NCBI GenBank assembly: GCA_963674735.2
Contig: CAXXQS010000001.1
Location: forward strand, 544,001 to 608,000
Source: Myxococcota bacterium
Lineage (GTDB): Bacteria > Myxococcota_A > SURF-8
Direction: 5' to 3'
Length of the DNA stretch: 64,000 nucleotides
Shown here: positions 1-64,000 of the stretch, one piece after another
Position numbering within the stretch: position 1 is the stretch's first letter
Layout of the letters: each line of letters starts with the position of its first letter
Position numbers and translations under genes: made by a program
Notes under the pieces: model-generated
What the model was told of the DNA's origin: nothing
Database searches by the model: none
Seen by the model: only the letters and a program-made list of their open reading frames with translations

Positions 1-757
1 CAGGAAGATCCATTTGCAGGTTATCGTAATAAGCGTCTCGAGTTTCGTCGTAGAACTCCTCGACGGAAATGAAACCTTGCATGTAGTAGCCGGATCGCCA
101 CAGTTCCGCCGTGGCCAGGGCGCGGGTGGTTCGACCGTTACCGTCGTCAAACGGATGGATGCTGACGAAGCGATGAGCCAGAAGCGACGCACGCACGGGA
201 CCGGGTAGCGCAGCTGCCTCTTTCGAATTCAGCCAATCTGTCAGGTTTTTCATCAATTTGGGTACGTCTTCCGGACGAGGTGGAGCGTATTCGATCACTC
301 GTGTGGCGGTATCCACGATGGGGCATTCGCCCTTACGATACATGCTTTTCTTTCGTCGTCCTCCGCCCGTTCGAACCATAATCAGTCCGTGCAGGGTTTT
401 GATGAAATCTTCCGTGATGACCGTTGATTCATTGACCTTGTTCTCCAGCCACTCCAAAGCACGCCAGTAATTGCGGACTTCCTGAGCGTGTTCGGTGGGA
501 GAGCGGTCGCTTCCGGCGACGGCCTTCAAAACTTCACGATGGTTAAGCGGATTGCCTTCGATGGCTACTGACCCCCGTGACGCTTTCTGTCGGGCGACCT
601 GCTTCAATTCCAGTACACCTGCGGGAGGAAGCGGAAGCACATCCACGACTTTGCGAGCGCCTTCCACTGCCATCAGGCCGGTAACCATGTCATCGGTGTA
701 GCTGAACCGAGCCTTGAATTTTTGTCTTTCGTTCGTCATTCCGTTCTTATTTTCCAT
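1..757 (-). CDS. Fic-domain protein, 3' end outside the window
   Basis: Manual minus-strand translation from ATG 757 (or 739) reads MENKNGMTNERQKFKARF... and contains the Fic motif HPFDDGNGRTTR at about 121-157. It is missing from the ORF track because the stop lies outside the window. Confidence 0.9.
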   Translation of the reverse strand, partial: MENKNGMTNERQKFKARFSYTDDMVTGLMAVEGARKVVDVLPLPPAGVLELKQVARQKASRGSVAIEGNPLNHREVLKAVAGSDRSPTEHAQEVRNYWRALEWLENKVNESTVITEDFIKTLHGLIMVRTGGGRRKKSMYRKGECPIVDTATRVIEYAPPRPEDVPKLMKNLTDWLNSKEAAALPGPVRASLLAHRFVSIHPFDDGNGRTTRALATAELWRSGYYMQGFISVEEFYDETRDAYYDNLQMDLP

Positions 758-942
758 AATGAAGTAGTCTTATTTAAGGAACAATCGAAGCTTAACATAT
801 TCGAAAGAACATGTAAATACGACATATTGCAAGATTGCCGCGGCAGCCTCTTCCTTGAGAAAGCACCGAAACACTAGTCTTATTTCACTTGCAATTCTGA
901 CCTATTCGTCCTACGCCCACGGAAACGATGCGTCCGTTTTCA

Positions 943-1083
943 GGTTTTGGGGCTGAAACAACGTTCCCCCAGTGTAAGGCTTCCAAGAAAAAGCCAAGGA
1001 TTTGCTCCGGTGAATTCCTCCGTGACTTTTTCTCTCTGGGAAGCCCTTTCGAGGGAGGCGTTTAGTTTCTAACCCCCAATACC
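943..1083 (+). promoter_or_regulatory. Long imperfect inverted repeat ending at the start codon of ORF 1084
   Basis: Nested complementary blocks: GGTTTTGGGG/CCCCAATACC, GAAAC/GTTTC, AACG/CGTT, GGCTTCC/GGAAGCC, AAAAAG/CTTTTT. Confidence 0.6.
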
Positions 1084-1305
1084 ATGACTACACGAACCGC
1101 AACCGACATCCGCAAGGATATACAGGATGCCAGCGCAAGATACCGCGACATTCGAAAACACGGCGACAACGCCCTCAACTTCGGCGACCGGATGACGGGT
1201 AATACCGCTATAGCCGCTCGCAATTACCTCGACAGCATGATCCGCATGCTTCACGGCGAATACGAGCAGGCCACACGCCACGGCGAGCAACTCTCTCTGT
1301 TCTAG
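1084..1305 (+). CDS. 73-aa helical protein ending in a QLSLF clamp-binding-like motif
   Basis: Paralogous to the next ORF (DIRKDIQ..RY.DI / DIRRDLQ..RH.RI; EQATRHGEQLSLF / EEATKYGEQLKLF). Confidence 0.75.
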   Translation: MTTRTATDIRKDIQDASARYRDIRKHGDNALNFGDRMTGNTAIAARNYLDSMIRMLHGEYEQATRHGEQLSLF

Positions 1306-1337
1306 CGCCGCAAATTTACTCTATAATTCAAACAACC

Positions 1338-1565
1338 ATGAAAAAACGTTCAATCGACGACATTCGCAGGGATCTCCAACAGGCCGAAGCCCGACACGAC
1401 CGCATCGAACGGCTTGGAGAAAAGGCAATCAGCGACTACGACCTGATGATGGGCTACGGTGTCGAGTTCAATTTGAAACTTGCGTCCAACCACATCGCCT
1501 ACTACCGAAACGAACTAGAAGAAGCTACTAAATACGGAGAACAGCTGAAACTCTTCGAGTCATGA
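1338..1565 (+). CDS. 75-aa paralogue of ORF 1084 ending in QLKLFES
   Basis: Aligns end to end with ORF 1084-1305 by eye. Confidence 0.75.
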   Translation: MKKRSIDDIRRDLQQAEARHDRIERLGEKAISDYDLMMGYGVEFNLKLASNHIAYYRNELEEATKYGEQLKLFES

Positions 1566-2399
1566 GCCTTTCATGGCGTTCACGACCTGGTCGAAGACGG
1601 GTCTCGTTTCCTTCAGGATCATCGTAACCTCCTCCGTTTCAAGCATGGGATCGAGCATAACAGCGGCATTGAGGAAGCGATAGGCAAGGAAGTGGTCATG
1701 CTTTTTGTAGTAGATCATACCGAGGAAGAAGTTGAGCAGTGGATCGTCCTCTCTGCCGGGAAAGAGCTCGGAAAAATGCGTAAGCGCTTCATCATTCTGA
1801 CCGAGTATGAAGAGATTTATGAAGAGATTGACGGCCAGAGTTTGTTTGGTGCCGATATCTGGCTGAAGCTCATAGACCTTGCGATTGTGAGGTAAAGCTT
1901 TTTCCATGTCTATGGGAAATTCATTGATGAGCTGTCCCATATAGAGCAGACCGAGGTTGTTGTGAGCGTCGAGATTATCGGGATCGAGTTCGATAGCTTT
2001 TTCGAAATTGGCGACGGAGGAATCGAGATCGCGTTCATAGAGATTCACCTGACCGGCGAAGGAATAATGCGCCGATTCCTCAGGCGTAAACAACTTGCTG
2101 GCTTCATTGTAGAAACCGGCAGTGACGTTAATTTCCCCCAGTCCTTCATAAGCCATCGCAAGGTTTTTGTAGATGATGGAGCGGGTGAGGATGTCATCAC
2201 TTTCCACCAGCAGGTCGGCTCTATCCAGATTTTTGATTGCTTCTTCGTAATCACCGGAGAGGATCATATAAAGCGCCTCATCGGTCAATGCAACGGCTCT
2301 GTCGTGGTGATAATCCGAAGTTTGATTTTTAAGGACAATCCCAAAAGCCATAGCCAAAATGAGAACAATGATTATGAGCAAGAGATGCTTAGCTTTCAT
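1560..2399 (-). CDS. Membrane-anchored tetratricopeptide repeat protein
   Basis: N-terminal hydrophobic helix from MKAKHLLL and TPR signatures (FEKAIELDPDNLDAHNNLG). Start moved to 2399. Confidence 0.85.
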   Translation of the reverse strand: MKAKHLLLIIIVLILAMAFGIVLKNQTSDYHHDRAVALTDEALYMILSGDYEEAIKNLDRADLLVESDDILTRSIIYKNLAMAYEGLGEINVTAGFYNEASKLFTPEESAHYSFAGQVNLYERDLDSSVANFEKAIELDPDNLDAHNNLGLLYMGQLINEFPIDMEKALPHNRKVYELQPDIGTKQTLAVNLFINLFILGQNDEALTHFSELFPGREDDPLLNFFLGMIYYKKHDHFLAYRFLNAAVMLDPMLETEEVTMILKETRPVFDQVVNAMKGS

Positions 2400-3144
2400 G
2401 CTGGTTTCGGTTGTCGGAAAAGAATTCGTCCACGTGCAAGGCGAGGTCGTAGGATTTTGCAACTTTCCTCAGTCTGTGTATGGCATCAGCCTTGGAATAG
2501 AGGATGGTTGCAACAACGATAGTGCCTTCGAAGCTACAGCAGAAAAACGGATACGAATTCACCAGTGTTTTTATACTGGCATGTTCCTTTCGGCTAATCT
2601 CGCTAGGACTGAACAAAAGGTAACCGAAAGTTCTGAAATCGATTTGATGAAGATCGCTCGGAGACAAATCTTTATTCCTTGCGGAAAATATATAATTATT
2701 CCAATTGGCTGAGTGGTCGTAATACTTCTCCAGTAGTTCCTTGTTGCTTCCAATAGAGTAGGTGAAACCATCATTGAAACGATCATCCACCAGCCTGATT
2801 TTATCCTTCTCGAATTCCTCTTTGAGTAAACGTTCATATTTTCTGCGAGCAAAATAAAAAAACGATCCTTCAAGGAAGTTGTCTTTGGTCCTCATCCACG
2901 AATAGCGAAATTCTCCAGTATGGAAATAGATATTGTCGTCTGGTAAAAGAGTGCGGATGCCATCGTACAGCATTTGCACGGATTCATAATAGCCGATTAC
3001 GTAGCTAAGATTGGTTGATGAATTATCATATTCAAGACGGCCATCTTTGCTTGCGACCTTGTCGTATAACGATATAAACAGTATACCATCCCTTTCGGAC
3101 AGTTCTGTGTACCAGTCGATGATTGGTTTTATTGTATTATTCAT
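2389..3144 (-). CDS. Hypothetical protein (251 aa), possible immunity-type partner
   Basis: Long ORF tightly packed between 3160-4566 and the TPR gene, with no recognisable motif. Confidence 0.65.
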   Translation of the reverse strand: MNNTIKPIIDWYTELSERDGILFISLYDKVASKDGRLEYDNSSTNLSYVIGYYESVQMLYDGIRTLLPDDNIYFHTGEFRYSWMRTKDNFLEGSFFYFARRKYERLLKEEFEKDKIRLVDDRFNDGFTYSIGSNKELLEKYYDHSANWNNYIFSARNKDLSPSDLHQIDFRTFGYLLFSPSEISRKEHASIKTLVNSYPFFCCSFEGTIVVATILYSKADAIHRLRKVAKSYDLALHVDEFFSDNRNQHES

Positions 3145-3159
3145 AGATGCTTTATTAGG

Positions 3160-4566
3160 TTACCAGAATTTAAAGTTGTTCAGTAGTGCTTTGCCTTGAT
3201 CCAAAATCACCTCTCCCGCTTTCGAGCCTGCAACATATCCGGCAATCCCGCCCGCTACGGCCCCGACCATTCCTCCGGCAATCGCTCCCAGCGGGCCGCC
3301 AACTGCCAATCCTGCACTCGCGAACGCCGAAGCGCCCACATGTGCCACAGCCGCTGCTCCCGCCCATCCTCCGGCGACACGGGCGACTTCCTTTGGTCTA
3401 TCTTCTGCCTTGTAAATATTGTAAGTGTCTGCGGCTGCGCCAACGATGAACCCGGCAATACCAAGATATCTGATAGCCTTTGCAAAATTGAAGGGAAGGC
3501 CTTTGTTCCCTGTATTGGCTAACCAGCGAAGAAATTTGCTCTTTGCAGTGATTTTGACGTTAGTCGATCCAACCGGATCATGGTTGACTCTGAAATTGCC
3601 ATGATTTCCTTTCTGGTTTAGGTGAAAAGCCATCCGGTTTTCTTTCGATATCTCGTGATAATCCAAGGCGATGAATTCTTTCGGATTTTCGCTTTTAAAT
3701 ATCTTTGCGAGGAATGAACTTCGTTTCTTTTCTGAGGTTTCAATCGTATCCATCGTAAACGTGTATTTCTCGCCCATACCATAAACAGGAGCCTTGATCT
3801 TGGTAGCCACACCCGTCCCGACCGCTGTGGCTTCGGGCAAATCGTCGAGGGCAAACTTTTTCACGGTCACGTTCGAAGACGCTGCCTGATTGTCGGAAGT
3901 TCTTTCCATAGCGCTGACCGGTGCCGAAAGGGACGTATCCGTGGAAGTTCGGTCATCACCTGAGGCGTCATCACTGACAGTGGTGTCAGTTTCAAACACA
4001 GGTGTATAGCGATACTTCGTGTTTAACTCCTCGCTTGTAATTGCTCTGCTCTTCACCTCTTCATTTGCCGTGGTTGAATGAGCGGAAGACCCGTTCGCAG
4101 GTGCAGCAATTTGCGAGGTTTCGTCATTGTCTGTAATCGTGTCGAATATTTCATCCGCATCGCCTTCTCTTGCTTCAATGATCCTTTCGATACCGCCTGA
4201 TTGGCGTAATTGCTCCAGCGCTTCAATCTGCAAGGCTTCCAGCGATTCAAGCTCTTTCTGGAGCTGAGTTCTTTTGACTACATCGCTTGTTTTAGTGATC
4301 AATCTTTCGGCATCCGCGATCTGCATACAGAGCTGATCGGCCTTGATCTGATTGAGGATCGCCGTGGATAAGCCGGGATTGGTCGGATCAAGATAATCCG
4401 AAAGGGGCCGATTCGGAACCTGGGTTCGGTCGTAATTGAGGTCTGCTTTGTAGTTTTCGCAGTAACCGCTGGGGGGATATGGAATAGCTGCCAACGTAAG
4501 ATCCGCCGCGTGGGAAACGAGGAAAATAATAGCGAGGGCGCCTGAGATAAGCTTTCTCAAGCACAT
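3160..4566 (-). CDS. Secreted protein with C-terminal Gly/Ala-rich hydrophobic (glycine-zipper-like) region
   Basis: Signal peptide, coiled coil, S/T/D linker, His-containing segment (LDYH..FHLNQKG..NH), then GGWAGAAA...GAIAGGMVGAVAGGIAGY. Confidence 0.8.
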   Translation of the reverse strand: MCLRKLISGALAIIFLVSHAADLTLAAIPYPPSGYCENYKADLNYDRTQVPNRPLSDYLDPTNPGLSTAILNQIKADQLCMQIADAERLITKTSDVVKRTQLQKELESLEALQIEALEQLRQSGGIERIIEAREGDADEIFDTITDNDETSQIAAPANGSSAHSTTANEEVKSRAITSEELNTKYRYTPVFETDTTVSDDASGDDRTSTDTSLSAPVSAMERTSDNQAASSNVTVKKFALDDLPEATAVGTGVATKIKAPVYGMGEKYTFTMDTIETSEKKRSSFLAKIFKSENPKEFIALDYHEISKENRMAFHLNQKGNHGNFRVNHDPVGSTNVKITAKSKFLRWLANTGNKGLPFNFAKAIRYLGIAGFIVGAAADTYNIYKAEDRPKEVARVAGGWAGAAAVAHVGASAFASAGLAVGGPLGAIAGGMVGAVAGGIAGYVAGSKAGEVILDQGKALLNNFKFW

Positions 4567-4670
4567 AAGAGTAGAAGATTAAAGCCTTGAACGGCTCGCG
4601 ATTATCGGGCGGAATCAAAGGCATTATAAAGGATGCTACAATTCTTGAAAAGAGGAACGTATCGTTGCAG

Positions 4671-4700
4671 TTGACTAGTTCAATGCAAAATGCGTATGAT
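4671..4700 (+). promoter_or_regulatory. Sigma70-like promoter of the pilin-like gene
   Basis: TTGACT-N18-TATGAT, 26 nt before ATG 4727. Confidence 0.5.
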
Positions 4701-4726
4701 AGGGCTGTCTGTAAAACAAAAATCCC

Positions 4727-7663
4727 ATGAAAAACAAAACCATTAAAAGCGGCTTCAGTCTTATGGAGCTGATCGTCGTCGTTGCAATCATCGGCGCGCT
4801 CTCCGGTGCGGCGTATCTTGGCGTGCAGGGCGCGAAGCGAAGCAGCATGAACAATAAGATGTTGGCCGATCTGGTTGCGATTGCCAACGGTCTAGACCAG
4901 TACAGGCGTGATCACAACAATTCCTATCCCATCCCCGAACCGGGCACGAACATGAATGTGAACTGCTACTATGCCGATGCCACCTATGCCCATGACTGCG
5001 AGGAAGCCTCTTTCATTCAAGGCATGATCGACAACAGTCTGCTCGGCGTGAAGTATCTTCAGGAAGTTCCTACCGATCCCCGCACCGGTAGCCGCTACGC
5101 TTACGGGGTGAGCAAAGACGGAAAATACTTTCAGGTCGCCGGAGTGTGGGATGATGGAGGTTCGTATGAAGCCCGGACTGCCGAAAATATTGCGAAGGGG
5201 TTTCATTTGCCAAGCCTGATCCGCTCTTACGACAGCCCCAACTTCGTAGTCGATAAAGGCGAGTATCTGCCGTATAGCCCCGATCATCTGGTGTTTACGG
5301 CCAAACTACAGCGTTTCGAGGGAGTGACGATCATCAGTGACGGTTCGGAGATTACCGATCCTGACAAGATTAGAGAACTCGTTCTTGCCACTGGCGATAC
5401 GGTCGAAACCGGCGATACAGGTTTTGCTGATATCTATTTCGGTGACGGGTCCGTATCTCATCTGGATGGCGAAAGCTCACTCGTATTATCAGACATGATC
5501 GTGGGGCAGAATGATGAGAAAAATCTTATCACCAGAATCAAGTTGTTTCTCAGTCGGGGAAAGGTATGGAACAAGGTGGTTCGTCTGGCCAGTGATTCCG
5601 AGTTCAACATCGAAACCAGTGAAGCAATAGCAGGTGTAAGAGGAACGGAGTTCAAAGTGGATGCCGATCATGTAGAGATGATCGTGCGATCAGGCAAGGT
5701 GGGTGTCTATGAAAAACCGGAATCAGAATCGGAAAAGAGTGTTGGAATTCTTATTGCAATGATCGCCGATGGCACACAAGGTGATTACATCGACATCACC
5801 CCGGATGCTCCTAAGAAGGTCACCGGATTGAGCGTGGTTACAACTCCAGATTCTGCCGAGGTCGAAGAAGATTACCACTCCGCCTTTCCGAAAGTGCTCA
5901 ACAATACTGTCGTTCCGCGTATTTTGAAGGCGGGCGGAAGTACCGTCACGCTTGAAAAGATAGAAATGCCCTTCACCCAAGTCTACTCGACTCTTTCCGA
6001 CAACACGCCCCTTTCTTTTACAACGGATAGCGTAACCGGGAATTATACGGTTTCCTATATACCTTCCGCAGATCCTGTACGATTCTATTTTCAGGATGTA
6101 TCCGGCAATCGTTCGGGCTTGAGCATTCAAACCGTCTTGAACGATCTGAGCGAGGAAATCAGTTTCGAGGATGCTGTGGATACCCCCGGTGACAAGCCTA
6201 AGGCGAAATGGGATCTTCCAACTCCTCCATCACGGCTGGTGGCGGGAACCACGGATAACAATTTCAGTTTTACGGCGGCGGTACTGAACCAACAGGAACT
6301 TGAGGAAGAATTGGAAGAAGGAGAGTTTTTGTCTTACAAGCTCATTATCTACACTCCTTCGATTTGCCTGAATCGGGATACAAACACCGACTTCAGCATG
6401 GAAGGCGAGTTTGCCATCAATCCCTTGACCGTGGGCAAATGCGTTTATGCCGTCGAGGTCGGTGCAGGCGAGCTCTATCCCGATCATTTCGATTATTCCT
6501 TCGGTACCTCCACACCGGCAAAAAGTGTGGAAGTGATTACCAAAGATGCCTTTGATATTTCCTTTGCGGTAAAGACCGGCGCGGATTGCGCCACGGGTCA
6601 GATGCTGGAAAGCTGGGATAAGAAGAATCTGTCGGGCGGAACGCACGCGGCCTTCGGAGACATCAAACTTCTTCTCTGTGCCGATCCTTCCAGTGAGGAT
6701 GGTGAAGTCAGCTATCAATGGGGCAGTGGTTACGGCATGATCGAAGATGAAACGGCAAAGGAAACTTTCATCACCGTTCCAAAAGGCGATATTGCTGGAA
6801 GCGAAGATGGTCTTGTTTTCGACATTAGCCTTACGGCGAGCAACGAAAGCCATACAGTTGACACGAAAACCCAAAGCTATCATCTGATACCGCCAACGGT
6901 ATCGTCTGTATCTCTTTCTGTCGTGGGACAGAGCATGGTCAGACAGAAGGAAAACCTTAACCTTAAAGCGGAAATCAGCGACAGTGCATTTGACGCTCTG
7001 ACTCCTGAAGAGAAAAATGTAACCAATAACTGCACTTGGGAAGTATCCGGTAGTTCATCGTGGAATGTGGCTGCTTATACGGATACACTTCAAATTCCTG
7101 AAGATGCAGCAAGCGGTGAGTACACAATCACTTGCACGATTCCATACCTGCTGTATTTCAATGTGGCCGAATCCCCACTGATTGCCACTACAACCTTTAC
7201 GATACCCGCACCGGAAAATCCTTTCCTTGTGGCCTGTGTGGGTGACGCCACCGACACCGACAGGAGTGGTGATGAAGCTAGCGGCTACAAAAACTCGAAC
7301 AAGAACACCTACTATACCCCTGGCGGAGAATGCTGGGCTCTAGGAAATGCAAAAGCCAGCGTTGGCGAAAATTGTACAACTACTTGTGGGAATATCGGTT
7401 TGGGTTGTGAAGATGGAAGCTGGAATGATACCAGCAATATCTGTCGAACCTTGGTCGGAGACGAGACTGGTACATCGCCAGATGGCGGAACGGTTGCCAA
7501 AAATTATGCTCCGGTATGGGTGCTCAACGATTCAATCACTCCTGCTGCAAACGAATGTAGAACTAGAAGCACAACTCTTCCGTTTGGAATCGCTACTGCC
7601 TCCTGTTCATCCCCAACATTCGATCAATATGAAAGAAGAATCTGCAAATGTGTCTCGCAATAA
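4727..7663 (+). CDS. Large prepilin-type N-methylation protein with FecR-like domain and Cys-rich C-terminus
   Basis: KSG|FSLMELIVVVAIIG prepilin motif, VPTDP motif, FecR signature GDTVETG...F.DGS...AIAGVRGTEF. Confidence 0.9.
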   Translation: MKNKTIKSGFSLMELIVVVAIIGALSGAAYLGVQGAKRSSMNNKMLADLVAIANGLDQYRRDHNNSYPIPEPGTNMNVNCYYADATYAHDCEEASFIQGMIDNSLLGVKYLQEVPTDPRTGSRYAYGVSKDGKYFQVAGVWDDGGSYEARTAENIAKGFHLPSLIRSYDSPNFVVDKGEYLPYSPDHLVFTAKLQRFEGVTIISDGSEITDPDKIRELVLATGDTVETGDTGFADIYFGDGSVSHLDGESSLVLSDMIVGQNDEKNLITRIKLFLSRGKVWNKVVRLASDSEFNIETSEAIAGVRGTEFKVDADHVEMIVRSGKVGVYEKPESESEKSVGILIAMIADGTQGDYIDITPDAPKKVTGLSVVTTPDSAEVEEDYHSAFPKVLNNTVVPRILKAGGSTVTLEKIEMPFTQVYSTLSDNTPLSFTTDSVTGNYTVSYIPSADPVRFYFQDVSGNRSGLSIQTVLNDLSEEISFEDAVDTPGDKPKAKWDLPTPPSRLVAGTTDNNFSFTAAVLNQQELEEELEEGEFLSYKLIIYTPSICLNRDTNTDFSMEGEFAINPLTVGKCVYAVEVGAGELYPDHFDYSFGTSTPAKSVEVITKDAFDISFAVKTGADCATGQMLESWDKKNLSGGTHAAFGDIKLLLCADPSSEDGEVSYQWGSGYGMIEDETAKETFITVPKGDIAGSEDGLVFDISLTASNESHTVDTKTQSYHLIPPTVSSVSLSVVGQSMVRQKENLNLKAEISDSAFDALTPEEKNVTNNCTWEVSGSSSWNVAAYTDTLQIPEDAASGEYTITCTIPYLLYFNVAESPLIATTTFTIPAPENPFLVACVGDATDTDRSGDEASGYKNSNKNTYYTPGGECWALGNAKASVGENCTTTCGNIGLGCEDGSWNDTSNICRTLVGDETGTSPDGGTVAKNYAPVWVLNDSITPAANECRTRSTTLPFGIATASCSSPTFDQYERRICKCVSQ

Positions 7664-8049
7664 GTCCTCTATTCGTAAACTTCATATTCTCTCCGATGAA
7701 AATTCTGCTGCGACGATATGATTGTCGGCTGCAATGAATATGTATAGACTGACAGTGCTTTCACGTTATCCTCTTCGCTCTCCGCAACCGAAAGATAACG
7801 GGGAGTTTTCTATTACAAGTTAAATTCGGACCTCATGCCATTCATTGACGAAGTTCAGCCATTCAAAAAGGCCAAAAAGAAAAAGGTGCCAGAATCTCAG
7901 TCACGCTTTAAAAGAATTCCGTCCAGCCGCCTCCACAATCAGCAAAGACGGAAAGCTCAAAATAGCTGACAGGGATTCCTAGACTATTCGCTGTACCAGG
8001 GGGGAACACTTAAAATGAATTAACCCAATATCGGAATCTTTCTGATTAT

Positions 8050-10044
8050 TTAGTGTATAAAAATCACCTCGGTTTCTTCGTTATCCGTTCCATCTTCGTT
8101 AGAACAGGCTACAGCCAAAACAGCCTCGCCGCCTCCAACATCTGGAGCCGTCCAGTTGCAGGAGATTCTGTTGCCCTCCATAACAAGCGGAGTCAATGTG
8201 CCGGCACCGTTATACGGATCATCGGGAGTAACTGCCACATAGCCGTTTTCGTATCTGACCGTAACGGTAACAGTACAGTCATCGACATCTTCAATGTTCA
8301 ATACATCGAAGGTGACCGGGTAGGTTCTACCGGCAACGCAGAAGCCTTGAGTATCAACGGATAAATTGCTCACCTCCGGTGGCAATACCTCCTCGCAAGT
8401 TTCACCGTCACCTTTGAAGCCTTCGTTGCATTCACAGCTTGCTCCCGTATCGGGAGCAGGGTTATCGATGCAGGTGGCGTTTTCATCACAGGGATTGTTT
8501 TCGGTACTGCAACCGTCGATTTCATTACACTGATAATTTCCTTCTGTGTTTTCGCAGATTTCCCCTGTCTGGCAAGGATCGTCCTCACATTCGTCGATAT
8601 CGTTACAAGAGTACCCAGTACCGGGCGCTTCAACATCTTCACATTCAAAGCCTTCCTCACATGGATCATCGGCACAGCCGTCGATATCCATGCAAGCCAC
8701 ATCGGCGTTTCCTTCAAAGCCGCTTTCACATTCACAGGAGGCTTGTTCGTTATCGACGATGCAGGAAGCATTGTCACCACAGGTCATGTCTTCACAAAGA
8801 TCTTGAGATTCAATGGTAAAAGAAAAACTCCTTTTGATCTCGCTTTCCGAAATGTCCATGCCCTCAGGCGCTATGGTTACTGTCAGATTATATGTTCCGG
8901 GTTCAAAATCAGCCATGAACTGTCCGGCGATATCAGTTTCGTCTAAATTGTAAACCGTTCCCGTATCGTCATCCTTGAACTCAACCTGCACCGAAGAAAA
9001 GTGGTTCTGATAAGCTTCACTGAATACATCATGCCCATCATCCGTGACATTCAAGTCAACCGTCAGCGTTGAACCATTGACCATTGCGGCCACATTTTCG
9101 ATTTCAGGCAGTTTGTCCCTGAAGTAGGCGATATAATCATCCTCTGTTTCTTCTCTTGCTTTATGGCTGGAACGTACCACTCGAAAATCCGTGGCCAGCG
9201 TGCCGGGCATACCTTGATGTTCAGCAAGTGTAGATGAAAGCTCAATGGGCGTGTCTGTATCGAGATCAATCGTAAAGAGAGAAAGGCTTTCCCCAGGGAA
9301 GAACAAGTCAGTGAAGTTGGCATGCAAGGTGTCATACAGCTCGCCATCTTCTTCGGTCACAACAAAGCGGATTCCGCAGGCCGTAAGCATCTCGTTGAAC
9401 TGGCTATCACAGGCTGGACGAGCCAACACACAGCCACAGCCTTCAAACTGCGTGCTTACCGAAACATTGTTGTAAACCGCATAGGGATCGCTTCCATCCA
9501 GTTCCGCTAAAGTGAAAACGGTCGGCTGTCCATCAGAACAAAGATGAGTAACCGTCAATGCATCTTCTTGGCCGAATTGAGAACAGGGAAGAGGTACTTC
9601 ATCGCCATCGTCTTCTATATCCCCATCGTCTTCCTGATCTCCGTCGGCGTCTCCATCTACAAGATCGCCATCGCCGTTCACTGTGTCTCCGTCAGTTATT
9701 TCTTCATCTCCGTCTGTTTCGGAAGTATCTCCATCAATAGCTTCCTGATCTCCATCGGGGTTTTCTCCGTCTCCATCGGTAATAGGATTGTCCCCGTCCC
9801 TGTCTCCATCCGAATAATCTGAATTACCATCACCACAAGCCGTAATCATCAATGCAGCCAATAGCACCAGTATCAGATTGCGAACCGATACGCTTAAATC
9901 AAGCCTTGGCAGGGCTTCCATAAATGCCTGAAGTTTTCCTCTGCAATTTAGGGTTTCATCCACCAATTCCATGCGACCACTTTCCGAATCCAGCGTTGCA
10001 AGCCGGTCGGCTAACCCTTTGTACTGTGTGTTTGGAAGGTTCAT
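8050..10044 (-). CDS. Surface lipoprotein-like protein with DGD repeats and Ca-binding EGF-like repeats
   Basis: LAALMITAC lipobox-like motif, more than 10 DGD units, DIDGCADDPC / DIDECEDDPC / CECNEGFKGDG. Start at 10044 is supported by the upstream promoter. Confidence 0.85.
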   Translation of the reverse strand: MNLPNTQYKGLADRLATLDSESGRMELVDETLNCRGKLQAFMEALPRLDLSVSVRNLILVLLAALMITACGDGNSDYSDGDRDGDNPITDGDGENPDGDQEAIDGDTSETDGDEEITDGDTVNGDGDLVDGDADGDQEDDGDIEDDGDEVPLPCSQFGQEDALTVTHLCSDGQPTVFTLAELDGSDPYAVYNNVSVSTQFEGCGCVLARPACDSQFNEMLTACGIRFVVTEEDGELYDTLHANFTDLFFPGESLSLFTIDLDTDTPIELSSTLAEHQGMPGTLATDFRVVRSSHKAREETEDDYIAYFRDKLPEIENVAAMVNGSTLTVDLNVTDDGHDVFSEAYQNHFSSVQVEFKDDDTGTVYNLDETDIAGQFMADFEPGTYNLTVTIAPEGMDISESEIKRSFSFTIESQDLCEDMTCGDNASCIVDNEQASCECESGFEGNADVACMDIDGCADDPCEEGFECEDVEAPGTGYSCNDIDECEDDPCQTGEICENTEGNYQCNEIDGCSTENNPCDENATCIDNPAPDTGASCECNEGFKGDGETCEEVLPPEVSNLSVDTQGFCVAGRTYPVTFDVLNIEDVDDCTVTVTVRYENGYVAVTPDDPYNGAGTLTPLVMEGNRISCNWTAPDVGGGEAVLAVACSNEDGTDNEETEVIFIH

Positions 10045-10069
10045 AAGGCGTGAGATAAATACTACATTG

Positions 10070-10098
10070 AGTATACACTTTGTTTGTGTTTTTGTCAA
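10070..10098 (-). promoter_or_regulatory. Sigma70 promoter
   Basis: TTGACA-N17-TATACT on the minus strand, 25 nt upstream of ATG 10044. Confidence 0.7.
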
Positions 10099-10256
10099 TA
10101 TAGCCTTGAAGCGATGCGAACCTGTTGCGGCTCTGCCGAAGCCTGTTCTGAATTGACCATTTCGATTCTCGGCAGGTTCTCTTGAAACCATCTTTATTAT
10201 ACTCCGCCAGTCGCCGAACTTTGAAAAATCGGCTTGACAGCCTGCTCAATTGTTAT

Positions 10257-10281
10257 TGCAACTAATAACTTATTTGTTGCA
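10257..10281. repeat. Palindromic putative recombinase site (left)
   Basis: TGCAACTAATAA-C-TTATTTGTTGCA upstream of the tyrosine recombinase. Confidence 0.6.
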
Positions 10282-10352
10282 CTATTGATGCTGGGCGGGG
10301 TAGGAAGGATTGAAAAGGAATTCAACATTAGAGACTTAACCATGCGAGAATT

Positions 10353-11324
10353 ATGGAAACACAAAAAGCAATAGCCACATTCGCCGAACATTTGCAGACG
10401 CTGAACTACTCGGCAAGGACGATTAGAGGGTATCGGCAGGATCTTGAGCTATTTGCAAAGATCAACCATGCAATGAATCAGGAAGTGCGAAAACTCAGAC
10501 GCTCGAACGTTGAGTCCTTCCTTCGATACAGCACAGAGGCAAATCGTTCTCCATCCCCAGGATATCGGAATCGGCGGCTTTCATGCTTGCGTTCCTTCTT
10601 CTCATTCCTCAAGGATCAAACCCATATTTCGAGCAAGGATGACCCGACAAGAAAATTCAAATTTGCTCGCGTCCCGAATTCAGAACCGACACCGCTCTCC
10701 TATTCGGAATACCTCGCGATTCTTGCATCGATCAAATCAACTGCCAGCACCGTATTGCGAAGCCGGAACTGGGCAATCATCGTCACGCTATACAATACCG
10801 GTCTCCGCCTTTCGGAATTGGTCGGGCTGAATGTGGACCAGATTGACTTCGCTAATTCCCGCATTTTGCGACTCGTCCGCAAAGGTGGGAAAACGGTCGA
10901 TCTGCCTATCAACCAAAATGTCTGCAGCTGCCTCTCCGAGTGGATAGACCACAGCGATGCCAGCGCAGTAGGAGACGCTTTGTTCACAACACAGAGGAAA
11001 ACACGTATTTCGGCGCGGATGGTCGAGCGTCTTGTCGCGAAGTATGCAAAGCTCGCCGGTATTTCGCGTTCGATCACGCCTCATACCTTCCGACACTCAT
11101 ACTGTACCGAAATCCAGAAACGCGGTGTGGGGATGTATGTGGCCCAGGAATTGATGAATCACAGTAGCATCGTTACGACTCGCCGCTATAGCCACGCCAA
11201 TGAGGAAGCCATGCGAAGCGCCGTTGAATCTCTGGACGATCCGAAGCAGTGGCCGGATGCGAAAAAGAGCTTGACGAAGGTTCGTCCAATAAGTTATTGG
11301 GCGAACTTTTCAGACGCAGCCTGA
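10353..11324 (+). CDS. XerC/D-like tyrosine recombinase
   Basis: YSARTIRGY, LYNTGLRLSEL, RKGGK, TPHTFRHS, LMNHSSIVTTRRY catalytic motifs. Confidence 0.95.
   Translation: METQKAIATFAEHLQTLNYSARTIRGYRQDLELFAKINHAMNQEVRKLRRSNVESFLRYSTEANRSPSPGYRNRRLSCLRSFFSFLKDQTHISSKDDPTRKFKFARVPNSEPTPLSYSEYLAILASIKSTASTVLRSRNWAIIVTLYNTGLRLSELVGLNVDQIDFANSRILRLVRKGGKTVDLPINQNVCSCLSEWIDHSDASAVGDALFTTQRKTRISARMVERLVAKYAKLAGISRSITPHTFRHSYCTEIQKRGVGMYVAQELMNHSSIVTTRRYSHANEEAMRSAVESLDDPKQWPDAKKSLTKVRPISYWANFSDAA
11280..11306. repeat. Palindromic putative recombinase site (right)
   Basis: GTTCGTCCAATAA-G-TTATTGGGCGAAC in the recombinase 3' end, with a degenerate copy at about 11407-11430. Confidence 0.65.
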
Positions 11325-11438
11325 TCGAAATTATGAATCTGCCAACTACATGTAATTACAATGGAAAAAAATATCGGCTTGTTTCGGTGATTGTCGATAT
11401 GGAATGTCGTCATAAATTGGGCGAACTTTTAAGTCACC

Positions 11439-11473
11439 TTGACTTCATACGTATGGATACGTATAATACGTAC
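11439..11473 (+). promoter_or_regulatory. TA promoter with operator repeats
   Basis: TTGACT-N17-TATAAT overlapped by three ATACGTA units. Confidence 0.8.
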
Positions 11474-11500
11474 AGATCGTATTCCTAATTTCATCGAGGT

Positions 11501-11737
11501 ATGTACGTGCAAAAGAAACTCACCATCAGCATCGAAGAGCAAGTCTATGAAGGGCTGTACAAGATCATCGGGAAGGGGCGGATCAGCAAATTCCTGAATG
11601 ATTTGGCCAAGCCTCACGTCGTCGAGGACGAGCTTGAAGCCGCGTATCGCGAGATGGCGGCGGATGAAGACCGAGAAGTGGAAGCCTTGGAATGGTCTGA
11701 AAACCTTATAACCGATAGTCACCATGAAACGAAGTGA
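11501..11737 (+). CDS. Type II antitoxin (RHH-like)
   Basis: [13 protein letters not shown]..., [20 protein letters not shown]; overlaps the toxin start. Confidence 0.85.
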
Positions 11738-12047
11738 AGTTTGGTGGGTTAATTTCGACCCGTCCATCGGTGGAGAAATCCGGAAAACGCGGCCTGCCGT
11801 TATCGTCAGTGTCGATGCGTCGAACAAGATACTGAACCGTGTTCAAGTGGTGCCTTTGACGAGCAATGTTTCGCGCCTGTTTCCGTGTGAAGCCTATGTT
11901 ACCGTCAAGCGAAAGCGCCATAAGGCCATGGCCGACCAGGTCGCGACCGTCAGCAAAAAGCGCCTCACCAAACATATCGGCACGCTTTCCGCCAAGGACA
12001 TGAAAGCCGTAGACGGTGCAATCAAGGTGCAGTTGGGTCTACGCTGA
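11724..12047 (+). CDS. mazF: PemK/MazF family toxin
   Basis: [29 protein letters not shown]...VVPLTS...DQ family signature. Confidence 0.95.
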
Positions 12048-12600
12048 ACCCTCGCGTTGACTCTTTCGCCTTCTTAATCCCGTGTTTTTTCAGATACCGC
12101 GACAGATTGGCTTCGGTTGTGCCGTAGCGACGAGCGATGAAACGTTGCGTGGAGCCGTTTGCCAGAAGCGCTTCGATTTCGGGACGATACGGATCGAGTT
12201 TGCTTTTTCCCGGTCCCTTCGGGCGTCCAAGCGGCTTTCCGGCTGCTTTGCGGGCTCGTAAGGCCCCTTTCGTGCGTTGTGAAATCAGATCCCGCTCGAT
12301 TTCGGCGGCCATCGCGAACACCATCGCCATTATCTTGCTTTGGATCGTGTCGTCGAGTTGCCAGTTGCCTTTCACCGAATGAACGTGAATGCCGCGTTGC
12401 ATGGCGATGGAAAGGATTTCCACGCATTCCAGCATGGAACGCCCCAGGCGGGAAAGTTCGGGCACGATGAGGTGATCGCCATCGAACAAATCGAAGAGAA
12501 GCCGTCCGATCTTGCGCGTTCGCCACGTGACCTTGCCGGAGACCTTCTCCTCGACCCAATCGACTCGACCAAGATTTTCTTTCGTCCACGCGCAGAAGGA
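12022..12600 (-). pseudogene. Serine resolvase/invertase, N-terminally degraded
   Basis: EEKVSG, ELSRLGRS, AEIERDLISQRT, LGRP and a C-terminal HTH are present, but I found no Y-x-R-V-S catalytic motif upstream. Confidence 0.8.
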
Positions 12601-12662
12601 CGGACGGCGGCACTTGACTGCTGCGAAGCAGGAGTTCCAGTGTTTTCGCCATGACGATGTAG

Positions 12663-12709
12663 CCGGTATTCCCCATATCAACTTCGGAAGTTGATATGGG
12701 GAATACCGG
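12663..12709. repeat. Perfect 23-1-23 palindrome
   Basis: CCGGTATTCCCCATATCAACTTC-G-GAAGTTGATATGGGGAATACCGG. Confidence 0.97.
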
Positions 12710-12811
12710 TTTCAAGCAGTTTTTAGAAAGTTTTTGACTTTACCTCAAGCGGTGAATACTATTCAGCATAGCTTTCGCCCCAAAATAGAGCTATCCATTT
12801 CGAGGATTTTA

Positions 12812-15109
12812 ATGATGGTTCATAAATTAAAGAGTATTAAAAATATTCGAGATGCAGCCAAACGAGGCTATGCATTTGAGAAATACATTAAAGAATTTTT
12901 CCGTGCTTCTTCTGCAGGTTCCGTTGGCGAGCAAATTGATGGTGTCGCTTCGATAAATGGGATACCATATCTCATTGAAGCTAAGGCAAAATCTAATAGG
13001 ATACGTCGCTATAGCTCTGATTGGGAAGATTTTGAATTGAAGCTTAGGAGAAGAAGAGGAACATGTCACGGCATATTTTGTAGCTTGAACCCTGTAGATG
13101 TTGGAATGATTGAAAGTGCAAAAGAATTAAACAGAAATAACATTCCGATTATAATAATGCATGATGGGATTTGGGACAAATTTCAGTTTTTTCCGATTCC
13201 AATAGACTATTTTTTAAAACTCATGGAATTGCAGATACATATAAAATATGATCCTATTCCGAATTTTGGCAGCATCAAGCGTCAGTATGTAGAGGGAATT
13301 GAGCTAGAGCTGACGAAGTTTTCAAAAAAAGCTAGCAGTCTATTTATTGGCAGACATTATCCTGAAGAATTGAAAGGTGTTTATGTCCATCGAAAAATAG
13401 ATGAGATTACAACACAATTAATACATAATCTTAAGCCAACAAGACTAATAGTACGAGGTGGTGTAAAGAAGGAAAATCGTGGACAGACTGCCCATCGTCG
13501 AGAAGCTCCAACTCAAATCTCTATAATTCGAGATATTTCTGGAGCAGGAAAAACTTCCTTTGTAGCAAACACTGCTACCACAACTAGCAATGCGATTGTA
13601 GTGTGTAGATCAGCATATGAATCCAATATTGACGACTTTTGCCATTTATTCCAAAATGCAGAGGAAGCAAGTATCCTCAATATGATTATCTGTACAGACA
13701 AACCTTTAGTATACATTATTGATGCGCTTGATGAAGCCACATGGATTCGTGGAAAAAGCAGGGAAGTTATCTCGATAGTTAAGAAAATTTCAGAACTGAA
13801 TGATATTGCATTCTCCCGACGAGACATGCCATGTTTCCCGATTGCGATCATATTCTTAATTAGAGATGAGTATTGGCGTGATTGGGAGTCCGTACTAAAG
13901 GAATACAAAACCAAAACATACATCAATCGATTTTCGAGATTTAGCAAAACAGAGTTTATAGAAGCTTTGGACAAGTATTCCTCGTATTATGGATATACTT
14001 TCAATCAAGGGATGGATGAGACCACTTTCCAGACATTGTCAATTCCTTTCTATTTATCGATATTCTCGCACACAAACAGGGGGAATATCAACATAGATCT
14101 TAACAACATATTTGAAGAATATGTTCTCAGGAGATACATTGAATGCATTTACGACAACATTCTCAACAAACGGTCTATTCCGCTGGTAAATAAGGTCATA
14201 TTGCGGAATATATTAATTAATATTGCACTGTTATGCCTAGAAGCTGACGATAATATCATATCTCATAATAACTTCAGAATCATGCTACGCGATCAACATC
14301 CCTCCCTTACTGATTACTATGAAGATATACTGAGGGCATTGTTATCCGAAGGAATTGTAATAGCACATCCAATCAGTAGAAATAGCATTAAGATTCGCCA
14401 CCAGAGAATTATTGAGTATTTGATCGCTTGTAAACTACTATACATCGCAGAAGAAAACAACAATGAGTTCATCGATCAACTGATTGAAGACGCCCTTTCC
14501 AGTCGTATCATTTCCGTCATACAAGTGCATGAATATATCAAATGTTTTGACAACAAAGAACACCAAAATGCAACAATACTGATTCTCGATATTATGACAA
14601 GTAATTTATTATTTATGAGGGAGGCCATGGCATTACTAAGATACAAGTCATCAAGAAAAAGTATTTCAAGGCAAGATGCGTATTTAGTTGAAAGATGTGC
14701 TCTAACTGAAGACAGCGAGGCAATATTTAACTCTTTTTTCGCTTTCGCTGCTAGACATAACCACTCTAAAACAGCTAAGGTAAAAGAACTATTTATCAAT
14801 GCATGGAAGAACACCAAGGAAAGATCGGATAGATGGAAAATGATATTGAAGCTTGGATATTATAAACTTCTGTGCGACGAAGATGTATTTATACTGATCT
14901 TATCATCGTCTACAAGCAAAGAACTCGAAGTCTACCTTGGAAGCATTATTGAATCGAACAACAGAGAAGAATTCTGTACCCTATGGGAACAGAGATGTGG
15001 AGAAAAGTATATTTCCGAAAAGGATAGTAACGAGTTCTATCGTGTTGCACTAAAACTCGTGGATACCATTGTAAACAAGAAACAATATATTCCTGGTGTC
15101 TGGAATTAG
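12812..15109 (+). CDS. Restriction-endonuclease-like domain fused to a STAND/NACHT-type NTPase (probable defence protein)
   Basis: RGYAFE...EQIDG...YLIEAK (Mrr-like PD-(D/E)xK), ISGAGKT Walker A, YIIDALDE Walker B; AT-rich. Confidence 0.8.
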   Translation: MMVHKLKSIKNIRDAAKRGYAFEKYIKEFFRASSAGSVGEQIDGVASINGIPYLIEAKAKSNRIRRYSSDWEDFELKLRRRRGTCHGIFCSLNPVDVGMIESAKELNRNNIPIIIMHDGIWDKFQFFPIPIDYFLKLMELQIHIKYDPIPNFGSIKRQYVEGIELELTKFSKKASSLFIGRHYPEELKGVYVHRKIDEITTQLIHNLKPTRLIVRGGVKKENRGQTAHRREAPTQISIIRDISGAGKTSFVANTATTTSNAIVVCRSAYESNIDDFCHLFQNAEEASILNMIICTDKPLVYIIDALDEATWIRGKSREVISIVKKISELNDIAFSRRDMPCFPIAIIFLIRDEYWRDWESVLKEYKTKTYINRFSRFSKTEFIEALDKYSSYYGYTFNQGMDETTFQTLSIPFYLSIFSHTNRGNINIDLNNIFEEYVLRRYIECIYDNILNKRSIPLVNKVILRNILINIALLCLEADDNIISHNNFRIMLRDQHPSLTDYYEDILRALLSEGIVIAHPISRNSIKIRHQRIIEYLIACKLLYIAEENNNEFIDQLIEDALSSRIISVIQVHEYIKCFDNKEHQNATILILDIMTSNLLFMREAMALLRYKSSRKSISRQDAYLVERCALTEDSEAIFNSFFAFAARHNHSKTAKVKELFINAWKNTKERSDRWKMILKLGYYKLLCDEDVFILILSSSTSKELEVYLGSIIESNNREEFCTLWEQRCGEKYISEKDSNEFYRVALKLVDTIVNKKQYIPGVWN

Positions 15110-15372
15110 AAAGTATCGTCTAAGCATAGTTCATCACAGTGTTCTGCTAAATAGTCCTACTCAATCCAACTATCGTGTGAAGTTCGTCAAGACAGGTCCA
15201 AGCAATAAACCAATCATCATCAATTTCTAACTGATGCTATCTAAGTAACTAGCCATAAAATGACTTAATTCATTTCCATGGCTGTGAAGTATCAGCATTG
15301 GAATAAAATAGTATCTGGCCGAACCGTGCCAAATATAGTATTACACATTAATAGTTCCACTTTCCGGTGCCA

Positions 15373-17123
15373 TTAAGAAGCCTGTTTCAACTCCGTTTTC
15401 CAGTTGCGCCACACCTTCACCCACTGTTTAACCGCCTCGCACAGGGAGTTCCACCGAAATGCCAATGGCCCTACCATTTGGAATTTGCCCTCATGGAAGG
15501 ACTTGGAAAGCGCAAAGACATGCGAAAGTTTCGGAGTTCCATTTCGTAGATCGTCGAGAGTCGGCATTTCATCGAAAACCAGATTGAACAACGCCTCTCT
15601 CAGGCTCCAATCCTCGACCTTCAATAGCAGGTTTTGCGGCTTCTCAACCAGCTTTCTCGCAAATTGGATGAAATCCCGGATGTCGTTTTCCGTGAGTTCG
15701 ATTTGATTTCGCTGCTCCCGCGCATCTATGATCTCTCGCTCGATATTTTCCGCCCGTTTTTCCAACTCGCGACGCACGAGGTCGCTCTCAACGGCAAGAA
15801 TCTTCTCAATCGCGGCCAGCTTCCTAGCTTCCAACTCGGCTACATGACGGTTGATGTCCTCCGCCATTTTGACGATATCCCGCTCGCGTTGGCGGTATTT
15901 ATCCACGAGAAGGTCTTCCAATACTTCAACGAACCCTTCCCGGTATTCGAGGTGCTCAAGGAAACGCTCCAGATCGTTTTCCAGTCGGCGCTTGCTCACA
16001 CCAAAATAGCGATGACCTCGACTGCAATGGTAAAAGGGATAGCGCACCCCGCACTTTCCCTTGGAAATACTTCCCTTGAACGACCCGCCGCATTTGGGGC
16101 AACGCACGATGGATTTGTACGGGAATTCGGGATTGCAGTGCGTGTAGCTACGCTTGCGTGAATCGTTTTTTTAACATCCACGAATTCGAGGCTCCCGTCC
16201 AGCATTCGCTTGATAAAGAGCTCGCCTTCGTTAGCGCTGTTGAAGGTGTTCAAATCCACCAGCCCGTTGAATTTCGCAGGTACAGGCGCGTTGCCACTCC
16301 ACTTCTCGCAGATGACTCCGGCAAATATCGGTCGCCGAATGAAACGCTGCAATTGGCGAGGAGTCAACGGTCTCCCGCCGCTTTTCCCAATCACCCTTGC
16401 GTGCTTGCGATCCCACTTATTTTGTGTTCGCGAGCGGTACCCCATCGCATTGAGACGCTCGCAAATTTGCTTGTCCGTGTATTTTCCGGAAGCCCGCATC
16501 TGAAACATCAGCCGGATGTACTTTGCGCGTTCCGGGTCAGGGACTAGGATGGAGCGCCGTTTGCCGTCGATATAGACCTTCTTGTTCAGATAACCTTCCG
16601 GCGGTTGCCTCAGCCAATAACCCTTTTTAGTGTACTCTATTGAAGCTCCTATAGTGCGTGTAAGGATTCGGCGTACTTCGTCTTGGGCGACATCTGCTTT
16701 CAATTTCTCTGCAATCGCTGTTGGATGCATGACCGACCATTCGTACTCGAAGCCCGTATGGGCCAGCGTATTCACCGGAGGTTGGATAAGTCCAAAGATA
16801 TCAATAAGATCGACACCGTGTTGGCGCACTTCTTCCTTGAAACGCTCGTAAGCGCTCGATCCCTCACGTGTAAGACGGTCGATATCACTGAAAATGATGT
16901 AAGAGAGTTGATGCGAATGATCCGCTACGTACTGCCTCAACTCATTAAAGGCAGGCCGGTTTAGCTTGCGCCCCGAATAGTTGTCCACGAAGACCTTCTC
17001 TATACCGTACCCATTACGCTGGGCAAAGAGCCTACAGTTGCGTTCTTGTGTTTCAACGGACTCGCCGTGACGTCCCTGTTTTTGGGTCGAAACGCGACAA
17101 TAGATGATACAAGTCTTAGTCAT
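15373..17123 (-). pseudogene. Large serine recombinase split by one frameshift at an A7 run (about 16166-16172)
   Basis: IYCRVST, DIDRLTR and the recombinase domain are in 15996-17123; the zinc ribbon (RCPKCG..YHC..H) and coiled coil are in 15373-16107. A -1 shift joins them. Confidence 0.85.
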
Positions 17124-17177
17124 GGGAAATCGTTATTCTCAGTGTAGTTTACCATTAATCGAGTACCGGTTTTCGTT

Positions 17178-17366
17178 TTATGCTTGCGGTTTTTCGGGTT
17201 TATGGCCTTTGTTGTTTTCTTCCAGCCACAGGTCGAAAATGATGTCGGCGATGCCATCGAGTTGGCGGTAAACCGATGGAATCTCGTCCATCGGAACACC
17301 CATTGCTTTCAGTTTGTCGTAGAGGTCTACTCTCATCAGGGAAAGGGTTAAGTCGCGCAAGTACAA
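17178..17366 (-). CDS. Small hypothetical protein upstream of the recombinase
   Basis: 62-aa ORF (LDGIADIIFDLWLEE) co-oriented with the recombinase. Confidence 0.5.
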   Translation of the reverse strand: MYLRDLTLSLMRVDLYDKLKAMGVPMDEIPSVYRQLDGIADIIFDLWLEENNKGHKPEKPQA

Positions 17367-17515
17367 AGCGCCTCTCGTTTTAGTAAAGAGAGGGCTTGAT
17401 TAATCTATCCAGATGGAATCTAGAAATCCGGCGGGTGCAACTTGGCTTTCAATTTCATATCTTATACTGAAATGACCGTGCTCGTCCATAATTTTACTTC
17501 GAAAGGGAATTACTG

Positions 17516-18849
17516 GGGCGGGAATTTTCAAAGTGCGCTCAAGCAGCCTTTCTTATGGAATCAAAGACAGCTTTGGCAAACGTCGTCGGTCCCACCGATG
17601 ATCTCAAGGCCCGCAAAGTCGCCATGCGTTGCGCGTTTTTCTTAGACCACATCATTCCAGACAATTTCATTCGTTTTTGCAAGACCGTTTTGTGTGAGCT
17701 TTCGATAGATCCACTGCCTATAGGCCAGCCTCGCTTTAGAAACTCCCGGTAGTTCAGACGATTCCGATTCGATTCCAGATAATCCAGAAAATTCCTGAAA
17801 CTCTGTGCGCGGTGCTTGTCGATTTTCTTGCGCGGTCGATACGGGATATGCTCTTTCACAAGATCGAAAACCGCGTCTTTTTCCTTCCAGATCAACCGAT
17901 GCGTCAGGGCGTTCATGAAGCATGAAGCCGCATCGCTATCCTCACCATAGGCCTGGCTTGCCGCCGCCTCGCCATGTTCTACTACGTGATAGAAATCAAG
18001 CAGTTCGTAGGCTTTGGGACACAAGCGTTCTTTCATCTTCCAAATCCACGGGGCTCCGTCCGCAATCCAGAACACCTCCCGCTTTCTCAATCTGGCGAAG
18101 CCCGGAGACTCTCTCAACTGAGCCTCAAAGCGATCCTTGTCACCGGTATCGGCCAGATAAACACGTTCAGTTTTACCCATTGCCTGTACGCTCATCAGCT
18201 TGGTTTCATGCCAACCATCCGTATGCCGGATCATCGAACCATCGACCTGAATCATTATCGGAGAATGCTCCCGTTTCGTACCGACAGGCAATTCCAGCAC
18301 CGGACACGGGCGTTCACAATCCGCAAACGGTGCGCTCTTGCGCTCGAAAACATGCTTGAGTTTGGTAGCCGACAAACGGATTCCGTGGTGTAGTTCCAGT
18401 CGTTCGCGGGAGGCCTCGAAGGTATCGGTCACCACGAAATCCAATACCTGTTTCAAGACGTCCCGCGACAGATTGTCTTCATCGAAACCCATCTCGATAT
18501 CACGCGGATAAAAACCGTGGCCGCAACGGCAGACATGGTAATTGCGAAAGACAGCAACCTCTCCGAAGCGAGTCACAATCGTTCGCTTTACTCTGTACTT
18601 CTTTACCCACGCATCCATGCCGCACTTCGGACAGGCAACAGCCTCTGCCTTGCCCTCGGAATCCGACCACTTGCGGGAAAGCCGCCCACGTGCCTGCCGA
18701 TGATAATCCAGAAGCTCGTTGACTTCCTCATCATAGCTATCCTCGTAACCCCCACGATCCATATCGTCTGTTTTTCGCCCCATCGTGTCCTCCTTTAAAA
18801 TTCAGGCTTACACGATTGAACAAATCACGCACTAAATTAATTCCCGCCC
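17516..18849 (-). mobile_element. Complete ISKra4-like insertion sequence (1334 bp)
   Basis: Imperfect 22-bp terminal IRs GGGCGGGAATT..AGTGCG (17516-17537 and 18828-18849); 9-bp target duplication GAATTACTG (17507-17515 and 18850-18858). Confidence 0.92.
17539..18783 (-). CDS. ISKra4/UPF0236-type DDE transposase
   Basis: CPKCG, VDG, ADGAPWIW, LDFYHVVE, GWPIGSGSIES, RMKLSGMMW. Confidence 0.92.
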   Translation of the reverse strand: MGRKTDDMDRGGYEDSYDEEVNELLDYHRQARGRLSRKWSDSEGKAEAVACPKCGMDAWVKKYRVKRTIVTRFGEVAVFRNYHVCRCGHGFYPRDIEMGFDEDNLSRDVLKQVLDFVVTDTFEASRERLELHHGIRLSATKLKHVFERKSAPFADCERPCPVLELPVGTKREHSPIMIQVDGSMIRHTDGWHETKLMSVQAMGKTERVYLADTGDKDRFEAQLRESPGFARLRKREVFWIADGAPWIWKMKERLCPKAYELLDFYHVVEHGEAAASQAYGEDSDAASCFMNALTHRLIWKEKDAVFDLVKEHIPYRPRKKIDKHRAQSFRNFLDYLESNRNRLNYREFLKRGWPIGSGSIESSHKTVLQKRMKLSGMMWSKKNAQRMATLRALRSSVGPTTFAKAVFDSIRKAA

Positions 18850-19011
18850 GAATTACTGAATTACTTCTAGCTAGATAACTACGTATTCGAATCCATGATC
18901 GAACACCAATTCGGTGAGACGGGTTTCGGGACGGGTTTTGAATACATGGAATGGATTATACTGTAGCGGAAAACGGTCTCTCGGGTTTACAGAGGCAATC
19001 GTCGCGCATAC

Positions 19012-19059
19012 CCGCGCCACCAAGTGGACGGACGAGCCGCACGCCACTTGGTGGCGCGG
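19012..19059. repeat. Perfect 16-bp GC-rich inverted repeat
   Basis: CCGCGCCACCAAGTGG-N16-CCACTTGGTGGCGCGG. Confidence 0.85.
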
Positions 19060-19131
19060 CTCCGCCTATACGCCGATTGCCAACGGGTTATATATAAACG
19101 TGTTTAACATATTTTCGAAAGTAGAAATAAG

Positions 19132-20439
19132 TTATTGGTTGTTGCTGTTATTATCATTGTGTTGTTTCCTTCGTGCGATAGAGTCAAGCGTTGATAAGGC
19201 TTGTTTCTCAAGCTTATGTAATTCTCCTGTCAATTCTCTATCACCGTCATCTTTCAGATCAGCTCTGTAGTGAAATACAGCATTAAAATGTTTTTCATAT
19301 AATGCAGCAATGGACTCGGGGCACTCTAAATAGAAATCGAGCATGGCTTGATTGAATCGGTTCACAAATTCTATGTCCTTAGCCATTGCAAAGCATATGG
19401 GATAACGGTGTAAATGTGTTGGATCAATACGAGAGTTGACATTGGAATTGGAACGTAAAATGTATTGTACGGGGTCGTGTTCTTCTAAAAACGTTTTAAT
19501 CTCATCAATCAGAGGTCCATCCGCTACAACGGAGTTTATTTCCCTGGTCCTCAATGCTTTTGCAAATTGTTCTGCATCATAAGCGTCATACAGTTTGATA
19601 ACATTTCCCCCCAAAGCACTCTTTTCGATAAGATTACACGGCAAATTGGTACGTATGAACTCGTGGCCAACTTCAGAACGAACACAACCAATAGGCCAGA
19701 TTCTGCGTAGCACATTCTCGTTTACAATATCTGAGAAATGAATGTCGTTGCTGGAAGATGAATCATAGTTGAGGAAAATCATCGATACGGGGAATCGAAG
19801 TCCAAGGAACGGCAAACTGAATGCTATTTTTTCTTTTCTAGAACGAAGCGGTGTGCAGGTGCCAATCACGAAATCGGGAACATTATCGTTGCGGTTTAAA
19901 GCGAAAAGTGTTTCGTGGTACCCCTCTAGGTCGTTATACTCGTCAGAACTTCCATGTTTGGCTTTTCTACCCACTTCTTTTTTCTTATGAAAGACTATGC
20001 TGAATTTTCCATAGTTTGCTATCTGAAAAAGAAGGTCTACAAGGAATCCTTTTAGTCCTATTGCTTGACCGGTTCTTTCATCTTTTTCAATTTCAGCGAA
20101 TCCTACCTGTGGCAATATGCCAACCGTCAGATAGTCCATAAGCCGTTTAACGTAATTGCTTGGTTCTTTACGATGTGCATCATAAAGATTTTTGCCTGTA
20201 GTCAAATCAAAGTATTTTGAAAAAGCAATCAGGACATCAAAATCATTGTTGCCGGGTAGATTTTGGCAAATTGCATGAATGATCCCTCTAAGTTGCTGTA
20301 GATTGGGAGTATATGTACCTGATCGAATTTTGCTTAGAGTTGATCGATTGATCTCAGAGGCGATAGCCAATTCTCTAAAACTGTTGAATGGCTTTTCTTT
20401 TCCTACATATCGTTCAAATAATGTTTCTAGCTTCATCAT
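19132..20439 (-). CDS. XRE-type HTH fused to a substrate-binding-protein-like (PBP2) domain
   Basis: SFRELAIASEINRSTLSKIRSG..P HTH, then LTVG..., GFLVDL, TPLRS...AFSLPF, ALRTREINSVVAD. Confidence 0.7.
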   Translation of the reverse strand: MMKLETLFERYVGKEKPFNSFRELAIASEINRSTLSKIRSGTYTPNLQQLRGIIHAICQNLPGNNDFDVLIAFSKYFDLTTGKNLYDAHRKEPSNYVKRLMDYLTVGILPQVGFAEIEKDERTGQAIGLKGFLVDLLFQIANYGKFSIVFHKKKEVGRKAKHGSSDEYNDLEGYHETLFALNRNDNVPDFVIGTCTPLRSRKEKIAFSLPFLGLRFPVSMIFLNYDSSSSNDIHFSDIVNENVLRRIWPIGCVRSEVGHEFIRTNLPCNLIEKSALGGNVIKLYDAYDAEQFAKALRTREINSVVADGPLIDEIKTFLEEHDPVQYILRSNSNVNSRIDPTHLHRYPICFAMAKDIEFVNRFNQAMLDFYLECPESIAALYEKHFNAVFHYRADLKDDGDRELTGELHKLEKQALSTLDSIARRKQHNDNNSNNQ

Positions 20440-21135
20440 CCTCTCCAAACTTACAAAAGTATTTGTCTTGATGCCATCAAGCAATTAAATGTTCTAGATA
20501 TTATATCAGAAATTCCATTAAACAGCAAAAAAAACAATAAGATACGTGCAATTAACGGCAAAATACTGCATTGCAGCTTGACGCAGTGTTCATGATATGG
20601 TATCAGAACACTAGTCGCTGATAAGTGGGCCGTCCCTTGCACGAACGGCCCTGACGATTACGCTTTGACAATCAGAGGAAGCGCTCTCGCCGTTGGGTTT
20701 CCAAGTAGTGACGACTGTTGGTTGGCATCAGCGTCACTACAATAACGGATTCCCAGGCAAAGATTACCATGCGACGGATCGGAATTCCAGCCTTTAAAGG
20801 TTGACGTGATCCAAACATGTGGTCTTGGCGCTTCTTCCTAAGTGCCTGTATTACAATGGGAAATGGAGGAGCAAGCCATGAGTCAAAGAATCCTGAAAAC
20901 AGTTGTCCTTTTCTTCTTCCTACTTTTTTTCTCCTTGCAAGCATTCTACGCATATACGGTTCTGCACTTGCCGGAAATCCCGAAAAGCACTCACGCCACG
21001 GCAACTGGTCGTGAATTGGCCGACTGTTGCGCGTATTGCTGCGTCAAATAAAAAGCGAAATCGACCTTACCAATCGCAATGCAGCAGGCAATGAACAAAA
21101 ATATCGTTCTGTCTATTAAAGAAAGGGGTTGAAAC

Positions 21136-22077
21136 ATGACTTTGGCAATTGACCGGACAAATCGACTGCTCGCTTGGAATGGTGTGGGACCATTCTCCTG
21201 CTGTGAAACCATATCCATCTATCAACTGCCTGACCTTAAGCTATTGAAAAGGCAGCAGATTATGGTTCTATCTGATGCGATGCGAGATCATCTCTGTTTT
21301 TCTCCGAGTGGAAAATTCCTTTTTGCCTTGGGAGGCTGGGCTTACCAATCGGATGGTCTTGACGCTTATGATGTTGATTCCCTCCGGTTTGTCTGGTCGC
21401 ATTTTGCCGATCAGCCCGGCAACCGCCTTGCATTTTCACCTGATGAAAAAAAGGTCGCGATTATAGCTGGCTGTAAACATTATGTGAGTCTCCTTGAAAT
21501 CAACAATGGAACACAGTTAAAGAAAATTCAGTGCTTTCCAGGCGAGCACATGGCCTCCGATTTGGCAGGTTTTTCACAAAACGGCTCGTGTATCCTCACG
21601 GTTGAAGACGGTTTCATTTCAACCATCCAAATTGATAACGAAAAGGAAATCGAACGGAAGCAAATTGGTGCTACCAATGCGTGGATTTTCGACGTGTGGT
21701 TCAGCAATGGCACGTTGAACGGCTTGAGCTTTGACCATGATTCCAGTGGAGCAATCTACTGGAAAGATCATTGTCCCCAGCCCGGTTCATTTCCAATCCC
21801 TTCCGCCCGATGGAGCGGGAATACAGTTTCCCATAATGGACAGTATTTGGCTGTTACAGCGGATTACAGCGTGGAGAAAGAACCGTGGCCGATCTATCTG
21901 TTTGACCTAGAGGCCACACTACCCATTTGGTGTGGAATCGATGAAGAAAATCCTGAGATGGTTATCAGTATGGCGGTAACTGATGATGGTGAGATGCTTT
22001 TCAGCGAATACGCTGGTAACAAGGTCGCAGTTTACAATCCCAAGAGTGATTCACGACCCACACAATGGCTGGAGTAA
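21136..22077 (+). CDS. WD40-like beta-propeller protein
   Basis: Repeated FSPSGK / FSPDEK / FSQNG / SHNGQY blade motifs. Confidence 0.7.
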   Translation: MTLAIDRTNRLLAWNGVGPFSCCETISIYQLPDLKLLKRQQIMVLSDAMRDHLCFSPSGKFLFALGGWAYQSDGLDAYDVDSLRFVWSHFADQPGNRLAFSPDEKKVAIIAGCKHYVSLLEINNGTQLKKIQCFPGEHMASDLAGFSQNGSCILTVEDGFISTIQIDNEKEIERKQIGATNAWIFDVWFSNGTLNGLSFDHDSSGAIYWKDHCPQPGSFPIPSARWSGNTVSHNGQYLAVTADYSVEKEPWPIYLFDLEATLPIWCGIDEENPEMVISMAVTDDGEMLFSEYAGNKVAVYNPKSDSRPTQWLE

Positions 22078-22082
22078 ATTCA

Positions 22083-22799
22083 ATGTGCGCGAAATCGACT
22101 ATCGAATGGACGGAAGCGACGTGGAATCCGGTCACGGGTTGCACGAAAATCAGCCCCGGCTGCATCAACTGCTACGCCGTACGAATGGCAAAACGCCTTA
22201 AGGGAATGGGGCAGAAGAACTATGTTAACGGATTTAAGGTAAGCCTACATGACCACATGCTCAATAAGCCGCTAACCTGGAAAAAGCCGCAACGAATCTT
22301 CGTCAACAGCATGAGCGATCTGTTTCATCAAGATGTACCCATGGAGTTCATCCAACGGGTATTCGAAATCATGAACAAAGCGGACTGGCATCAATACCAG
22401 ATTTTGACGAAGCGATCTAGCCGACTCGCCGAGTTGAGTAGTGATCTGCCCTGGTCATCCCATATTTGGATGGGTGTTACGGTTGAAAACGCTGATTGTG
22501 TGCATCGAATTGAGAATCTGCGGAAAACCGGTGCTCATCTAAAATTCTTATCCCTCGAACCTCTGCTTAGCCCGCTTGAACATTTGCCACTTGATGGCAT
22601 TGATTGGGTCATCGTCGGAGGGGAATCGGGGCCGGGAGCTCGCCCAATGGAACGGGAATGGGTGTTGGACGTCCGTAACCAATGCCATGAGGCGCATGTT
22701 CCGTTCTTTTTTAAGCAATGGGGAGGCGTTCACAAGAAAAAGGCTGGTCGAGTCTTGGATGGCCGCACCTATGATGAAATACCATCAGTTATATCGTAA
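22083..22799 (+). CDS. DUF5131 (phage Gp37/Gp68-like, radical-SAM-related) protein
   Basis: STIEWTEATWNPVTGCTKISPGCINCYA, FVNSMSDLFH, WVIVGGESG, FFFKQWGG. Confidence 0.95.
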   Translation: MCAKSTIEWTEATWNPVTGCTKISPGCINCYAVRMAKRLKGMGQKNYVNGFKVSLHDHMLNKPLTWKKPQRIFVNSMSDLFHQDVPMEFIQRVFEIMNKADWHQYQILTKRSSRLAELSSDLPWSSHIWMGVTVENADCVHRIENLRKTGAHLKFLSLEPLLSPLEHLPLDGIDWVIVGGESGPGARPMEREWVLDVRNQCHEAHVPFFFKQWGGVHKKKAGRVLDGRTYDEIPSVIS

Positions 22800-23044
22800 C
22801 CATACCAAACAACTGGAGACTTACGATGAAAATATATTCAGAAACATTGTTGTTTAGGAAAATACCGCCAATACTCATTTGGGGAAGCCATGATAAATGG
22901 TTAATCCCCAATCGCCACATCAGACGCGCCTTGGGGATTGAATTCTGCACGGTTCTTTTCGCGACGCCCGCAGATCCTATAAACGGAGACGCGGGCGTCA
23001 TTTATTTTATGACCTTCATACGAAGGAGAAAAAGGAGGTGGGCC

Positions 23045-24466
23045 ATGTCGGCTCAAGGAAACAGAAATGGCGGCTCGAAACCAGGAGGGGGCGAATTTCT
23101 CGGAGTGATTATTGGCGGAGGACTCGTTCTCTTCATTGTCGTCAAGGTAATCGAAGGCGTTGTCCTGATCGTCGTGCCCATCATTGCGATGGCCTATGAA
23201 GGTGTGTTGAGGTTGATCGATATCATTGTGGCCGGAATCTGCCTGACGCTGGCCGTCTCGGTGGCCTCTATCGGTCTTGGGATTCTCATCGATATGCTGA
23301 GGCCTATGCTTAGGAGTTTTTCTTTGCGGCAGCGTGTTCACAATGCCGTCAAAACCTGCGCCTATCCCACAATCAACGCCTTTCGCTCAGGCGAGTCTGC
23401 CTCGGATACGGATCGCTTCATGGCCGAACCTTTGGCCGCGAAATACAAAAAGGATTTCGGACAGTATCCGGATGCAAGCACGTTTTACCGCGATCTGGAT
23501 TCGTTCAATCAGTACAAGCGCCTTCACATGGTATCATTGATGCTGAACGACTGCGCCGGGCAGGTCAATGACTGCTTCATCTCGCCCATGTTCGCCGCGT
23601 ACCTAACGGGCGAAAACAAGGAACTGGTTCGTCAGGTGGACGCCGTCATTAGCGCCGAGCGCATCAGCCATCCCGCCCTGTACACAGCGCGGGTGTTGAA
23701 CACGCTGTCTTTCGGCAAGTTGTTCAGAAAGACCAGCCAGAACGTCCGCTACGCCGATCCGGCGGATCTGCGAAATAACGAGCTTTACCTCAAGCAGCTC
23801 CTGCTGATTTTCTTTTTCCGCGCATTGCCGGACATCGAGCGCTATTTCCATCCGATCATCCATCTGGAGCCGAGAGAGCAGGCTATCGACTCGGAGTGGC
23901 ATGAAGCCGAATCGGAACCTCTCCTTCTTAATTACCAAGCTTCGCATGACCCTTTCGATTCGCGCGGTTATGCACAGGAAACCGATAGCACACAGGAAGG
24001 CGATGTTTTCGACGCCGATTTCGCGGATGTCGCCGAATTGCAACGGCAGTCCACATCTCGCGTGGAGGATATCTTCGCTCCATTTCAGATGGATTCCGAC
24101 CTTTGGAACGATCCCGAAGTGTTACTGTACGGAATGCACGACAGTCTTCAGGCGGAGTTGCCGATTCATCCCGATCCGGACACGATCCATCAACAGCTTG
24201 CGTTTTTGGCAACGGCCATCGAACGGCTTCCGGCATTCGAGGCCGAATTCAACGCACACATGAACCGCGACTACGAAGAGGGCGAAGGCTGGCCGACGAG
24301 CTGGTTGCAGGCGGCTTCGGCGGAACTCGGCGATGATTGGTTTGCGATCAACAGCATGACTCAGTTCAAGCGCATAGCGTTGCGCCATTTTCTGTCGAAT
24401 TGGGTGGCATTGTCCCCTGACGGCAACGACGATCACTCAACCACCGCCGTTGTGGCGGGATTCTAA
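23045..24466 (+). CDS. Hypothetical membrane protein
   Basis: AGGAGG RBS before ATG 23045 and N-terminal TM segments; first gene of a four-gene operon. Confidence 0.7.
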   Translation: MSAQGNRNGGSKPGGGEFLGVIIGGGLVLFIVVKVIEGVVLIVVPIIAMAYEGVLRLIDIIVAGICLTLAVSVASIGLGILIDMLRPMLRSFSLRQRVHNAVKTCAYPTINAFRSGESASDTDRFMAEPLAAKYKKDFGQYPDASTFYRDLDSFNQYKRLHMVSLMLNDCAGQVNDCFISPMFAAYLTGENKELVRQVDAVISAERISHPALYTARVLNTLSFGKLFRKTSQNVRYADPADLRNNELYLKQLLLIFFFRALPDIERYFHPIIHLEPREQAIDSEWHEAESEPLLLNYQASHDPFDSRGYAQETDSTQEGDVFDADFADVAELQRQSTSRVEDIFAPFQMDSDLWNDPEVLLYGMHDSLQAELPIHPDPDTIHQQLAFLATAIERLPAFEAEFNAHMNRDYEEGEGWPTSWLQAASAELGDDWFAINSMTQFKRIALRHFLSNWVALSPDGNDDHSTTAVVAGF

Positions 24467-24480
24467 AAGGAGGGATTCCC

Positions 24481-25716
24481 ATGCCCGGAAATCCGCAAGC
24501 CTATTACAAATGGAACAAGGCCTCTCCGTATGTCGTACTTGCGACACAGATCGCATCCTTCATCTTCGTGATTTTCGCCCTGCTCGGCGACGCCCCATCG
24601 AGCGACTTTGAGAGCAAGGTTCTGATTTTCGTCAAGGCCTTTCTCGCCGCAGCCATCGGTACAGGAGGATGGATTTTCTTCTTCCAGCAATTGCCGCGCT
24701 GCACTTCACCGCAGGAAAAGAAAAAGCTCTGGTTCGGTCTGGTGCTCTATCTTTTCCTCGTTCTTTCGATCTCAAGCACTCTGGGAGGTATTGGGGCCGT
24801 GGGCAATCAGGCCCGCCATTACCTCATCATGAAAACCATCGAGAACGCGGAAGCGGCCTATACGCACCTCATCAAGCAACGCTGGCAACTCGAAACTATT
24901 CTTCCTCCTCTCATCAGCGCGCGAAGCGTATTCGAAAGCGCGGCCAAGCGCGAACGCACGGGCGGCTTGCTTTCCGGTCGTAGCGGACCCGGAAAAATCG
25001 TCGCGGCAGTGCAAGGGCTTGAAGATGGCTATGGCCGTGTGGAAGAGGCGTTGAAGGCCGAGATCAAACAGACGGAACGCCTGCACACCAAGGGCTCGCG
25101 GCTTTTGGACGAGTTGCGTTTGATCGCCAACGACCGCTCACAGACCACAAATGAGAAATACGAGCGCCTTGCTCCGTTGTATTCGACTCTGAAAGGGCTT
25201 TTTCTGGATCTGCAAAAAGATGCAGTATCGCCGATCATCGCCGAAGTCGAACGGATTGACCGCCTGTATCTTCTTAAAAGCGATCCGGAAACCGAAGCAG
25301 TTCTGGCTGCGCTCAAGCAGCCCATGGCAGAAACCAAAGCCATGATTCTGGACGCCGCCGAGAAAATCAGAAGCCTTCCCATTCAAACGCCGAGTTTTCG
25401 CATCGTGGGTAGCTTTGAAGCCGTCATAAGCACATCATACCTTTATTATGCGGTAATATACTCGTTGTCGGTCGACTTCATCATCAATTTCGCCGTTTTG
25501 CTTATCTTGAATTTCCTGGCCTCCGGTATTCGCCAGTCGAGCGGGATTCCGAAGCCGCCGCAAAATTCTTCGGGACATTCGAATAGCCTGTTCCGCATGC
25601 CGGAGCGAGTTCCAATGGCGGCCAAACCGAAACCGCAGGAGAACCATTTACCTGCGGCAAAGCCGAGAAACAGCAATGGTAGTGCAACGAGTGCGGATCA
25701 GCCGATGGGATTTTGA
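24481..25716 (+). CDS. Membrane protein with coiled-coil region
   Basis: Three N-terminal TM helices, helical middle, one C-terminal TM; RBS GGAGG. Confidence 0.75.
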   Translation: MPGNPQAYYKWNKASPYVVLATQIASFIFVIFALLGDAPSSDFESKVLIFVKAFLAAAIGTGGWIFFFQQLPRCTSPQEKKKLWFGLVLYLFLVLSISSTLGGIGAVGNQARHYLIMKTIENAEAAYTHLIKQRWQLETILPPLISARSVFESAAKRERTGGLLSGRSGPGKIVAAVQGLEDGYGRVEEALKAEIKQTERLHTKGSRLLDELRLIANDRSQTTNEKYERLAPLYSTLKGLFLDLQKDAVSPIIAEVERIDRLYLLKSDPETEAVLAALKQPMAETKAMILDAAEKIRSLPIQTPSFRIVGSFEAVISTSYLYYAVIYSLSVDFIINFAVLLILNFLASGIRQSSGIPKPPQNSSGHSNSLFRMPERVPMAAKPKPQENHLPAAKPRNSNGSATSADQPMGF

Positions 25717-25725
25717 GGGCAACTC

Positions 25726-28065
25726 ATGAAGAAACGACCGGAATGTAAAACAAAGAACCAGCCGCAGGGCGTTCGCCTGGGTGCACGCATCGACTCAGGC
25801 GAACCTCTGTGGCTATCGTACAAGGCACGCAAGCGCCATGTTTACATTCTCGGAGTGAGTGGATCGGGAAAAAGCTATCTAATGTCCGATATGGCTTGCC
25901 AAGATATAGAGAATAATATTCACGGTTATGCTGCCATAGATTTTATTGAAACATTCGTGCCATACGTTAGGCAATATGTGGCCTCTTTGCGGCGTTTTGC
26001 CGATTTGAAGGCGCGGACGCAATACCGCATTATCAATAAGCGTATCAAGAAACATTATCAGAAGAGACTCGATAAAGTCGAGATCTTGACATTTGAAGAT
26101 CACCAATCGGATCAATCGATTCCCCAATACCATTTCAATCCCATCGAGCGTGTCAACAATATGAGTACCGAAGACTGTACGTCGGATGTTATGAAATGCT
26201 TCGATCTGATCGAGAACACAGGCTCGGGCGATTCCAGCGGCTTGAATCAACAGAAGCTTCGGCAACTAAACTTCAGAACAGGTATAAGTCTGGCCTGCGA
26301 GTTGGGCGCGACAATCCTTGATGTTCCCGCCATGTTCGACATGAATGAAAGCCAGTTGCAGGACTTCATTACACGCCTCGACAATCAGGCGCGTGCGGAA
26401 GGACGTGTTCTGAGGCTGGAATTTGTGCGTGACTATTATCAGAAATTCATCGCTCGGGCCACCGGAAAGGAACTGAGGGATATCCTATTCTCGACCTACA
26501 CCGGCATCGGCCAATTCGAAAATGACCCTATCGTACGCAACTTTCTATCAGCCAGACATAGTAATCTGGATCTTTACAAAATCGTCAACGAAGGCGGCTT
26601 CCTTTTGATCGATCTTAGCCATTGTCATGACTACCAAAGTAAACGTATCCTAGGCGGACTTATATTGAATAGAATCCACACAATATGTGAGCGTCGAACT
26701 CCCGAACAGCGCAAGAATTTGTTCACGGTATACGCAGACGAGTTCCATCATTTGCTAAGCGACTACTATATGACAGCAATATCATACATACGTAACTATG
26801 GCTACTGCATGATCTTAAGCCACCAAGACCAATCCCAATTGAAAAATTTACTCGGCGACAAAATGCTGCGCAGCATTCAGGGAAACGCAGGCACACACCT
26901 CTATTTCCAGTTATCGACCGAAGATTCCTTCGATGCGGCCTATCGCACGTATTTTCCACTTGGGTTAACCCTCAAACAGGAACTCATCGAAGAATCCGAG
27001 ACCATCCAGTTCTCACGTGCATGGTCGCGCTCGAAAGGCATTTCGGACGCCACCGGGCGTGCCCTGGCGAATTCCGAAAGCACGACGCACACGCTCTCCA
27101 ATGGCTTGCAGTTTTCATATACGGAAAACAAGGGGGTCAGCAAAGCCCGATTCGAAAGCCATGGATTGACCATCACCGAGGGTGAAAATTGGACGCGCGC
27201 CGAATCGGATACGGAAGGCGTCAGCATCACGGTTTCCGAAAATGAAACCACCGTCCAAGGCACAGGGACTGGGTTTTCCACCACCGAAGCCAGAGGCGAA
27301 AGCGAATCACGCACGAGCGGACGCTCGACGGGGCGAAGCCAAAACGAGGGTCTTTCGGACATGCTGGTGTTCGATTCGGATGGGCGCGGCATGCGCTTCA
27401 TGCAGAGCAGCGGCGCAAGTGAATCGGTCTCCGACAATCACAGCGTCGGCACGCATCTGTCCAACGCTATTTCGAAAGTCATCGCCGCCAGCCGATCCGT
27501 GGCCAACGGAAAGGGCAAAGCCACTTCGAATTCGCACAGCCACTCTCTTACGAATAGCATCGGAGGAAGCCACAGCGAAAGCCAGAGCCAGAGCGTCAGC
27601 GAGGGGTTGTCCGTCATTCAGGGCGTCAGCAAGAGCGTGGGCAAAAGCCTGACGGAAGGGGTGTCGGAAGGAAAAACCCGAACCGAAACCCGTAGCCGCA
27701 CCCATACGGAATCGGAGACGTTTAGCGAACTGTTTGGCATCTCTTATGGGCGCACCCGAAAGAAGACCCGACAATTCTACTCCATAGACGAAGATGCCAG
27801 GGCCCAGAGTTACAAACTCGCTACCCAAAAAGCCCGCCACGCGACCATGCTCGACAAGGTGACCGGCGCGGTGGCGGAATTCCGCACTGACGACATGCCC
27901 ACCGAGTTCGATCTCATGCTCGGCAAAACCGATTACAAGGCCTTGCTCGAAAAAGAATGTGCGCCGCCTGCGGTGACGCTCGAAGAGAAGCCTGCATTGG
28001 TTGAGCTTTCCGAAAAGGTTCTCGCGGAATTGAAAAAGAAGAAGAAAACCCCGGAGGGATTCTGA
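25726..28065 (+). CDS. TraD/VirD4-like coupling ATPase with a long Ser/Thr/Gly-rich insert
   Basis: RHVYILGVSGSGKS Walker A, VYADEFH Walker B, ILSHQ..SQL. Confidence 0.88.
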   Translation: MKKRPECKTKNQPQGVRLGARIDSGEPLWLSYKARKRHVYILGVSGSGKSYLMSDMACQDIENNIHGYAAIDFIETFVPYVRQYVASLRRFADLKARTQYRIINKRIKKHYQKRLDKVEILTFEDHQSDQSIPQYHFNPIERVNNMSTEDCTSDVMKCFDLIENTGSGDSSGLNQQKLRQLNFRTGISLACELGATILDVPAMFDMNESQLQDFITRLDNQARAEGRVLRLEFVRDYYQKFIARATGKELRDILFSTYTGIGQFENDPIVRNFLSARHSNLDLYKIVNEGGFLLIDLSHCHDYQSKRILGGLILNRIHTICERRTPEQRKNLFTVYADEFHHLLSDYYMTAISYIRNYGYCMILSHQDQSQLKNLLGDKMLRSIQGNAGTHLYFQLSTEDSFDAAYRTYFPLGLTLKQELIEESETIQFSRAWSRSKGISDATGRALANSESTTHTLSNGLQFSYTENKGVSKARFESHGLTITEGENWTRAESDTEGVSITVSENETTVQGTGTGFSTTEARGESESRTSGRSTGRSQNEGLSDMLVFDSDGRGMRFMQSSGASESVSDNHSVGTHLSNAISKVIAASRSVANGKGKATSNSHSHSLTNSIGGSHSESQSQSVSEGLSVIQGVSKSVGKSLTEGVSEGKTRTETRSRTHTESETFSELFGISYGRTRKKTRQFYSIDEDARAQSYKLATQKARHATMLDKVTGAVAEFRTDDMPTEFDLMLGKTDYKALLEKECAPPAVTLEEKPALVELSEKVLAELKKKKKTPEGF

Positions 28066-28066
28066 G

Positions 28067-29023
28067 ATGTTTACCGATGGCGATATCCCGATTGTCTGGC
28101 TGTTATTCGAATACCATTTTCTACAAACCGGCCAGCTGGCACGGTTGTTGGAAAGAAGCAGACAGGTCGTGCTTAGACGGCTCAGAGAGTTGGTGCGGCT
28201 GGATTTCGTCAAGCCCTTGAGTACGGGAGTCGCAGAGGAAAACTGTTACGCACTCGGCCCGATGGGCTGGCGATTAATCGCGCACGAACTGAACACCACC
28301 GTCGACAAGCTTCCCTTCTCGAAACGCGGGTCGCGGGCGCTGTCGTTTTTCTGGAAGCACACCCTCCTGACAAACGACATCCGTATTGCATTGGCCAAAA
28401 GCGCCGAGCATCACCCGCACGTAGCGATTCATCGCTACATCCCCGAATGGCAGCAGATCGAGCAGCCGAAACGGCGAGCCAAGCGGGACAAGCATTTGAA
28501 TTATGTCCTTTGGCAGCAGTTGCAGGATGAAAAGACGAAGGCAGTGCATGACCACCGCCCGGATGGCCTTTTTCTCGTCGGCAGACGAAACGATAGTACG
28601 GACGCCCGCGCGGCGCTCTTCATCGAGGCCGATAGAGGCACCGAAAGCATTTCCCACAAAATCAACGCCAAATTCACGGCGTATCGTCTGTACTACGATC
28701 AGAAGCTCTACTTTCAGCAGTTCGACGCAGGCGTCATGCGCGTGCTGTTCTGTCTGTCCAATGTCAAAACGGACCGGCGAATCACAGCCATGCAACACTG
28801 CTTACAGACCATCGCCAAGCAATTGGGCGATCCCGATCCCAAAACGGATGGCACGTCCCCAGCATCCTTCGTTCATGCGTTTCGCTTCACACGTATGGAT
28901 CGCCTTTCCGACACGAGTTCATGGGACTATCCTGTGTTTGAAGACTGGAAAGGTGAAAAGCATGCGCTATTCAAATCACCGGAAAAACAAAACGATCCCG
29001 AAAGTGGGAGCGTGGGAAGATAA
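28067..29023 (+). CDS. Replication-relaxation (Replic_Relax) family protein
   Basis: wHTH (FLQTGQLARLL..RRLREL), H-TL, RPDG, FIEADRGTE; directly after the coupling ATPase. Confidence 0.88.
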   Translation: MFTDGDIPIVWLLFEYHFLQTGQLARLLERSRQVVLRRLRELVRLDFVKPLSTGVAEENCYALGPMGWRLIAHELNTTVDKLPFSKRGSRALSFFWKHTLLTNDIRIALAKSAEHHPHVAIHRYIPEWQQIEQPKRRAKRDKHLNYVLWQQLQDEKTKAVHDHRPDGLFLVGRRNDSTDARAALFIEADRGTESISHKINAKFTAYRLYYDQKLYFQQFDAGVMRVLFCLSNVKTDRRITAMQHCLQTIAKQLGDPDPKTDGTSPASFVHAFRFTRMDRLSDTSSWDYPVFEDWKGEKHALFKSPEKQNDPESGSVGR

Positions 29024-29565
29024 ACGAGAATGCTGTTGATTTCGATCCATCTTCAATCCGTGAAGGCCGCAGCGACCATGACACGCTTCTTAATCGGCAC
29101 AAGCCAATCGCAGGCGTCCGTCATGCCGCAGCGGGTGAAGCGGATCGAGGCTCCACTGGCCGATCCCTTTGGACGGTTATTGGAGCGAGACGACTCGCGC
29201 CGAGTCGACACGGGAGTCACTCTCCCGTCCTAACTCTACGTTGCACATGGGCACGCCCATGATCGCGATAGATTTCGTTCCGTGACAATCCGAAACGAGC
29301 GTGAAAACGTCCACCGATGCAGTCCGATCTGTGGCGGCTCATCGATCTTGCATGCCGGGAGAGAGCCAGGACATGGAAGGTTGATCCGCACAGTGTCGCA
29401 CTGCTCACCGCCTCGGATTCGCGGTCTCGGGCGGGTGACGGTTTCAGGCCGGAACGGGGAAACGGAATGAATGATCCGTGAAAAACGGGTCACGAGACGA
29501 ATCACGGAGCTTCGTGATTTGGGGGGAAGGCGCAAGCCTTCCCCGAACCTTGATGCCGATCAGTG

Positions 29566-29930
29566 TGTAAAGACGGGTGTAACGACGCCTATAAAGCCGT
29601 CTTTACAGGCTCTGAATGTTCTTTAAAAAGGAAAGCATATGAAATGATTGCGGGTTCGTCGGGCTTACTGAAGCGAGTTCAAAGCCCGACTCCCTCCCTT
29701 TTTCTCAAGCCGCTCACCGCCTCGACGTGTCTCGTTGTTTGCGGGATCTAAAGGGAGGGAGTCGGCCTTCGCAGCCCTCGAACCACTCGCGGTGTCGCTA
29801 ACGCTCCTTGCTCGTGGGAGGTCGCGGGCCCGACGAACCCGCAATCGGCGACCGTGAGTCGCCTTGAAAAAGGGAGCACAGGCAAAGAAAACGCCTCCCC
29901 GTGAGGTGCCCAAAGAAGAGAGGCGTTTTG
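29566..29930. repeat. Non-coding region with nested inverted repeats (candidate origin or structured RNA)
   Basis: TGTAAAGACGG/CCGTCTTTACA; 19-bp perfect IR 29646-29664 and 29828-29846; 16-bp perfect IR 29686-29701 and 29750-29765; AAAACGCCTC/GAGGCGTTTT. Confidence 0.8.
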
Positions 29931-30168
29931 CTTCGCCAACGTACTTTGAAGGAATGCTTTTCCGAATCCTCTCCGGCGGGAGCGGAGCACCAATCCGATT
30001 GTCCAGCCGTAGAGAATCGAAACGGTGCGCACATCCTCTGCCGATCTTGCCTAAGTTCGGCGAACGATGCGAAGCGTTTTTATTGTAGCAAGAATGCCTG
30101 GAATCGAAAACCCGGCTTGAATTTGGAACGGAGGATAATCCGACGATTCGGACCCGAAGGAGGACGCC

Positions 30169-30396
30169 ATGCAGGAACAATCGACTATCGATCTCGACAA
30201 CTTGCCCGACGTGATGACGGTCGAGGAGGTGGCCAAGTTTCTCCGGGTCAATAAAAAGACTGTTTACGATGCCGCTAAACGAGGAGACATCCCTGCCAAA
30301 AAAATCGGTCGGGTGTATAGATTCAGTAGAATGGCTGTGCTACAATCCTTGCAAGGGCAAGGTCGCGTTTCGCGTTCATCGAGGAGAAGAAGATGA
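30169..30396 (+). CDS. Excisionase-type HTH protein
   Basis: VMTVEEVAKFLRVNKKTVY...IPAKKIGRVYRF; ATGA overlap with the integrase. Confidence 0.9.
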   Translation: MQEQSTIDLDNLPDVMTVEEVAKFLRVNKKTVYDAAKRGDIPAKKIGRVYRFSRMAVLQSLQGQGRVSRSSRRRR

Positions 30397-31493
30397 GCGT
30401 CAGAAAACGTGGCAACAAGTGGATTGTGGACATTGATTTTGAACACCCGGACGGCAGCAGAGAGCGTATTCGGAAGGTTTCACCCGTTCAAACCAAACGG
30501 GGTGCCGAGCAGTTTGAGCGAGAACTTCGGCAGGCGCTCTTGTCCGGTTCGGGAACGGACGGAAAGGAGGAGAAAAAGAAGAGTCCGAAGTTTGCAGATT
30601 TTGCAAAGGAGTTTCTGTCTCATTATGCCACGGTCAACAACAAGCCATCGGAGATTCGTTCGAAGGAGAAGAATTTGCGCGTGCACCTGATTCCCGCTTT
30701 TGGTAAGAAGTGGATTCAAGACATTTCAGCTCACGACATCGAGCGGTATAAAGCGAAAAAGGCTGGAGAAGGCCTGTCACCGAAAACGGTCAACAATCAC
30801 CTAACCTGCCTTCGGAAATGTCTTTCAGTCGTACAGGAGTGGGGTTTTGTTGAAAACGTTCCGCCTGTCAAGTGGCTGAAGGTTCCCACGCAGAAATTCG
30901 ACTTCCTGAATTTCGACGAAGCCGACGCGATAGTGGAACATGCCGATCCGGAATGGCGAGTCATGATCCTCACCGCTCAGAAAGCAGGTTTGCGTATGGG
31001 GGAGCTATTGGAGCTTCGCTGGGCGGATGTCAGCTTTCAGACGGGACGCATGATCGTGAGTCGCGCCGTCTATCGCGGCGACATCGGCACGACCAAAGGC
31101 GGGCGCAGCCGGGAACTACCGCTTTGCGACGAACTTCTGATCGCGTTGGAACGGCACTTTCACAAGCGTGGCGAACATGTGTTCTGCGATGCGGACGGAT
31201 TGCCGTTTGCCGAGGGAGCGTGCAAATGGCCGCTGTGGCGAGCCTGCGACCGAGCCGGGATCAGAAGAATCCGCTGGCATGTACTGAGACATACCTTTGC
31301 GAGTCATCTGGTGATGAAGAGCGTGCCGATCACGCACGTTCAGAAACTGATGGGGCATACGGATATCCGAACGACGATGCGCTACGCGCACCTGTCTCCG
31401 AACGTACTCCGGGAGGCGGTTCAAGTGCTCAACAGCGGCACAATAGCGGCACAAAAATCGCCTCGCCTGAGAATTGTGAGCAATATCAATTAG
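30393..31493 (+). CDS. Phage-type tyrosine integrase of the left island
   Basis: GLRMGEL, TKGG, WHVLRHTFASHL, LMGH...TTMRYAH; ends next to the tmRNA-derived att site. Confidence 0.96.
   Translation: MSVRKRGNKWIVDIDFEHPDGSRERIRKVSPVQTKRGAEQFERELRQALLSGSGTDGKEEKKKSPKFADFAKEFLSHYATVNNKPSEIRSKEKNLRVHLIPAFGKKWIQDISAHDIERYKAKKAGEGLSPKTVNNHLTCLRKCLSVVQEWGFVENVPPVKWLKVPTQKFDFLNFDEADAIVEHADPEWRVMILTAQKAGLRMGELLELRWADVSFQTGRMIVSRAVYRGDIGTTKGGRSRELPLCDELLIALERHFHKRGEHVFCDADGLPFAEGACKWPLWRACDRAGIRRIRWHVLRHTFASHLVMKSVPITHVQKLMGHTDIRTTMRYAHLSPNVLREAVQVLNSGTIAAQKSPRLRIVSNIN
31434..31454 (+). repeat. Tandem arm-type integrase sites (left island)
   Basis: AGCGGCACAA-T-AGCGGCACAA about 40 bp from the att core. 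Confidence 0.55.
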
Positions 31494-31495
31494 TT

Positions 31496-31520
31496 AATGG
31501 TGGAGGCGGGGGGAATCGAA
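31496..31520 (-). repeat. att site, duplicate of the tmRNA 3' end
   Basis: AATGGTGGAGGCGGGGGGAATCGAA, identical to 63258-63282. Confidence 0.95.
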
Positions 31521-31949
31521 TGCCCCGACGGCCTTTTTGACAACCCTAGGAATATCAGCAAGATAGGTGCTATGTCTTTGATTATACTAAGGTAAGTCTA
31601 TTCCAATCAGTTCCAACTGGAACCATCGAAATCCATCCCGTGGTGCAGAGTCTGGGCACTATTTGGGCATCGCTGGGAAGGCATTCTATTATGATGGGAT
31701 ATCGGATTTAAAAATCCAAGGCCATCATTGCACTGAATTAAGATTTGGTCAAGCATTCAAAAATTGACATCCTGAACCCGTATCGTCCGTTGTGCAATCC
31801 AATTGCAGGTTGGACGATGTAGGGATTTTTCCATATGGATACCGTTGGCTGACTCGGTATGGTCGGTGCCAGTGAGCTTTAGCTTTTTGAAATTGTTCAG
31901 GGACAAGAAGCGAATCAAAAATCACAGTTGCTTTCGTATCATTTGGCTC

Positions 31950-31986
31950 TTGACAATTGTCAGAATAAACTATATTATTTCTGACA
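31950..31986 (+). promoter_or_regulatory. Sigma70 promoter with palindromic operator
   Basis: TTGACA-N17-TATTAT overlapped by TGTCAGAA...TTCTGACA. Confidence 0.75.
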
Positions 31987-32003
31987 GATGAGAGGAGTAA
32001 ACC

Positions 32004-32600
32004 ATGGCTACTACAGAGAATATCCGAAGCCGGGCAAGACAGCTAAAACAAGGCCAACCCTACACCGTTAAGGACTTCCTTAAATTTGGAAGCCGGGCGG
32101 CAGTTGACCAGGCTCTCACCCGTCTGGTTCGGGAAGGACTCCTATCAAGACCTGTCCGTGGCGTCTACGTCCGACCCAAAATGAACCCCTATACAGGTGA
32201 GGTTCCCCCGGAGCCCATCGAAATAGCCAAGGCAATGGCAAAGGAGGCGGGAGCCGAGATTCAAGTTCACGGGGCCGAAGCAGCCCGACAAATGGGATTC
32301 ACTACTCAGGTGTCGGTTCGGAATGTCTTCTACACCACGGGGCCCAGCCGCACGTTTCATCTTGGGAATTTGGAGGTGACTCTGAAGAAGGTGAGTCCCC
32401 GAAAACTGGCTTTGTCTGGGAAACCTGGTATTGCATTGAATGCTCTATGGTATCTCGGCAAGTCGGGTGTTAACGTCGAAGCTATCGAAAAAGTTAAGTC
32501 CAGCCTGAGTCCGGCAGAGTTCGAGAAACTGAAGTCAGCTTCCATGCCTGGGTGGATGCATGATGCTTTCATCGAATATGAAGAAGGTGAAAGGGAATGA
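32004..32600 (+). CDS. Type IV TA antitoxin, AbiEi/DUF6088-like
   Basis: KDFLKFGSRAAVDQALTRL..RGVY.RP, VHGAEAA..G.TTQV, YTTGPSR. Confidence 0.88.
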   Translation: MATTENIRSRARQLKQGQPYTVKDFLKFGSRAAVDQALTRLVREGLLSRPVRGVYVRPKMNPYTGEVPPEPIEIAKAMAKEAGAEIQVHGAEAARQMGFTTQVSVRNVFYTTGPSRTFHLGNLEVTLKKVSPRKLALSGKPGIALNALWYLGKSGVNVEAIEKVKSSLSPAEFEKLKSASMPGWMHDAFIEYEEGERE

Positions 32601-32661
32601 CTGAATTCCTGAAACTTCCACTCAAAGATCAGACGGAAAAATTGTAAAATATTTATTTGAC
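32597..32661 (+). pseudogene. Probable 5' stub of the cognate AbiEii toxin
   Basis: ATGA overlap gives MTEFLKLPLKDQTE..., ending after about 20 codons. Confidence 0.5.
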
Positions 32662-32813
32662 ATGCAATGACTTGTATGAGACATTTTGGGTGTAATTGTT
32701 CTTTAGAGAATTGGTGTTCGTTGCATGTCGATTATCATCGACGCTTCCGATTCGTGAGCAACTCACGAAATCTTAAGACACCGAGTTTAGTTTCATTAAG
32801 ATAACGTACCTAC

Positions 32814-34604
32814 ATGATAGGATGTGCCATGAGTGATTTCAATGTAGTTGAGCCAGATGAATTAGCTAAATCCCCGCTGTCTTTTCAGTTGGAGGGTTTT
32901 GGTCTGTCTGCTATTGATGCCGAATTTTTAACACGGATTATAGTGCATGGCGGATTTATATGTTGTGAAGATGATTCTACCCCCCTTTATAGTCCAATAA
33001 TGATGGAATATGATGAGTTTGTAGATAGAATCGTTTCGGATTCTCCTGATATAGAAATAGCCGATAGTGATAAGAACACATTACTATTAGATTCGATTAA
33101 GAATCTAGTATCCAAATACTATGAATGCCGTGATGCTATGCTTTTGGCAATTATGGCACATTTGGCCGATACGTACATTGAGAGAAAACTGGGTATCTTT
33201 CCACCAGTTTACAATAGTAACTGGTGGAAGCAGTTTTTAAAGCCATCAGATCCTTTTAAGCCAATTGTTTGGGAAAAAGCACTAAAAGAATATCTTGAAA
33301 TAAGTTCAAACAAAATAACTATTAAGTTTTTTAAGTCACTAATTAGTACGTTACCACGAGACCAAAAGGACTTTTGGTTATCAGCCATAGATTGGTCCCT
33401 GCTTCGAGATAATTCAGTCCCAATTCACGAACGTAAAAAAGATCCCCGATGTTTTGGATTCTGGTTCCATATGGCACGAAGTCTCCGAAAGGTTTTTGAA
33501 AACGAGAAAGTTTGCGACTTTATATTTACGAACCTAGAAAAAGAATCAGAAGAAACAATTGGTGTAGTTGCATTTTCACTTGCCAGTGAAATGGCACAGA
33601 CCATCAGCTTGAATGAACATCTTGCAGATACACCTTGGGATTCAACATGTGTAAACAGAGACAAAAGCATTGTTGATCTGCTGATTAGAAAGCTGGAGAC
33701 ATCAGAATCTGACGAATTGTTAAAAAGGGCTATTGTACGCTTCATGATTCTGGAAGGAAGGTCAAACATAAAAACCAAATTCGGTGTACCCCTAATCTCT
33801 TTATCATTTGGGGAAGATGATCATCTAGATTTGACTGGAGCTGCTGAAAGTGCAGCCCCCCAGGAAACAGACTTTTTGCCCACAGCCAAAAAAGAACTTG
33901 GACAAATAAGACGGTTGCTGAAAATCGATTCTATAGGAGAGTTTGACCCCAGCAATTTGTATGCCCCATTATCATTTTTATTCCGTTTCGATAGTCCAAC
34001 TACAGCTTTGGAATTGCTACTCACGTATTTCAGTGCCTGTGAATATCAAATGGTTGCTGACGATTTACGGTATTGGAAAGAGAGTGGTCGTGACGATCCA
34101 CCCGAGCCCTACCGATGGATTGCAGACAGGATTGCCGAAGTCATTCACTCTTTGAAGGACGAACAAGAGGATGACCCCAGACTGAGAGAAATCCGGACAT
34201 CGTTGGCACTATTCTTTATCAAACGATTGAAAACCAGAAACATGGCAAGTGAAGAAGTTGCAATCACTGATGACAGTTTTGTTGAAAACCGATGGGTGTG
34301 GAGATATTTCTACATTCGAGCTTTACGTGAATTGAAGATCAATCCTAAAGGCAGTGGCCATAAAACACTTCGTTGGGTATCCGATAACGACCCGCATGAA
34401 GAAGTGCGTGCAGAAGCAAAGAAAGCCTACAAAGAGCTTCGACATCAGGTCAGCCTACCTTCCCAGGCTTCCCCAAGAAAAGCCTTGTTTGCAGCCTTCT
34501 GGTGGCTGAGACAGGCTCATTTAACGACACTTGGAATTAAGATTGATCCTCAAGGGGCACAACGAACCAGAAGTAAGGAGGTGACGTACACTAAACGCTA
34601 CTAG
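32814..34604 (+). CDS. Hypothetical helical protein (596 aa) with HEAT-like C-terminus
   Basis: Long ORF; IRALREL..., NDPHEEVRAEA HEAT-like motif, FWWLRQAH. Confidence 0.8.
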   Translation: MIGCAMSDFNVVEPDELAKSPLSFQLEGFGLSAIDAEFLTRIIVHGGFICCEDDSTPLYSPIMMEYDEFVDRIVSDSPDIEIADSDKNTLLLDSIKNLVSKYYECRDAMLLAIMAHLADTYIERKLGIFPPVYNSNWWKQFLKPSDPFKPIVWEKALKEYLEISSNKITIKFFKSLISTLPRDQKDFWLSAIDWSLLRDNSVPIHERKKDPRCFGFWFHMARSLRKVFENEKVCDFIFTNLEKESEETIGVVAFSLASEMAQTISLNEHLADTPWDSTCVNRDKSIVDLLIRKLETSESDELLKRAIVRFMILEGRSNIKTKFGVPLISLSFGEDDHLDLTGAAESAAPQETDFLPTAKKELGQIRRLLKIDSIGEFDPSNLYAPLSFLFRFDSPTTALELLLTYFSACEYQMVADDLRYWKESGRDDPPEPYRWIADRIAEVIHSLKDEQEDDPRLREIRTSLALFFIKRLKTRNMASEEVAITDDSFVENRWVWRYFYIRALRELKINPKGSGHKTLRWVSDNDPHEEVRAEAKKAYKELRHQVSLPSQASPRKALFAAFWWLRQAHLTTLGIKIDPQGAQRTRSKEVTYTKRY

Positions 34605-34721
34605 TTAAATAATATTATAGAGGTTCACTTTGGGAATTTAAGCATCCCGCCGTTGGCAGCAATGCTGACAGAGTCTCTTCTTACAGTCCGTTATGTAAAC
34701 GAACATTAGGAAGGAAAAACC

Positions 34722-35015
34722 ATGTTATACGAAAACACATTTGTATTGACCCACCATGCCCGGAAACGCCTGCAACAAAGAGGTATCCCGGAAACAGCAA
34801 TATCAGCAATCATTGAATTCGGAACCCGACACCATGCAGGCCAAGGATGTATGGCCTATCATGTAGACCGTCGAGCACTGATGTATGCCAAACACAATGG
34901 CAAGAGAATCGACCAATACAGGAACATTGCCTGCATCATTGCAGAGGGACGAATTGTCGTCACCGTGGAACACGCACCTGACAAGCCGAAGTACTGGAAA
35001 GGGGGTGGAAGATGA
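34722..35015 (+). CDS. DUF4258-like small protein
   Basis: LTHHARKRLQQRGI...IVVTV; overlaps the viperin start (ATGA). Confidence 0.8.
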   Translation: MLYENTFVLTHHARKRLQQRGIPETAISAIIEFGTRHHAGQGCMAYHVDRRALMYAKHNGKRIDQYRNIACIIAEGRIVVTVEHAPDKPKYWKGGGR

Positions 35016-35884
35016 AACAATTACTCCCTCCTTCAGTCAACTGGCATATCTGGGCAATCTGCAATATGTGCTGCAAATTCTGCTTTGCCACTTTCGGTGA
35101 TGTCCGGAAAACATTGAATGGGAAACCATCCTTATCCAGAGCAGAGAATTTGAAGCTGACAAGATTGCTTGGTTCAAACTTCTCCAAGGTTTCACTTGCC
35201 GGGGGCGAAGCCTTGCTTTGCCCATACATTGTGGAAATCTTCACCATTCTTAAACAACAAGGAATAACAACGGCCTTGATTACCAACGGTGCAATGCTGA
35301 TTGACAACCCTTCCCTTCTTGACAAGCTGGCTCCCCATCTCGACTGGATCGGCATCAGTATTGACAGTTTTATCCCATCCGTTCAGGAATCACTGGGCAG
35401 ATCGAGAGCAGGCAATGCATATACACCAGAGCAATATGTCCAGTTATCAAAACGGATAAAGGCATTGGGTATTCGATTGAAAGTCAATACAGTCGTAAAT
35501 GCCCTGAATGTCAATGAAGATATGAGCCATTGGATTTCAAAGATAACCGATGAGCGATGGAAGCTGTTTCAGGTACTGCCTGTTGGTGGCCAGAACGATT
35601 GTAAAATTGACAGCCTGCTAATATCACAAGATGAATTCAGCAACTTTTCCGACAGACACATAAACGCCTTGGGTAGCATTGTGGTGCCAGAAAACAATGA
35701 AGCAATGACAGGCAGCTATGGAATGATCGATCCAGCCGGACGTTTCTTTGACAACGCAACAGGGAAACACAGATATTCTAAACCCATTCTTGATATCGGG
35801 ATAGACAGGGCTTTCCAGCAGGTGACCTTCGACCATGAGTTGTTTAATAGTCGTGGTGGAAAATATGACTGGCAGGGAAAATAA
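35012..35884 (+). CDS. Prokaryotic viperin (radical SAM antiviral enzyme)
   Basis: SVNWH...CNMCCKFCFA, AGGE, WIGISIDS, KVNTVV, RWKLFQVL..GQN, ENNEAMTGSY.MIDP.GRF. Confidence 0.93.
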   Translation: MKQLLPPSVNWHIWAICNMCCKFCFATFGDVRKTLNGKPSLSRAENLKLTRLLGSNFSKVSLAGGEALLCPYIVEIFTILKQQGITTALITNGAMLIDNPSLLDKLAPHLDWIGISIDSFIPSVQESLGRSRAGNAYTPEQYVQLSKRIKALGIRLKVNTVVNALNVNEDMSHWISKITDERWKLFQVLPVGGQNDCKIDSLLISQDEFSNFSDRHINALGSIVVPENNEAMTGSYGMIDPAGRFFDNATGKHRYSKPILDIGIDRAFQQVTFDHELFNSRGGKYDWQGK

Positions 35885-35887
35885 GGT

Positions 35888-35998
35888 ATGACAAGGTTTA
35901 TAGGTTTAACAGGCTTGCTTGACCTTCCAGATAAGTTTTTCGATGTACTTATCGAAAACAATGGGGATTGGGATGATTTGTACAGGCAGTTGTTATAG
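35888..35998 (+). pseudogene. Probable internally deleted nucleotide-kinase remnant
   Basis: MTRFIGLTG... joined to ...DVLIENNGDWDDLYRQLL, which look like the first and last motifs of an NMP/dephospho-CoA kinase fold. Confidence 0.55.
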
Positions 35999-36003
35999 AG
36001 GGG

Positions 36004-36035
36004 CTATGGTGTACCCTGGTGTGGGTACACCATAG
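36004..36035. terminator. 13-bp perfect hairpin after the viperin operon
   Basis: CTATGGTGTACCC-N6-GGGTACACCATAG; there is no U-tract, so function is uncertain. Confidence 0.45.
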
Positions 36036-36047
36036 GCTCCTGGTCGA

Positions 36048-36456
36048 CCAGGACGCGACGTGAACAATCTTCTCTGTCCACTTAGGGGAATGTTGCCCCG
36101 GTTTCTGGTCTATCAAGTCCCCCCTGGTAGGAGGTGACCTGATGAAGAATCAAATCAACAACTCCAATTACCGGGCCCATTACGAGTCCAATCCAAGCAG
36201 AGCAGCCCGACTGCTGGAGGCTTTGGTCAGCAGATTGAAAAATGCGGATGACCCTGATTTAAGCAGGAAGATTTTGACGAATTTGGCCGATGCTCTCGAC
36301 ATTCCAATAACCATTGATGAAGTCAATCAAAAACCCGGCTTGATGGATTTTACTATGGTTTAATCATTCATGAGGGTAGGTACAACAGATACACCCCCAG
36401 GACGCCCAGGACGCGACGTAAACGATTTTCTCTATCCACTTAGGGGAATGTTGCCC
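36048..36456 (+). repeat. Two imperfect direct repeats of about 51 bp flanking a small ORF
   Basis: CCAGGACGCGACGT.AAC.AT.TTCTCT.TCCACTTAGGGGAATGTTGCCC at 36048-36098 and 36406-36456. Confidence 0.9.
36142..36363 (+). CDS. Hypothetical protein (73 aa)
   Basis: Strong RBS AGGAGGT; lies between the direct repeats. Confidence 0.6.
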   Translation: MKNQINNSNYRAHYESNPSRAARLLEALVSRLKNADDPDLSRKILTNLADALDIPITIDEVNQKPGLMDFTMV

Positions 36457-36799
36457 TTCATGGGGCAGAAGGGCTTACAGGGGCGATTTGGGCATTCTGG
36501 CAGAATTGTTTTGTATTGAGGGCGACACATCGTCAGTACATTAGCCGACCTCATATCGAAACTTTCTACGGAAAGCCAGCTAAGAAGATGAAGCCCCAGT
36601 GAATCCTGAAATCACTCGTTTTCAACCGATTTCCCTGCAAGTTTGTCAATATTTGTCAACGGAATCGAGGAAGCCACCCGCCGCGGTTTTCAACCGCCAT
36701 TTACAGGTGAAGGAACTTTCTTGATTAACCACCATCTGCATGGTAGATTTTACCACCATTCAGATAAAGAAAACACAAGTCGAACCAGTGGAGGATATT

Positions 36800-37984
36800 A
36801 TGAAGCCCCTGCACCTTTTCCTTACGATAGTTGTTGCCCTGAGCATGACCATCTCCATTTCAGGTTGCAACGAGGGCGATGACACTGGGGACACCAACGA
36901 CGGTGATAATAGTGAGGTGGACGGTGATGCTACGGACGGAGATTCTATTTTAGAGGATGGTGATAGAAGTACTGTGGATGGTGACAACACAGATGGTGAT
37001 GACACGGATGGGGATATGGCAGATGGAGATACAACCGATGGCAAGTGGGATTTCGGTGATCCTCCGGAAATTGGATCGCCATGCTTAAAGTTTGAGGACA
37101 AGCGTAAACGCTGTCTGAACGACGATCAGATTGCATATTGTGATTGTGAAAGTCCCAGCTATTCTTCCTGCACATGGGAACTTTCTGATTATGCTAGTGA
37201 TAATGAAAACTGGAAATGCTTTGAGGCATTAAACTTTGTAAGAAGGTATCCCACTTGTGACAGCGGGGAAACATGTGAAGATGTCGAAAACTATAATACC
37301 GGCATTTGTATCACCGATGAAGAGAACTTGGATCTTGAAGGAACATGCATTGAAAGGGATGAAGATAGCGTGCCATGTGCTGGCTTTACGGCCGAGGAAC
37401 AAACTTGTTCGTGGATGGAAATGAACACGAGCTCTTCTGAGGCTTGTAGTTACGATGAAAATTGTATCTGTCCTCCCGAAAAACCCACTTCGACACATTG
37501 TTGTAAAAGCAGTGTGACAGAAGTTCAATGTGGTACTTATTGTGATGCCATCGAAGAACTGATTTGGAGTACGTATGTGAGGAACGCCGGTGTTATTGAT
37601 TGCGATCCCGACCAACAAATGTATCCGGGATATGCCACCTTAAACCCTGAAGAAATTTGTTGCGACTCAGGGGATACCTGCCATGTCCAAGGAGGATTGA
37701 AAATTGCAATTGATGATATGGACTGCGGTCCTGAAGGGTGCATGGATGAAATGGAATACCTGCAACAGGAATGTGATGCAAATAGTGGCACAGTATCAGC
37801 AAACAATCCTTTCTCCGATCTCATGTATACTGGCGATTGTTCTCAATTTCAAGTGGCTCATGAAAGCAAACAAGCTAAATTGGAAAGCGTACAAGGAAGT
37901 TTCTGTTGGATAAATGCTGACATCTCAGCTAGTTGTGATTACTACACCTATGCTCTAGGCTGTACAACATGGGCAAACCAGTAG
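36800..37984 (+). CDS. Cys-rich lipoprotein with DGD repeats
   Basis: GGAGG RBS, MKPL...ISISGC lipobox, DGD linker, about 30 Cys. Confidence 0.85.
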   Translation: MKPLHLFLTIVVALSMTISISGCNEGDDTGDTNDGDNSEVDGDATDGDSILEDGDRSTVDGDNTDGDDTDGDMADGDTTDGKWDFGDPPEIGSPCLKFEDKRKRCLNDDQIAYCDCESPSYSSCTWELSDYASDNENWKCFEALNFVRRYPTCDSGETCEDVENYNTGICITDEENLDLEGTCIERDEDSVPCAGFTAEEQTCSWMEMNTSSSEACSYDENCICPPEKPTSTHCCKSSVTEVQCGTYCDAIEELIWSTYVRNAGVIDCDPDQQMYPGYATLNPEEICCDSGDTCHVQGGLKIAIDDMDCGPEGCMDEMEYLQQECDANSGTVSANNPFSDLMYTGDCSQFQVAHESKQAKLESVQGSFCWINADISASCDYYTYALGCTTWANQ

Positions 37985-38282
37985 GTGGCAGTATAAGTAG
38001 ATTGGATAAAGTATTTATCCGACAAAATGCCAGTTGAAGATGCTGGATTGTAGGTTTATCGATCTGCTATAACCTGTCAAATCCCATCCCTCAGCCCCGC
38101 CACAGCCCCGGTCCCTGTTCCAAGGCTTTCCGGTTTGTCTACTGCCAACTTTCCCGAAAATGAATCTTTGTGCACCCCACAAAATACTGCACCCCTAAAA
38201 TCTGCCCCGGAACCCATAAAACACCACAACCATAAACTAGAAAAAGATACCTACAATTTCTTGTAAGTACCTAATTTTATTA

Positions 38283-38312
38283 TGGTGCCGAAAGCGAGAC
38301 TCGAACTCGCAC
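38283..38312 (-). other. Orphan tRNA 3'-end fragment (tRNA-Leu-like att scar)
   Basis: Minus strand GTGCGAGTTCGAGTCTCGCTTTCGGCACCA gives a T-arm, acceptor strand and CCA, with no 5' half. Confidence 0.75.
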
Positions 38313-38507
38313 ATCCGAATCAGACTTGTAATCACATTCATGTGGGCTGGTACAGCGGAGCCGACCCGTAGACGGGAACTGGTTCGGATTGTTCAGGACA
38401 TGGTCGATGATCTGGTTGAGGAAATCAGGGACTGATATACAGAATCCGATAGGACAGCAGGCCGGATGGTCAGAGCTGGTTTAACGTCGGTAAATAGGTT
38501 CTGATCA

Positions 38508-38735
38508 TCATCCCTCATCCGATGGTTCTGCCCCGTTCCTGATGGCATCATCATTCGGAAACAAACGAGCCCAAACATCCATCAAAGCATCCTCCAGATT
38601 CGGTTCCAGCCAGTCCGACTCCCTCATGGTCAAAGGTCTTAGTTCAAGGATCTGGCCGGGTTTCATCCCCGGTTCCCAATTCACGACCACGTGCCATCGG
38701 CCTGCAACTTGAATGAAGGGGAGTATGAGCATCAC
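38508..38735 (-). CDS. Hypothetical protein
   Basis: Overlaps the previous gene by 4 bp in a minus-strand operon. Confidence 0.55.
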   Translation of the reverse strand: MMLILPFIQVAGRWHVVVNWEPGMKPGQILELRPLTMRESDWLEPNLEDALMDVWARLFPNDDAIRNGAEPSDEG

Positions 38736-38956
38736 TCGACCTCCACGTATTGCATCGTCACCTGCAGCAGGTTGTGGAAACTTCCACCTGTAGCCTCCTG
38801 GACGTACCGTTCGACCTGGTCGTGCTGACCTGCATCCTCAAGTGACCGGCAGACCCTTTCGATAATGGCGGAGATTCCGCCAAAATGGCCAATCAACGTC
38901 ACGATGGGTTTTACAACAGGCTCACCGTTTGGTCTTGTCTGGTTCGTTCCTTGCAT
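38732..38956 (-). CDS. Small protein of a type common on mobile elements
   Basis: KP.V.LIG..G....II.RV.R.L..AG......EAT.G....LL...M.YV pattern. Confidence 0.65.
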   Translation of the reverse strand: MQGTNQTRPNGEPVVKPIVTLIGHFGGISAIIERVCRSLEDAGQHDQVERYVQEATGGSFHNLLQVTMQYVEVE

Positions 38957-39004
38957 TTCAATCCCTGAAAGTTTTCCCAGAAATTTGGGCTTTCGTCTTA
39001 GTCA

Positions 39005-39238
39005 TCACCCATTCACCATCGGTTCCGGGGCAGGTAAGATTTCCATCAAATCCGTTCCACCGTCGGAAAGGTTTTTCAGTCCATAGGCAATACCTGTGGC
39101 ATTTTCCAAATCACCACCGGCCAACTTTACTTGGCCGATGGTGACACCGTCGACTTCGGTGATAATTTTTACGAGGTGTTCGGTTTCACTGCCGGGGATG
39201 CCATCCCCGACCTTCACTTGTATGGTAAATACCTTCAT
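39005..39238 (-). CDS. Hypothetical protein
   Basis: 77-aa ORF with RBS, in operon position. Confidence 0.55.
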   Translation of the reverse strand: MKVFTIQVKVGDGIPGSETEHLVKIITEVDGVTIGQVKLAGGDLENATGIAYGLKNLSDGGTDLMEILPAPEPMVNG

Positions 39239-39250
39239 CCTTCAGTCCTT

Positions 39251-39904
39251 TCAGTGGGTTTCGTTGCCGTCTTGAAGAACCGTACCCTCATTTTCCAATT
39301 CCGGGTCATCAAGAATGACACTGAAAGCCCGTCGGCTCAGGCTGACTTGTGTGCCGCTGAAGTCTTCGGGTTTCGTGGTTTCATTCGGGTAATCCATGTG
39401 AATGAAACCCTTATCGGCAAGGTCCAACAGCAGTCGTCTGACCTGCAACCTGTGGGTGATGGTCTTGACATCGAGCATGTTCATCACATCGGAGGTACTG
39501 ACGGAGCCGTAGTAACTCATGGCCAGTTCGCCAACGGAGTATTCAACCATTCCCAGTGCAGTGGATGTCAACGTCAACAGAATCAGCCGAGCATCGGCAT
39601 CCATGTCGGCATCAAGACGGTCCAGACTGAAACCGGATTCATTCTGGGTGTCACGAGTCAGACCCAACCGAACATCGATTTCGGATCGGGTGTACACATC
39701 CAGTTCAAGGAGCTGCTTGGCTCGATGTTCAGCACTGAGGATATTGGCCCGTTGCCTGGATTTCTCGGATTTGCCTTCCAAGATGTCTGAAGTCAGGTCC
39801 TTTACCTGCCGTTCGGAATTCAGCCTGGCTACCCTCAATGGCAAATACCTGCCGAGTTCGTCTTCGAGATATTGGATTGCATTCTCATAGGGTTCGGTTT
39901 TCAT
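39251..39904 (-). CDS. Hypothetical helical/wHTH-like protein
   Basis: 217-aa ORF with RBS AGGAG, downstream of motif copy A. Confidence 0.7.
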   Translation of the reverse strand: MKTEPYENAIQYLEDELGRYLPLRVARLNSERQVKDLTSDILEGKSEKSRQRANILSAEHRAKQLLELDVYTRSEIDVRLGLTRDTQNESGFSLDRLDADMDADARLILLTLTSTALGMVEYSVGELAMSYYGSVSTSDVMNMLDVKTITHRLQVRRLLLDLADKGFIHMDYPNETTKPEDFSGTQVSLSRRAFSVILDDPELENEGTVLQDGNETH

Positions 39905-39968
39905 TTCACTCTCTCCTAATCAGTTGTTTTTTCACCATGCCAGCCGACACATTCGGCTGCTGATTCCT

Positions 39969-40002
39969 CAACAACTGAGAAGTTTGGGAAACTAAGCCAG
40001 AA
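39969..40002 (-). promoter_or_regulatory. Island motif copy A (TTCTGGCTTAG-N10-TTCTCAGTTGTTG)
   Basis: Both blocks are identical in 4 copies; faces ORF 39904. Confidence 0.8.
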
Positions 40003-40248
40003 GGGGTCGATTTTTCTGTTGTTTTTCGATATTTGTTACTACGAGACCTCTTGGTTACGCCATAACCTGTGGATTTTTCACAAGTATTTCTTTGACCTGA
40101 AGTCTCAAAAAAGTTATGTTATCAAAACTTTAAATGGACGAATTTCAATACGGATGGACCCGGATTGACCTTAGCACCCTGAACCACCCAACAGAGTTCC
40201 TACCGGGAAACCGAATCTCGAATTCAGAATTGTGGAAGGAACTCTACG

Positions 40249-43101
40249 TTGACACCCGACCCCCTACAACCCGAAGCCCAGGCCAGAGTGAGAATCGACG
40301 CTCAGCTGGAAGCATCCGGCTGGGTTGTACAGGACTGGAAGGACATGAACCTCTATGCTGCTCAGGGGGTGGCTGTTCGGGAATTCGTGATGGCAACCGG
40401 TTACGGTTTTGCCGACTACCTGCTGTTCGTAGATCAGAAAGCCGTGGGGGTTCTGGAAGCCAAGAAGGAAGGCTTCACCCTGTCAGGTGTCGAAGGCCAG
40501 GCTGAGAAGTACAGCAAGGGACTCCCTGAAAACCTTTCCGTTCCCGTTCGACCTTTGCCGTTTCTTTATCAAGCCAACGGGGAAGAAACCCGTTTCACAA
40601 ATGGTCTTGACCCCGATCCTCGTGCCAGAGAAGTCTTCCAGATTCACCGTCCCGAAACCCTTGCCGAGTGGCTGTTAGCCGACAATCTGGACGATTGGGT
40701 GAAGTCCACCGGTTCCCACACGGCTGCTGACGATACACAACCTTCGACCTTCCGGTCACGTCTTCAGACTCTGCCGGAGCTGGAACGATCCTTCCTGTTC
40801 CCAAACCAGTTCACGGCCATCGGGAATCTGGAACACAGTCTGAAGCAAAACCACCCCCGTTCCCTGATTCAGATGGCTACCGGTTCCGGCAAGACCATCA
40901 TGGCCATTACGGCCCTGTACCGGCTGATTAAGTTCAGTGGAGCCAGACGAACACTTTTCCTGGTGGACAGGAAGAATCTGGGAGAACAGGCTGAGAAAGA
41001 GTTTCAAGGCTTTCGGACGCCGGACGACAACAAGAAGTTCACGGAGCTTTACAACGTCCAGCTTCTTCAATCCAACTCCATCAGAGATTCCTCGAAGGTA
41101 GCCATAACGACCATACAACGTCTGTATTCGATGTTGAAGGGTGAGCCCGACCTTGACCCTGCCCTGGAGGAAGAAAGTGCGTTTGAGGGCGTTCCTGGCC
41201 GTAAAGAACCTATGCCGGTGGTGTACAACGATACTTATCCACCGGAATTCTTCGATTTGATTGTGGTGGATGAATGCCACCGTTCCATTTACAGCCTCTG
41301 GCGGCAGGTGCTGGAATATTTCGATGCCTTCCTAGTGGGACTGACGGCCACCCCGGCCAAGCACACCTTCGGATTCTTCAACAAGAATCTGGTGATGGAA
41401 TACGACCACGACAAAGCCGTGGCCGACGGTGTGAACGTGGACTTCGATGTCTACCAGATCAAAACCCAGATCACCGAGCAGGGTTCCACCATCGAGGCCA
41501 ATGACGACCTGATGCTGACCTTCCGGGATCGTTCTACCCGTGCCAAACGGTGGGAAACCCCTGACGAGGATGTGGATTACACAGCCGGTGACCTCGACCG
41601 GAAGGTGGTGGCCAAAGACCAGATACGGACGATTGTCCGGACCTTCAAGGAAAAGCTGTACACGGAGATTTTCCCCGGCAGAACCGAAGTCCCCAAGACC
41701 TTGATTTTTGCCAAGGACGATTCCCATGCCGAAGACATCGTGGACATCGTTCGGGAGGAATTCGAACGGGGTAACGACTTCTGCCAGAAAATCACCTACA
41801 AGACCACGGCCAAGAAACCCAAGGAGCTGATTCAGGATTTCCGTAATTCCTACGAGCCTCGGATTGCCGTGACGGTGGACATGATTGCCACCGGCACCGA
41901 CATCAAGCCTATTGAAATTGTCATGTTCATGAGGGCGGTGAAAAGCCGGGGGCTGTTCGAGCAGATGAAAGGTCGTGGGGTTCGGGTGATTTCCAAGACC
42001 GATATGAAGGCTGTTTCTCCTGATGCCAAGAACGGCAAGACTCATTTCGTGATTGTGGATTGTGTGGGTCAGTTGGAGATGGAAATCAGCGACACCCATC
42101 CACTGGAACGGAAGAAATACGAATCCCTCAAGTCCCTGCTGAACCACGTTGCTGCCGGTGGCACCGACCCGGATGTGCTGTCTTCATTGGCTTCCCGTCT
42201 GTCCCGGCTGGAAAAGAAATTCTCGGTGGATGACCAGGAGCAGATTCGGAAGACCACCGAGGGTGTCCCCTTGAAGAAGATTGCCCGGGCTCTGGTGGAT
42301 GCCGTAGACCCGGATGTTCAGATCGAGAAAGCACGGGAGGTGAACCACCTGCCGGAGGATGCCGAACCCACCGAAGCTCAGGTGAAGGCCGTGGCCGATG
42401 ACCTGAAACGGGAGGCGGCCAAGCCCTTGGCAGCCAACCCGAAGCTCAGGAATACCATTCTGGAATTGAAGCAGAAGTTCGAGCAGTTGATTGATGAAGT
42501 CAGTATCGATCATGTCCTGTATGCCGGTGTGAGTGAAGAAGCCAAGGAAAAGGCCAAGGCTCTGGTGCAGGATTTTGAAACCTTCCTGGTCGAGAACCGG
42601 GACGAAATCGATGCCCTGCAATTCTTCTATGCCCAGCCTCACCGGCGACGGCTGACTTTTACCGACATCAAGGGTCTGGCCGAAGCCATCAAGGCTCCGC
42701 CCCGTTCGTGGACGCCGGATTTGTTGTGGAGAGCCTACGAGACGATGGAGAAATCCCGTGTCCGTGGGGCCAGTGGCCGGAGGCAGTTGGTGGATCTGGT
42801 GTCGTTGGTGAAGTTTGCCCTGAAGCAGGAACCGGTGTTGGAGCCGGTGAGTGAGCATGTGAAGGAACGTTTCGACAACTGGCTGGCCCAGCAGGAGACG
42901 GCGGGCCGGAGGTTTACGGACGAACAGACCCGTTGGCTGACGATGATCCGGGACCATATTGCCAGCAGTTGGGAAATGGAAATCGACGACTTCGACTATG
43001 CCCCCTTTGCCGAGGCCGGTGGCCTGGGTCGGGCTTCTCAGGTATTTGGGCAGGAGTTGAATGTGTTGTTGAAAGAGCTGAATGAGGCACTGGTGGCATG
43101 A
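40249..43101 (+). CDS. hsdR: Type I restriction enzyme R subunit (EcoAI/EcoEI-like)
   Basis: ADYLL..VLEAK, QMATGSGKT, DECHRS, LTATP, TGTDI, QMKGRG.R. Confidence 0.96.
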   Translation: MTPDPLQPEAQARVRIDAQLEASGWVVQDWKDMNLYAAQGVAVREFVMATGYGFADYLLFVDQKAVGVLEAKKEGFTLSGVEGQAEKYSKGLPENLSVPVRPLPFLYQANGEETRFTNGLDPDPRAREVFQIHRPETLAEWLLADNLDDWVKSTGSHTAADDTQPSTFRSRLQTLPELERSFLFPNQFTAIGNLEHSLKQNHPRSLIQMATGSGKTIMAITALYRLIKFSGARRTLFLVDRKNLGEQAEKEFQGFRTPDDNKKFTELYNVQLLQSNSIRDSSKVAITTIQRLYSMLKGEPDLDPALEEESAFEGVPGRKEPMPVVYNDTYPPEFFDLIVVDECHRSIYSLWRQVLEYFDAFLVGLTATPAKHTFGFFNKNLVMEYDHDKAVADGVNVDFDVYQIKTQITEQGSTIEANDDLMLTFRDRSTRAKRWETPDEDVDYTAGDLDRKVVAKDQIRTIVRTFKEKLYTEIFPGRTEVPKTLIFAKDDSHAEDIVDIVREEFERGNDFCQKITYKTTAKKPKELIQDFRNSYEPRIAVTVDMIATGTDIKPIEIVMFMRAVKSRGLFEQMKGRGVRVISKTDMKAVSPDAKNGKTHFVIVDCVGQLEMEISDTHPLERKKYESLKSLLNHVAAGGTDPDVLSSLASRLSRLEKKFSVDDQEQIRKTTEGVPLKKIARALVDAVDPDVQIEKAREVNHLPEDAEPTEAQVKAVADDLKREAAKPLAANPKLRNTILELKQKFEQLIDEVSIDHVLYAGVSEEAKEKAKALVQDFETFLVENRDEIDALQFFYAQPHRRRLTFTDIKGLAEAIKAPPRSWTPDLLWRAYETMEKSRVRGASGRRQLVDLVSLVKFALKQEPVLEPVSEHVKERFDNWLAQQETAGRRFTDEQTRWLTMIRDHIASSWEMEIDDFDYAPFAEAGGLGRASQVFGQELNVLLKELNEALVA

Positions 43102-43115
43102 GGAATTCAGACTAA

Positions 43116-44666
43116 ATGGCCAGATCAAAAAAACTCCAATTACCTGATCCCCCATCAACAGTTTTGCCAACTGGCTGGAGTTGGGCTCCTTTAGTTGACC
43201 TGACCAGAAAAATAGTAGATGGAACACACCATACCCCTAAATACAAGCCTGATGGGATTCCATTTTTATCTGTCAAGGATGTGAGAAACCAAAGACTCCA
43301 CTTTGATGATTGCAAGTACATTTCCCCTGAAGAGCATGATGAACTGACCAAAAGATGTCACCCAGAAAGGGGAGATTTGTTGGTGACCAAATCCGGCACC
43401 ATAGGAAGGACTGCAATTGTAAAGACTGATATTCCGTTCAGTTTGTTCGTTAGTGTTGCTCTGCTCAAACTTGTAGAAGTGGACGTGGATGTTCGGTGGA
43501 TTGAGTATTCTTTTCAGAATTGGCTCCAAAATACCAATGTTCAAAATGATGTAAAAGGCACTGCAATAAAAAATCTTCACCTCGAAGATTTCCGCCAAAT
43601 GTGGGTCCCGTTTCCACCCCTCCCCGAACAGCACCGGATCGTAGCGGCCATCGAGACCTATTTCTCCCGGCTGGACAAGGCCGTGGAAGCCCTGGAACGG
43701 GTGAAAGCCAACCTGAAACGGTACCGGGCCAGTGTGCTGAAGGCTGCCGTCGAGGGTCGGCTGGTGCCCACCGAAGCCGAGCTGGCCAAGGCTGAAGGAC
43801 GTTCGTTCGAACCGGCTTCCGTGCTGCTGGAACGAATTCTCAAAGAACGACGGAAGAAGTGGGAGGAGGCCGGACGTAAGGGCAAATACAAAACCCCCGC
43901 CGCCCCCGACACCAACGGCCTGCCGGAACTGCCGGAGGGCTGGTGCTGGGCTACGGTGGAGCAATTGGCAGCAGATGAACCACGATCACTGACTGATGGT
44001 CCGTTTGGTTCGAATCTAAAAACTGCACACTATACAGATTCTGGGCCAAGGGTGGTAAGGCTTCAGAATATTGGGGAAACCAAGTTTCAAGATGCTGAAG
44101 CTCATGTCTCAGAATCTCACTACCAAAAATTGATAAAACATGCCGTATTTGAAGGAGACATTGTCATAGCTTCTCTTGGAGAAGAATTGCCAAGAGCCTG
44201 TTTGGTTCCCAAGTGGCTAGGTGATGCAATCGTCAAGGCTGATTGTTTAAGGTATAAGCCGAATCCCAATTTGGCTTTTTCCCCATACATCATGTTCACA
44301 CTAAACTCTCGGGTAATTAGGAATTTCACGAAAGAGCTAATTCATGGGGTCGGTCGGCCTCGAATTGGATTGACTGTACTTCGAGAGATACCAATTCCGT
44401 TACCTCCTTTTCATGAACAGATACGGATTGCAGAAGAAATCCATAGGTTGTGGTCAGTCTCCGAGAAATCAAACGAAGTAATTGACACCAACCTCCAACG
44501 AACCACCCGTCTCCGGCAGGCCATCCTGAAATGGGCCTTTGAAGGCAAGCTGGCCGACCAGGACCCGAACGACGAACCGGCATCGGAACTCTTGGAGAGG
44601 ATTCGGCAGGAACGGGAGGGGATGGGGACGGGGAAGAAGGTGAAAAGACGGGGGAGGAAAGGATGA
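43116..44666 (+). CDS. hsdS: Type I R-M specificity subunit
   Basis: LP.GW.W and PPL.EQ.RI repeats around two TRDs; DEPASELLERI tail. Confidence 0.96.
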   Translation: MARSKKLQLPDPPSTVLPTGWSWAPLVDLTRKIVDGTHHTPKYKPDGIPFLSVKDVRNQRLHFDDCKYISPEEHDELTKRCHPERGDLLVTKSGTIGRTAIVKTDIPFSLFVSVALLKLVEVDVDVRWIEYSFQNWLQNTNVQNDVKGTAIKNLHLEDFRQMWVPFPPLPEQHRIVAAIETYFSRLDKAVEALERVKANLKRYRASVLKAAVEGRLVPTEAELAKAEGRSFEPASVLLERILKERRKKWEEAGRKGKYKTPAAPDTNGLPELPEGWCWATVEQLAADEPRSLTDGPFGSNLKTAHYTDSGPRVVRLQNIGETKFQDAEAHVSESHYQKLIKHAVFEGDIVIASLGEELPRACLVPKWLGDAIVKADCLRYKPNPNLAFSPYIMFTLNSRVIRNFTKELIHGVGRPRIGLTVLREIPIPLPPFHEQIRIAEEIHRLWSVSEKSNEVIDTNLQRTTRLRQAILKWAFEGKLADQDPNDEPASELLERIRQEREGMGTGKKVKRRGRKG

Positions 44667-44737
44667 GTGGCTATCAAAATATTCTTTCCCAATTCAGCTA
44701 TTCCTCTTTACCCAGTCAATGCTTGGACATTATGTAG

Positions 44738-45730
44738 GTGATCAATTTGGATTTTTGGCTAGATGACACAACTGGAGTATTAGCTATTTGCATATTCCTT
44801 GCGAGGTTAGCAGACTTTTTAATCATGCCGGAAGGTAGACGCTGGTTAATAAGGAAGGCTGGTAATGTCTGGGTTTTGCTCGAAGAAATGACATTTCGAG
44901 GAATTATTACTCAAGATGCTGCGATATTGCTTGAGTTCGCCGATAAGGTTAAAAACCATTTCAAGATGCCAATTTTCTTGCTTTCTGTGTTGTCCTCAGG
45001 CGTCATTGCGGTGTATTTCTATTTCATATCCTATTCTCACAGTATATATGCGGGATTGCTAATCATATTAGTTGTCTCGTTTATTATTGCCGACAAATTG
45101 ATTCCATCTGAACTTTGGAAAATGAAGCACAATAATAAGCTTGTAAGCTCGGCTAATTATAGTGGATGGGGATTCGGTGGTGTCATCTTTGTAGACACAA
45201 TTAAAGACGTGATACTCGCAATATATCTCTGGACAACAGATGCTGAATTTTTAGAAATTCCAAAACATTATTATTTGTATATTATGACGTTGATTCTTTT
45301 TATTACAAACAAGGTGTCTTATGGCGTTGCTAGATACTATTTCAAGAAGATAATTGGAACTTCAAGCATTTTGGCAATGATAAGACATTTGGTTTTTGCA
45401 AATGCACTAACATTGATTTTATTCACTGTTGTATACTATTGTTACTATGCAATGCTTAATAATGTAACTCTGCCGAGTGGACTGTTTGCCGGAGAAGGTG
45501 CAAAGACAGCATTTATTGTCTGCTATCTGGCTGTGTCAGCTTTTCCTTTGGTTGTGTTTCAATGGTTTTTAACAATATCTCTATTTTGTAAAATTGTTTC
45601 ATACTTGCCATGGTTGTCTTCCATCCCATTTAGAGCTTACTATTCTGATGATGGAAACAATTTGACCAAAGTTGCTGTTCTGATATCAGGATTGGTAAAG
45701 ACAATTCAATATCTCGTGAAGGAGGCCTAA
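44738..45730 (+). CDS. Multi-pass membrane protein inserted between hsdS and hsdM
   Basis: About 7-8 hydrophobic segments; AT-rich relative to the flanking hsd genes. Confidence 0.75.
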   Translation: MINLDFWLDDTTGVLAICIFLARLADFLIMPEGRRWLIRKAGNVWVLLEEMTFRGIITQDAAILLEFADKVKNHFKMPIFLLSVLSSGVIAVYFYFISYSHSIYAGLLIILVVSFIIADKLIPSELWKMKHNNKLVSSANYSGWGFGGVIFVDTIKDVILAIYLWTTDAEFLEIPKHYYLYIMTLILFITNKVSYGVARYYFKKIIGTSSILAMIRHLVFANALTLILFTVVYYCYYAMLNNVTLPSGLFAGEGAKTAFIVCYLAVSAFPLVVFQWFLTISLFCKIVSYLPWLSSIPFRAYYSDDGNNLTKVAVLISGLVKTIQYLVKEA

Positions 45731-45788
45731 ATGCTGCAAAAGTCTCCGATAATTTACAACATTCGGCATAATAGAAGATGGTGATACA

Positions 45789-47291
45789 ATGACCGACTCA
45801 TCAGCCCGAATCGTCCAGAAACTCTGGTCTTACTGCAACGTCCTGCGGGACGACGGCCTCTCCTATCAGGACTACCTCGAACAGTTGACCTTCCTGCTGT
45901 TCCTCAAGATGGCCGACGAACGGGCCAGACTGACCGGCAAGGACCAGCCCATCCCTGAAGGCTACCGCTGGGAAGACCTGTCCAACCCCCAGATGGAAGG
46001 CACCAAACTCGAAGCCTTCTACCGGAAGCTCCTGTCCGAACTCGGCAAACAGAAGGGGATGCTGGGGCTGGTATTCCGTAAGGCCCAGAACAAAATTCAG
46101 GACCCGGCCAAACTGAGGCAGTTGGTGGTGGAACTTATCGGCAAGGAGCAGTGGCTCTCGATGGATGCCGACGTGAAGGGGGACGCCTACGAGGGGCTTC
46201 TCGAACGGAACGCCCAGGACGTAAAGGGCGGAGCCGGACAGTATTTTACACCCAGACCCTTGATTCAGGCCATCGTGGATTGTGTGAAGCCCACTCCCGG
46301 TGAACGGATCATCGACCCGGCCTGTGGCACCGGCGGCTTCCTGCTGGCAGCCCACGACTACCTGGCCGGAACCTACAAACTCGACCGTGACCAGAAGAAG
46401 CACCTGGCCTATGAAGCCCTGCACGGGGTTGAACTGGTGGACGGTGTAGCCCGGCTCTGTGCCATGAACTACATCCTCCACGGCATCGGACCGATCAACG
46501 GGGAATACGAACCGACCCTGAAGGGTGGAGAAGACAGCTTACGGGACGAACCACCGGAACACTACGAGGTGGTCATCACCAATCCGCCCTTCGGCAAGAA
46601 AAGCAGCATCACCGTCATTGCCGACGACGGCAAGTCCAACACGGAAACCATCTCCTACAACCGCCCTGATTTCTGGACGACGACCTCCAACAAGCAACTG
46701 AACTTCGTGCAGCACGTCAAATCCCTGCTGGAAATTCACGGACGAGCTGCCGTCGTGGTGCCGGATAACGTGCTGTTTGAGGGAGGAGCCGGGGAAACGG
46801 TGAGGAAGAAACTCCTTCAGGAGTGTGATGTCCACACCCTGCTCAGGCTGCCGACCGGAATCTTCTATGCCCAGGGGGTCAAGGCCAACGTCCTCTTCTT
46901 CGACCGGAAGCCCGGAGCCAAGACAGCTTGGACCAAGAAGTTGTGGGTCTACGATTTCAGAACCAACAAACACTTCACCCTGAAGACCCGACGGCTGGTT
47001 CGTTCGGACATAGACGAGTTTGTGGAACTCTACAAGCCCGACAATCGAAACACCAGAAAGGCCACCTGGTCGGAAAAGAACCCCGAAGGCCGGTGGCGGT
47101 CCTTCACCTATGAGGAACTGCTGGCCAGAGACAAGGTGTCCCTCGATATCTTCTGGCTTCGGGATGAATCCCTCGAAGATTCGGCCAACCTCCCCGACCC
47201 GAACGTCCTGGCCCAGGAGATTGCCGACGACCTGAATGCCGCCCTGGAGCAGATTGAGGGGATTCTTGGGGACTTGGAGGAAAGGGTATGA
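45789..47291 (+). CDS. hsdM: Type I R-M methyltransferase
   Basis: GQYFTPR, DPACGTGGFL, NPPF, LRLPTGIFY. Confidence 0.97.
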   Translation: MTDSSARIVQKLWSYCNVLRDDGLSYQDYLEQLTFLLFLKMADERARLTGKDQPIPEGYRWEDLSNPQMEGTKLEAFYRKLLSELGKQKGMLGLVFRKAQNKIQDPAKLRQLVVELIGKEQWLSMDADVKGDAYEGLLERNAQDVKGGAGQYFTPRPLIQAIVDCVKPTPGERIIDPACGTGGFLLAAHDYLAGTYKLDRDQKKHLAYEALHGVELVDGVARLCAMNYILHGIGPINGEYEPTLKGGEDSLRDEPPEHYEVVITNPPFGKKSSITVIADDGKSNTETISYNRPDFWTTTSNKQLNFVQHVKSLLEIHGRAAVVVPDNVLFEGGAGETVRKKLLQECDVHTLLRLPTGIFYAQGVKANVLFFDRKPGAKTAWTKKLWVYDFRTNKHFTLKTRRLVRSDIDEFVELYKPDNRNTRKATWSEKNPEGRWRSFTYEELLARDKVSLDIFWLRDESLEDSANLPDPNVLAQEIADDLNAALEQIEGILGDLEERV

Positions 47292-47349
47292 TGGAATGCC
47301 AAACACAAATATACTTACAATACACTCTGAATCGGAGGGATGTCGAATA

Positions 47350-48252
47350 ATGGACCTCCAACAAGCTTATTATGAACTCAAGTTTGAAAATGCCTTCTTG
47401 AAGGCAAAAGGAGATGCATTCCAAGACTTCTTTGAAAAACTGATGGGGTTGGCATACAAGGCAGATTTTATGGCATGTCACCCTTGGGGTAATCGTGGCG
47501 ATAAAAAAAATGATGGCTTTCTTAAGTCTGAGAGAAGGCTATTTCAGGTATATGCACCATATGAAATGACTGAAACAAAAGCTATTGATAAAATTACAGA
47601 GGACTTTAATGGAGCACTGGAGTATTGGGGCAGCCTTTTTGACAAGTGGGTTTTTGCTCATAATGCAGATGATGGCCTTCCACCACATGTACAGAAGGTC
47701 CTATTGGATTTTGAACAGGACCATCCGGGAGTAACAATTGAGCCTTGGTGTCGTGAGGAGCTACGTTCGGTTTTTCGACTTTTATCAATTGATGACCTTC
47801 AGTCTTGGTTTGGTTTTGCTCCGACTTCAGAAACTAAAGCAAGACTAGGATTTAGAGATTTACAGATAGTTCTTGAGAATATTTCTCAGAACCCAGTCAA
47901 GAGCAATGGACCAGTGAAAGATGTTCCTCCCGGTAAGATTCTGGCAAATGCCCTGTCTCCAGCTATTGAGAAATTGCTTAAGGAAGGCATGTCAAAGGTC
48001 TCTCTCGTAGAAGATTTTTTCAGCCAGTGGCATGACCATACCCTTGGAGAACGTATATCCAAGTCGTTTAGAGCAAAATATGATGAACTAAAAGCTGATT
48101 ACACTCCGAATACAATATTCACTGAGCTTCAAGCATGGAGTGGAGGAAAAGAACGTGGGGTTCCCGAGCATGAACTGGCCGTATTGACGGTAATGGCCTA
48201 CTATTTTGAAAGATGTGATATTTTCGAAGAGCCAGGGAGTGAGAAACTATGA
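47350..48252 (+). CDS. Lamassu/ABC-3C effector, nuclease-like N-terminus plus CTD (LmuA-like)
   Basis: FQDFFE.LM...G..GDKKNDG...FQVYAP..K...DF; C-terminal YYFERCDIFE. Confidence 0.85.
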   Translation: MDLQQAYYELKFENAFLKAKGDAFQDFFEKLMGLAYKADFMACHPWGNRGDKKNDGFLKSERRLFQVYAPYEMTETKAIDKITEDFNGALEYWGSLFDKWVFAHNADDGLPPHVQKVLLDFEQDHPGVTIEPWCREELRSVFRLLSIDDLQSWFGFAPTSETKARLGFRDLQIVLENISQNPVKSNGPVKDVPPGKILANALSPAIEKLLKEGMSKVSLVEDFFSQWHDHTLGERISKSFRAKYDELKADYTPNTIFTELQAWSGGKERGVPEHELAVLTVMAYYFERCDIFEEPGSEKL

Positions 48253-48497
48253 TATTACCATCGAAACACCTTTCTCAAAGTCAAGCTCTGCTTACCTTCG
48301 GAGCCATGATATTGGATAACCTTCGAACACCAAAAACGGTTTCCTCTCTTTGGGAGGAATTTCGAAAACGAGATTTTGCAGACGATGTGGTTTCAGTACC
48401 TCAAAATTACGACTGGTTCATTTTGGCTTTGGACCTATTGTTCATCATCCACGCTGTGGAGTTGGAGGACGGGCTACTCACTCGGAAGGCATCATGA
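48249..48497 (+). CDS. Lamassu/ABC-3C middle component (LmuC-like)
   Basis: MILPSKHL...TVSSLW...YDWFILALDLLF; overlaps both neighbours. Confidence 0.85.
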   Translation: MILPSKHLSQSQALLTFGAMILDNLRTPKTVSSLWEEFRKRDFADDVVSVPQNYDWFILALDLLFIIHAVELEDGLLTRKAS

Positions 48498-50215
48498 TAC
48501 ATTGTATATACAGCAACCTGCCAAAGTTTAAAACAGTTGAATTTCATCGTGGACTCAACGTTTTAATTGTTCGTAGGGAACAGGAATCGACGGAAAAACA
48601 GACTCGAAACAGGGCAGGAAAAACTAGCCTGATTGAGATTGTTCATTTGCTTACAGGTGCTGACATCAAAAAGGACTCACCATTCCGTTCTGATAAACTT
48701 TCTGAAGCTATGTTTGGTATGGAATTCGATCTTGGAGGAAGCAAGACAAAAGTTGAACGAAAGACCAAAAAAAACACGAAAATCGTTATGCAGGACTACG
48801 ACAGGGATAGAAAAGAAAAGGAATTGTCTCATAAACATTGGCTCCAAATCCTAGGTGATTGCTTGTTTGACTTAGGTACCACTTCTGATGGACAGGGAAA
48901 TCCACCTACGTTTCGGTCGCTCTTCCCATATTTTGTTCGACGGCAGAATAGTGGAGGTTTTTCTAGTCCTGAAAAGCAAGCAAATATGCAACAGGTTGGC
49001 GATTTCCAGAAAGCTTTGATGTTTTTACTTGGATTAGATTGGACGATTGCAAGTGACTGGCAGCAGGTACGAAATAGAGAGAAGACACTAAAAGAACTTA
49101 AAAAAGCTGCAGGTATTGGAGCTTTTGGAAACATAATCGGAAAAGCATCAGACCTGCGTACTCAGCTAGCAGTGGCAGAAGCCAACTTGAAAAAACTTCG
49201 GAACCAAGTTGATTCATTTAAAGTCCATGCAGAGTATTCAGAACTTGAAACAGAAGCTGATAAAATAACAAGCAAAATGAACATTCTCTCGAACGAAAAC
49301 ACAATTGATATTGCAGTGATTCGTGATATTGAAAAAGCTTTGCAGTCGGAACATCCTCCCACTCTATCCAATTTGGAAGAAATTTATGCAGAGGTGGGGG
49401 TTTCATTGCCTCAGGTTGCCACAAAAAGGTATGAAGAGGTACGTAGCTTTCATGAATCTGTGATTCGAAATAGGCGAGATTACTTATCGGAAGAACTAAA
49501 CTCAGCCAAACAAAGAGTTGAAATCCGAAACGAAAGCAAGGCAAAGCTAGACCAAAAAAGATCGGAAGTTATGGGCATTCTCCAAAGTCATGGGGCCCTC
49601 GAACAGTTTTCAAAACTTCAAGCAAAAATAATTAAGTTAGAAACTGATGTAGAGGTTCTTCGGCAACGGTTTCAGGCTGCTGAACAACTAGAAGGCTCTA
49701 AGACTGAACTTGAAATAGAGAGAAATCGACTAACACTACGATTACGTAGAGATTTCACCGAACAAAAACAAAGACTGGATGAGGCCATTCTAGCTTTTGA
49801 GGAAATTTCAAAACGTCTGTATGAATCTGCAGGCAGTATGACCGTTGAAGCCACATCCAACGGTCCACTTTTTGAGTTTCCTATGCAGGGGTCAAGCAGT
49901 AAAGGTATTCGGAATATTCAAATTTTCTGCTTTGACATGATGCTCATGAGAGTCTGCAACAAAAGAGGTTTTGGAACTGAGTTTTTAATCCACGATAGTC
50001 ATCTATTCGATGGTGTGGACGGTAGACAAGTCATAAGTGCCCTTAAAGTTGGCTCTCAGATAGCTGATGAGCTTGGATTTCAATACATTGTCACTCTAAA
50101 TGAAGACGATGCCTTTAAGGAAAGTGCAGACGGCTTCGATATACGGGAGCATATTCTTCCAGTTACTCTCACCGATGCAACAGAAGATGGTGGGTTGTTC
50201 GGTTTCCGATTCTAA
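48494..50215 (+). CDS. Lamassu/ABC-3C SMC-like ATPase (DUF2326, LmuB-like)
   Basis: FHRGLN, RNRAGKT Walker A, coiled coil, SKG, FCFD, FLIHDSHLFDGVD, QYIVTLN. Confidence 0.9.
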   Translation: MIHCIYSNLPKFKTVEFHRGLNVLIVRREQESTEKQTRNRAGKTSLIEIVHLLTGADIKKDSPFRSDKLSEAMFGMEFDLGGSKTKVERKTKKNTKIVMQDYDRDRKEKELSHKHWLQILGDCLFDLGTTSDGQGNPPTFRSLFPYFVRRQNSGGFSSPEKQANMQQVGDFQKALMFLLGLDWTIASDWQQVRNREKTLKELKKAAGIGAFGNIIGKASDLRTQLAVAEANLKKLRNQVDSFKVHAEYSELETEADKITSKMNILSNENTIDIAVIRDIEKALQSEHPPTLSNLEEIYAEVGVSLPQVATKRYEEVRSFHESVIRNRRDYLSEELNSAKQRVEIRNESKAKLDQKRSEVMGILQSHGALEQFSKLQAKIIKLETDVEVLRQRFQAAEQLEGSKTELEIERNRLTLRLRRDFTEQKQRLDEAILAFEEISKRLYESAGSMTVEATSNGPLFEFPMQGSSSKGIRNIQIFCFDMMLMRVCNKRGFGTEFLIHDSHLFDGVDGRQVISALKVGSQIADELGFQYIVTLNEDDAFKESADGFDIREHILPVTLTDATEDGGLFGFRF

Positions 50216-50216
50216 A

Positions 50217-52085
50217 ATGCCTTTGAATTCCCACCCCTATGCAGACCTGTTCCCCCTACTCGAAGGAGAAGACCTCGAACGTCTGGCCGAGGACATCCGG
50301 GAACACGGGCTTCACCATCCCATCGTCAGGTTTCAAGGTAAAATCCTCGATGGCCGGAACCGACTCCGGGCCTGTGAACTTGCAGGTGTAGAACCTCGAT
50401 TCGATGAATTCAACGGCACGGACGACGAGGCACTGGCACTGGTTGTCAGCCTGAATCTTACCCGACGGCACCTGAACACCACCCAACGGGCAGCATTGGC
50501 AGCCGAGCTAGTTCCATTCGAGGAACAAGAGGCTGCCAAACGTCGACGAACTGCACCTTCTAAAGATAAGCAAAATTTTGCTTGTCTTGGCAGAGCAACG
50601 GATGTTGCAGGAACGAGAGTCGGTGTTTCATCTGAAACAGTCCGGCAAGCAGCCAAAATCAAGGACAAAGCCCCTGAAGTTTTCTCGGCCATGACCAATG
50701 GTACAATCCGTTCCATGCCGGAGGCAATTTTGCTGGCTAAACTTCCAGAGGGGCAAAGAGAAGACGTTCTTCAACTGGTCACAGAACAGAAAATACGGGT
50801 AAACAAGGCTCTCCTTCAGTATAGAAAACAGACTTCAGCAGATGCCCAAAGAATAAGGAAAAACGCCCCGACTAGAGTTGAACACCCGGCCTACAAGCTC
50901 ATTTACGGTCAGCATGTAATGGATTCCCTCAAGGAACTGCCAGACCAATCCGTTCATGTCGTCTGCACATCGCCGCCTTACTGGGGACTCCGGGATTTTG
51001 GAACATCTCCAGTCGAATTTGGTGGTTCACCAGACTGTCAGCACGACTGGCAGCCTTTACAGACCAATAAGGATTCAGCCCCACTTGATGCCCGTAGATT
51101 GGAAGGTAATGCCACCTGTTCCAAATGTGGGGCTTGGAGTGGGCATTTAGGACAAGAGTACAGCCATGAACTTTACGTTTCCCACCTCGTAGATATTTTC
51201 CGTGAAATCCGTCGTGTCCTTCGTGACGATGGCACCGTATGGTTGAACATCGGGGACTGTTATTCGACGACCATTGCCAGAAGCCGGGATCAAAAAGGCA
51301 CAACTGCCCCCCAAATCAAGCAAAACGACCTGATGGGTATGCCTTGGATGGTTGCCTTGGCACTTAAAGATGACGGTTGGTATCTCCGTTCTGATATTGT
51401 TTGGCATAAGGAAAATGCCCAGCCAGAGTCAAAGCTAGGACGACCCACACAAGCCCACGAATATGTGTTCCTGCTCAGTAAAGCTCCCAGCAGCTACTAT
51501 TATGACCAGTATTCTGTACTTGAACCGTGGGCTGATGCCGACAAAACCAAGAAAACCAAATCCGATAACGGCAAGGCTGCCTTGGTAGGACGTTTCAGGA
51601 GGTCGGTATGGAAAATCAATACTTGTCCACGTTCAGGAGGACATCAGGCTGTATGGCCGCCGGAACTCGTAGAATTGATGATACTGGCCGGTACGTCGGA
51701 TTATGGAGTCTGCCCCTCCTGTGGGGCGCCCTGGACCCGTGTAGTGGAACGTCCTGCCAAACCATCGACTCCAGACAAGGATAACTTATATTCTGAAGAA
51801 GCCGTTCATCGGCAGGGGATTAAGAACTCTGGGGTATCCAGCAAGGAGCTCGACAAATTTTGGAAAGCAAATCCGCCGATGATGAAGGGGTGGACTCCGG
51901 GCTGCGATTGCAAGAAAAATGATGCTTCCGGCAGATCGGTCGTTCTCGACCCATTCTCCGGTTCCGGCACCACCGGCATGGTGGCATTGCAGCTCGGTCG
52001 AAATTATATCGGCCTCGATTTGAATTCTGATTATCTGGAGTTGGCTGAGAAACGGGTTGGGGGCTGGCACAAAGGGAACCGGTGA
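50217..52085 (+). CDS. ParB/Srx-like domain fused to a beta-class N4/N6 DNA methyltransferase
   Basis: HP.ADLFP...ILDGRNR..A...NL.RRHL; TSPPYW ... DPFSGSGTT. Confidence 0.92.
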   Translation: MPLNSHPYADLFPLLEGEDLERLAEDIREHGLHHPIVRFQGKILDGRNRLRACELAGVEPRFDEFNGTDDEALALVVSLNLTRRHLNTTQRAALAAELVPFEEQEAAKRRRTAPSKDKQNFACLGRATDVAGTRVGVSSETVRQAAKIKDKAPEVFSAMTNGTIRSMPEAILLAKLPEGQREDVLQLVTEQKIRVNKALLQYRKQTSADAQRIRKNAPTRVEHPAYKLIYGQHVMDSLKELPDQSVHVVCTSPPYWGLRDFGTSPVEFGGSPDCQHDWQPLQTNKDSAPLDARRLEGNATCSKCGAWSGHLGQEYSHELYVSHLVDIFREIRRVLRDDGTVWLNIGDCYSTTIARSRDQKGTTAPQIKQNDLMGMPWMVALALKDDGWYLRSDIVWHKENAQPESKLGRPTQAHEYVFLLSKAPSSYYYDQYSVLEPWADADKTKKTKSDNGKAALVGRFRRSVWKINTCPRSGGHQAVWPPELVELMILAGTSDYGVCPSCGAPWTRVVERPAKPSTPDKDNLYSEEAVHRQGIKNSGVSSKELDKFWKANPPMMKGWTPGCDCKKNDASGRSVVLDPFSGSGTTGMVALQLGRNYIGLDLNSDYLELAEKRVGGWHKGNR

Positions 52086-52086
52086 C

Positions 52087-52989
52087 CTACAGGCTTTCTA
52101 GTCGTTTCCGAGCCTCTTTCAAATACGATTCATTCAAATCAATCCCAATGAAATTCCGATGCTGTTTCATAGCAGCCTCACCAACGGCAGCCGTTCCGGC
52201 AAACGGGTCGAGAATCGTCCCACCTTTGGGACAACCCATCAAGACCATTGCCTCGGCAAGATTGACCGGCATGACGGCATGATGTTTACCCCGGCTCCTG
52301 CCACAATTGAAGGTCCAGACATCCCGACTCAGTTCGGTGGGGAAACCTGCCAGTGCCGCGGCATACCGGTCAAACTGGTATGTCCGTGACCGGCTCAGCA
52401 GAAAAATCGTTTCGTGCCCGACCAGCAACCGGTCCGATGCCCTGCTGGGCATACTATCGGGTCGGTGCCAAATCATTTCATTACGAATAATCCAACCGTC
52501 AGCCTGTAGGGCAAATGCCACCCTCCAGGGGATTCCAGCAAGGCTCTTGAACCTCAATCCAACGTCGGTTGGCGTCGGACGTTTGTGAGTGGCTGTAGAT
52601 TCTTCATAGCTCTTGTTTTTCGAGATTCGTTGTCCCTGAATGCCGGTCGTGATTTTCGATGGGTCGCCCGTTTCATTGCTCATGTAGGTGTCCCCGATAT
52701 TCAGCCAGACCACCCCATCCGTTCGTAAAACCCGTTTGACTGATCGGAACACTTCGGCCACGTGACGGGCAAACTGGTCAGGGTCGGGCTCCAGTCCCAG
52801 TTCCCCGGCCCAGCCATCCTTCCATGACTGGGGTTCGGTTCCATACTGCCTCTGAAGCCAATAGGGTGGTGAGGTGATGACGCAGTTCACCCTCGTCTTG
52901 CCAAGACCATCGAGAGTAGAACGGGAATCCTGACCATAGAACAGGTCTGCTTGGGTGCCGTTCCTCGAATGCATGGTGACTTTTTGCAT
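52087..52989 (-). CDS. Beta-class N4/N6 DNA methyltransferase
   Basis: TSPPYW, WLNIGD, H.AVMP, DPFAGTA. Confidence 0.92.
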   Translation of the reverse strand: MQKVTMHSRNGTQADLFYGQDSRSTLDGLGKTRVNCVITSPPYWLQRQYGTEPQSWKDGWAGELGLEPDPDQFARHVAEVFRSVKRVLRTDGVVWLNIGDTYMSNETGDPSKITTGIQGQRISKNKSYEESTATHKRPTPTDVGLRFKSLAGIPWRVAFALQADGWIIRNEMIWHRPDSMPSRASDRLLVGHETIFLLSRSRTYQFDRYAAALAGFPTELSRDVWTFNCGRSRGKHHAVMPVNLAEAMVLMGCPKGGTILDPFAGTAAVGEAAMKQHRNFIGIDLNESYLKEARKRLESL

Positions 52990-53177
52990 TTTTACCCCTA
53001 ATTGTTGCCTACGGTCATTTTTCTTCAAAAAAAATTCACCCCCATATTACCACGTTTTCGGACCGAAGAAAACACATCCAAGTGGTCGATTATTCTCTTC
53101 TTTTCATTCTCTATTCGTTTTCAGTCATCCAGCTTCGGGGAGGGAAAAATTAATCATATCAGGCGCATACAAAAAAT

Positions 53178-53211
53178 TTCTGGCTTAGAAGCTCCAAGTT
53201 CTCAGTTGTTG
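53178..53211 (+). promoter_or_regulatory. Island motif copy B
   Basis: TTCTGGCTTAG-AAGCTCCAAG-TTCTCAGTTGTTG, 70 nt before ATG 53282. Confidence 0.8.
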
Positions 53212-53281
53212 AAGTGTCGGACGAACAAAACGTTTCGTTCCAAAACATAAAGGACCTGCGGGTCAGAAAGAAGAAATTGTT

Positions 53282-54163
53282 ATGACCAAGAAGAACAAAA
53301 AGAACCAGAAGCCGAAAAACACGAACACCACCAACGAAAGGAACGAGAGGATGAAGACGAACTACACTTCCAAGACTAGTCGTCCCACATCTGCTGGTAT
53401 GGGGAAAAATCCGTACAAAGAATGGTTAGCTGATCCTCATATGCACGATGGCTACGAGGATTGGCTTGAAGACTGTTATGGCGGTGATGTAGGGGCGGTC
53501 TGGCTTGATTCCGGTATCGAATCGGTTGAACGTGTCCTGACCGATAGTGTTGCAAGAATCACAAAGTTACCAAAGGTCTTAAGGAGAAAATCGCAAAAAG
53601 CTATGAGTAAGACACTATCTAGCAGTCTGTTAAAAGGAACCTGGTTGGATGCTACCGATAATGATGTGTTTATTATCGTTGGTATAGGTGCATTAATTGT
53701 TTTGTCGGCACTCCCAGAGGTAGAACAGAGGTATGCAATATACGTCCAACGAGCCATGATTGCATATGCAATAGCAGTCATAGAAGCTACGGTAGAAGTT
53801 CGGCGTATTGAACAAGAAAAACCAGGTTACGAACAATGGCTGAAAAACGAATATGGCAGCCAGGTAAGTTCCGTTACGGCAAAGCATCAAGTGTTTGGCA
53901 ATTGTGGCCCCGAGGACATTTTTGGATTGATAAGTGAAACGTTAGATAAACATCCAGAATTTGAAAATTTATCATCGGTAGGTTGGTGGGATGTACCGGA
54001 CCACTTATTGGCAAAATTGCTGTCTGATATGCTGCCGAACGGCTTGTTAATAGGGAAACTGTATCCAGACAGCTTGCTTTTCAAGCACGTTAGCAGAGCT
54101 TGGTATGACCACATATTCAAAATCAGGGATGATCCCGCCTTCATGGAAACATGGATTCCATAG
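53282..54163 (+). CDS. Hypothetical protein with repeated Y..WL...YG motif
   Basis: K/N-rich leader; YEDWLEDCYGGD and YEQWLKNEYGS. Confidence 0.7.
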   Translation: MTKKNKKNQKPKNTNTTNERNERMKTNYTSKTSRPTSAGMGKNPYKEWLADPHMHDGYEDWLEDCYGGDVGAVWLDSGIESVERVLTDSVARITKLPKVLRRKSQKAMSKTLSSSLLKGTWLDATDNDVFIIVGIGALIVLSALPEVEQRYAIYVQRAMIAYAIAVIEATVEVRRIEQEKPGYEQWLKNEYGSQVSSVTAKHQVFGNCGPEDIFGLISETLDKHPEFENLSSVGWWDVPDHLLAKLLSDMLPNGLLIGKLYPDSLLFKHVSRAWYDHIFKIRDDPAFMETWIP

Positions 54164-54244
54164 GTTGTTAACCCGGCAAACGGTACCGACCAGTTGAATG
54201 GTCAACTGGTCGTTACATAAAACCCCCGGTAAAGGAGAAATCAG

Positions 54245-54820
54245 ATGACTAAGCAGACAAAGAATCAGAAGACGAACAACACCAACGGAAAAGTAGAATC
54301 AACCATGCAGAAGAAGAGCAAAAACCAGAAGCCCGAAACCCAGAACAATCTAACCGAGGACAATGAAATCCACAGTGTCCACGAACCGGATGTCGGAGAA
54401 GAAAGAAAAGAAATGACGTATGATGAGTGGCTGGACAATGAATATGGTGGGGATAACCAAGGGGTCTGGTTTGACTATGCTTACCGCTGGTATGACGACG
54501 TGGAAGAAATGATAGCACCCTATGTTGAAGATGATGATGATCTTGAATGGTATGACTACGACGAGCTTTATAACTTGGTCTTGGTCCATCTAACAGGAGA
54601 TGCACAGACCGGAACCGACACTGTTGGTGAAACGGTTTTCGATCATATCGAAAGGGCATTGACGGAGTACATTGAAGAAGCCCAAGCCGAAGCACGGCAG
54701 GAAGCCGAGTATGCACGGCAGGAAGCCCGGATTGAAGCCAGAGTTGAAAAACTGGTGGCAGAACGGTTGGAGGCTGCCGTAGCTAAAAGGTTGGCAGAAA
54801 TGACAGCCGAAAACCAATGA
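54245..54820 (+). CDS. Acidic hypothetical protein related to 53282
   Basis: Similar leader, YDEWLDNEYGGD, C-terminal coiled coil; RBS AAGGAG. Confidence 0.7.
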   Translation: MTKQTKNQKTNNTNGKVESTMQKKSKNQKPETQNNLTEDNEIHSVHEPDVGEERKEMTYDEWLDNEYGGDNQGVWFDYAYRWYDDVEEMIAPYVEDDDDLEWYDYDELYNLVLVHLTGDAQTGTDTVGETVFDHIERALTEYIEEAQAEARQEAEYARQEARIEARVEKLVAERLEAAVAKRLAEMTAENQ

Positions 54821-54846
54821 AATCCCTTACAAGGAAAGATCACCAT

Positions 54847-54884
54847 CCGTCAGCCTGTCAAAAGGCTGTCGGGGGTTTTCTTTT
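54847..54884 (+). terminator. Probable intrinsic terminator
   Basis: CAGCCT...AGGCTG stem followed by a T-rich tract, between convergent genes. Confidence 0.55.
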
Positions 54885-54983
54885 ATAGCATCCTGATTAC
54901 TGGGCAGGCTGCCTGATATCATAATCGAACATCATCCAGGTATGCCGTCGTTCATTCATATGGACTACTGCTTTTTTTGGGAT

Positions 54984-57311
54984 TCATTTGTTGGTAGTTA
55001 CTCCCACCACCCAACCACCGTTCCGATTCCACTTCCAACGTTTCAATATCTTGACGGCATCGGCTAATCCAACCTGCCTGGGTTTCCCCGTCTTTAGCAG
55101 GCAGGCTTTCACAAGGCCACTGAACGGCATTGCAACCTTCATTGAGGGTCTGTCTACCAATACCCGGGAAACGGCCTCCAGGCGGCCAATAGGGATGTCT
55201 GGCGATAGGGTCTTGACTGTCACTGCCTGCCGGTTCCCGTTGGCAACCAGCTTCACCGACCATTTCCGAGCATCATCACGAAAACGTCGGGCTGACAGGA
55301 TAACGAAATCTGCCTCCGGGGGTGCTGACCTGACTTTTCGAGGTTCTATCTCTCCCTTGGTTTTCACTGTTGGTTGCCGGAATGTCAGCACCATTCCCTT
55401 CGGATGGTGCTTGGTTCCGAGCTTATACAGGCTGGGGAAATTAACCTCGTCCCACACCCAGCTATCACCCGGATGAACAAGGAATCGTGCCTGTCCCTTC
55501 CAGGAGGCAAGCCTGGCAAGCTGGGCAATGGCATGGGGCATTCTGTTAGAGGGAACCTTATCGGCCAGTTCCCTTAAATCCACCGTGCATTCCCGGTAAT
55601 GGCCATCATTGGGGAGTCGTCGGCCTGCTGTCAGCAGGTTCCAGTCCTCAACTGTTGGCCGGAAAAGCACGGGTTCAGACGCGGGGATGTGATGTCCCAC
55701 ACCACCCACGTCTTTTTTACTGAGAGTAACCCCAGAATCGGAGCCGTCCCGTGAGACAGAACCCCTCCCGTTTGAGGTCATACCGGACAGTTCTTGGCCT
55801 GCTGGTTGGCCGGTAGAGTTGGTGCTCGTCGGAGTCTTACTAGTAGACGAATAGGCAGGTACAGAAGAATCCCCATAGGGAGAGGAACCTTCCATTCCTA
55901 ATCCATTTACCTTGTCAGATAGTATAGTCAGGTTATCCATACTATCCGTTTCCCTACCTGGAACATTAGTCAGGGAAATACTCCGATTCTTATTATGGGA
56001 TACCAAAGGTCTGTCACCTTCCTTATGGCATCCTCCTTCTGTCCGTCCTTCCCTATAGGGATTGACATACAGTAAATCACTCGAAACCCCAGCAGGTGGG
56101 TTCGGGTCGATTACTTTATTCAAGATGGTCTTCAGGAATCTCTTCGAGACCATCTTGTACTTATTCTTTCTTCGTATTTCATTCAGGCTCGGCTCTGGGG
56201 ACAATGCCTTAATCAACCTGGCCGTCTTATCGTCACTCAGCCCTATATGGCCGATTCCGACCTCAAAGGTCTTAATCAGAGGTACAGGCTCAATGGCCAC
56301 GTTGTAAATCCTGGAGGCTTTCCCTTCAGTTCCGAGGGGTCGGACATTCTTGAACCCAAGGTCTTGGGTTATTTTATAGAAAGCCCCGTAGGCTTGGTTG
56401 GCTCCAGATTCGGAGTTGGTGACCAGAACAATGTCATCCCCATAGGATGCTGTGGGAATCCCTTTGGACTTCAGCTTCTTGACAATATGGGACATGACGA
56501 TGTTAAAGACCATCGGGCTGGCTGGGTGTCCCTGTTCGATTCCATATTTCCTCGGCCTGTAAGGTTTGCCATCGGGTTTGATGGTTCGTATTCGAACCAG
56601 TTCAATCAGCCGTCTTCTTTCCGTATGGTTGATTCCAAGCTCCCGTAGTGCAGCCTGAATGGCCTGATGGGGAAGATTGCCGTAGGCGTCTTTCAGGTCG
56701 ATGAACGTCACCCAGGAGCCGTACTGGCTGATTAAGCCCTGTACAGTATCTGCAAATACGTCCTGAATGGTGATGCCATCCTGACGGTCTTTGTATTTTA
56801 GGAACTCGTGTACGAATCGAAATCCGATAACGGTCGGTTCCAGGTAATCGGCAGCTTTCACGACCTGAGTCAGATGCCAGAGGGTTAGAATCCCGTAGAG
56901 CCGTTTGGCTTCGCTCGGTACGTCAATGGGCCGGGGTTCCTTACCAGGAATCTTTGATGGAACCAGATGACGTTTGGAGACCATCCATTCAAGCCAGGTG
57001 GATTCCGTATTCAGAACTTTCTCCAGCCGGTTGAACAGTTTCATGTCATTCGAGGATGCAGCCTCGTAGACCATCCGTTTGGTGAATCTGTTGTGGTCGA
57101 GTGTGTCCGGGCTCCCCTGGTGGTGGTGAGAACCTGATGGAGTCAAAGCATCCCCAGAGGTTTCATCAAAGCCGATGGCTTTAAGCTGTTCGGCTGTCAC
57201 CCGATGGAAAATCAGCCCTGAATCTTTAGAAGTTTGCCCTGTAGGCGAAACGTTGGCCATCATCTGGTCAAATTCACGGATGAGGTTCTCTACGTGCTTG
57301 GCTTGCTTCAT
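54984..57311 (-). CDS. Reverse transcriptase of unclear class with long C-terminal extension
   Basis: GKEPRPIDVP, EPTVIGFR, FIDLKDAYGNLPH, GIEQGHPASP..FNI, YGDD (56433-56444), in RT domain order. Confidence 0.88.
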   Translation of the reverse strand: MKQAKHVENLIREFDQMMANVSPTGQTSKDSGLIFHRVTAEQLKAIGFDETSGDALTPSGSHHHQGSPDTLDHNRFTKRMVYEAASSNDMKLFNRLEKVLNTESTWLEWMVSKRHLVPSKIPGKEPRPIDVPSEAKRLYGILTLWHLTQVVKAADYLEPTVIGFRFVHEFLKYKDRQDGITIQDVFADTVQGLISQYGSWVTFIDLKDAYGNLPHQAIQAALRELGINHTERRRLIELVRIRTIKPDGKPYRPRKYGIEQGHPASPMVFNIVMSHIVKKLKSKGIPTASYGDDIVLVTNSESGANQAYGAFYKITQDLGFKNVRPLGTEGKASRIYNVAIEPVPLIKTFEVGIGHIGLSDDKTARLIKALSPEPSLNEIRRKNKYKMVSKRFLKTILNKVIDPNPPAGVSSDLLYVNPYREGRTEGGCHKEGDRPLVSHNKNRSISLTNVPGRETDSMDNLTILSDKVNGLGMEGSSPYGDSSVPAYSSTSKTPTSTNSTGQPAGQELSGMTSNGRGSVSRDGSDSGVTLSKKDVGGVGHHIPASEPVLFRPTVEDWNLLTAGRRLPNDGHYRECTVDLRELADKVPSNRMPHAIAQLARLASWKGQARFLVHPGDSWVWDEVNFPSLYKLGTKHHPKGMVLTFRQPTVKTKGEIEPRKVRSAPPEADFVILSARRFRDDARKWSVKLVANGNRQAVTVKTLSPDIPIGRLEAVSRVLVDRPSMKVAMPFSGLVKACLLKTGKPRQVGLADAVKILKRWKWNRNGGWVVGVTTNK

Positions 57312-58441
57312 TTTACTCTCCAGAAGGATACGAGCCTGCCTGTGGGTCGAGGGAGGTCGTGTGGTGCCCAGGGTTGTTTCTCATAGTCCACCCAGACGGC
57401 TCTTGAACTTGTGTCAGGCAGAGGCTCCAAGCTCGATTGTAGGCTTGATATGGCGACCTGATAGGGTTCCGGGGCACCAACCAGAGCCACGGTCGTATTC
57501 GGTTTCAGAAACCTGCTTGCTACGTCCAGGATTTCTTCGACATGGGCCGAAGGGTTTCCCCCAACGTACTTGCCTTGGAGGATGGCCCGATGTTTCAGAT
57601 ACGACATGTTGTCATTGCTTGAAAGCATCTTGGCTACCTGCCAGAAATGCAGACTGGGGATTCCGATGACCACCAAGTCCCATCCTTGCTGGGTTAGCCT
57701 CTCCATTTCATACTGCGGAGTGAAGTACGGAACCGGGATGTGGTGGACATGATGATGTGGCAGCAATGCAGACAGAGCCTGGGCATCGGCGGCAAAGCCA
57801 AGGCCGATGCCCAGGACCGAACCTGAAGTCACGTCATAGATGCCAGAATCAAACCCATTAGGCTCACAGAGAACTTGCTGACGGATGAGGGCCAGGCTCT
57901 CCACAGGTGGCCTGATAGGGTCTGAATCGTAAACCCGGCAGGAGTTAGTGGGTGCCCATTTGGCACTTACAACATCCTCGTGGACTGTTGGGTTCAAATG
58001 CCTGATGGATTCCAGGTCATCCCGGTGCAGTCCAGACCAATCGAGCCTCTGGATGCCAGTGTTTGAGTTTTGTCGGGATTGGTAGGCCGTCCCACCGATA
58101 AACAAGTCGGGATAAGCATGGTCAAACGATAATCCTCTGGACAGCTCCATCTGAGCCTGCTCGACAGCCCAGGCTGCTCGTACTCTGTTATTGGGTTCCT
58201 GAGAACCAAACGAACCTGCCAGTTGCTGAGCCCAGGCCACCAGTACATCTGATTGGCCGTATTTTCGGCTGGCCTGCTCAACAACCTCATGTGCCAGTGT
58301 GAACGGCACCAGGTCTCCAATGGCTGGGGCTTCTTCACCCAAACTGGCAACCGTGGGCTGTGGCCGTCGGTGGTATGCCCGGTGCAGGGCATCCACTCTC
58401 TGACGGAATTCTCGTTTCTGGCGGCGGTTCGACGGTTTCAT
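57308..58441 (-). CDS. Hypothetical protein, possibly a degenerate SAM-dependent methyltransferase fold
   Basis: IYDVTSGS, WDLVVIGIP, ASRFLKPNTTVALV; 4-bp overlaps with both neighbours. Confidence 0.7.
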   Translation of the reverse strand: MKPSNRRQKREFRQRVDALHRAYHRRPQPTVASLGEEAPAIGDLVPFTLAHEVVEQASRKYGQSDVLVAWAQQLAGSFGSQEPNNRVRAAWAVEQAQMELSRGLSFDHAYPDLFIGGTAYQSRQNSNTGIQRLDWSGLHRDDLESIRHLNPTVHEDVVSAKWAPTNSCRVYDSDPIRPPVESLALIRQQVLCEPNGFDSGIYDVTSGSVLGIGLGFAADAQALSALLPHHHVHHIPVPYFTPQYEMERLTQQGWDLVVIGIPSLHFWQVAKMLSSNDNMSYLKHRAILQGKYVGGNPSAHVEEILDVASRFLKPNTTVALVGAPEPYQVAISSLQSSLEPLPDTSSRAVWVDYEKQPWAPHDLPRPTGRLVSFWRVK

Positions 58442-58653
58442 TTTTCCATCTGCTCCCGATGCTCCACCAAGGCTCTTAAAACAGCATCAGGGTCAAACCG
58501 AACGGCTCGACCCAGCCTTATACAGGGAATGATTTCCTGGGCTGACAGCCGGTAGACCGTCGAACAAGAGACATTGTAGAGCCGGGCAATTTCATCAGCA
58601 GTGAAGAGGGGAGTTGGTCTTTTAATGGTCTTGGTTTCATGAATTTGTTCCAT
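58438..58653 (-). CDS. Excisionase/AlpA-like HTH protein
   Basis: LFTADEIARLYNVSCSTVYRL...IPCIRLGRAVRFD; AAGGAGG RBS before ATG 58653. Confidence 0.88.
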   Translation of the reverse strand: MEQIHETKTIKRPTPLFTADEIARLYNVSCSTVYRLSAQEIIPCIRLGRAVRFDPDAVLRALVEHREQMEK

Positions 58654-59078
58654 CGTCAGTACCTCCTTGTCATGTCCTAGGGTGGCAATAAACAAATTAC
58701 CGGCAGATACATCCTGCAACTGGTGACACCTGCTGACATGAACTTTACCCATTTCACTCCGAATACGTCCGGCGAAACGGGGGATTTGATAAACCGGCAT
58801 TGAAAATAAAACCCCTTTGGGACAGTTTGCTGTTGTCTGGAGATGGCCGGACATGGCTGGGAGTATCCTGAGACGGCTGCTGGCCATCATTTTTTCGAGA
58901 AAGAAGGGTCCTGAAACCTGGGGTATTGATACGGTTTCAGAGTTCAGGCCCCGATACGGCTCACCTGTGAACTTAAATTGTGTTTGAGATAAAAACATGC
59001 CGATTACATTTTCTCCTGGTCTGTTGACGTTTTCAGGACCTGAATTACTACTGTTCAAAACCAAGTGGTTATTCATCA

Positions 59079-59102
59079 GGGTTCAAAAGTGTTTTTGAAC
59101 CC
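59079..59102. repeat. res-like palindrome next to the resolvase
   Basis: GGGTTCAAAA-GTGT-TTTTGAACCC, with related half sites at about 59053 and 59131. Confidence 0.6.
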
Positions 59103-59120
59103 CGTTTTCAGGTATGGTTT

Positions 59121-59759
59121 TCATGGTGACTTCTGAACCCCTCGTTTTCGAGGCCATTCTCCAGCCTCTACGAGACGGCGTCGGAGAGTTGCCCGGTCGA
59201 CATCCAGCATTTTTGAAACAGCCTTCAATCCATGACCTTCGTTGAACAATGCAAGGGCAGGTCGGATGTCCACTTCCTTCACAGGACGGCCACAATGTTT
59301 ACCGGCAGCCTTTGCCCGGTTTACTCCGGCCTGAACGCGTTCAATCAGTATGGATTTTTCTAGTTCGGATATGGCCGAAACGATGGTGAACATTGCCCGA
59401 CCCATTGGGGTCGTGGTGTTAATTTGTTCTCTCAAGCTGATAAAATCGACATTAAGAGTCTTGAATTCTTCCAGAGCCTGGATGAGGTGTTGGGTGCTAC
59501 GAGCAAATCGGTCGAACCTCCAGACAGCCACAATGTCGAGTTTTCCTGCCCGTACGTCTGTCATCATCTGGTCAAGGGCAGGTCTGGATTCCTTGGAGCC
59601 GGAAATCCCTTCATCTATATAGGTATTAGTCGTCCATCCACGTTGCTCGGCAACCTGACGAAGCTCATCAATTTGCATTCCCACATCCTGGCCATGGCCG
59701 GTGGTGCTAATTCTGCCGTATAGCCCGGCTCGGATTTTCTTCTCAGTTTTGGTTGTCAT
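59121..59759 (-). CDS. Serine resolvase/invertase
   Basis: YGRIST, DEGISG..RP, RFDRFARS, SELE...I.ER, GRP, C-terminal HTH. Confidence 0.95.
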   Translation of the reverse strand: MTTKTEKKIRAGLYGRISTTGHGQDVGMQIDELRQVAEQRGWTTNTYIDEGISGSKESRPALDQMMTDVRAGKLDIVAVWRFDRFARSTQHLIQALEEFKTLNVDFISLREQINTTTPMGRAMFTIVSAISELEKSILIERVQAGVNRAKAAGKHCGRPVKEVDIRPALALFNEGHGLKAVSKMLDVDRATLRRRLVEAGEWPRKRGVQKSP

Positions 59760-59808
59760 CAGTTCAAATACTCCCTGAGTTCGAGGTAACTTTTTTTCGT
59801 TCTCACTC

Positions 59809-59842
59809 CAACAACTGAGAACCAGAGGAAACTAAGCCAGAA
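59809..59842 (-). promoter_or_regulatory. Island motif copy C
   Basis: Plus strand CAACAACTGAGAA-N10-CTAAGCCAGAA; faces the resolvase. Confidence 0.8.
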
Positions 59843-60021
59843 AACTTTCAAAACTTTTGGAGACCCTGAAACTTTCCAGACCAGACCAGGCCAGAACCGT
59901 TTAGTAAATTTCCGCCCCGGTACCTTCCGCCTCAAAAAGGTGTATTGAATACACATGTAAAATCAACCACTTAGATTAAAACCAGGTATTAAAACTGGTG
60001 TTGTAGCAAATTTTTTTCACT

Positions 60022-60055
60022 TTCTGGCTTAGTTCGTCTGGGTTCTCAGTTGTTG
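60022..60055 (+). promoter_or_regulatory. Island motif copy D
   Basis: TTCTGGCTTAG-TTCGTCTGGG-TTCTCAGTTGTTG; faces xis-int. Confidence 0.8.
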
Positions 60056-60267
60056 TAGTGCCCCTGGAATTGGTTTTCGTTGGATTTGGGGTAACAGAAT
60101 CATCGGGCAATGGTGCCCGGTGAAGCCCGGTGGATGGAAAACTTTACTTTTCGGAGATCCGTTTTTGCTTCGGTCGGTAGAGTTCCTATAGCTGCCGTTT
60201 GGTAGTAGCTGGTGGCAACGAAAGGCCATCAGGGGAATTCTGAACCAATAGTAAGGAGAAGGTAACA

Positions 60268-60471
60268 ATGGACTCAACAACAACCGAAAACACCCCGAAC
60301 ATTTCGAACCTGACGGACATCATGACCGTCGACGAGGTAGCGGCATTTCTCCGGCTGGACCGGAAGACAGTGTACGACCTCGTGCAGCGGAAAGAAATCA
60401 AGGGTTGGAAGAAAGTCGGACGGCAGATCCGGTTCTCGAAACGGGCTCTGGTGAAATGGATTGAAGGATAA
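60268..60471 (+). CDS. Excisionase-type HTH protein
   Basis: IMTVDEVAAFLRLDRKTVY...KVGRQIRF; homologous to 30169. Confidence 0.9.
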   Translation: MDSTTTENTPNISNLTDIMTVDEVAAFLRLDRKTVYDLVQRKEIKGWKKVGRQIRFSKRALVKWIEG

Positions 60472-60483
60472 ACCACAACGATC

Positions 60484-61548
60484 ATGGCTGTCCGAAGGAA
60501 AAAGAACGGAAAAATCATGGTGGACTTCTGGTTGACTCACCCGGATGGCCACCGTGAACGTATCCGTAAAACCAGCCCGATAAGCACCATTCGGGGGGCG
60601 GAGCGGTACGAACGGGAACTGAGGGAATCCATGTTGAATGGCACCTTCGAGAAGCCCGTCGAAAAAGAGGTTCCCCTGTTTTCCGAGTTTGCCGACACGT
60701 TCATCCAGGACTATGCCGATGTTCAGAACCGGCCCAGCACCGTGATTGGGAAAAAGAAAAACCTAAGAATCCATCTCGTCCCGGCCTTCGGGCATCTCCG
60801 GCTGGATCAAATCTCCCAACATCGGATCGACCTCTACAAACGTCAGAAATTGGACGAGGGTTTGAAGGCCAAGACGATCAATAACCACCTGACCTGTCTC
60901 AGAAAACTGCTGACCATTGCCCATGACTGGGGCCATCTCAGCATCATCCCGGCCATCAAGTGGCTGCAAGTGGAAAAGCCGGGCTTCGATTTCCTGACTT
61001 CCGAGGAAAGCCACCGGTTGATTGAGTCGGCATTGGGGCAATGGAGGATGATGATCCTGTTCGCCCTGCGGACGGGAGCCAGGCAAGGCAACCTGTTGGA
61101 AGTCAGGTGGGATGACATTTCCCTGACGGAGGGCAATGAAAAAGTGAGGCTCTCCCGTAGCCATCACAGGGGACATACCGGACCCAACAAGGGGGGGCAA
61201 CCCTACGAGATTCCGATGTCAGATGGCCTTATTCAAGCCTTGAAAGCCTACAAACGGAAAACGGGTGGGAAGGGTCATGACCTTCTGTTTCGGGATTCAC
61301 AGGGCAACCAGTTGACCGATGGGCAATGTAAATGGCCGTTGTGGAATGCCTGTGAGGCTGCCGGGCTGCGTCGGATCGGCTGGCACGTCCTCCGACACAG
61401 CTTTGCCAGTCATCTCATCATGAACGGGAACTCGATCAAGGTGGTTCAGGAGCTGATGGGGCATACGGACATCCGTACCACCATGAGGTACATGCATCTT
61501 TCCCCGGAGGTCAAGCGGGATGCTGTGGCGGGGTTGGATGAGATTTAG
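60484..61548 (+). CDS. Tyrosine integrase of the right island
   Basis: TGARQG, NKGG, WHVLRHSFASHL, LMGH..TTMRY; homologous to 30393. Confidence 0.95.
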   Translation: MAVRRKKNGKIMVDFWLTHPDGHRERIRKTSPISTIRGAERYERELRESMLNGTFEKPVEKEVPLFSEFADTFIQDYADVQNRPSTVIGKKKNLRIHLVPAFGHLRLDQISQHRIDLYKRQKLDEGLKAKTINNHLTCLRKLLTIAHDWGHLSIIPAIKWLQVEKPGFDFLTSEESHRLIESALGQWRMMILFALRTGARQGNLLEVRWDDISLTEGNEKVRLSRSHHRGHTGPNKGGQPYEIPMSDGLIQALKAYKRKTGGKGHDLLFRDSQGNQLTDGQCKWPLWNACEAAGLRRIGWHVLRHSFASHLIMNGNSIKVVQELMGHTDIRTTMRYMHLSPEVKRDAVAGLDEI

Positions 61549-61576
61549 TTCCTATTGTTTATTCAACCTCGGTTGT

Positions 61577-63163
61577 TCAATTCGAAAGCACATACGGTAA
61601 AATATCTTTCAATGAAGTCAAATCACGAATATTGTTGGTCCATTCTTTTGGATCGTTTCCGTCAACAAAATGTGGATTGATACATAATGTTCTTGCACCA
61701 GACAAATAAGCAAATCGATCATTCATGGAATTCCCAATATATAATATTTCATATGGGTGTACATCATGCAATTTTGCAAGTTCTTTAAGATATAATGCTT
61801 TCCCCTCAAAATCATATTTCGTTCCAATGATCGTATCGATATCTCCAGAATCCTTATAGCGCATACTATTTGACTTGATAGTTGAAAATAAATTTTCATG
61901 TACTCCAAGCACTTCACGAATTACTACATCAATTGAACCAGACAGTACATGTAGAGAAATTCCTTTTTCCTTTAGATGCTTTAAAGTCCATGGAACATCA
62001 TCAAGCAGAGTAAATTTTCTTGCAACTTCAAGCACTTTGTTTTTTGTCAATTTACCTTTCTGGAAGTACTTTAATGTAACGTCGCACCACTGTTGATGCG
62101 AAATGACTCCACGTTTAAACTGTGTAGTGTATTTTGCACAGTCATTGACAGTGTAACCAGCTTTAAGCCATAATTCTTCCCAAACATTTAGATTCGTATT
62201 TTGCTTTGTTAATGTACCATCAAAATCAAACACAACAACTTTTGCTTGAAACAAAGAGCGTGATGTCGTCAGCTTTGTCCCTAACTGTTTTCCTCTGTAG
62301 GTGTTAAAGTATTCATAATACTGATAAGAAAAATCATCAACCCTCCCAATCTTTAATTCTGACTTATGAATTTCTAATACTATTGCTATCAGTTGAACAT
62401 CAATTTCTGATGCAAAAGGAAAGACAGTCTCTCCATGCTTGAACTCTTTACTTGGTCTTTCATATAATGCATACTTAGCTTTAGAAATACCACTGGATAT
62501 TTCCATGTCACGAAGTGATATTCCCTTGCTTCTTCTAAAATAGTATAATTTATAGCAATTGACTCGTACTTTCTCATTATCACAAGAACGCTTCTCTAAT
62601 TGCTTCCTTTTTTGCATAAGAAAGTTTTTAAACAGTCCTGCCCACTGTTGTCTAAGCCAACCAGATATTTCATTTGCAGTTGTAAATGGCTTTACAAATT
62701 GTGAAACATCAGAATTGTAAACGCTCTCAATGAGTTCAAAAATGCTTGGATTGTCTACATGTGCATATTCCAAATTCATATTTCTATTATTTTTTAGCCA
62801 TGTTTCGTATCCAGCCTGGACCACATTGTCAACAAAAACATGTATTGGGATGTTTGAAGCAAGCGCTGTTTCATATTCTTTTTGGATGATTGAGTTGTAT
62901 TTTTTCATTCGTTTACGGATATGACGAAGGTCATCAGAAGTTGGACTTCCAAATCTTCCTCCAATAATTAGGATAAACAAGTCTGATTTCATTACTTCTT
63001 CATAGCACGACCTATCTGCATCTTTGTCATAGTCAAATGGTATTCCACCTTTTTCAAACATAGTGGCTTTGAAACCCATACTATCAATAAAAACATCTAG
63101 AGAAGCACGAACTTCCCTAAGGTCAATGTAGGTGGAGCTAACGAAAACATTTGGCTTTGACAT
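61577..63163 (-). CDS. DUF4062 + XRE HTH + HAD phosphatase fusion
   Basis: VFVSSTYIDLREVR...ILIIGGRFGS...EY; RRSKGISLRD; VFDFDGTLT, LSGS, K, YIGNSMND. Confidence 0.88.
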   Translation of the reverse strand: MSKPNVFVSSTYIDLREVRASLDVFIDSMGFKATMFEKGGIPFDYDKDADRSCYEEVMKSDLFILIIGGRFGSPTSDDLRHIRKRMKKYNSIIQKEYETALASNIPIHVFVDNVVQAGYETWLKNNRNMNLEYAHVDNPSIFELIESVYNSDVSQFVKPFTTANEISGWLRQQWAGLFKNFLMQKRKQLEKRSCDNEKVRVNCYKLYYFRRSKGISLRDMEISSGISKAKYALYERPSKEFKHGETVFPFASEIDVQLIAIVLEIHKSELKIGRVDDFSYQYYEYFNTYRGKQLGTKLTTSRSLFQAKVVVFDFDGTLTKQNTNLNVWEELWLKAGYTVNDCAKYTTQFKRGVISHQQWCDVTLKYFQKGKLTKNKVLEVARKFTLLDDVPWTLKHLKEKGISLHVLSGSIDVVIREVLGVHENLFSTIKSNSMRYKDSGDIDTIIGTKYDFEGKALYLKELAKLHDVHPYEILYIGNSMNDRFAYLSGARTLCINPHFVDGNDPKEWTNNIRDLTSLKDILPYVLSN

Positions 63164-63259
63164 CACTACCTCATTAAAAAAGCCATATTCCTTTTTGGGC
63201 ACTATTTGGGCACTGCTTTTAGGTGGGATTTCTAAGCTGTTGAATTCATAAGCATAGAA

Positions 63260-63611
63260 TGGTGGAGGCGGGGGGAATCGAACCCCCGTCCGAAATGATT
63301 TAAACGCGAGCGTCTACGTGTGTAGTCAATGGGTAAATCTCGATGCGACGGCCACCCATCGACCTAGGCCGACGCATCCAGCTTGATCAATCTTACCTAA
63401 CGCCGCTCAGGCGGCGCAACGTCAGGCCAGCTATCTGATTTGCGCCTCATCCCCAGGCAATAGCAACCCAAGGTGAAACGGGCAACTGCTTATTAAGCTG
63501 CCAATGCGTAGTTGTTTTCGGCAATTATATCGCCTGCCGGCTTTTACGAAGATCCGGCGCTTCGACACGCAGCCCGTGCTCTCCGCACCCCGTCGAAACC
63601 ATGTCGCCCCC
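63260..63611 (-). ncRNA. ssrA: tmRNA
   Basis: 5' GGGGGCGAC..GGTTTCGAC, 3' GGTTCGATTCCCCCCGCCTCCACCA, tag ORF AENNYALAA* at 63493-63522; 352 nt. Confidence 0.97.
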
Positions 63612-64000
63612 ATGCCAAAGAACCATAACCGAGTCATTATTACAGCGATTAAAGGTGAAAGTCAATGGTCCCCGAGCGAATTCTGCCACGCGCAATGCCG
63701 ACCTTGCTTTTGGTCGTCGCCCGGCGGATTTTCAGCATGTATGCCGGTCAGGATCACGATGGTTGGCACGGTGACGGTCTTGAGGGTGTAAGTGGTCTTT
63801 CCTAAAGAGTCTTCAGCCGCTTGCCCACCCGGTTCCGCTTCAGCACCATCCGAATCTTGTCTCATTGCGGTATCTTTTCCGGCGACGCTCTCTTTGATCG
63901 TTGTCGGCAAAAGGCGCAAAAATGGGGCCGTCTCTTATGAAGGGGCGCCATCATGTCTCGGGTCTTGATAAAATGGTGCTTCTAACTATATAATGCCAAG

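Follow-up and report, generated by a model that had tools for sequence, protein, structure and literature searches.

A bipartite promoter-like box precedes the core units of a tmRNA-integrated Myxococcota island and recurs in huge-phage fragments

Introduction

What signal governs the core genes of the island described here, and which factor might read it? The island is 31.8 kb long, is integrated at the tmRNA gene of a Myxococcota genome (G000; 5,264,779 bp in 3 contigs) and is contained in the window, by which we mean the whole 64-kb stretch of DNA analyzed. Its distal attachment repeat, 25 bp at 31496–31520 (+), reproduces the 3′ end of the tmRNA gene without mismatch (blastn 25/25 against 63258–63282), and the proximal repeat at 63258–63282 (+) lies inside the 3′ end of that gene (63260–63611, −). 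Compared with the gene set of PICI or P4-like phage satellites, the island carries an integrase, xis and a second HTH_17 protein. No primase or replicase and no capsid-redirecting or packaging genes were recognized in it with Pfam, PHROG or NCBIfam; a primase/VapE-like gene is present only in the relative in genome G003. An earlier sequence-only reading of the window had pointed to four copies of a 34-bp motif facing transcription units of the island, and had proposed an element-specific promoter or activator box whose activator might come from a helper element or from the host.

Results

Four exact copies of a bipartite box precede the core units

A pattern search for TTCTGGCTTAG-N10-TTCTCAGTTGTTG that allowed up to three mismatches returned four matches in the window, all with zero mismatches: copy 1 at 39969–40002 (−), copy 2 at 53178–53211 (+), copy 3 at 59809–59842 (−) and copy 4 at 60022–60055 (+). 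Both the mean and the maximum were 0 in 100 dinucleotide-preserving shuffles. The 11-nt and 13-nt blocks are 100% identical across the four copies, the 10-nt spacers (TTTCCCAAAC, AAGCTCCAAG, TTTCCTCTGG and TTCGTCTGGG) all differ, and the flanks do not align to one another. The same search over the whole genome, again with up to three mismatches, found the 34-bp box only at these four positions, and the reversed pattern gave 0 matches. The bipartite architecture described earlier, with invariant blocks around a variable spacer, is confirmed.

As the sequence-only reading had it, each copy faces a transcription unit, with the first ATG 64, 70, 49 and 212 nt downstream of copies 1 to 4, respectively. 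Copy 1, the putative promoter of an operon that starts at 39904, is followed first by the gene of a protein of 217 aa that combines a coiled-coil hairpin with a winged helix (39251–39904, −), a candidate regulator that we call WHD. Downstream lie three small open reading frames in the same orientation (77, 74 and 75 aa; 38508–39238, −), whose homologs also follow WHD in sister islands; the 74-aa product matches phrog_1933 (E = 3.5e-10). Copy 2, a putative promoter, heads the genes of two acidic proteins of 293 and 191 aa (53282–54820, +), the translations of which have an EWL..YGGD motif in common and for which searches of Pfam, PHROG and NCBIfam gave no family. In island C3 of the related genome G006, a protein with 77% identity to the 191-aa one likewise follows a box, and the orthologs of copy 2 in G006 C3 and in G000 C2 lie beside the same divergent methylase.

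Copy 3 is the putative promoter of an operon (54984–59759, −) with overlapping stops and starts, which encodes a serine resolvase (59121–59759, −; Pfam Resolvase, 1.8e-43), an HTH_17 protein (58438–59076, −; 5.5e-8), a 377-aa protein with no assigned function (57308–58441, −) and a 775-aa reverse transcriptase (RT; 54984–57311, −; RVT_1, 3.3e-15), the last with PDB matches to retron and group II RTs at E of about 1e-5. Copy 4, the putative promoter of xis and int, precedes a 67-aa HTH_17 excisionase beginning at 60268 (1e-16) and a 354-aa tyrosine integrase beginning at 60484 (Phage_integrase, 7.4e-30), which together occupy 60268–61548 (+). Divergent box pairs like copies 3 and 4 adjoin resolvase homologs in G000 C2 and G006 C1. 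Between copy 4 and xis lies a long leader (60056–60267, +) that matches no Rfam family. Its first ~75 nt, with two hairpins, are conserved with the G006 C1 island, and in this two-sequence alignment one hairpin (CGGGCA-ATGG-TGCCCG versus CAGGTA-ATGG-TGCCTG) differs by one compensatory pair.

The defense cargo at 40249–53028, assigned by Pfam, comprises a type I restriction–modification (R-M) system (hsdR, hsdS, hsdM), ABC-3C-type genes and two N6/N4 methylases. No further copy was found in the window at up to two mismatches over the 14 core positions of the box, and hence none at the cargo genes, where the earlier reading had also seen none. A sigma70-like site of its own, TTGACC-17-TATGTT at 40092–40120, precedes hsdR. 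The cargo thus appears to use ordinary promoters, and all four core units appear to be headed by the box.

A box family shared by islands and huge-phage fragments

Related copies define a family with the core GGCTTAG-N16-GTTGTTG-nGTa and 34 instances, of which 32 are unique. Its members lie in the present island, in a paralogous tRNA-Ala island of the same genome, in islands of two related genomes and in four huge-phage fragments that are related to one another. Every instance (34/34) is intergenic and co-oriented with a downstream open reading frame that starts 15–135 nt away, with a longer distance of 212–234 nt at two xis genes. The spacing between GGCTTAG and GTTGTTG is exactly 16 nt in all 34, and GGCTTAG(T), GTTGTTG and nGTa are conserved across the 32 unique instances, with an A/T-rich stretch upstream of the box. 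A direct repeat of half-sites 21 nt apart was considered and set aside as not distinctive, with a mean identity of 6.5/13 compared with 5.9 at an offset of 20 and 5.3 at an offset of 17.

The triplet immediately before GTTGTTG is uniform within each element: in the two islands of this one cell it reads TCA in 4/4 copies and TGG in 6/6. Such uniformity is no less compatible with a factor encoded by the element than with one common to phages. Of the description "element-specific", only this triplet stands; the box as such is common to an island family and to phages.

With a relaxed core (at most one mismatch), 6 of 401 genomes of the phylum contained matches. Nine in G000, four in G006 and two in G003 are all clustered in islands, and G270, G275 and G360 have one 1-mismatch match each; the reversed control over the same 401 genomes gave 8 single matches. 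An exact scan of a public genome-contig collection yielded 8 scattered single matches in unrelated phyla, about the level expected by chance. The scan of the genome and of related islands and phages that the sequence-only reading had recommended places the family in islands and phage fragments. A common host repeat without orientation bias, which that reading had named as the outcome that would count against it, is contradicted both by the lack of copies outside the islands in this genome and by the co-orientation of all instances. Judged by titles and abstract openings, the papers listed by a literature search, which did not extend to supplements, contained no description of the motif.

The phage members come from IMG/VR records with 13 copies in total: six in G401, five in G402 and one each in G404 and G405. 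These records are 40–89 kb long with a CheckV completeness of 8–17%, i.e., they are fragments. G401 has genes for a family A DNA polymerase with an intein, for helicases of DnaB-like and SNF2 type and for methylases. At 46% identity, the polymerase resembles that of an uncultured phage of 485 kb (LR745208.1). This more distant relative lacks the box, with 4 matches at 2 mismatches versus 3 in the control. A PHROG scan of 10 large G402 proteins returned weak baseplate matches only (E of about 1e-4). The islands and the phage fragments have in common a methylase (39% identity) and two box-proximal genes (30–44% identity), and no regulator-type protein family common to both was found. Beyond the shared box and these three gene families, no link between the phages and this host was found: blastn gave a single 27-nt identity which, considered as a CRISPR link, was rejected because it lies inside a host coding region and not in a spacer.

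The box as a putative core promoter

From the position and orientation of all 34 instances, the box is very probably a promoter or a control box that overlaps one. Some phage copies point to the former. In G405 and at G402:80452 the Shine–Dalgarno (SD) sequence starts 5 nt after GTTGTTG, too close for a further −10 element to fit in between, so the box is read here as the core promoter itself, with GGCTTAG in a −35-like and GTTGTTG in a −10-like position, 16 nt apart. The conserved nGTa would then mark the start of transcription. On balance we regard such a core promoter, read by a dedicated factor, as the probable reading. Of the two roles offered earlier, promoter or activator box, the geometry fits a core promoter and not a class II activator box of the AcaCD/SetCD kind.

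The box matches neither the sigma70 nor the sigma54 consensus, in agreement with the sequence-only reading. A promoter scan found no sigma70-like site (at least 9/12) facing any of the four box-headed units; this simple scan has low specificity (17 sites found versus 18.1 expected), and its silence is therefore weak evidence. Sigma70-like sites were found within 120 nt upstream of 21 of the 48 host tRNA/tmRNA genes, compared with 92 of 2000 random 120-mers, and the tmRNA promoter is canonical (TTGACT-18-AATAAT, with TG before the second hexamer). A sigma54 promoter has its −24 GG and −12 GC 10 nt apart; counted from the GG of TGGC, the four copies instead read CA, CC, TC and CT at that distance. 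The family also includes variants without TGG, e.g., AGCTTAG and CCGGCTTAG. The geometry is of extracytoplasmic function (ECF) type, with bipartite blocks and a fixed 16-nt spacer in 34/34 instances.

Candidate sources of a specificity factor

Because the box contains no sigma70-type hexamers and the island encodes no recognizable sigma factor, we infer that the core genes would show essentially no expression before a dedicated specificity factor becomes available. That the box requires such a factor, distinct from the housekeeping one, seems somewhat more probable than not on these sequence grounds. The factor would be a sigma-like protein, another specificity subunit of RNA polymerase or a strong activator, and it would switch on all four core units together. 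The genome has 13 matches to Sigma70_r2 and 13 to Sigma70_r4_2, none of them in either island, and the window contains no sigma70-family gene, as had been noted before. Compared by hhalign with a profile built from 10 host ECF sigmas, 100 island protein clusters reached at most 2.8% and 143 phage open reading frames at most 13.6%, and no sigma-like protein was found in the four phage fragments (records that are 8–17% complete).

Since the same promoter class occurs in huge-phage fragments, an infecting phage ranks as the most likely source of the factor, followed by WHD, which would act through positive feedback. An infecting phage of the box-bearing group would supply the factor and thereby make the island phage-responsive, either as a satellite or as an infection-triggered defense island. 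Supply by the phage is plausible at somewhat less than an even chance; supply by the island itself is a more tentative possibility, and supply by the host an improbable one. The more specific proposition that the islands are wired to a private promoter class of huge phages, in which a divergent sigma factor or a virion-borne or early RNA polymerase would fire all units upon infection, is likewise tentative. The earlier suggestion of an activator from a helper element is in line with the box family in four huge-phage fragments, with the amendment that the likely helper would be a phage and not a conjugative element.

The strongest alternative is an autonomous circuit, in which binding of WHD to the box activates or represses the four units, its own operon among them, so that no phage would be necessary. 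Although doubtful, this possibility is consistent with several observations: (i) A box lies directly upstream of the WHD homolog in 7/7 island loci (in G000, G006 and G003) and in one metagenome contig. (ii) In G002 the WHD gene has a diverged box, GGCTCAT-N16-GTCGTTG, in front of it. (iii) The AF2 model of WHD (pLDDT 76.7) has two long helices followed by a predicted winged helix-turn-helix (wHTH), for which Foldseek returned weak matches to MarR-type regulators (E of about 0.1, prob up to 0.98). (iv) The triplet is uniform within each island and different between the two islands of one cell, as recognition by an element-specific protein predicts. However, a search with the WHD profile (E up to 1) of the phage records that carry the box, 258,609 bp over the four, found no homolog, and a DNA-binding WHD dimer would not account for initiation by RNA polymerase where sigma70 hexamers are lacking. 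A winged helix placed on the −10 position would, moreover, normally repress. WHD matches PF22977 (E = 2.8e-4; 3.9e-23 for the G003 homolog), which otherwise forms the N-terminal domain of two-AAA-domain ATPases and not of known transcription factors.

WHD is a rare protein, with only 9 relatives among 5.8 billion proteins, and we found no paper on PF22977. A look-up in a protein atlas gave a best score of 0.83, below the useful range. Scans with the WHD profile retrieved only 2 short contigs from metagenomes, one of which has a box upstream of WHD, and nothing from a viral collection. The idea that WHD is itself a hidden sigma factor was rejected at an hhalign probability of 0.1% against the host ECF profile.

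Reading of the box by a host alternative sigma of ECF type, or by another host regulator, would mean that islands and phages exploit a host stress regulon. The two blocks 16 nt apart have a geometry of the sigma70-family type, the host has about 10 ECF-sized sigma genes, and with GTT in its −10-like block the box is similar to some ECF promoters. This alternative is nevertheless improbable, because the 5.26-Mb genome has no box copies outside the two islands; at up to one mismatch per block, 17 matches lie outside the islands compared with 32 for the reversed control. ECF sigmas normally autoregulate, whereas the box precedes none of the 15 host sigma genes (0/15), upstream of which the best box-like match has at least 4/14 mismatches.

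It is very unlikely that the box acts in transcribed RNA as a leader motif, i.e., as an antitermination or RNA-stability signal instead of a promoter. In favor of such a role, many copies are followed within 10–40 nt by a hairpin of variable sequence, and the nGTa after the box is conserved. Against this, the sequences upstream of the boxes show neither a sigma70-like promoter nor conservation, pairing is not conserved within the box itself, and fixed 16-nt block spacing with a spacer of free sequence is typical of protein–DNA recognition.

Least credible of all are serine-recombinase sites flanking invertible segments, which would be the 179 bp that separate copies 3 and 4 and the 13 kb of cargo that copies 1 and 2 enclose. 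Copies 1/2 and 3/4 are inverted and a resolvase/invertase-type gene adjoins copy 3, but the box lacks dyad symmetry and its central 10 nt differ in all four copies where crossover needs identical cores. In addition, the 4 copies in G003 share one orientation, G000 C2 has three in tandem, and the phage copies are scattered upstream of unrelated genes. Contigs from three DNA runs were compared with positions 43500–63400 of the window. Over copies 2–4 those from X1 and X2 are colinear and have no joint at a box, although rare forms would escape detection in contigs. Two joints lie away from the boxes: an opposite-strand one between 58011 and 59590 in an X3 contig, and one from 63286 to 59949 in an X1 contig of low depth.

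Discussion

If the box is a core promoter read by a dedicated factor, it would define a new promoter class, simple to search for, in a little-studied bacterial lineage and in its huge phages, the transcription programs of which are largely unknown. One box and four operons would offer a concrete handle for finding the factor that reads it. Were the factor supplied by the phage, island excision and expression of the RT operon should rise upon infection or upon expression of the single factor, and defense islands with R-M, RT and ABC-3C genes could sense infection through the phage's own promoter code. The islands would then be the first satellites, or the first "promoter-trap" defense, directed at huge phages, and would come with a previously undescribed promoter type.

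The putative promoter recalls those of phage-specific sigma factors (SPO1 gp28 and gp33-34; T4 late) and ECF promoters, which are similarly bipartite, with non-canonical blocks at sigma70-family spacing; the promoters of phage-specific sigmas are likewise restricted to genes of mobile elements. In contrast to those systems, searches of the host, the islands and the phage fragments brought up no cognate sigma, and the AAC that is a hallmark of the ECF −35 element is absent from the box.

The closest regulatory parallel may be provided by islands such as SGI1 and MGIVmi1, which respond to AcaCD of IncA/C plasmids. There, too, a single motif precedes xis and mobility genes and the regulator is encoded elsewhere. 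AcaCD boxes, however, are activator sites in front of a sigma70-type promoter, whereas the present box itself takes the place of both the −35 and the −10 element; no activator of FlhDC type was found here. The elements also differ in kind, AcaCD coming from a conjugative plasmid and the box being shared with huge phages, to which the regulatory link is predicted.

Phage satellites offer a second comparison. The late promoters of P4 are activated by Ogr of the helper P2 or by P4 Delta. PLE islands are described as being induced by phage ICP1 (PMC8096241). Both P4 and the PLEs are integrated satellites whose excision and core genes respond to an infecting helper, and by analogy we propose the same logic for the present island. 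They differ from it in using activators or derepression at sigma70 promoters, or a phage excision cofactor, whereas here a whole non-canonical promoter class appears to be shared between the island and the phages. If this proposal is correct, the logic of AcaCD/SGI1 and of P2/P4 would extend to huge phages.

Four boxes head the core units of the island

The island spans 31.8 kb and is bounded by the two copies (31496-31520 and 63258-63282) of a 25-bp direct repeat that reproduces the 3′ terminus of the tmRNA gene (63260-63611, minus strand). Searching the window for TTCTGGCTTAG-N10-TTCTCAGTTGTTG at up to three mismatches returned exactly four matches, all perfect, at 39969-40002 (−), 53178-53211 (+), 59809-59842 (−) and 60022-60055 (+), where the sequence-only reading had placed them; 100 dinucleotide-preserving shuffles of the window returned none. 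Comparison of these copies (1 to 4, left to right) upheld the earlier description of invariant blocks with a variable 10-nt spacer: the blocks are identical in 4/4, the spacers vary in sequence, and no alignment extends into the flanks. Across the whole genome (G000; 5,264,779 bp in 3 contigs, the window being C1:544001-608000) there is no further match at ≤3 mismatches.

Each copy is intergenic and directed to a gene start, so that all face transcription units of the island as had been proposed. Copy 1 ends 64 nt from the ATG at 39904 of a 217-aa PF22977 protein (WHD), followed by three small genes; copy 2 ends 70 nt from the ATG at 53282, where a unit of two acidic proteins of unknown function begins; copy 3 ends 49 nt from the ATG at 59759 of a serine resolvase, in an operon with an HTH_17 protein, a 377-aa protein and a 775-aa reverse transcriptase; and copy 4 ends 212 nt from xis at 60268, which forms a unit with a tyrosine integrase. 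The cargo between copies 1 and 2 (type I R-M, ABC-3C-type genes and two DNA methylases) contains no box, again as first read, and hsdR has its own sigma70-like site at 40092-40120.

Architecture of the box

The consensus of 32 unique instances is aaatttT.t GGCTTAG Tttc.c..a.TTctgg GTTGTTG.gGTa, with high information at GGCTTAG(T), GTTGTTG and nGTa. The gap between the two blocks is always 16 nt, which is the geometry of the sigma70 family. In two phage instances (G405 and G402:80452) a Shine-Dalgarno sequence starts 5 nt after GTTGTTG, which puts the predicted transcription start at most a few nucleotides from where the box ends; on this geometry GTTGTTG must be a -10-like element and GGCTTAG a -35-like element. 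Thus, of the original "promoter or activator box", the promoter is the part that the predicted geometry supports, and a site acting solely as an upstream activator target is excluded by the position of the Shine-Dalgarno sequence. Judged from sequence, the findings are best accounted for if the box is the core promoter of a promoter class private to mobile elements, one that would need a dedicated factor. The box heads all core operons of the island and, in the proposed mechanism, would be read by that factor.

The box lacks sigma70 hexamers, and its sequences do not follow the GG-N10-GC rule of sigma54; both mismatches had been noted from the sequence. No sigma70-like site of at least 9/12 faces any of the four core units. 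The host does appear to use canonical promoters: such sites lie within 120 nt upstream of 21/48 tRNA and tmRNA genes versus 92/2000 random 120-mers, and the putative tmRNA promoter reads TTGACT-18-AATAAT, with TG before the second hexamer. A recombination site is unlikely, because the box has no dyad symmetry, its centre is variable, and assembled DNA contigs are colinear over copies 2-4.

Related islands

The scan of the genome, related islands and phages that the sequence-only reading had suggested uncovered a family of boxes in islands and in four phage records. A relaxed pattern (GGCTTAG-N10-TTC-N3-GTTGTTG, ≤1 mismatch) is present in 6/401 genomes of the phylum. The matches are clustered in G000 (9), G006 of the same order (4) and G003 of the same family (2), and three further genomes have one 1-mismatch match each; the reversed control gave 8 single matches in the 401 genomes. 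G000 contains a second island (C2, ~137-162 kb, adjoining tRNA-Ala), where a local scan added a sixth copy. Its layout mirrors that of the window island: integrase and xis, a divergent box pair, resolvase and HTH_17, boxes beside a methylase, type I R-M, and a box before WHD. HsdR is 97% identical between the two. G006 has three such loci, and G003 has a small, tandemly duplicated element with boxes before a WHD-integrase unit and before a recombinase, HTH_17, primase/VapE operon. The box lies upstream of a WHD homologue in 7/7 island loci and in one metagenome contig, and G002 has a diverged version ahead of WHD.

The triplet before GTTGTTG is constant inside an element and differs from element to element (TCA in the window island, TGG in the C2 island, CGG in G003, TCG and CGA in the phage records G401 and G402). 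The label "element-specific" therefore holds for this triplet and fails for the box itself, which is common to several islands and phage fragments.

Several further observations concern these islands. At C2:147492-147827 (L085) three tandem boxes are spaced by 153 bp, each followed by a Shine-Dalgarno sequence and ATG; downstream of the third is the gene for a 92-aa protein, which resembles a ribbon-helix-helix domain on visual inspection of the translated G006 homologue. HsdR is 96-97% identical across islands of two bacterial families (window 40249-43101, G000:C2:155594-158446, G006:C3 and G006:C1), whereas the core genes of these islands are 47-77% identical; the R-M cargo seems to have been recently exchanged between islands. 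Upstream of distant WHD-AAA-AAA genes in a different family of the phylum (f12; L060, L061, L064 and L067 in G303, G058, G073 and G328) there is a box-like bipartite sequence, GGCTTAC or GGCTGAC, 16 nt, then GTAGTTG, GTAGTAG or GTAATTG, with 2-4 mismatches to the core GGCTTAG-N16-GTTGTTG. This suggests that the box may be an old companion of PF22977 genes; ≤3 mismatches occur in 4/23 such upstream regions versus ~0.8 expected, which is weak statistical support.

Huge-phage fragments

Exact scans of IMG/VR for the core identified four carrier records, all from one sample: G401 (54.6 kb, 6 copies), G402 (88.8 kb, 5), G404 (40.5 kb, 1) and G405 (74.7 kb, 1). The remaining matches occurred singly, apparently by chance or through conservation of coding sequence. 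The pairs G401-G402, G402-G405 and G404-G405 are 71-76% identical in DNA across 11-36 kb. One long co-directional array in G401 encodes methylases, DnaB-like and SNF2 helicases, and a family A DNA polymerase that bears an intein and shares 46% identity with the polymerase of an uncultured phage of 485 kb. Phage genomes of about half a megabase are consistent with the CheckV completeness estimates for these records, which are 8-17%. The boxes lie upstream of ORFs, some as divergent pairs, at the head of small genes; one precedes a small gene with a Lar-like restriction-alleviation domain and another heads a long replication operon. Separately, G405:16484-16510 shares a perfect 27-nt identity with G000:C2:235352-235378. 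It is not a CRISPR spacer; the host side is the signal-peptide region of an Asp-rich lipoprotein-like gene.

Candidate readers of the box

None of the 13 sigma70-family loci of G000 lies in either island, as the claim that no sigma factor is encoded had held, and none has a box upstream. Profile-profile comparison with host ECF sigmas found no ECF-like sigma among 100 island protein clusters (maximum 2.8%) or 143 phage ORFs (maximum 13.6%), and WHD was rejected as one (0.1%).

Because the phages appear to use the same promoter class and the island lacks a sigma factor, we tentatively consider a phage-supplied factor the most attractive source; it would fire the core units of the island upon infection. 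No candidate regulator family is common to phages and islands, the only shared families being a methylase and two box-proximal genes, and the four phage records yielded no WHD. That the island itself encodes the factor, with WHD as the candidate, is a somewhat less likely reading; a box always accompanies WHD in the islands, and the triplet is specific to each element, both of which speak for it. WHD is rare: a set of 5.8 billion proteins contains 9 relatives. Its predicted structure (pLDDT 76.7) is a long helical hairpin leading into a winged helix, for which the MarR-like structure matches are weak, and in other proteins of the phylum the domain lies N-terminal to two AAA domains. A host factor seems improbable, since no host gene carries the box.

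Other features of the island and its surroundings

The acidic proteins (293 and 191 aa; 53282-54820) have basic N-termini, very acidic bodies and a common repeated EWL..YGGD motif; they match no family and could be DNA mimics or anti-restriction proteins. The 775-aa reverse transcriptase, weakly related to retron and group II enzymes, exceeds the cut-off of no DRT or retron model and is predicted to be co-transcribed with the 377-aa protein (54984-59076). In the "212-aa" HTH_17 ORF, the first ~140 residues do not look like genuine coding sequence, and the homologue in C2 is just 100 aa long; a non-coding RNA may therefore lie in 58650-59076.

The leader between box 4 and xis (212-234 nt; window 60056-60267, L007 10035-10267) is conserved between G000 and G006 over its first ~75 nt. 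It contains two hairpins, with a compensatory change in one of them, and no Rfam family matches it; it could act as a regulatory leader RNA of xis-int. The sequence GTGTATT-G-AATACAC (59940-59954), a perfect 7-bp palindrome halfway between the divergent boxes 3 and 4, could serve as the operator of a dimeric repressor. In the DNA sequencing run X1, one contig of low depth joins 63286, just beyond the att repeat, to 59949, within the palindrome. A 541-aa DUF4062-HAD phosphatase fusion (61577-63202, minus strand), between integrase and att site, is probably a further cargo or defence gene.

Directly left of the island, a second mobile element (15996-31520) contains no box. It encodes a large serine recombinase (15996-17123), a TrwB-like coupling protein (25726-28065), a Replic_Relax protein (28067-29023), a DUF5131 protein and a tyrosine integrase (30393-31493) ending 2 nt before the att copy, which indicates tandem islands at the tmRNA site.

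Comparison with known systems

Our literature searches returned no description of the box motif. P2/P4 is a helper-satellite pair of similar logic. The AcaCD boxes on SGI1 and MGIVmi1 (PMC4207636) and the ICP1/PLE pair (PMC8096241) also resemble the island box in their logic. The island differs from these systems in that the shared element would be a non-canonical core promoter instead of an activator site, and the partner proposed here from the common box is a group of huge phages.
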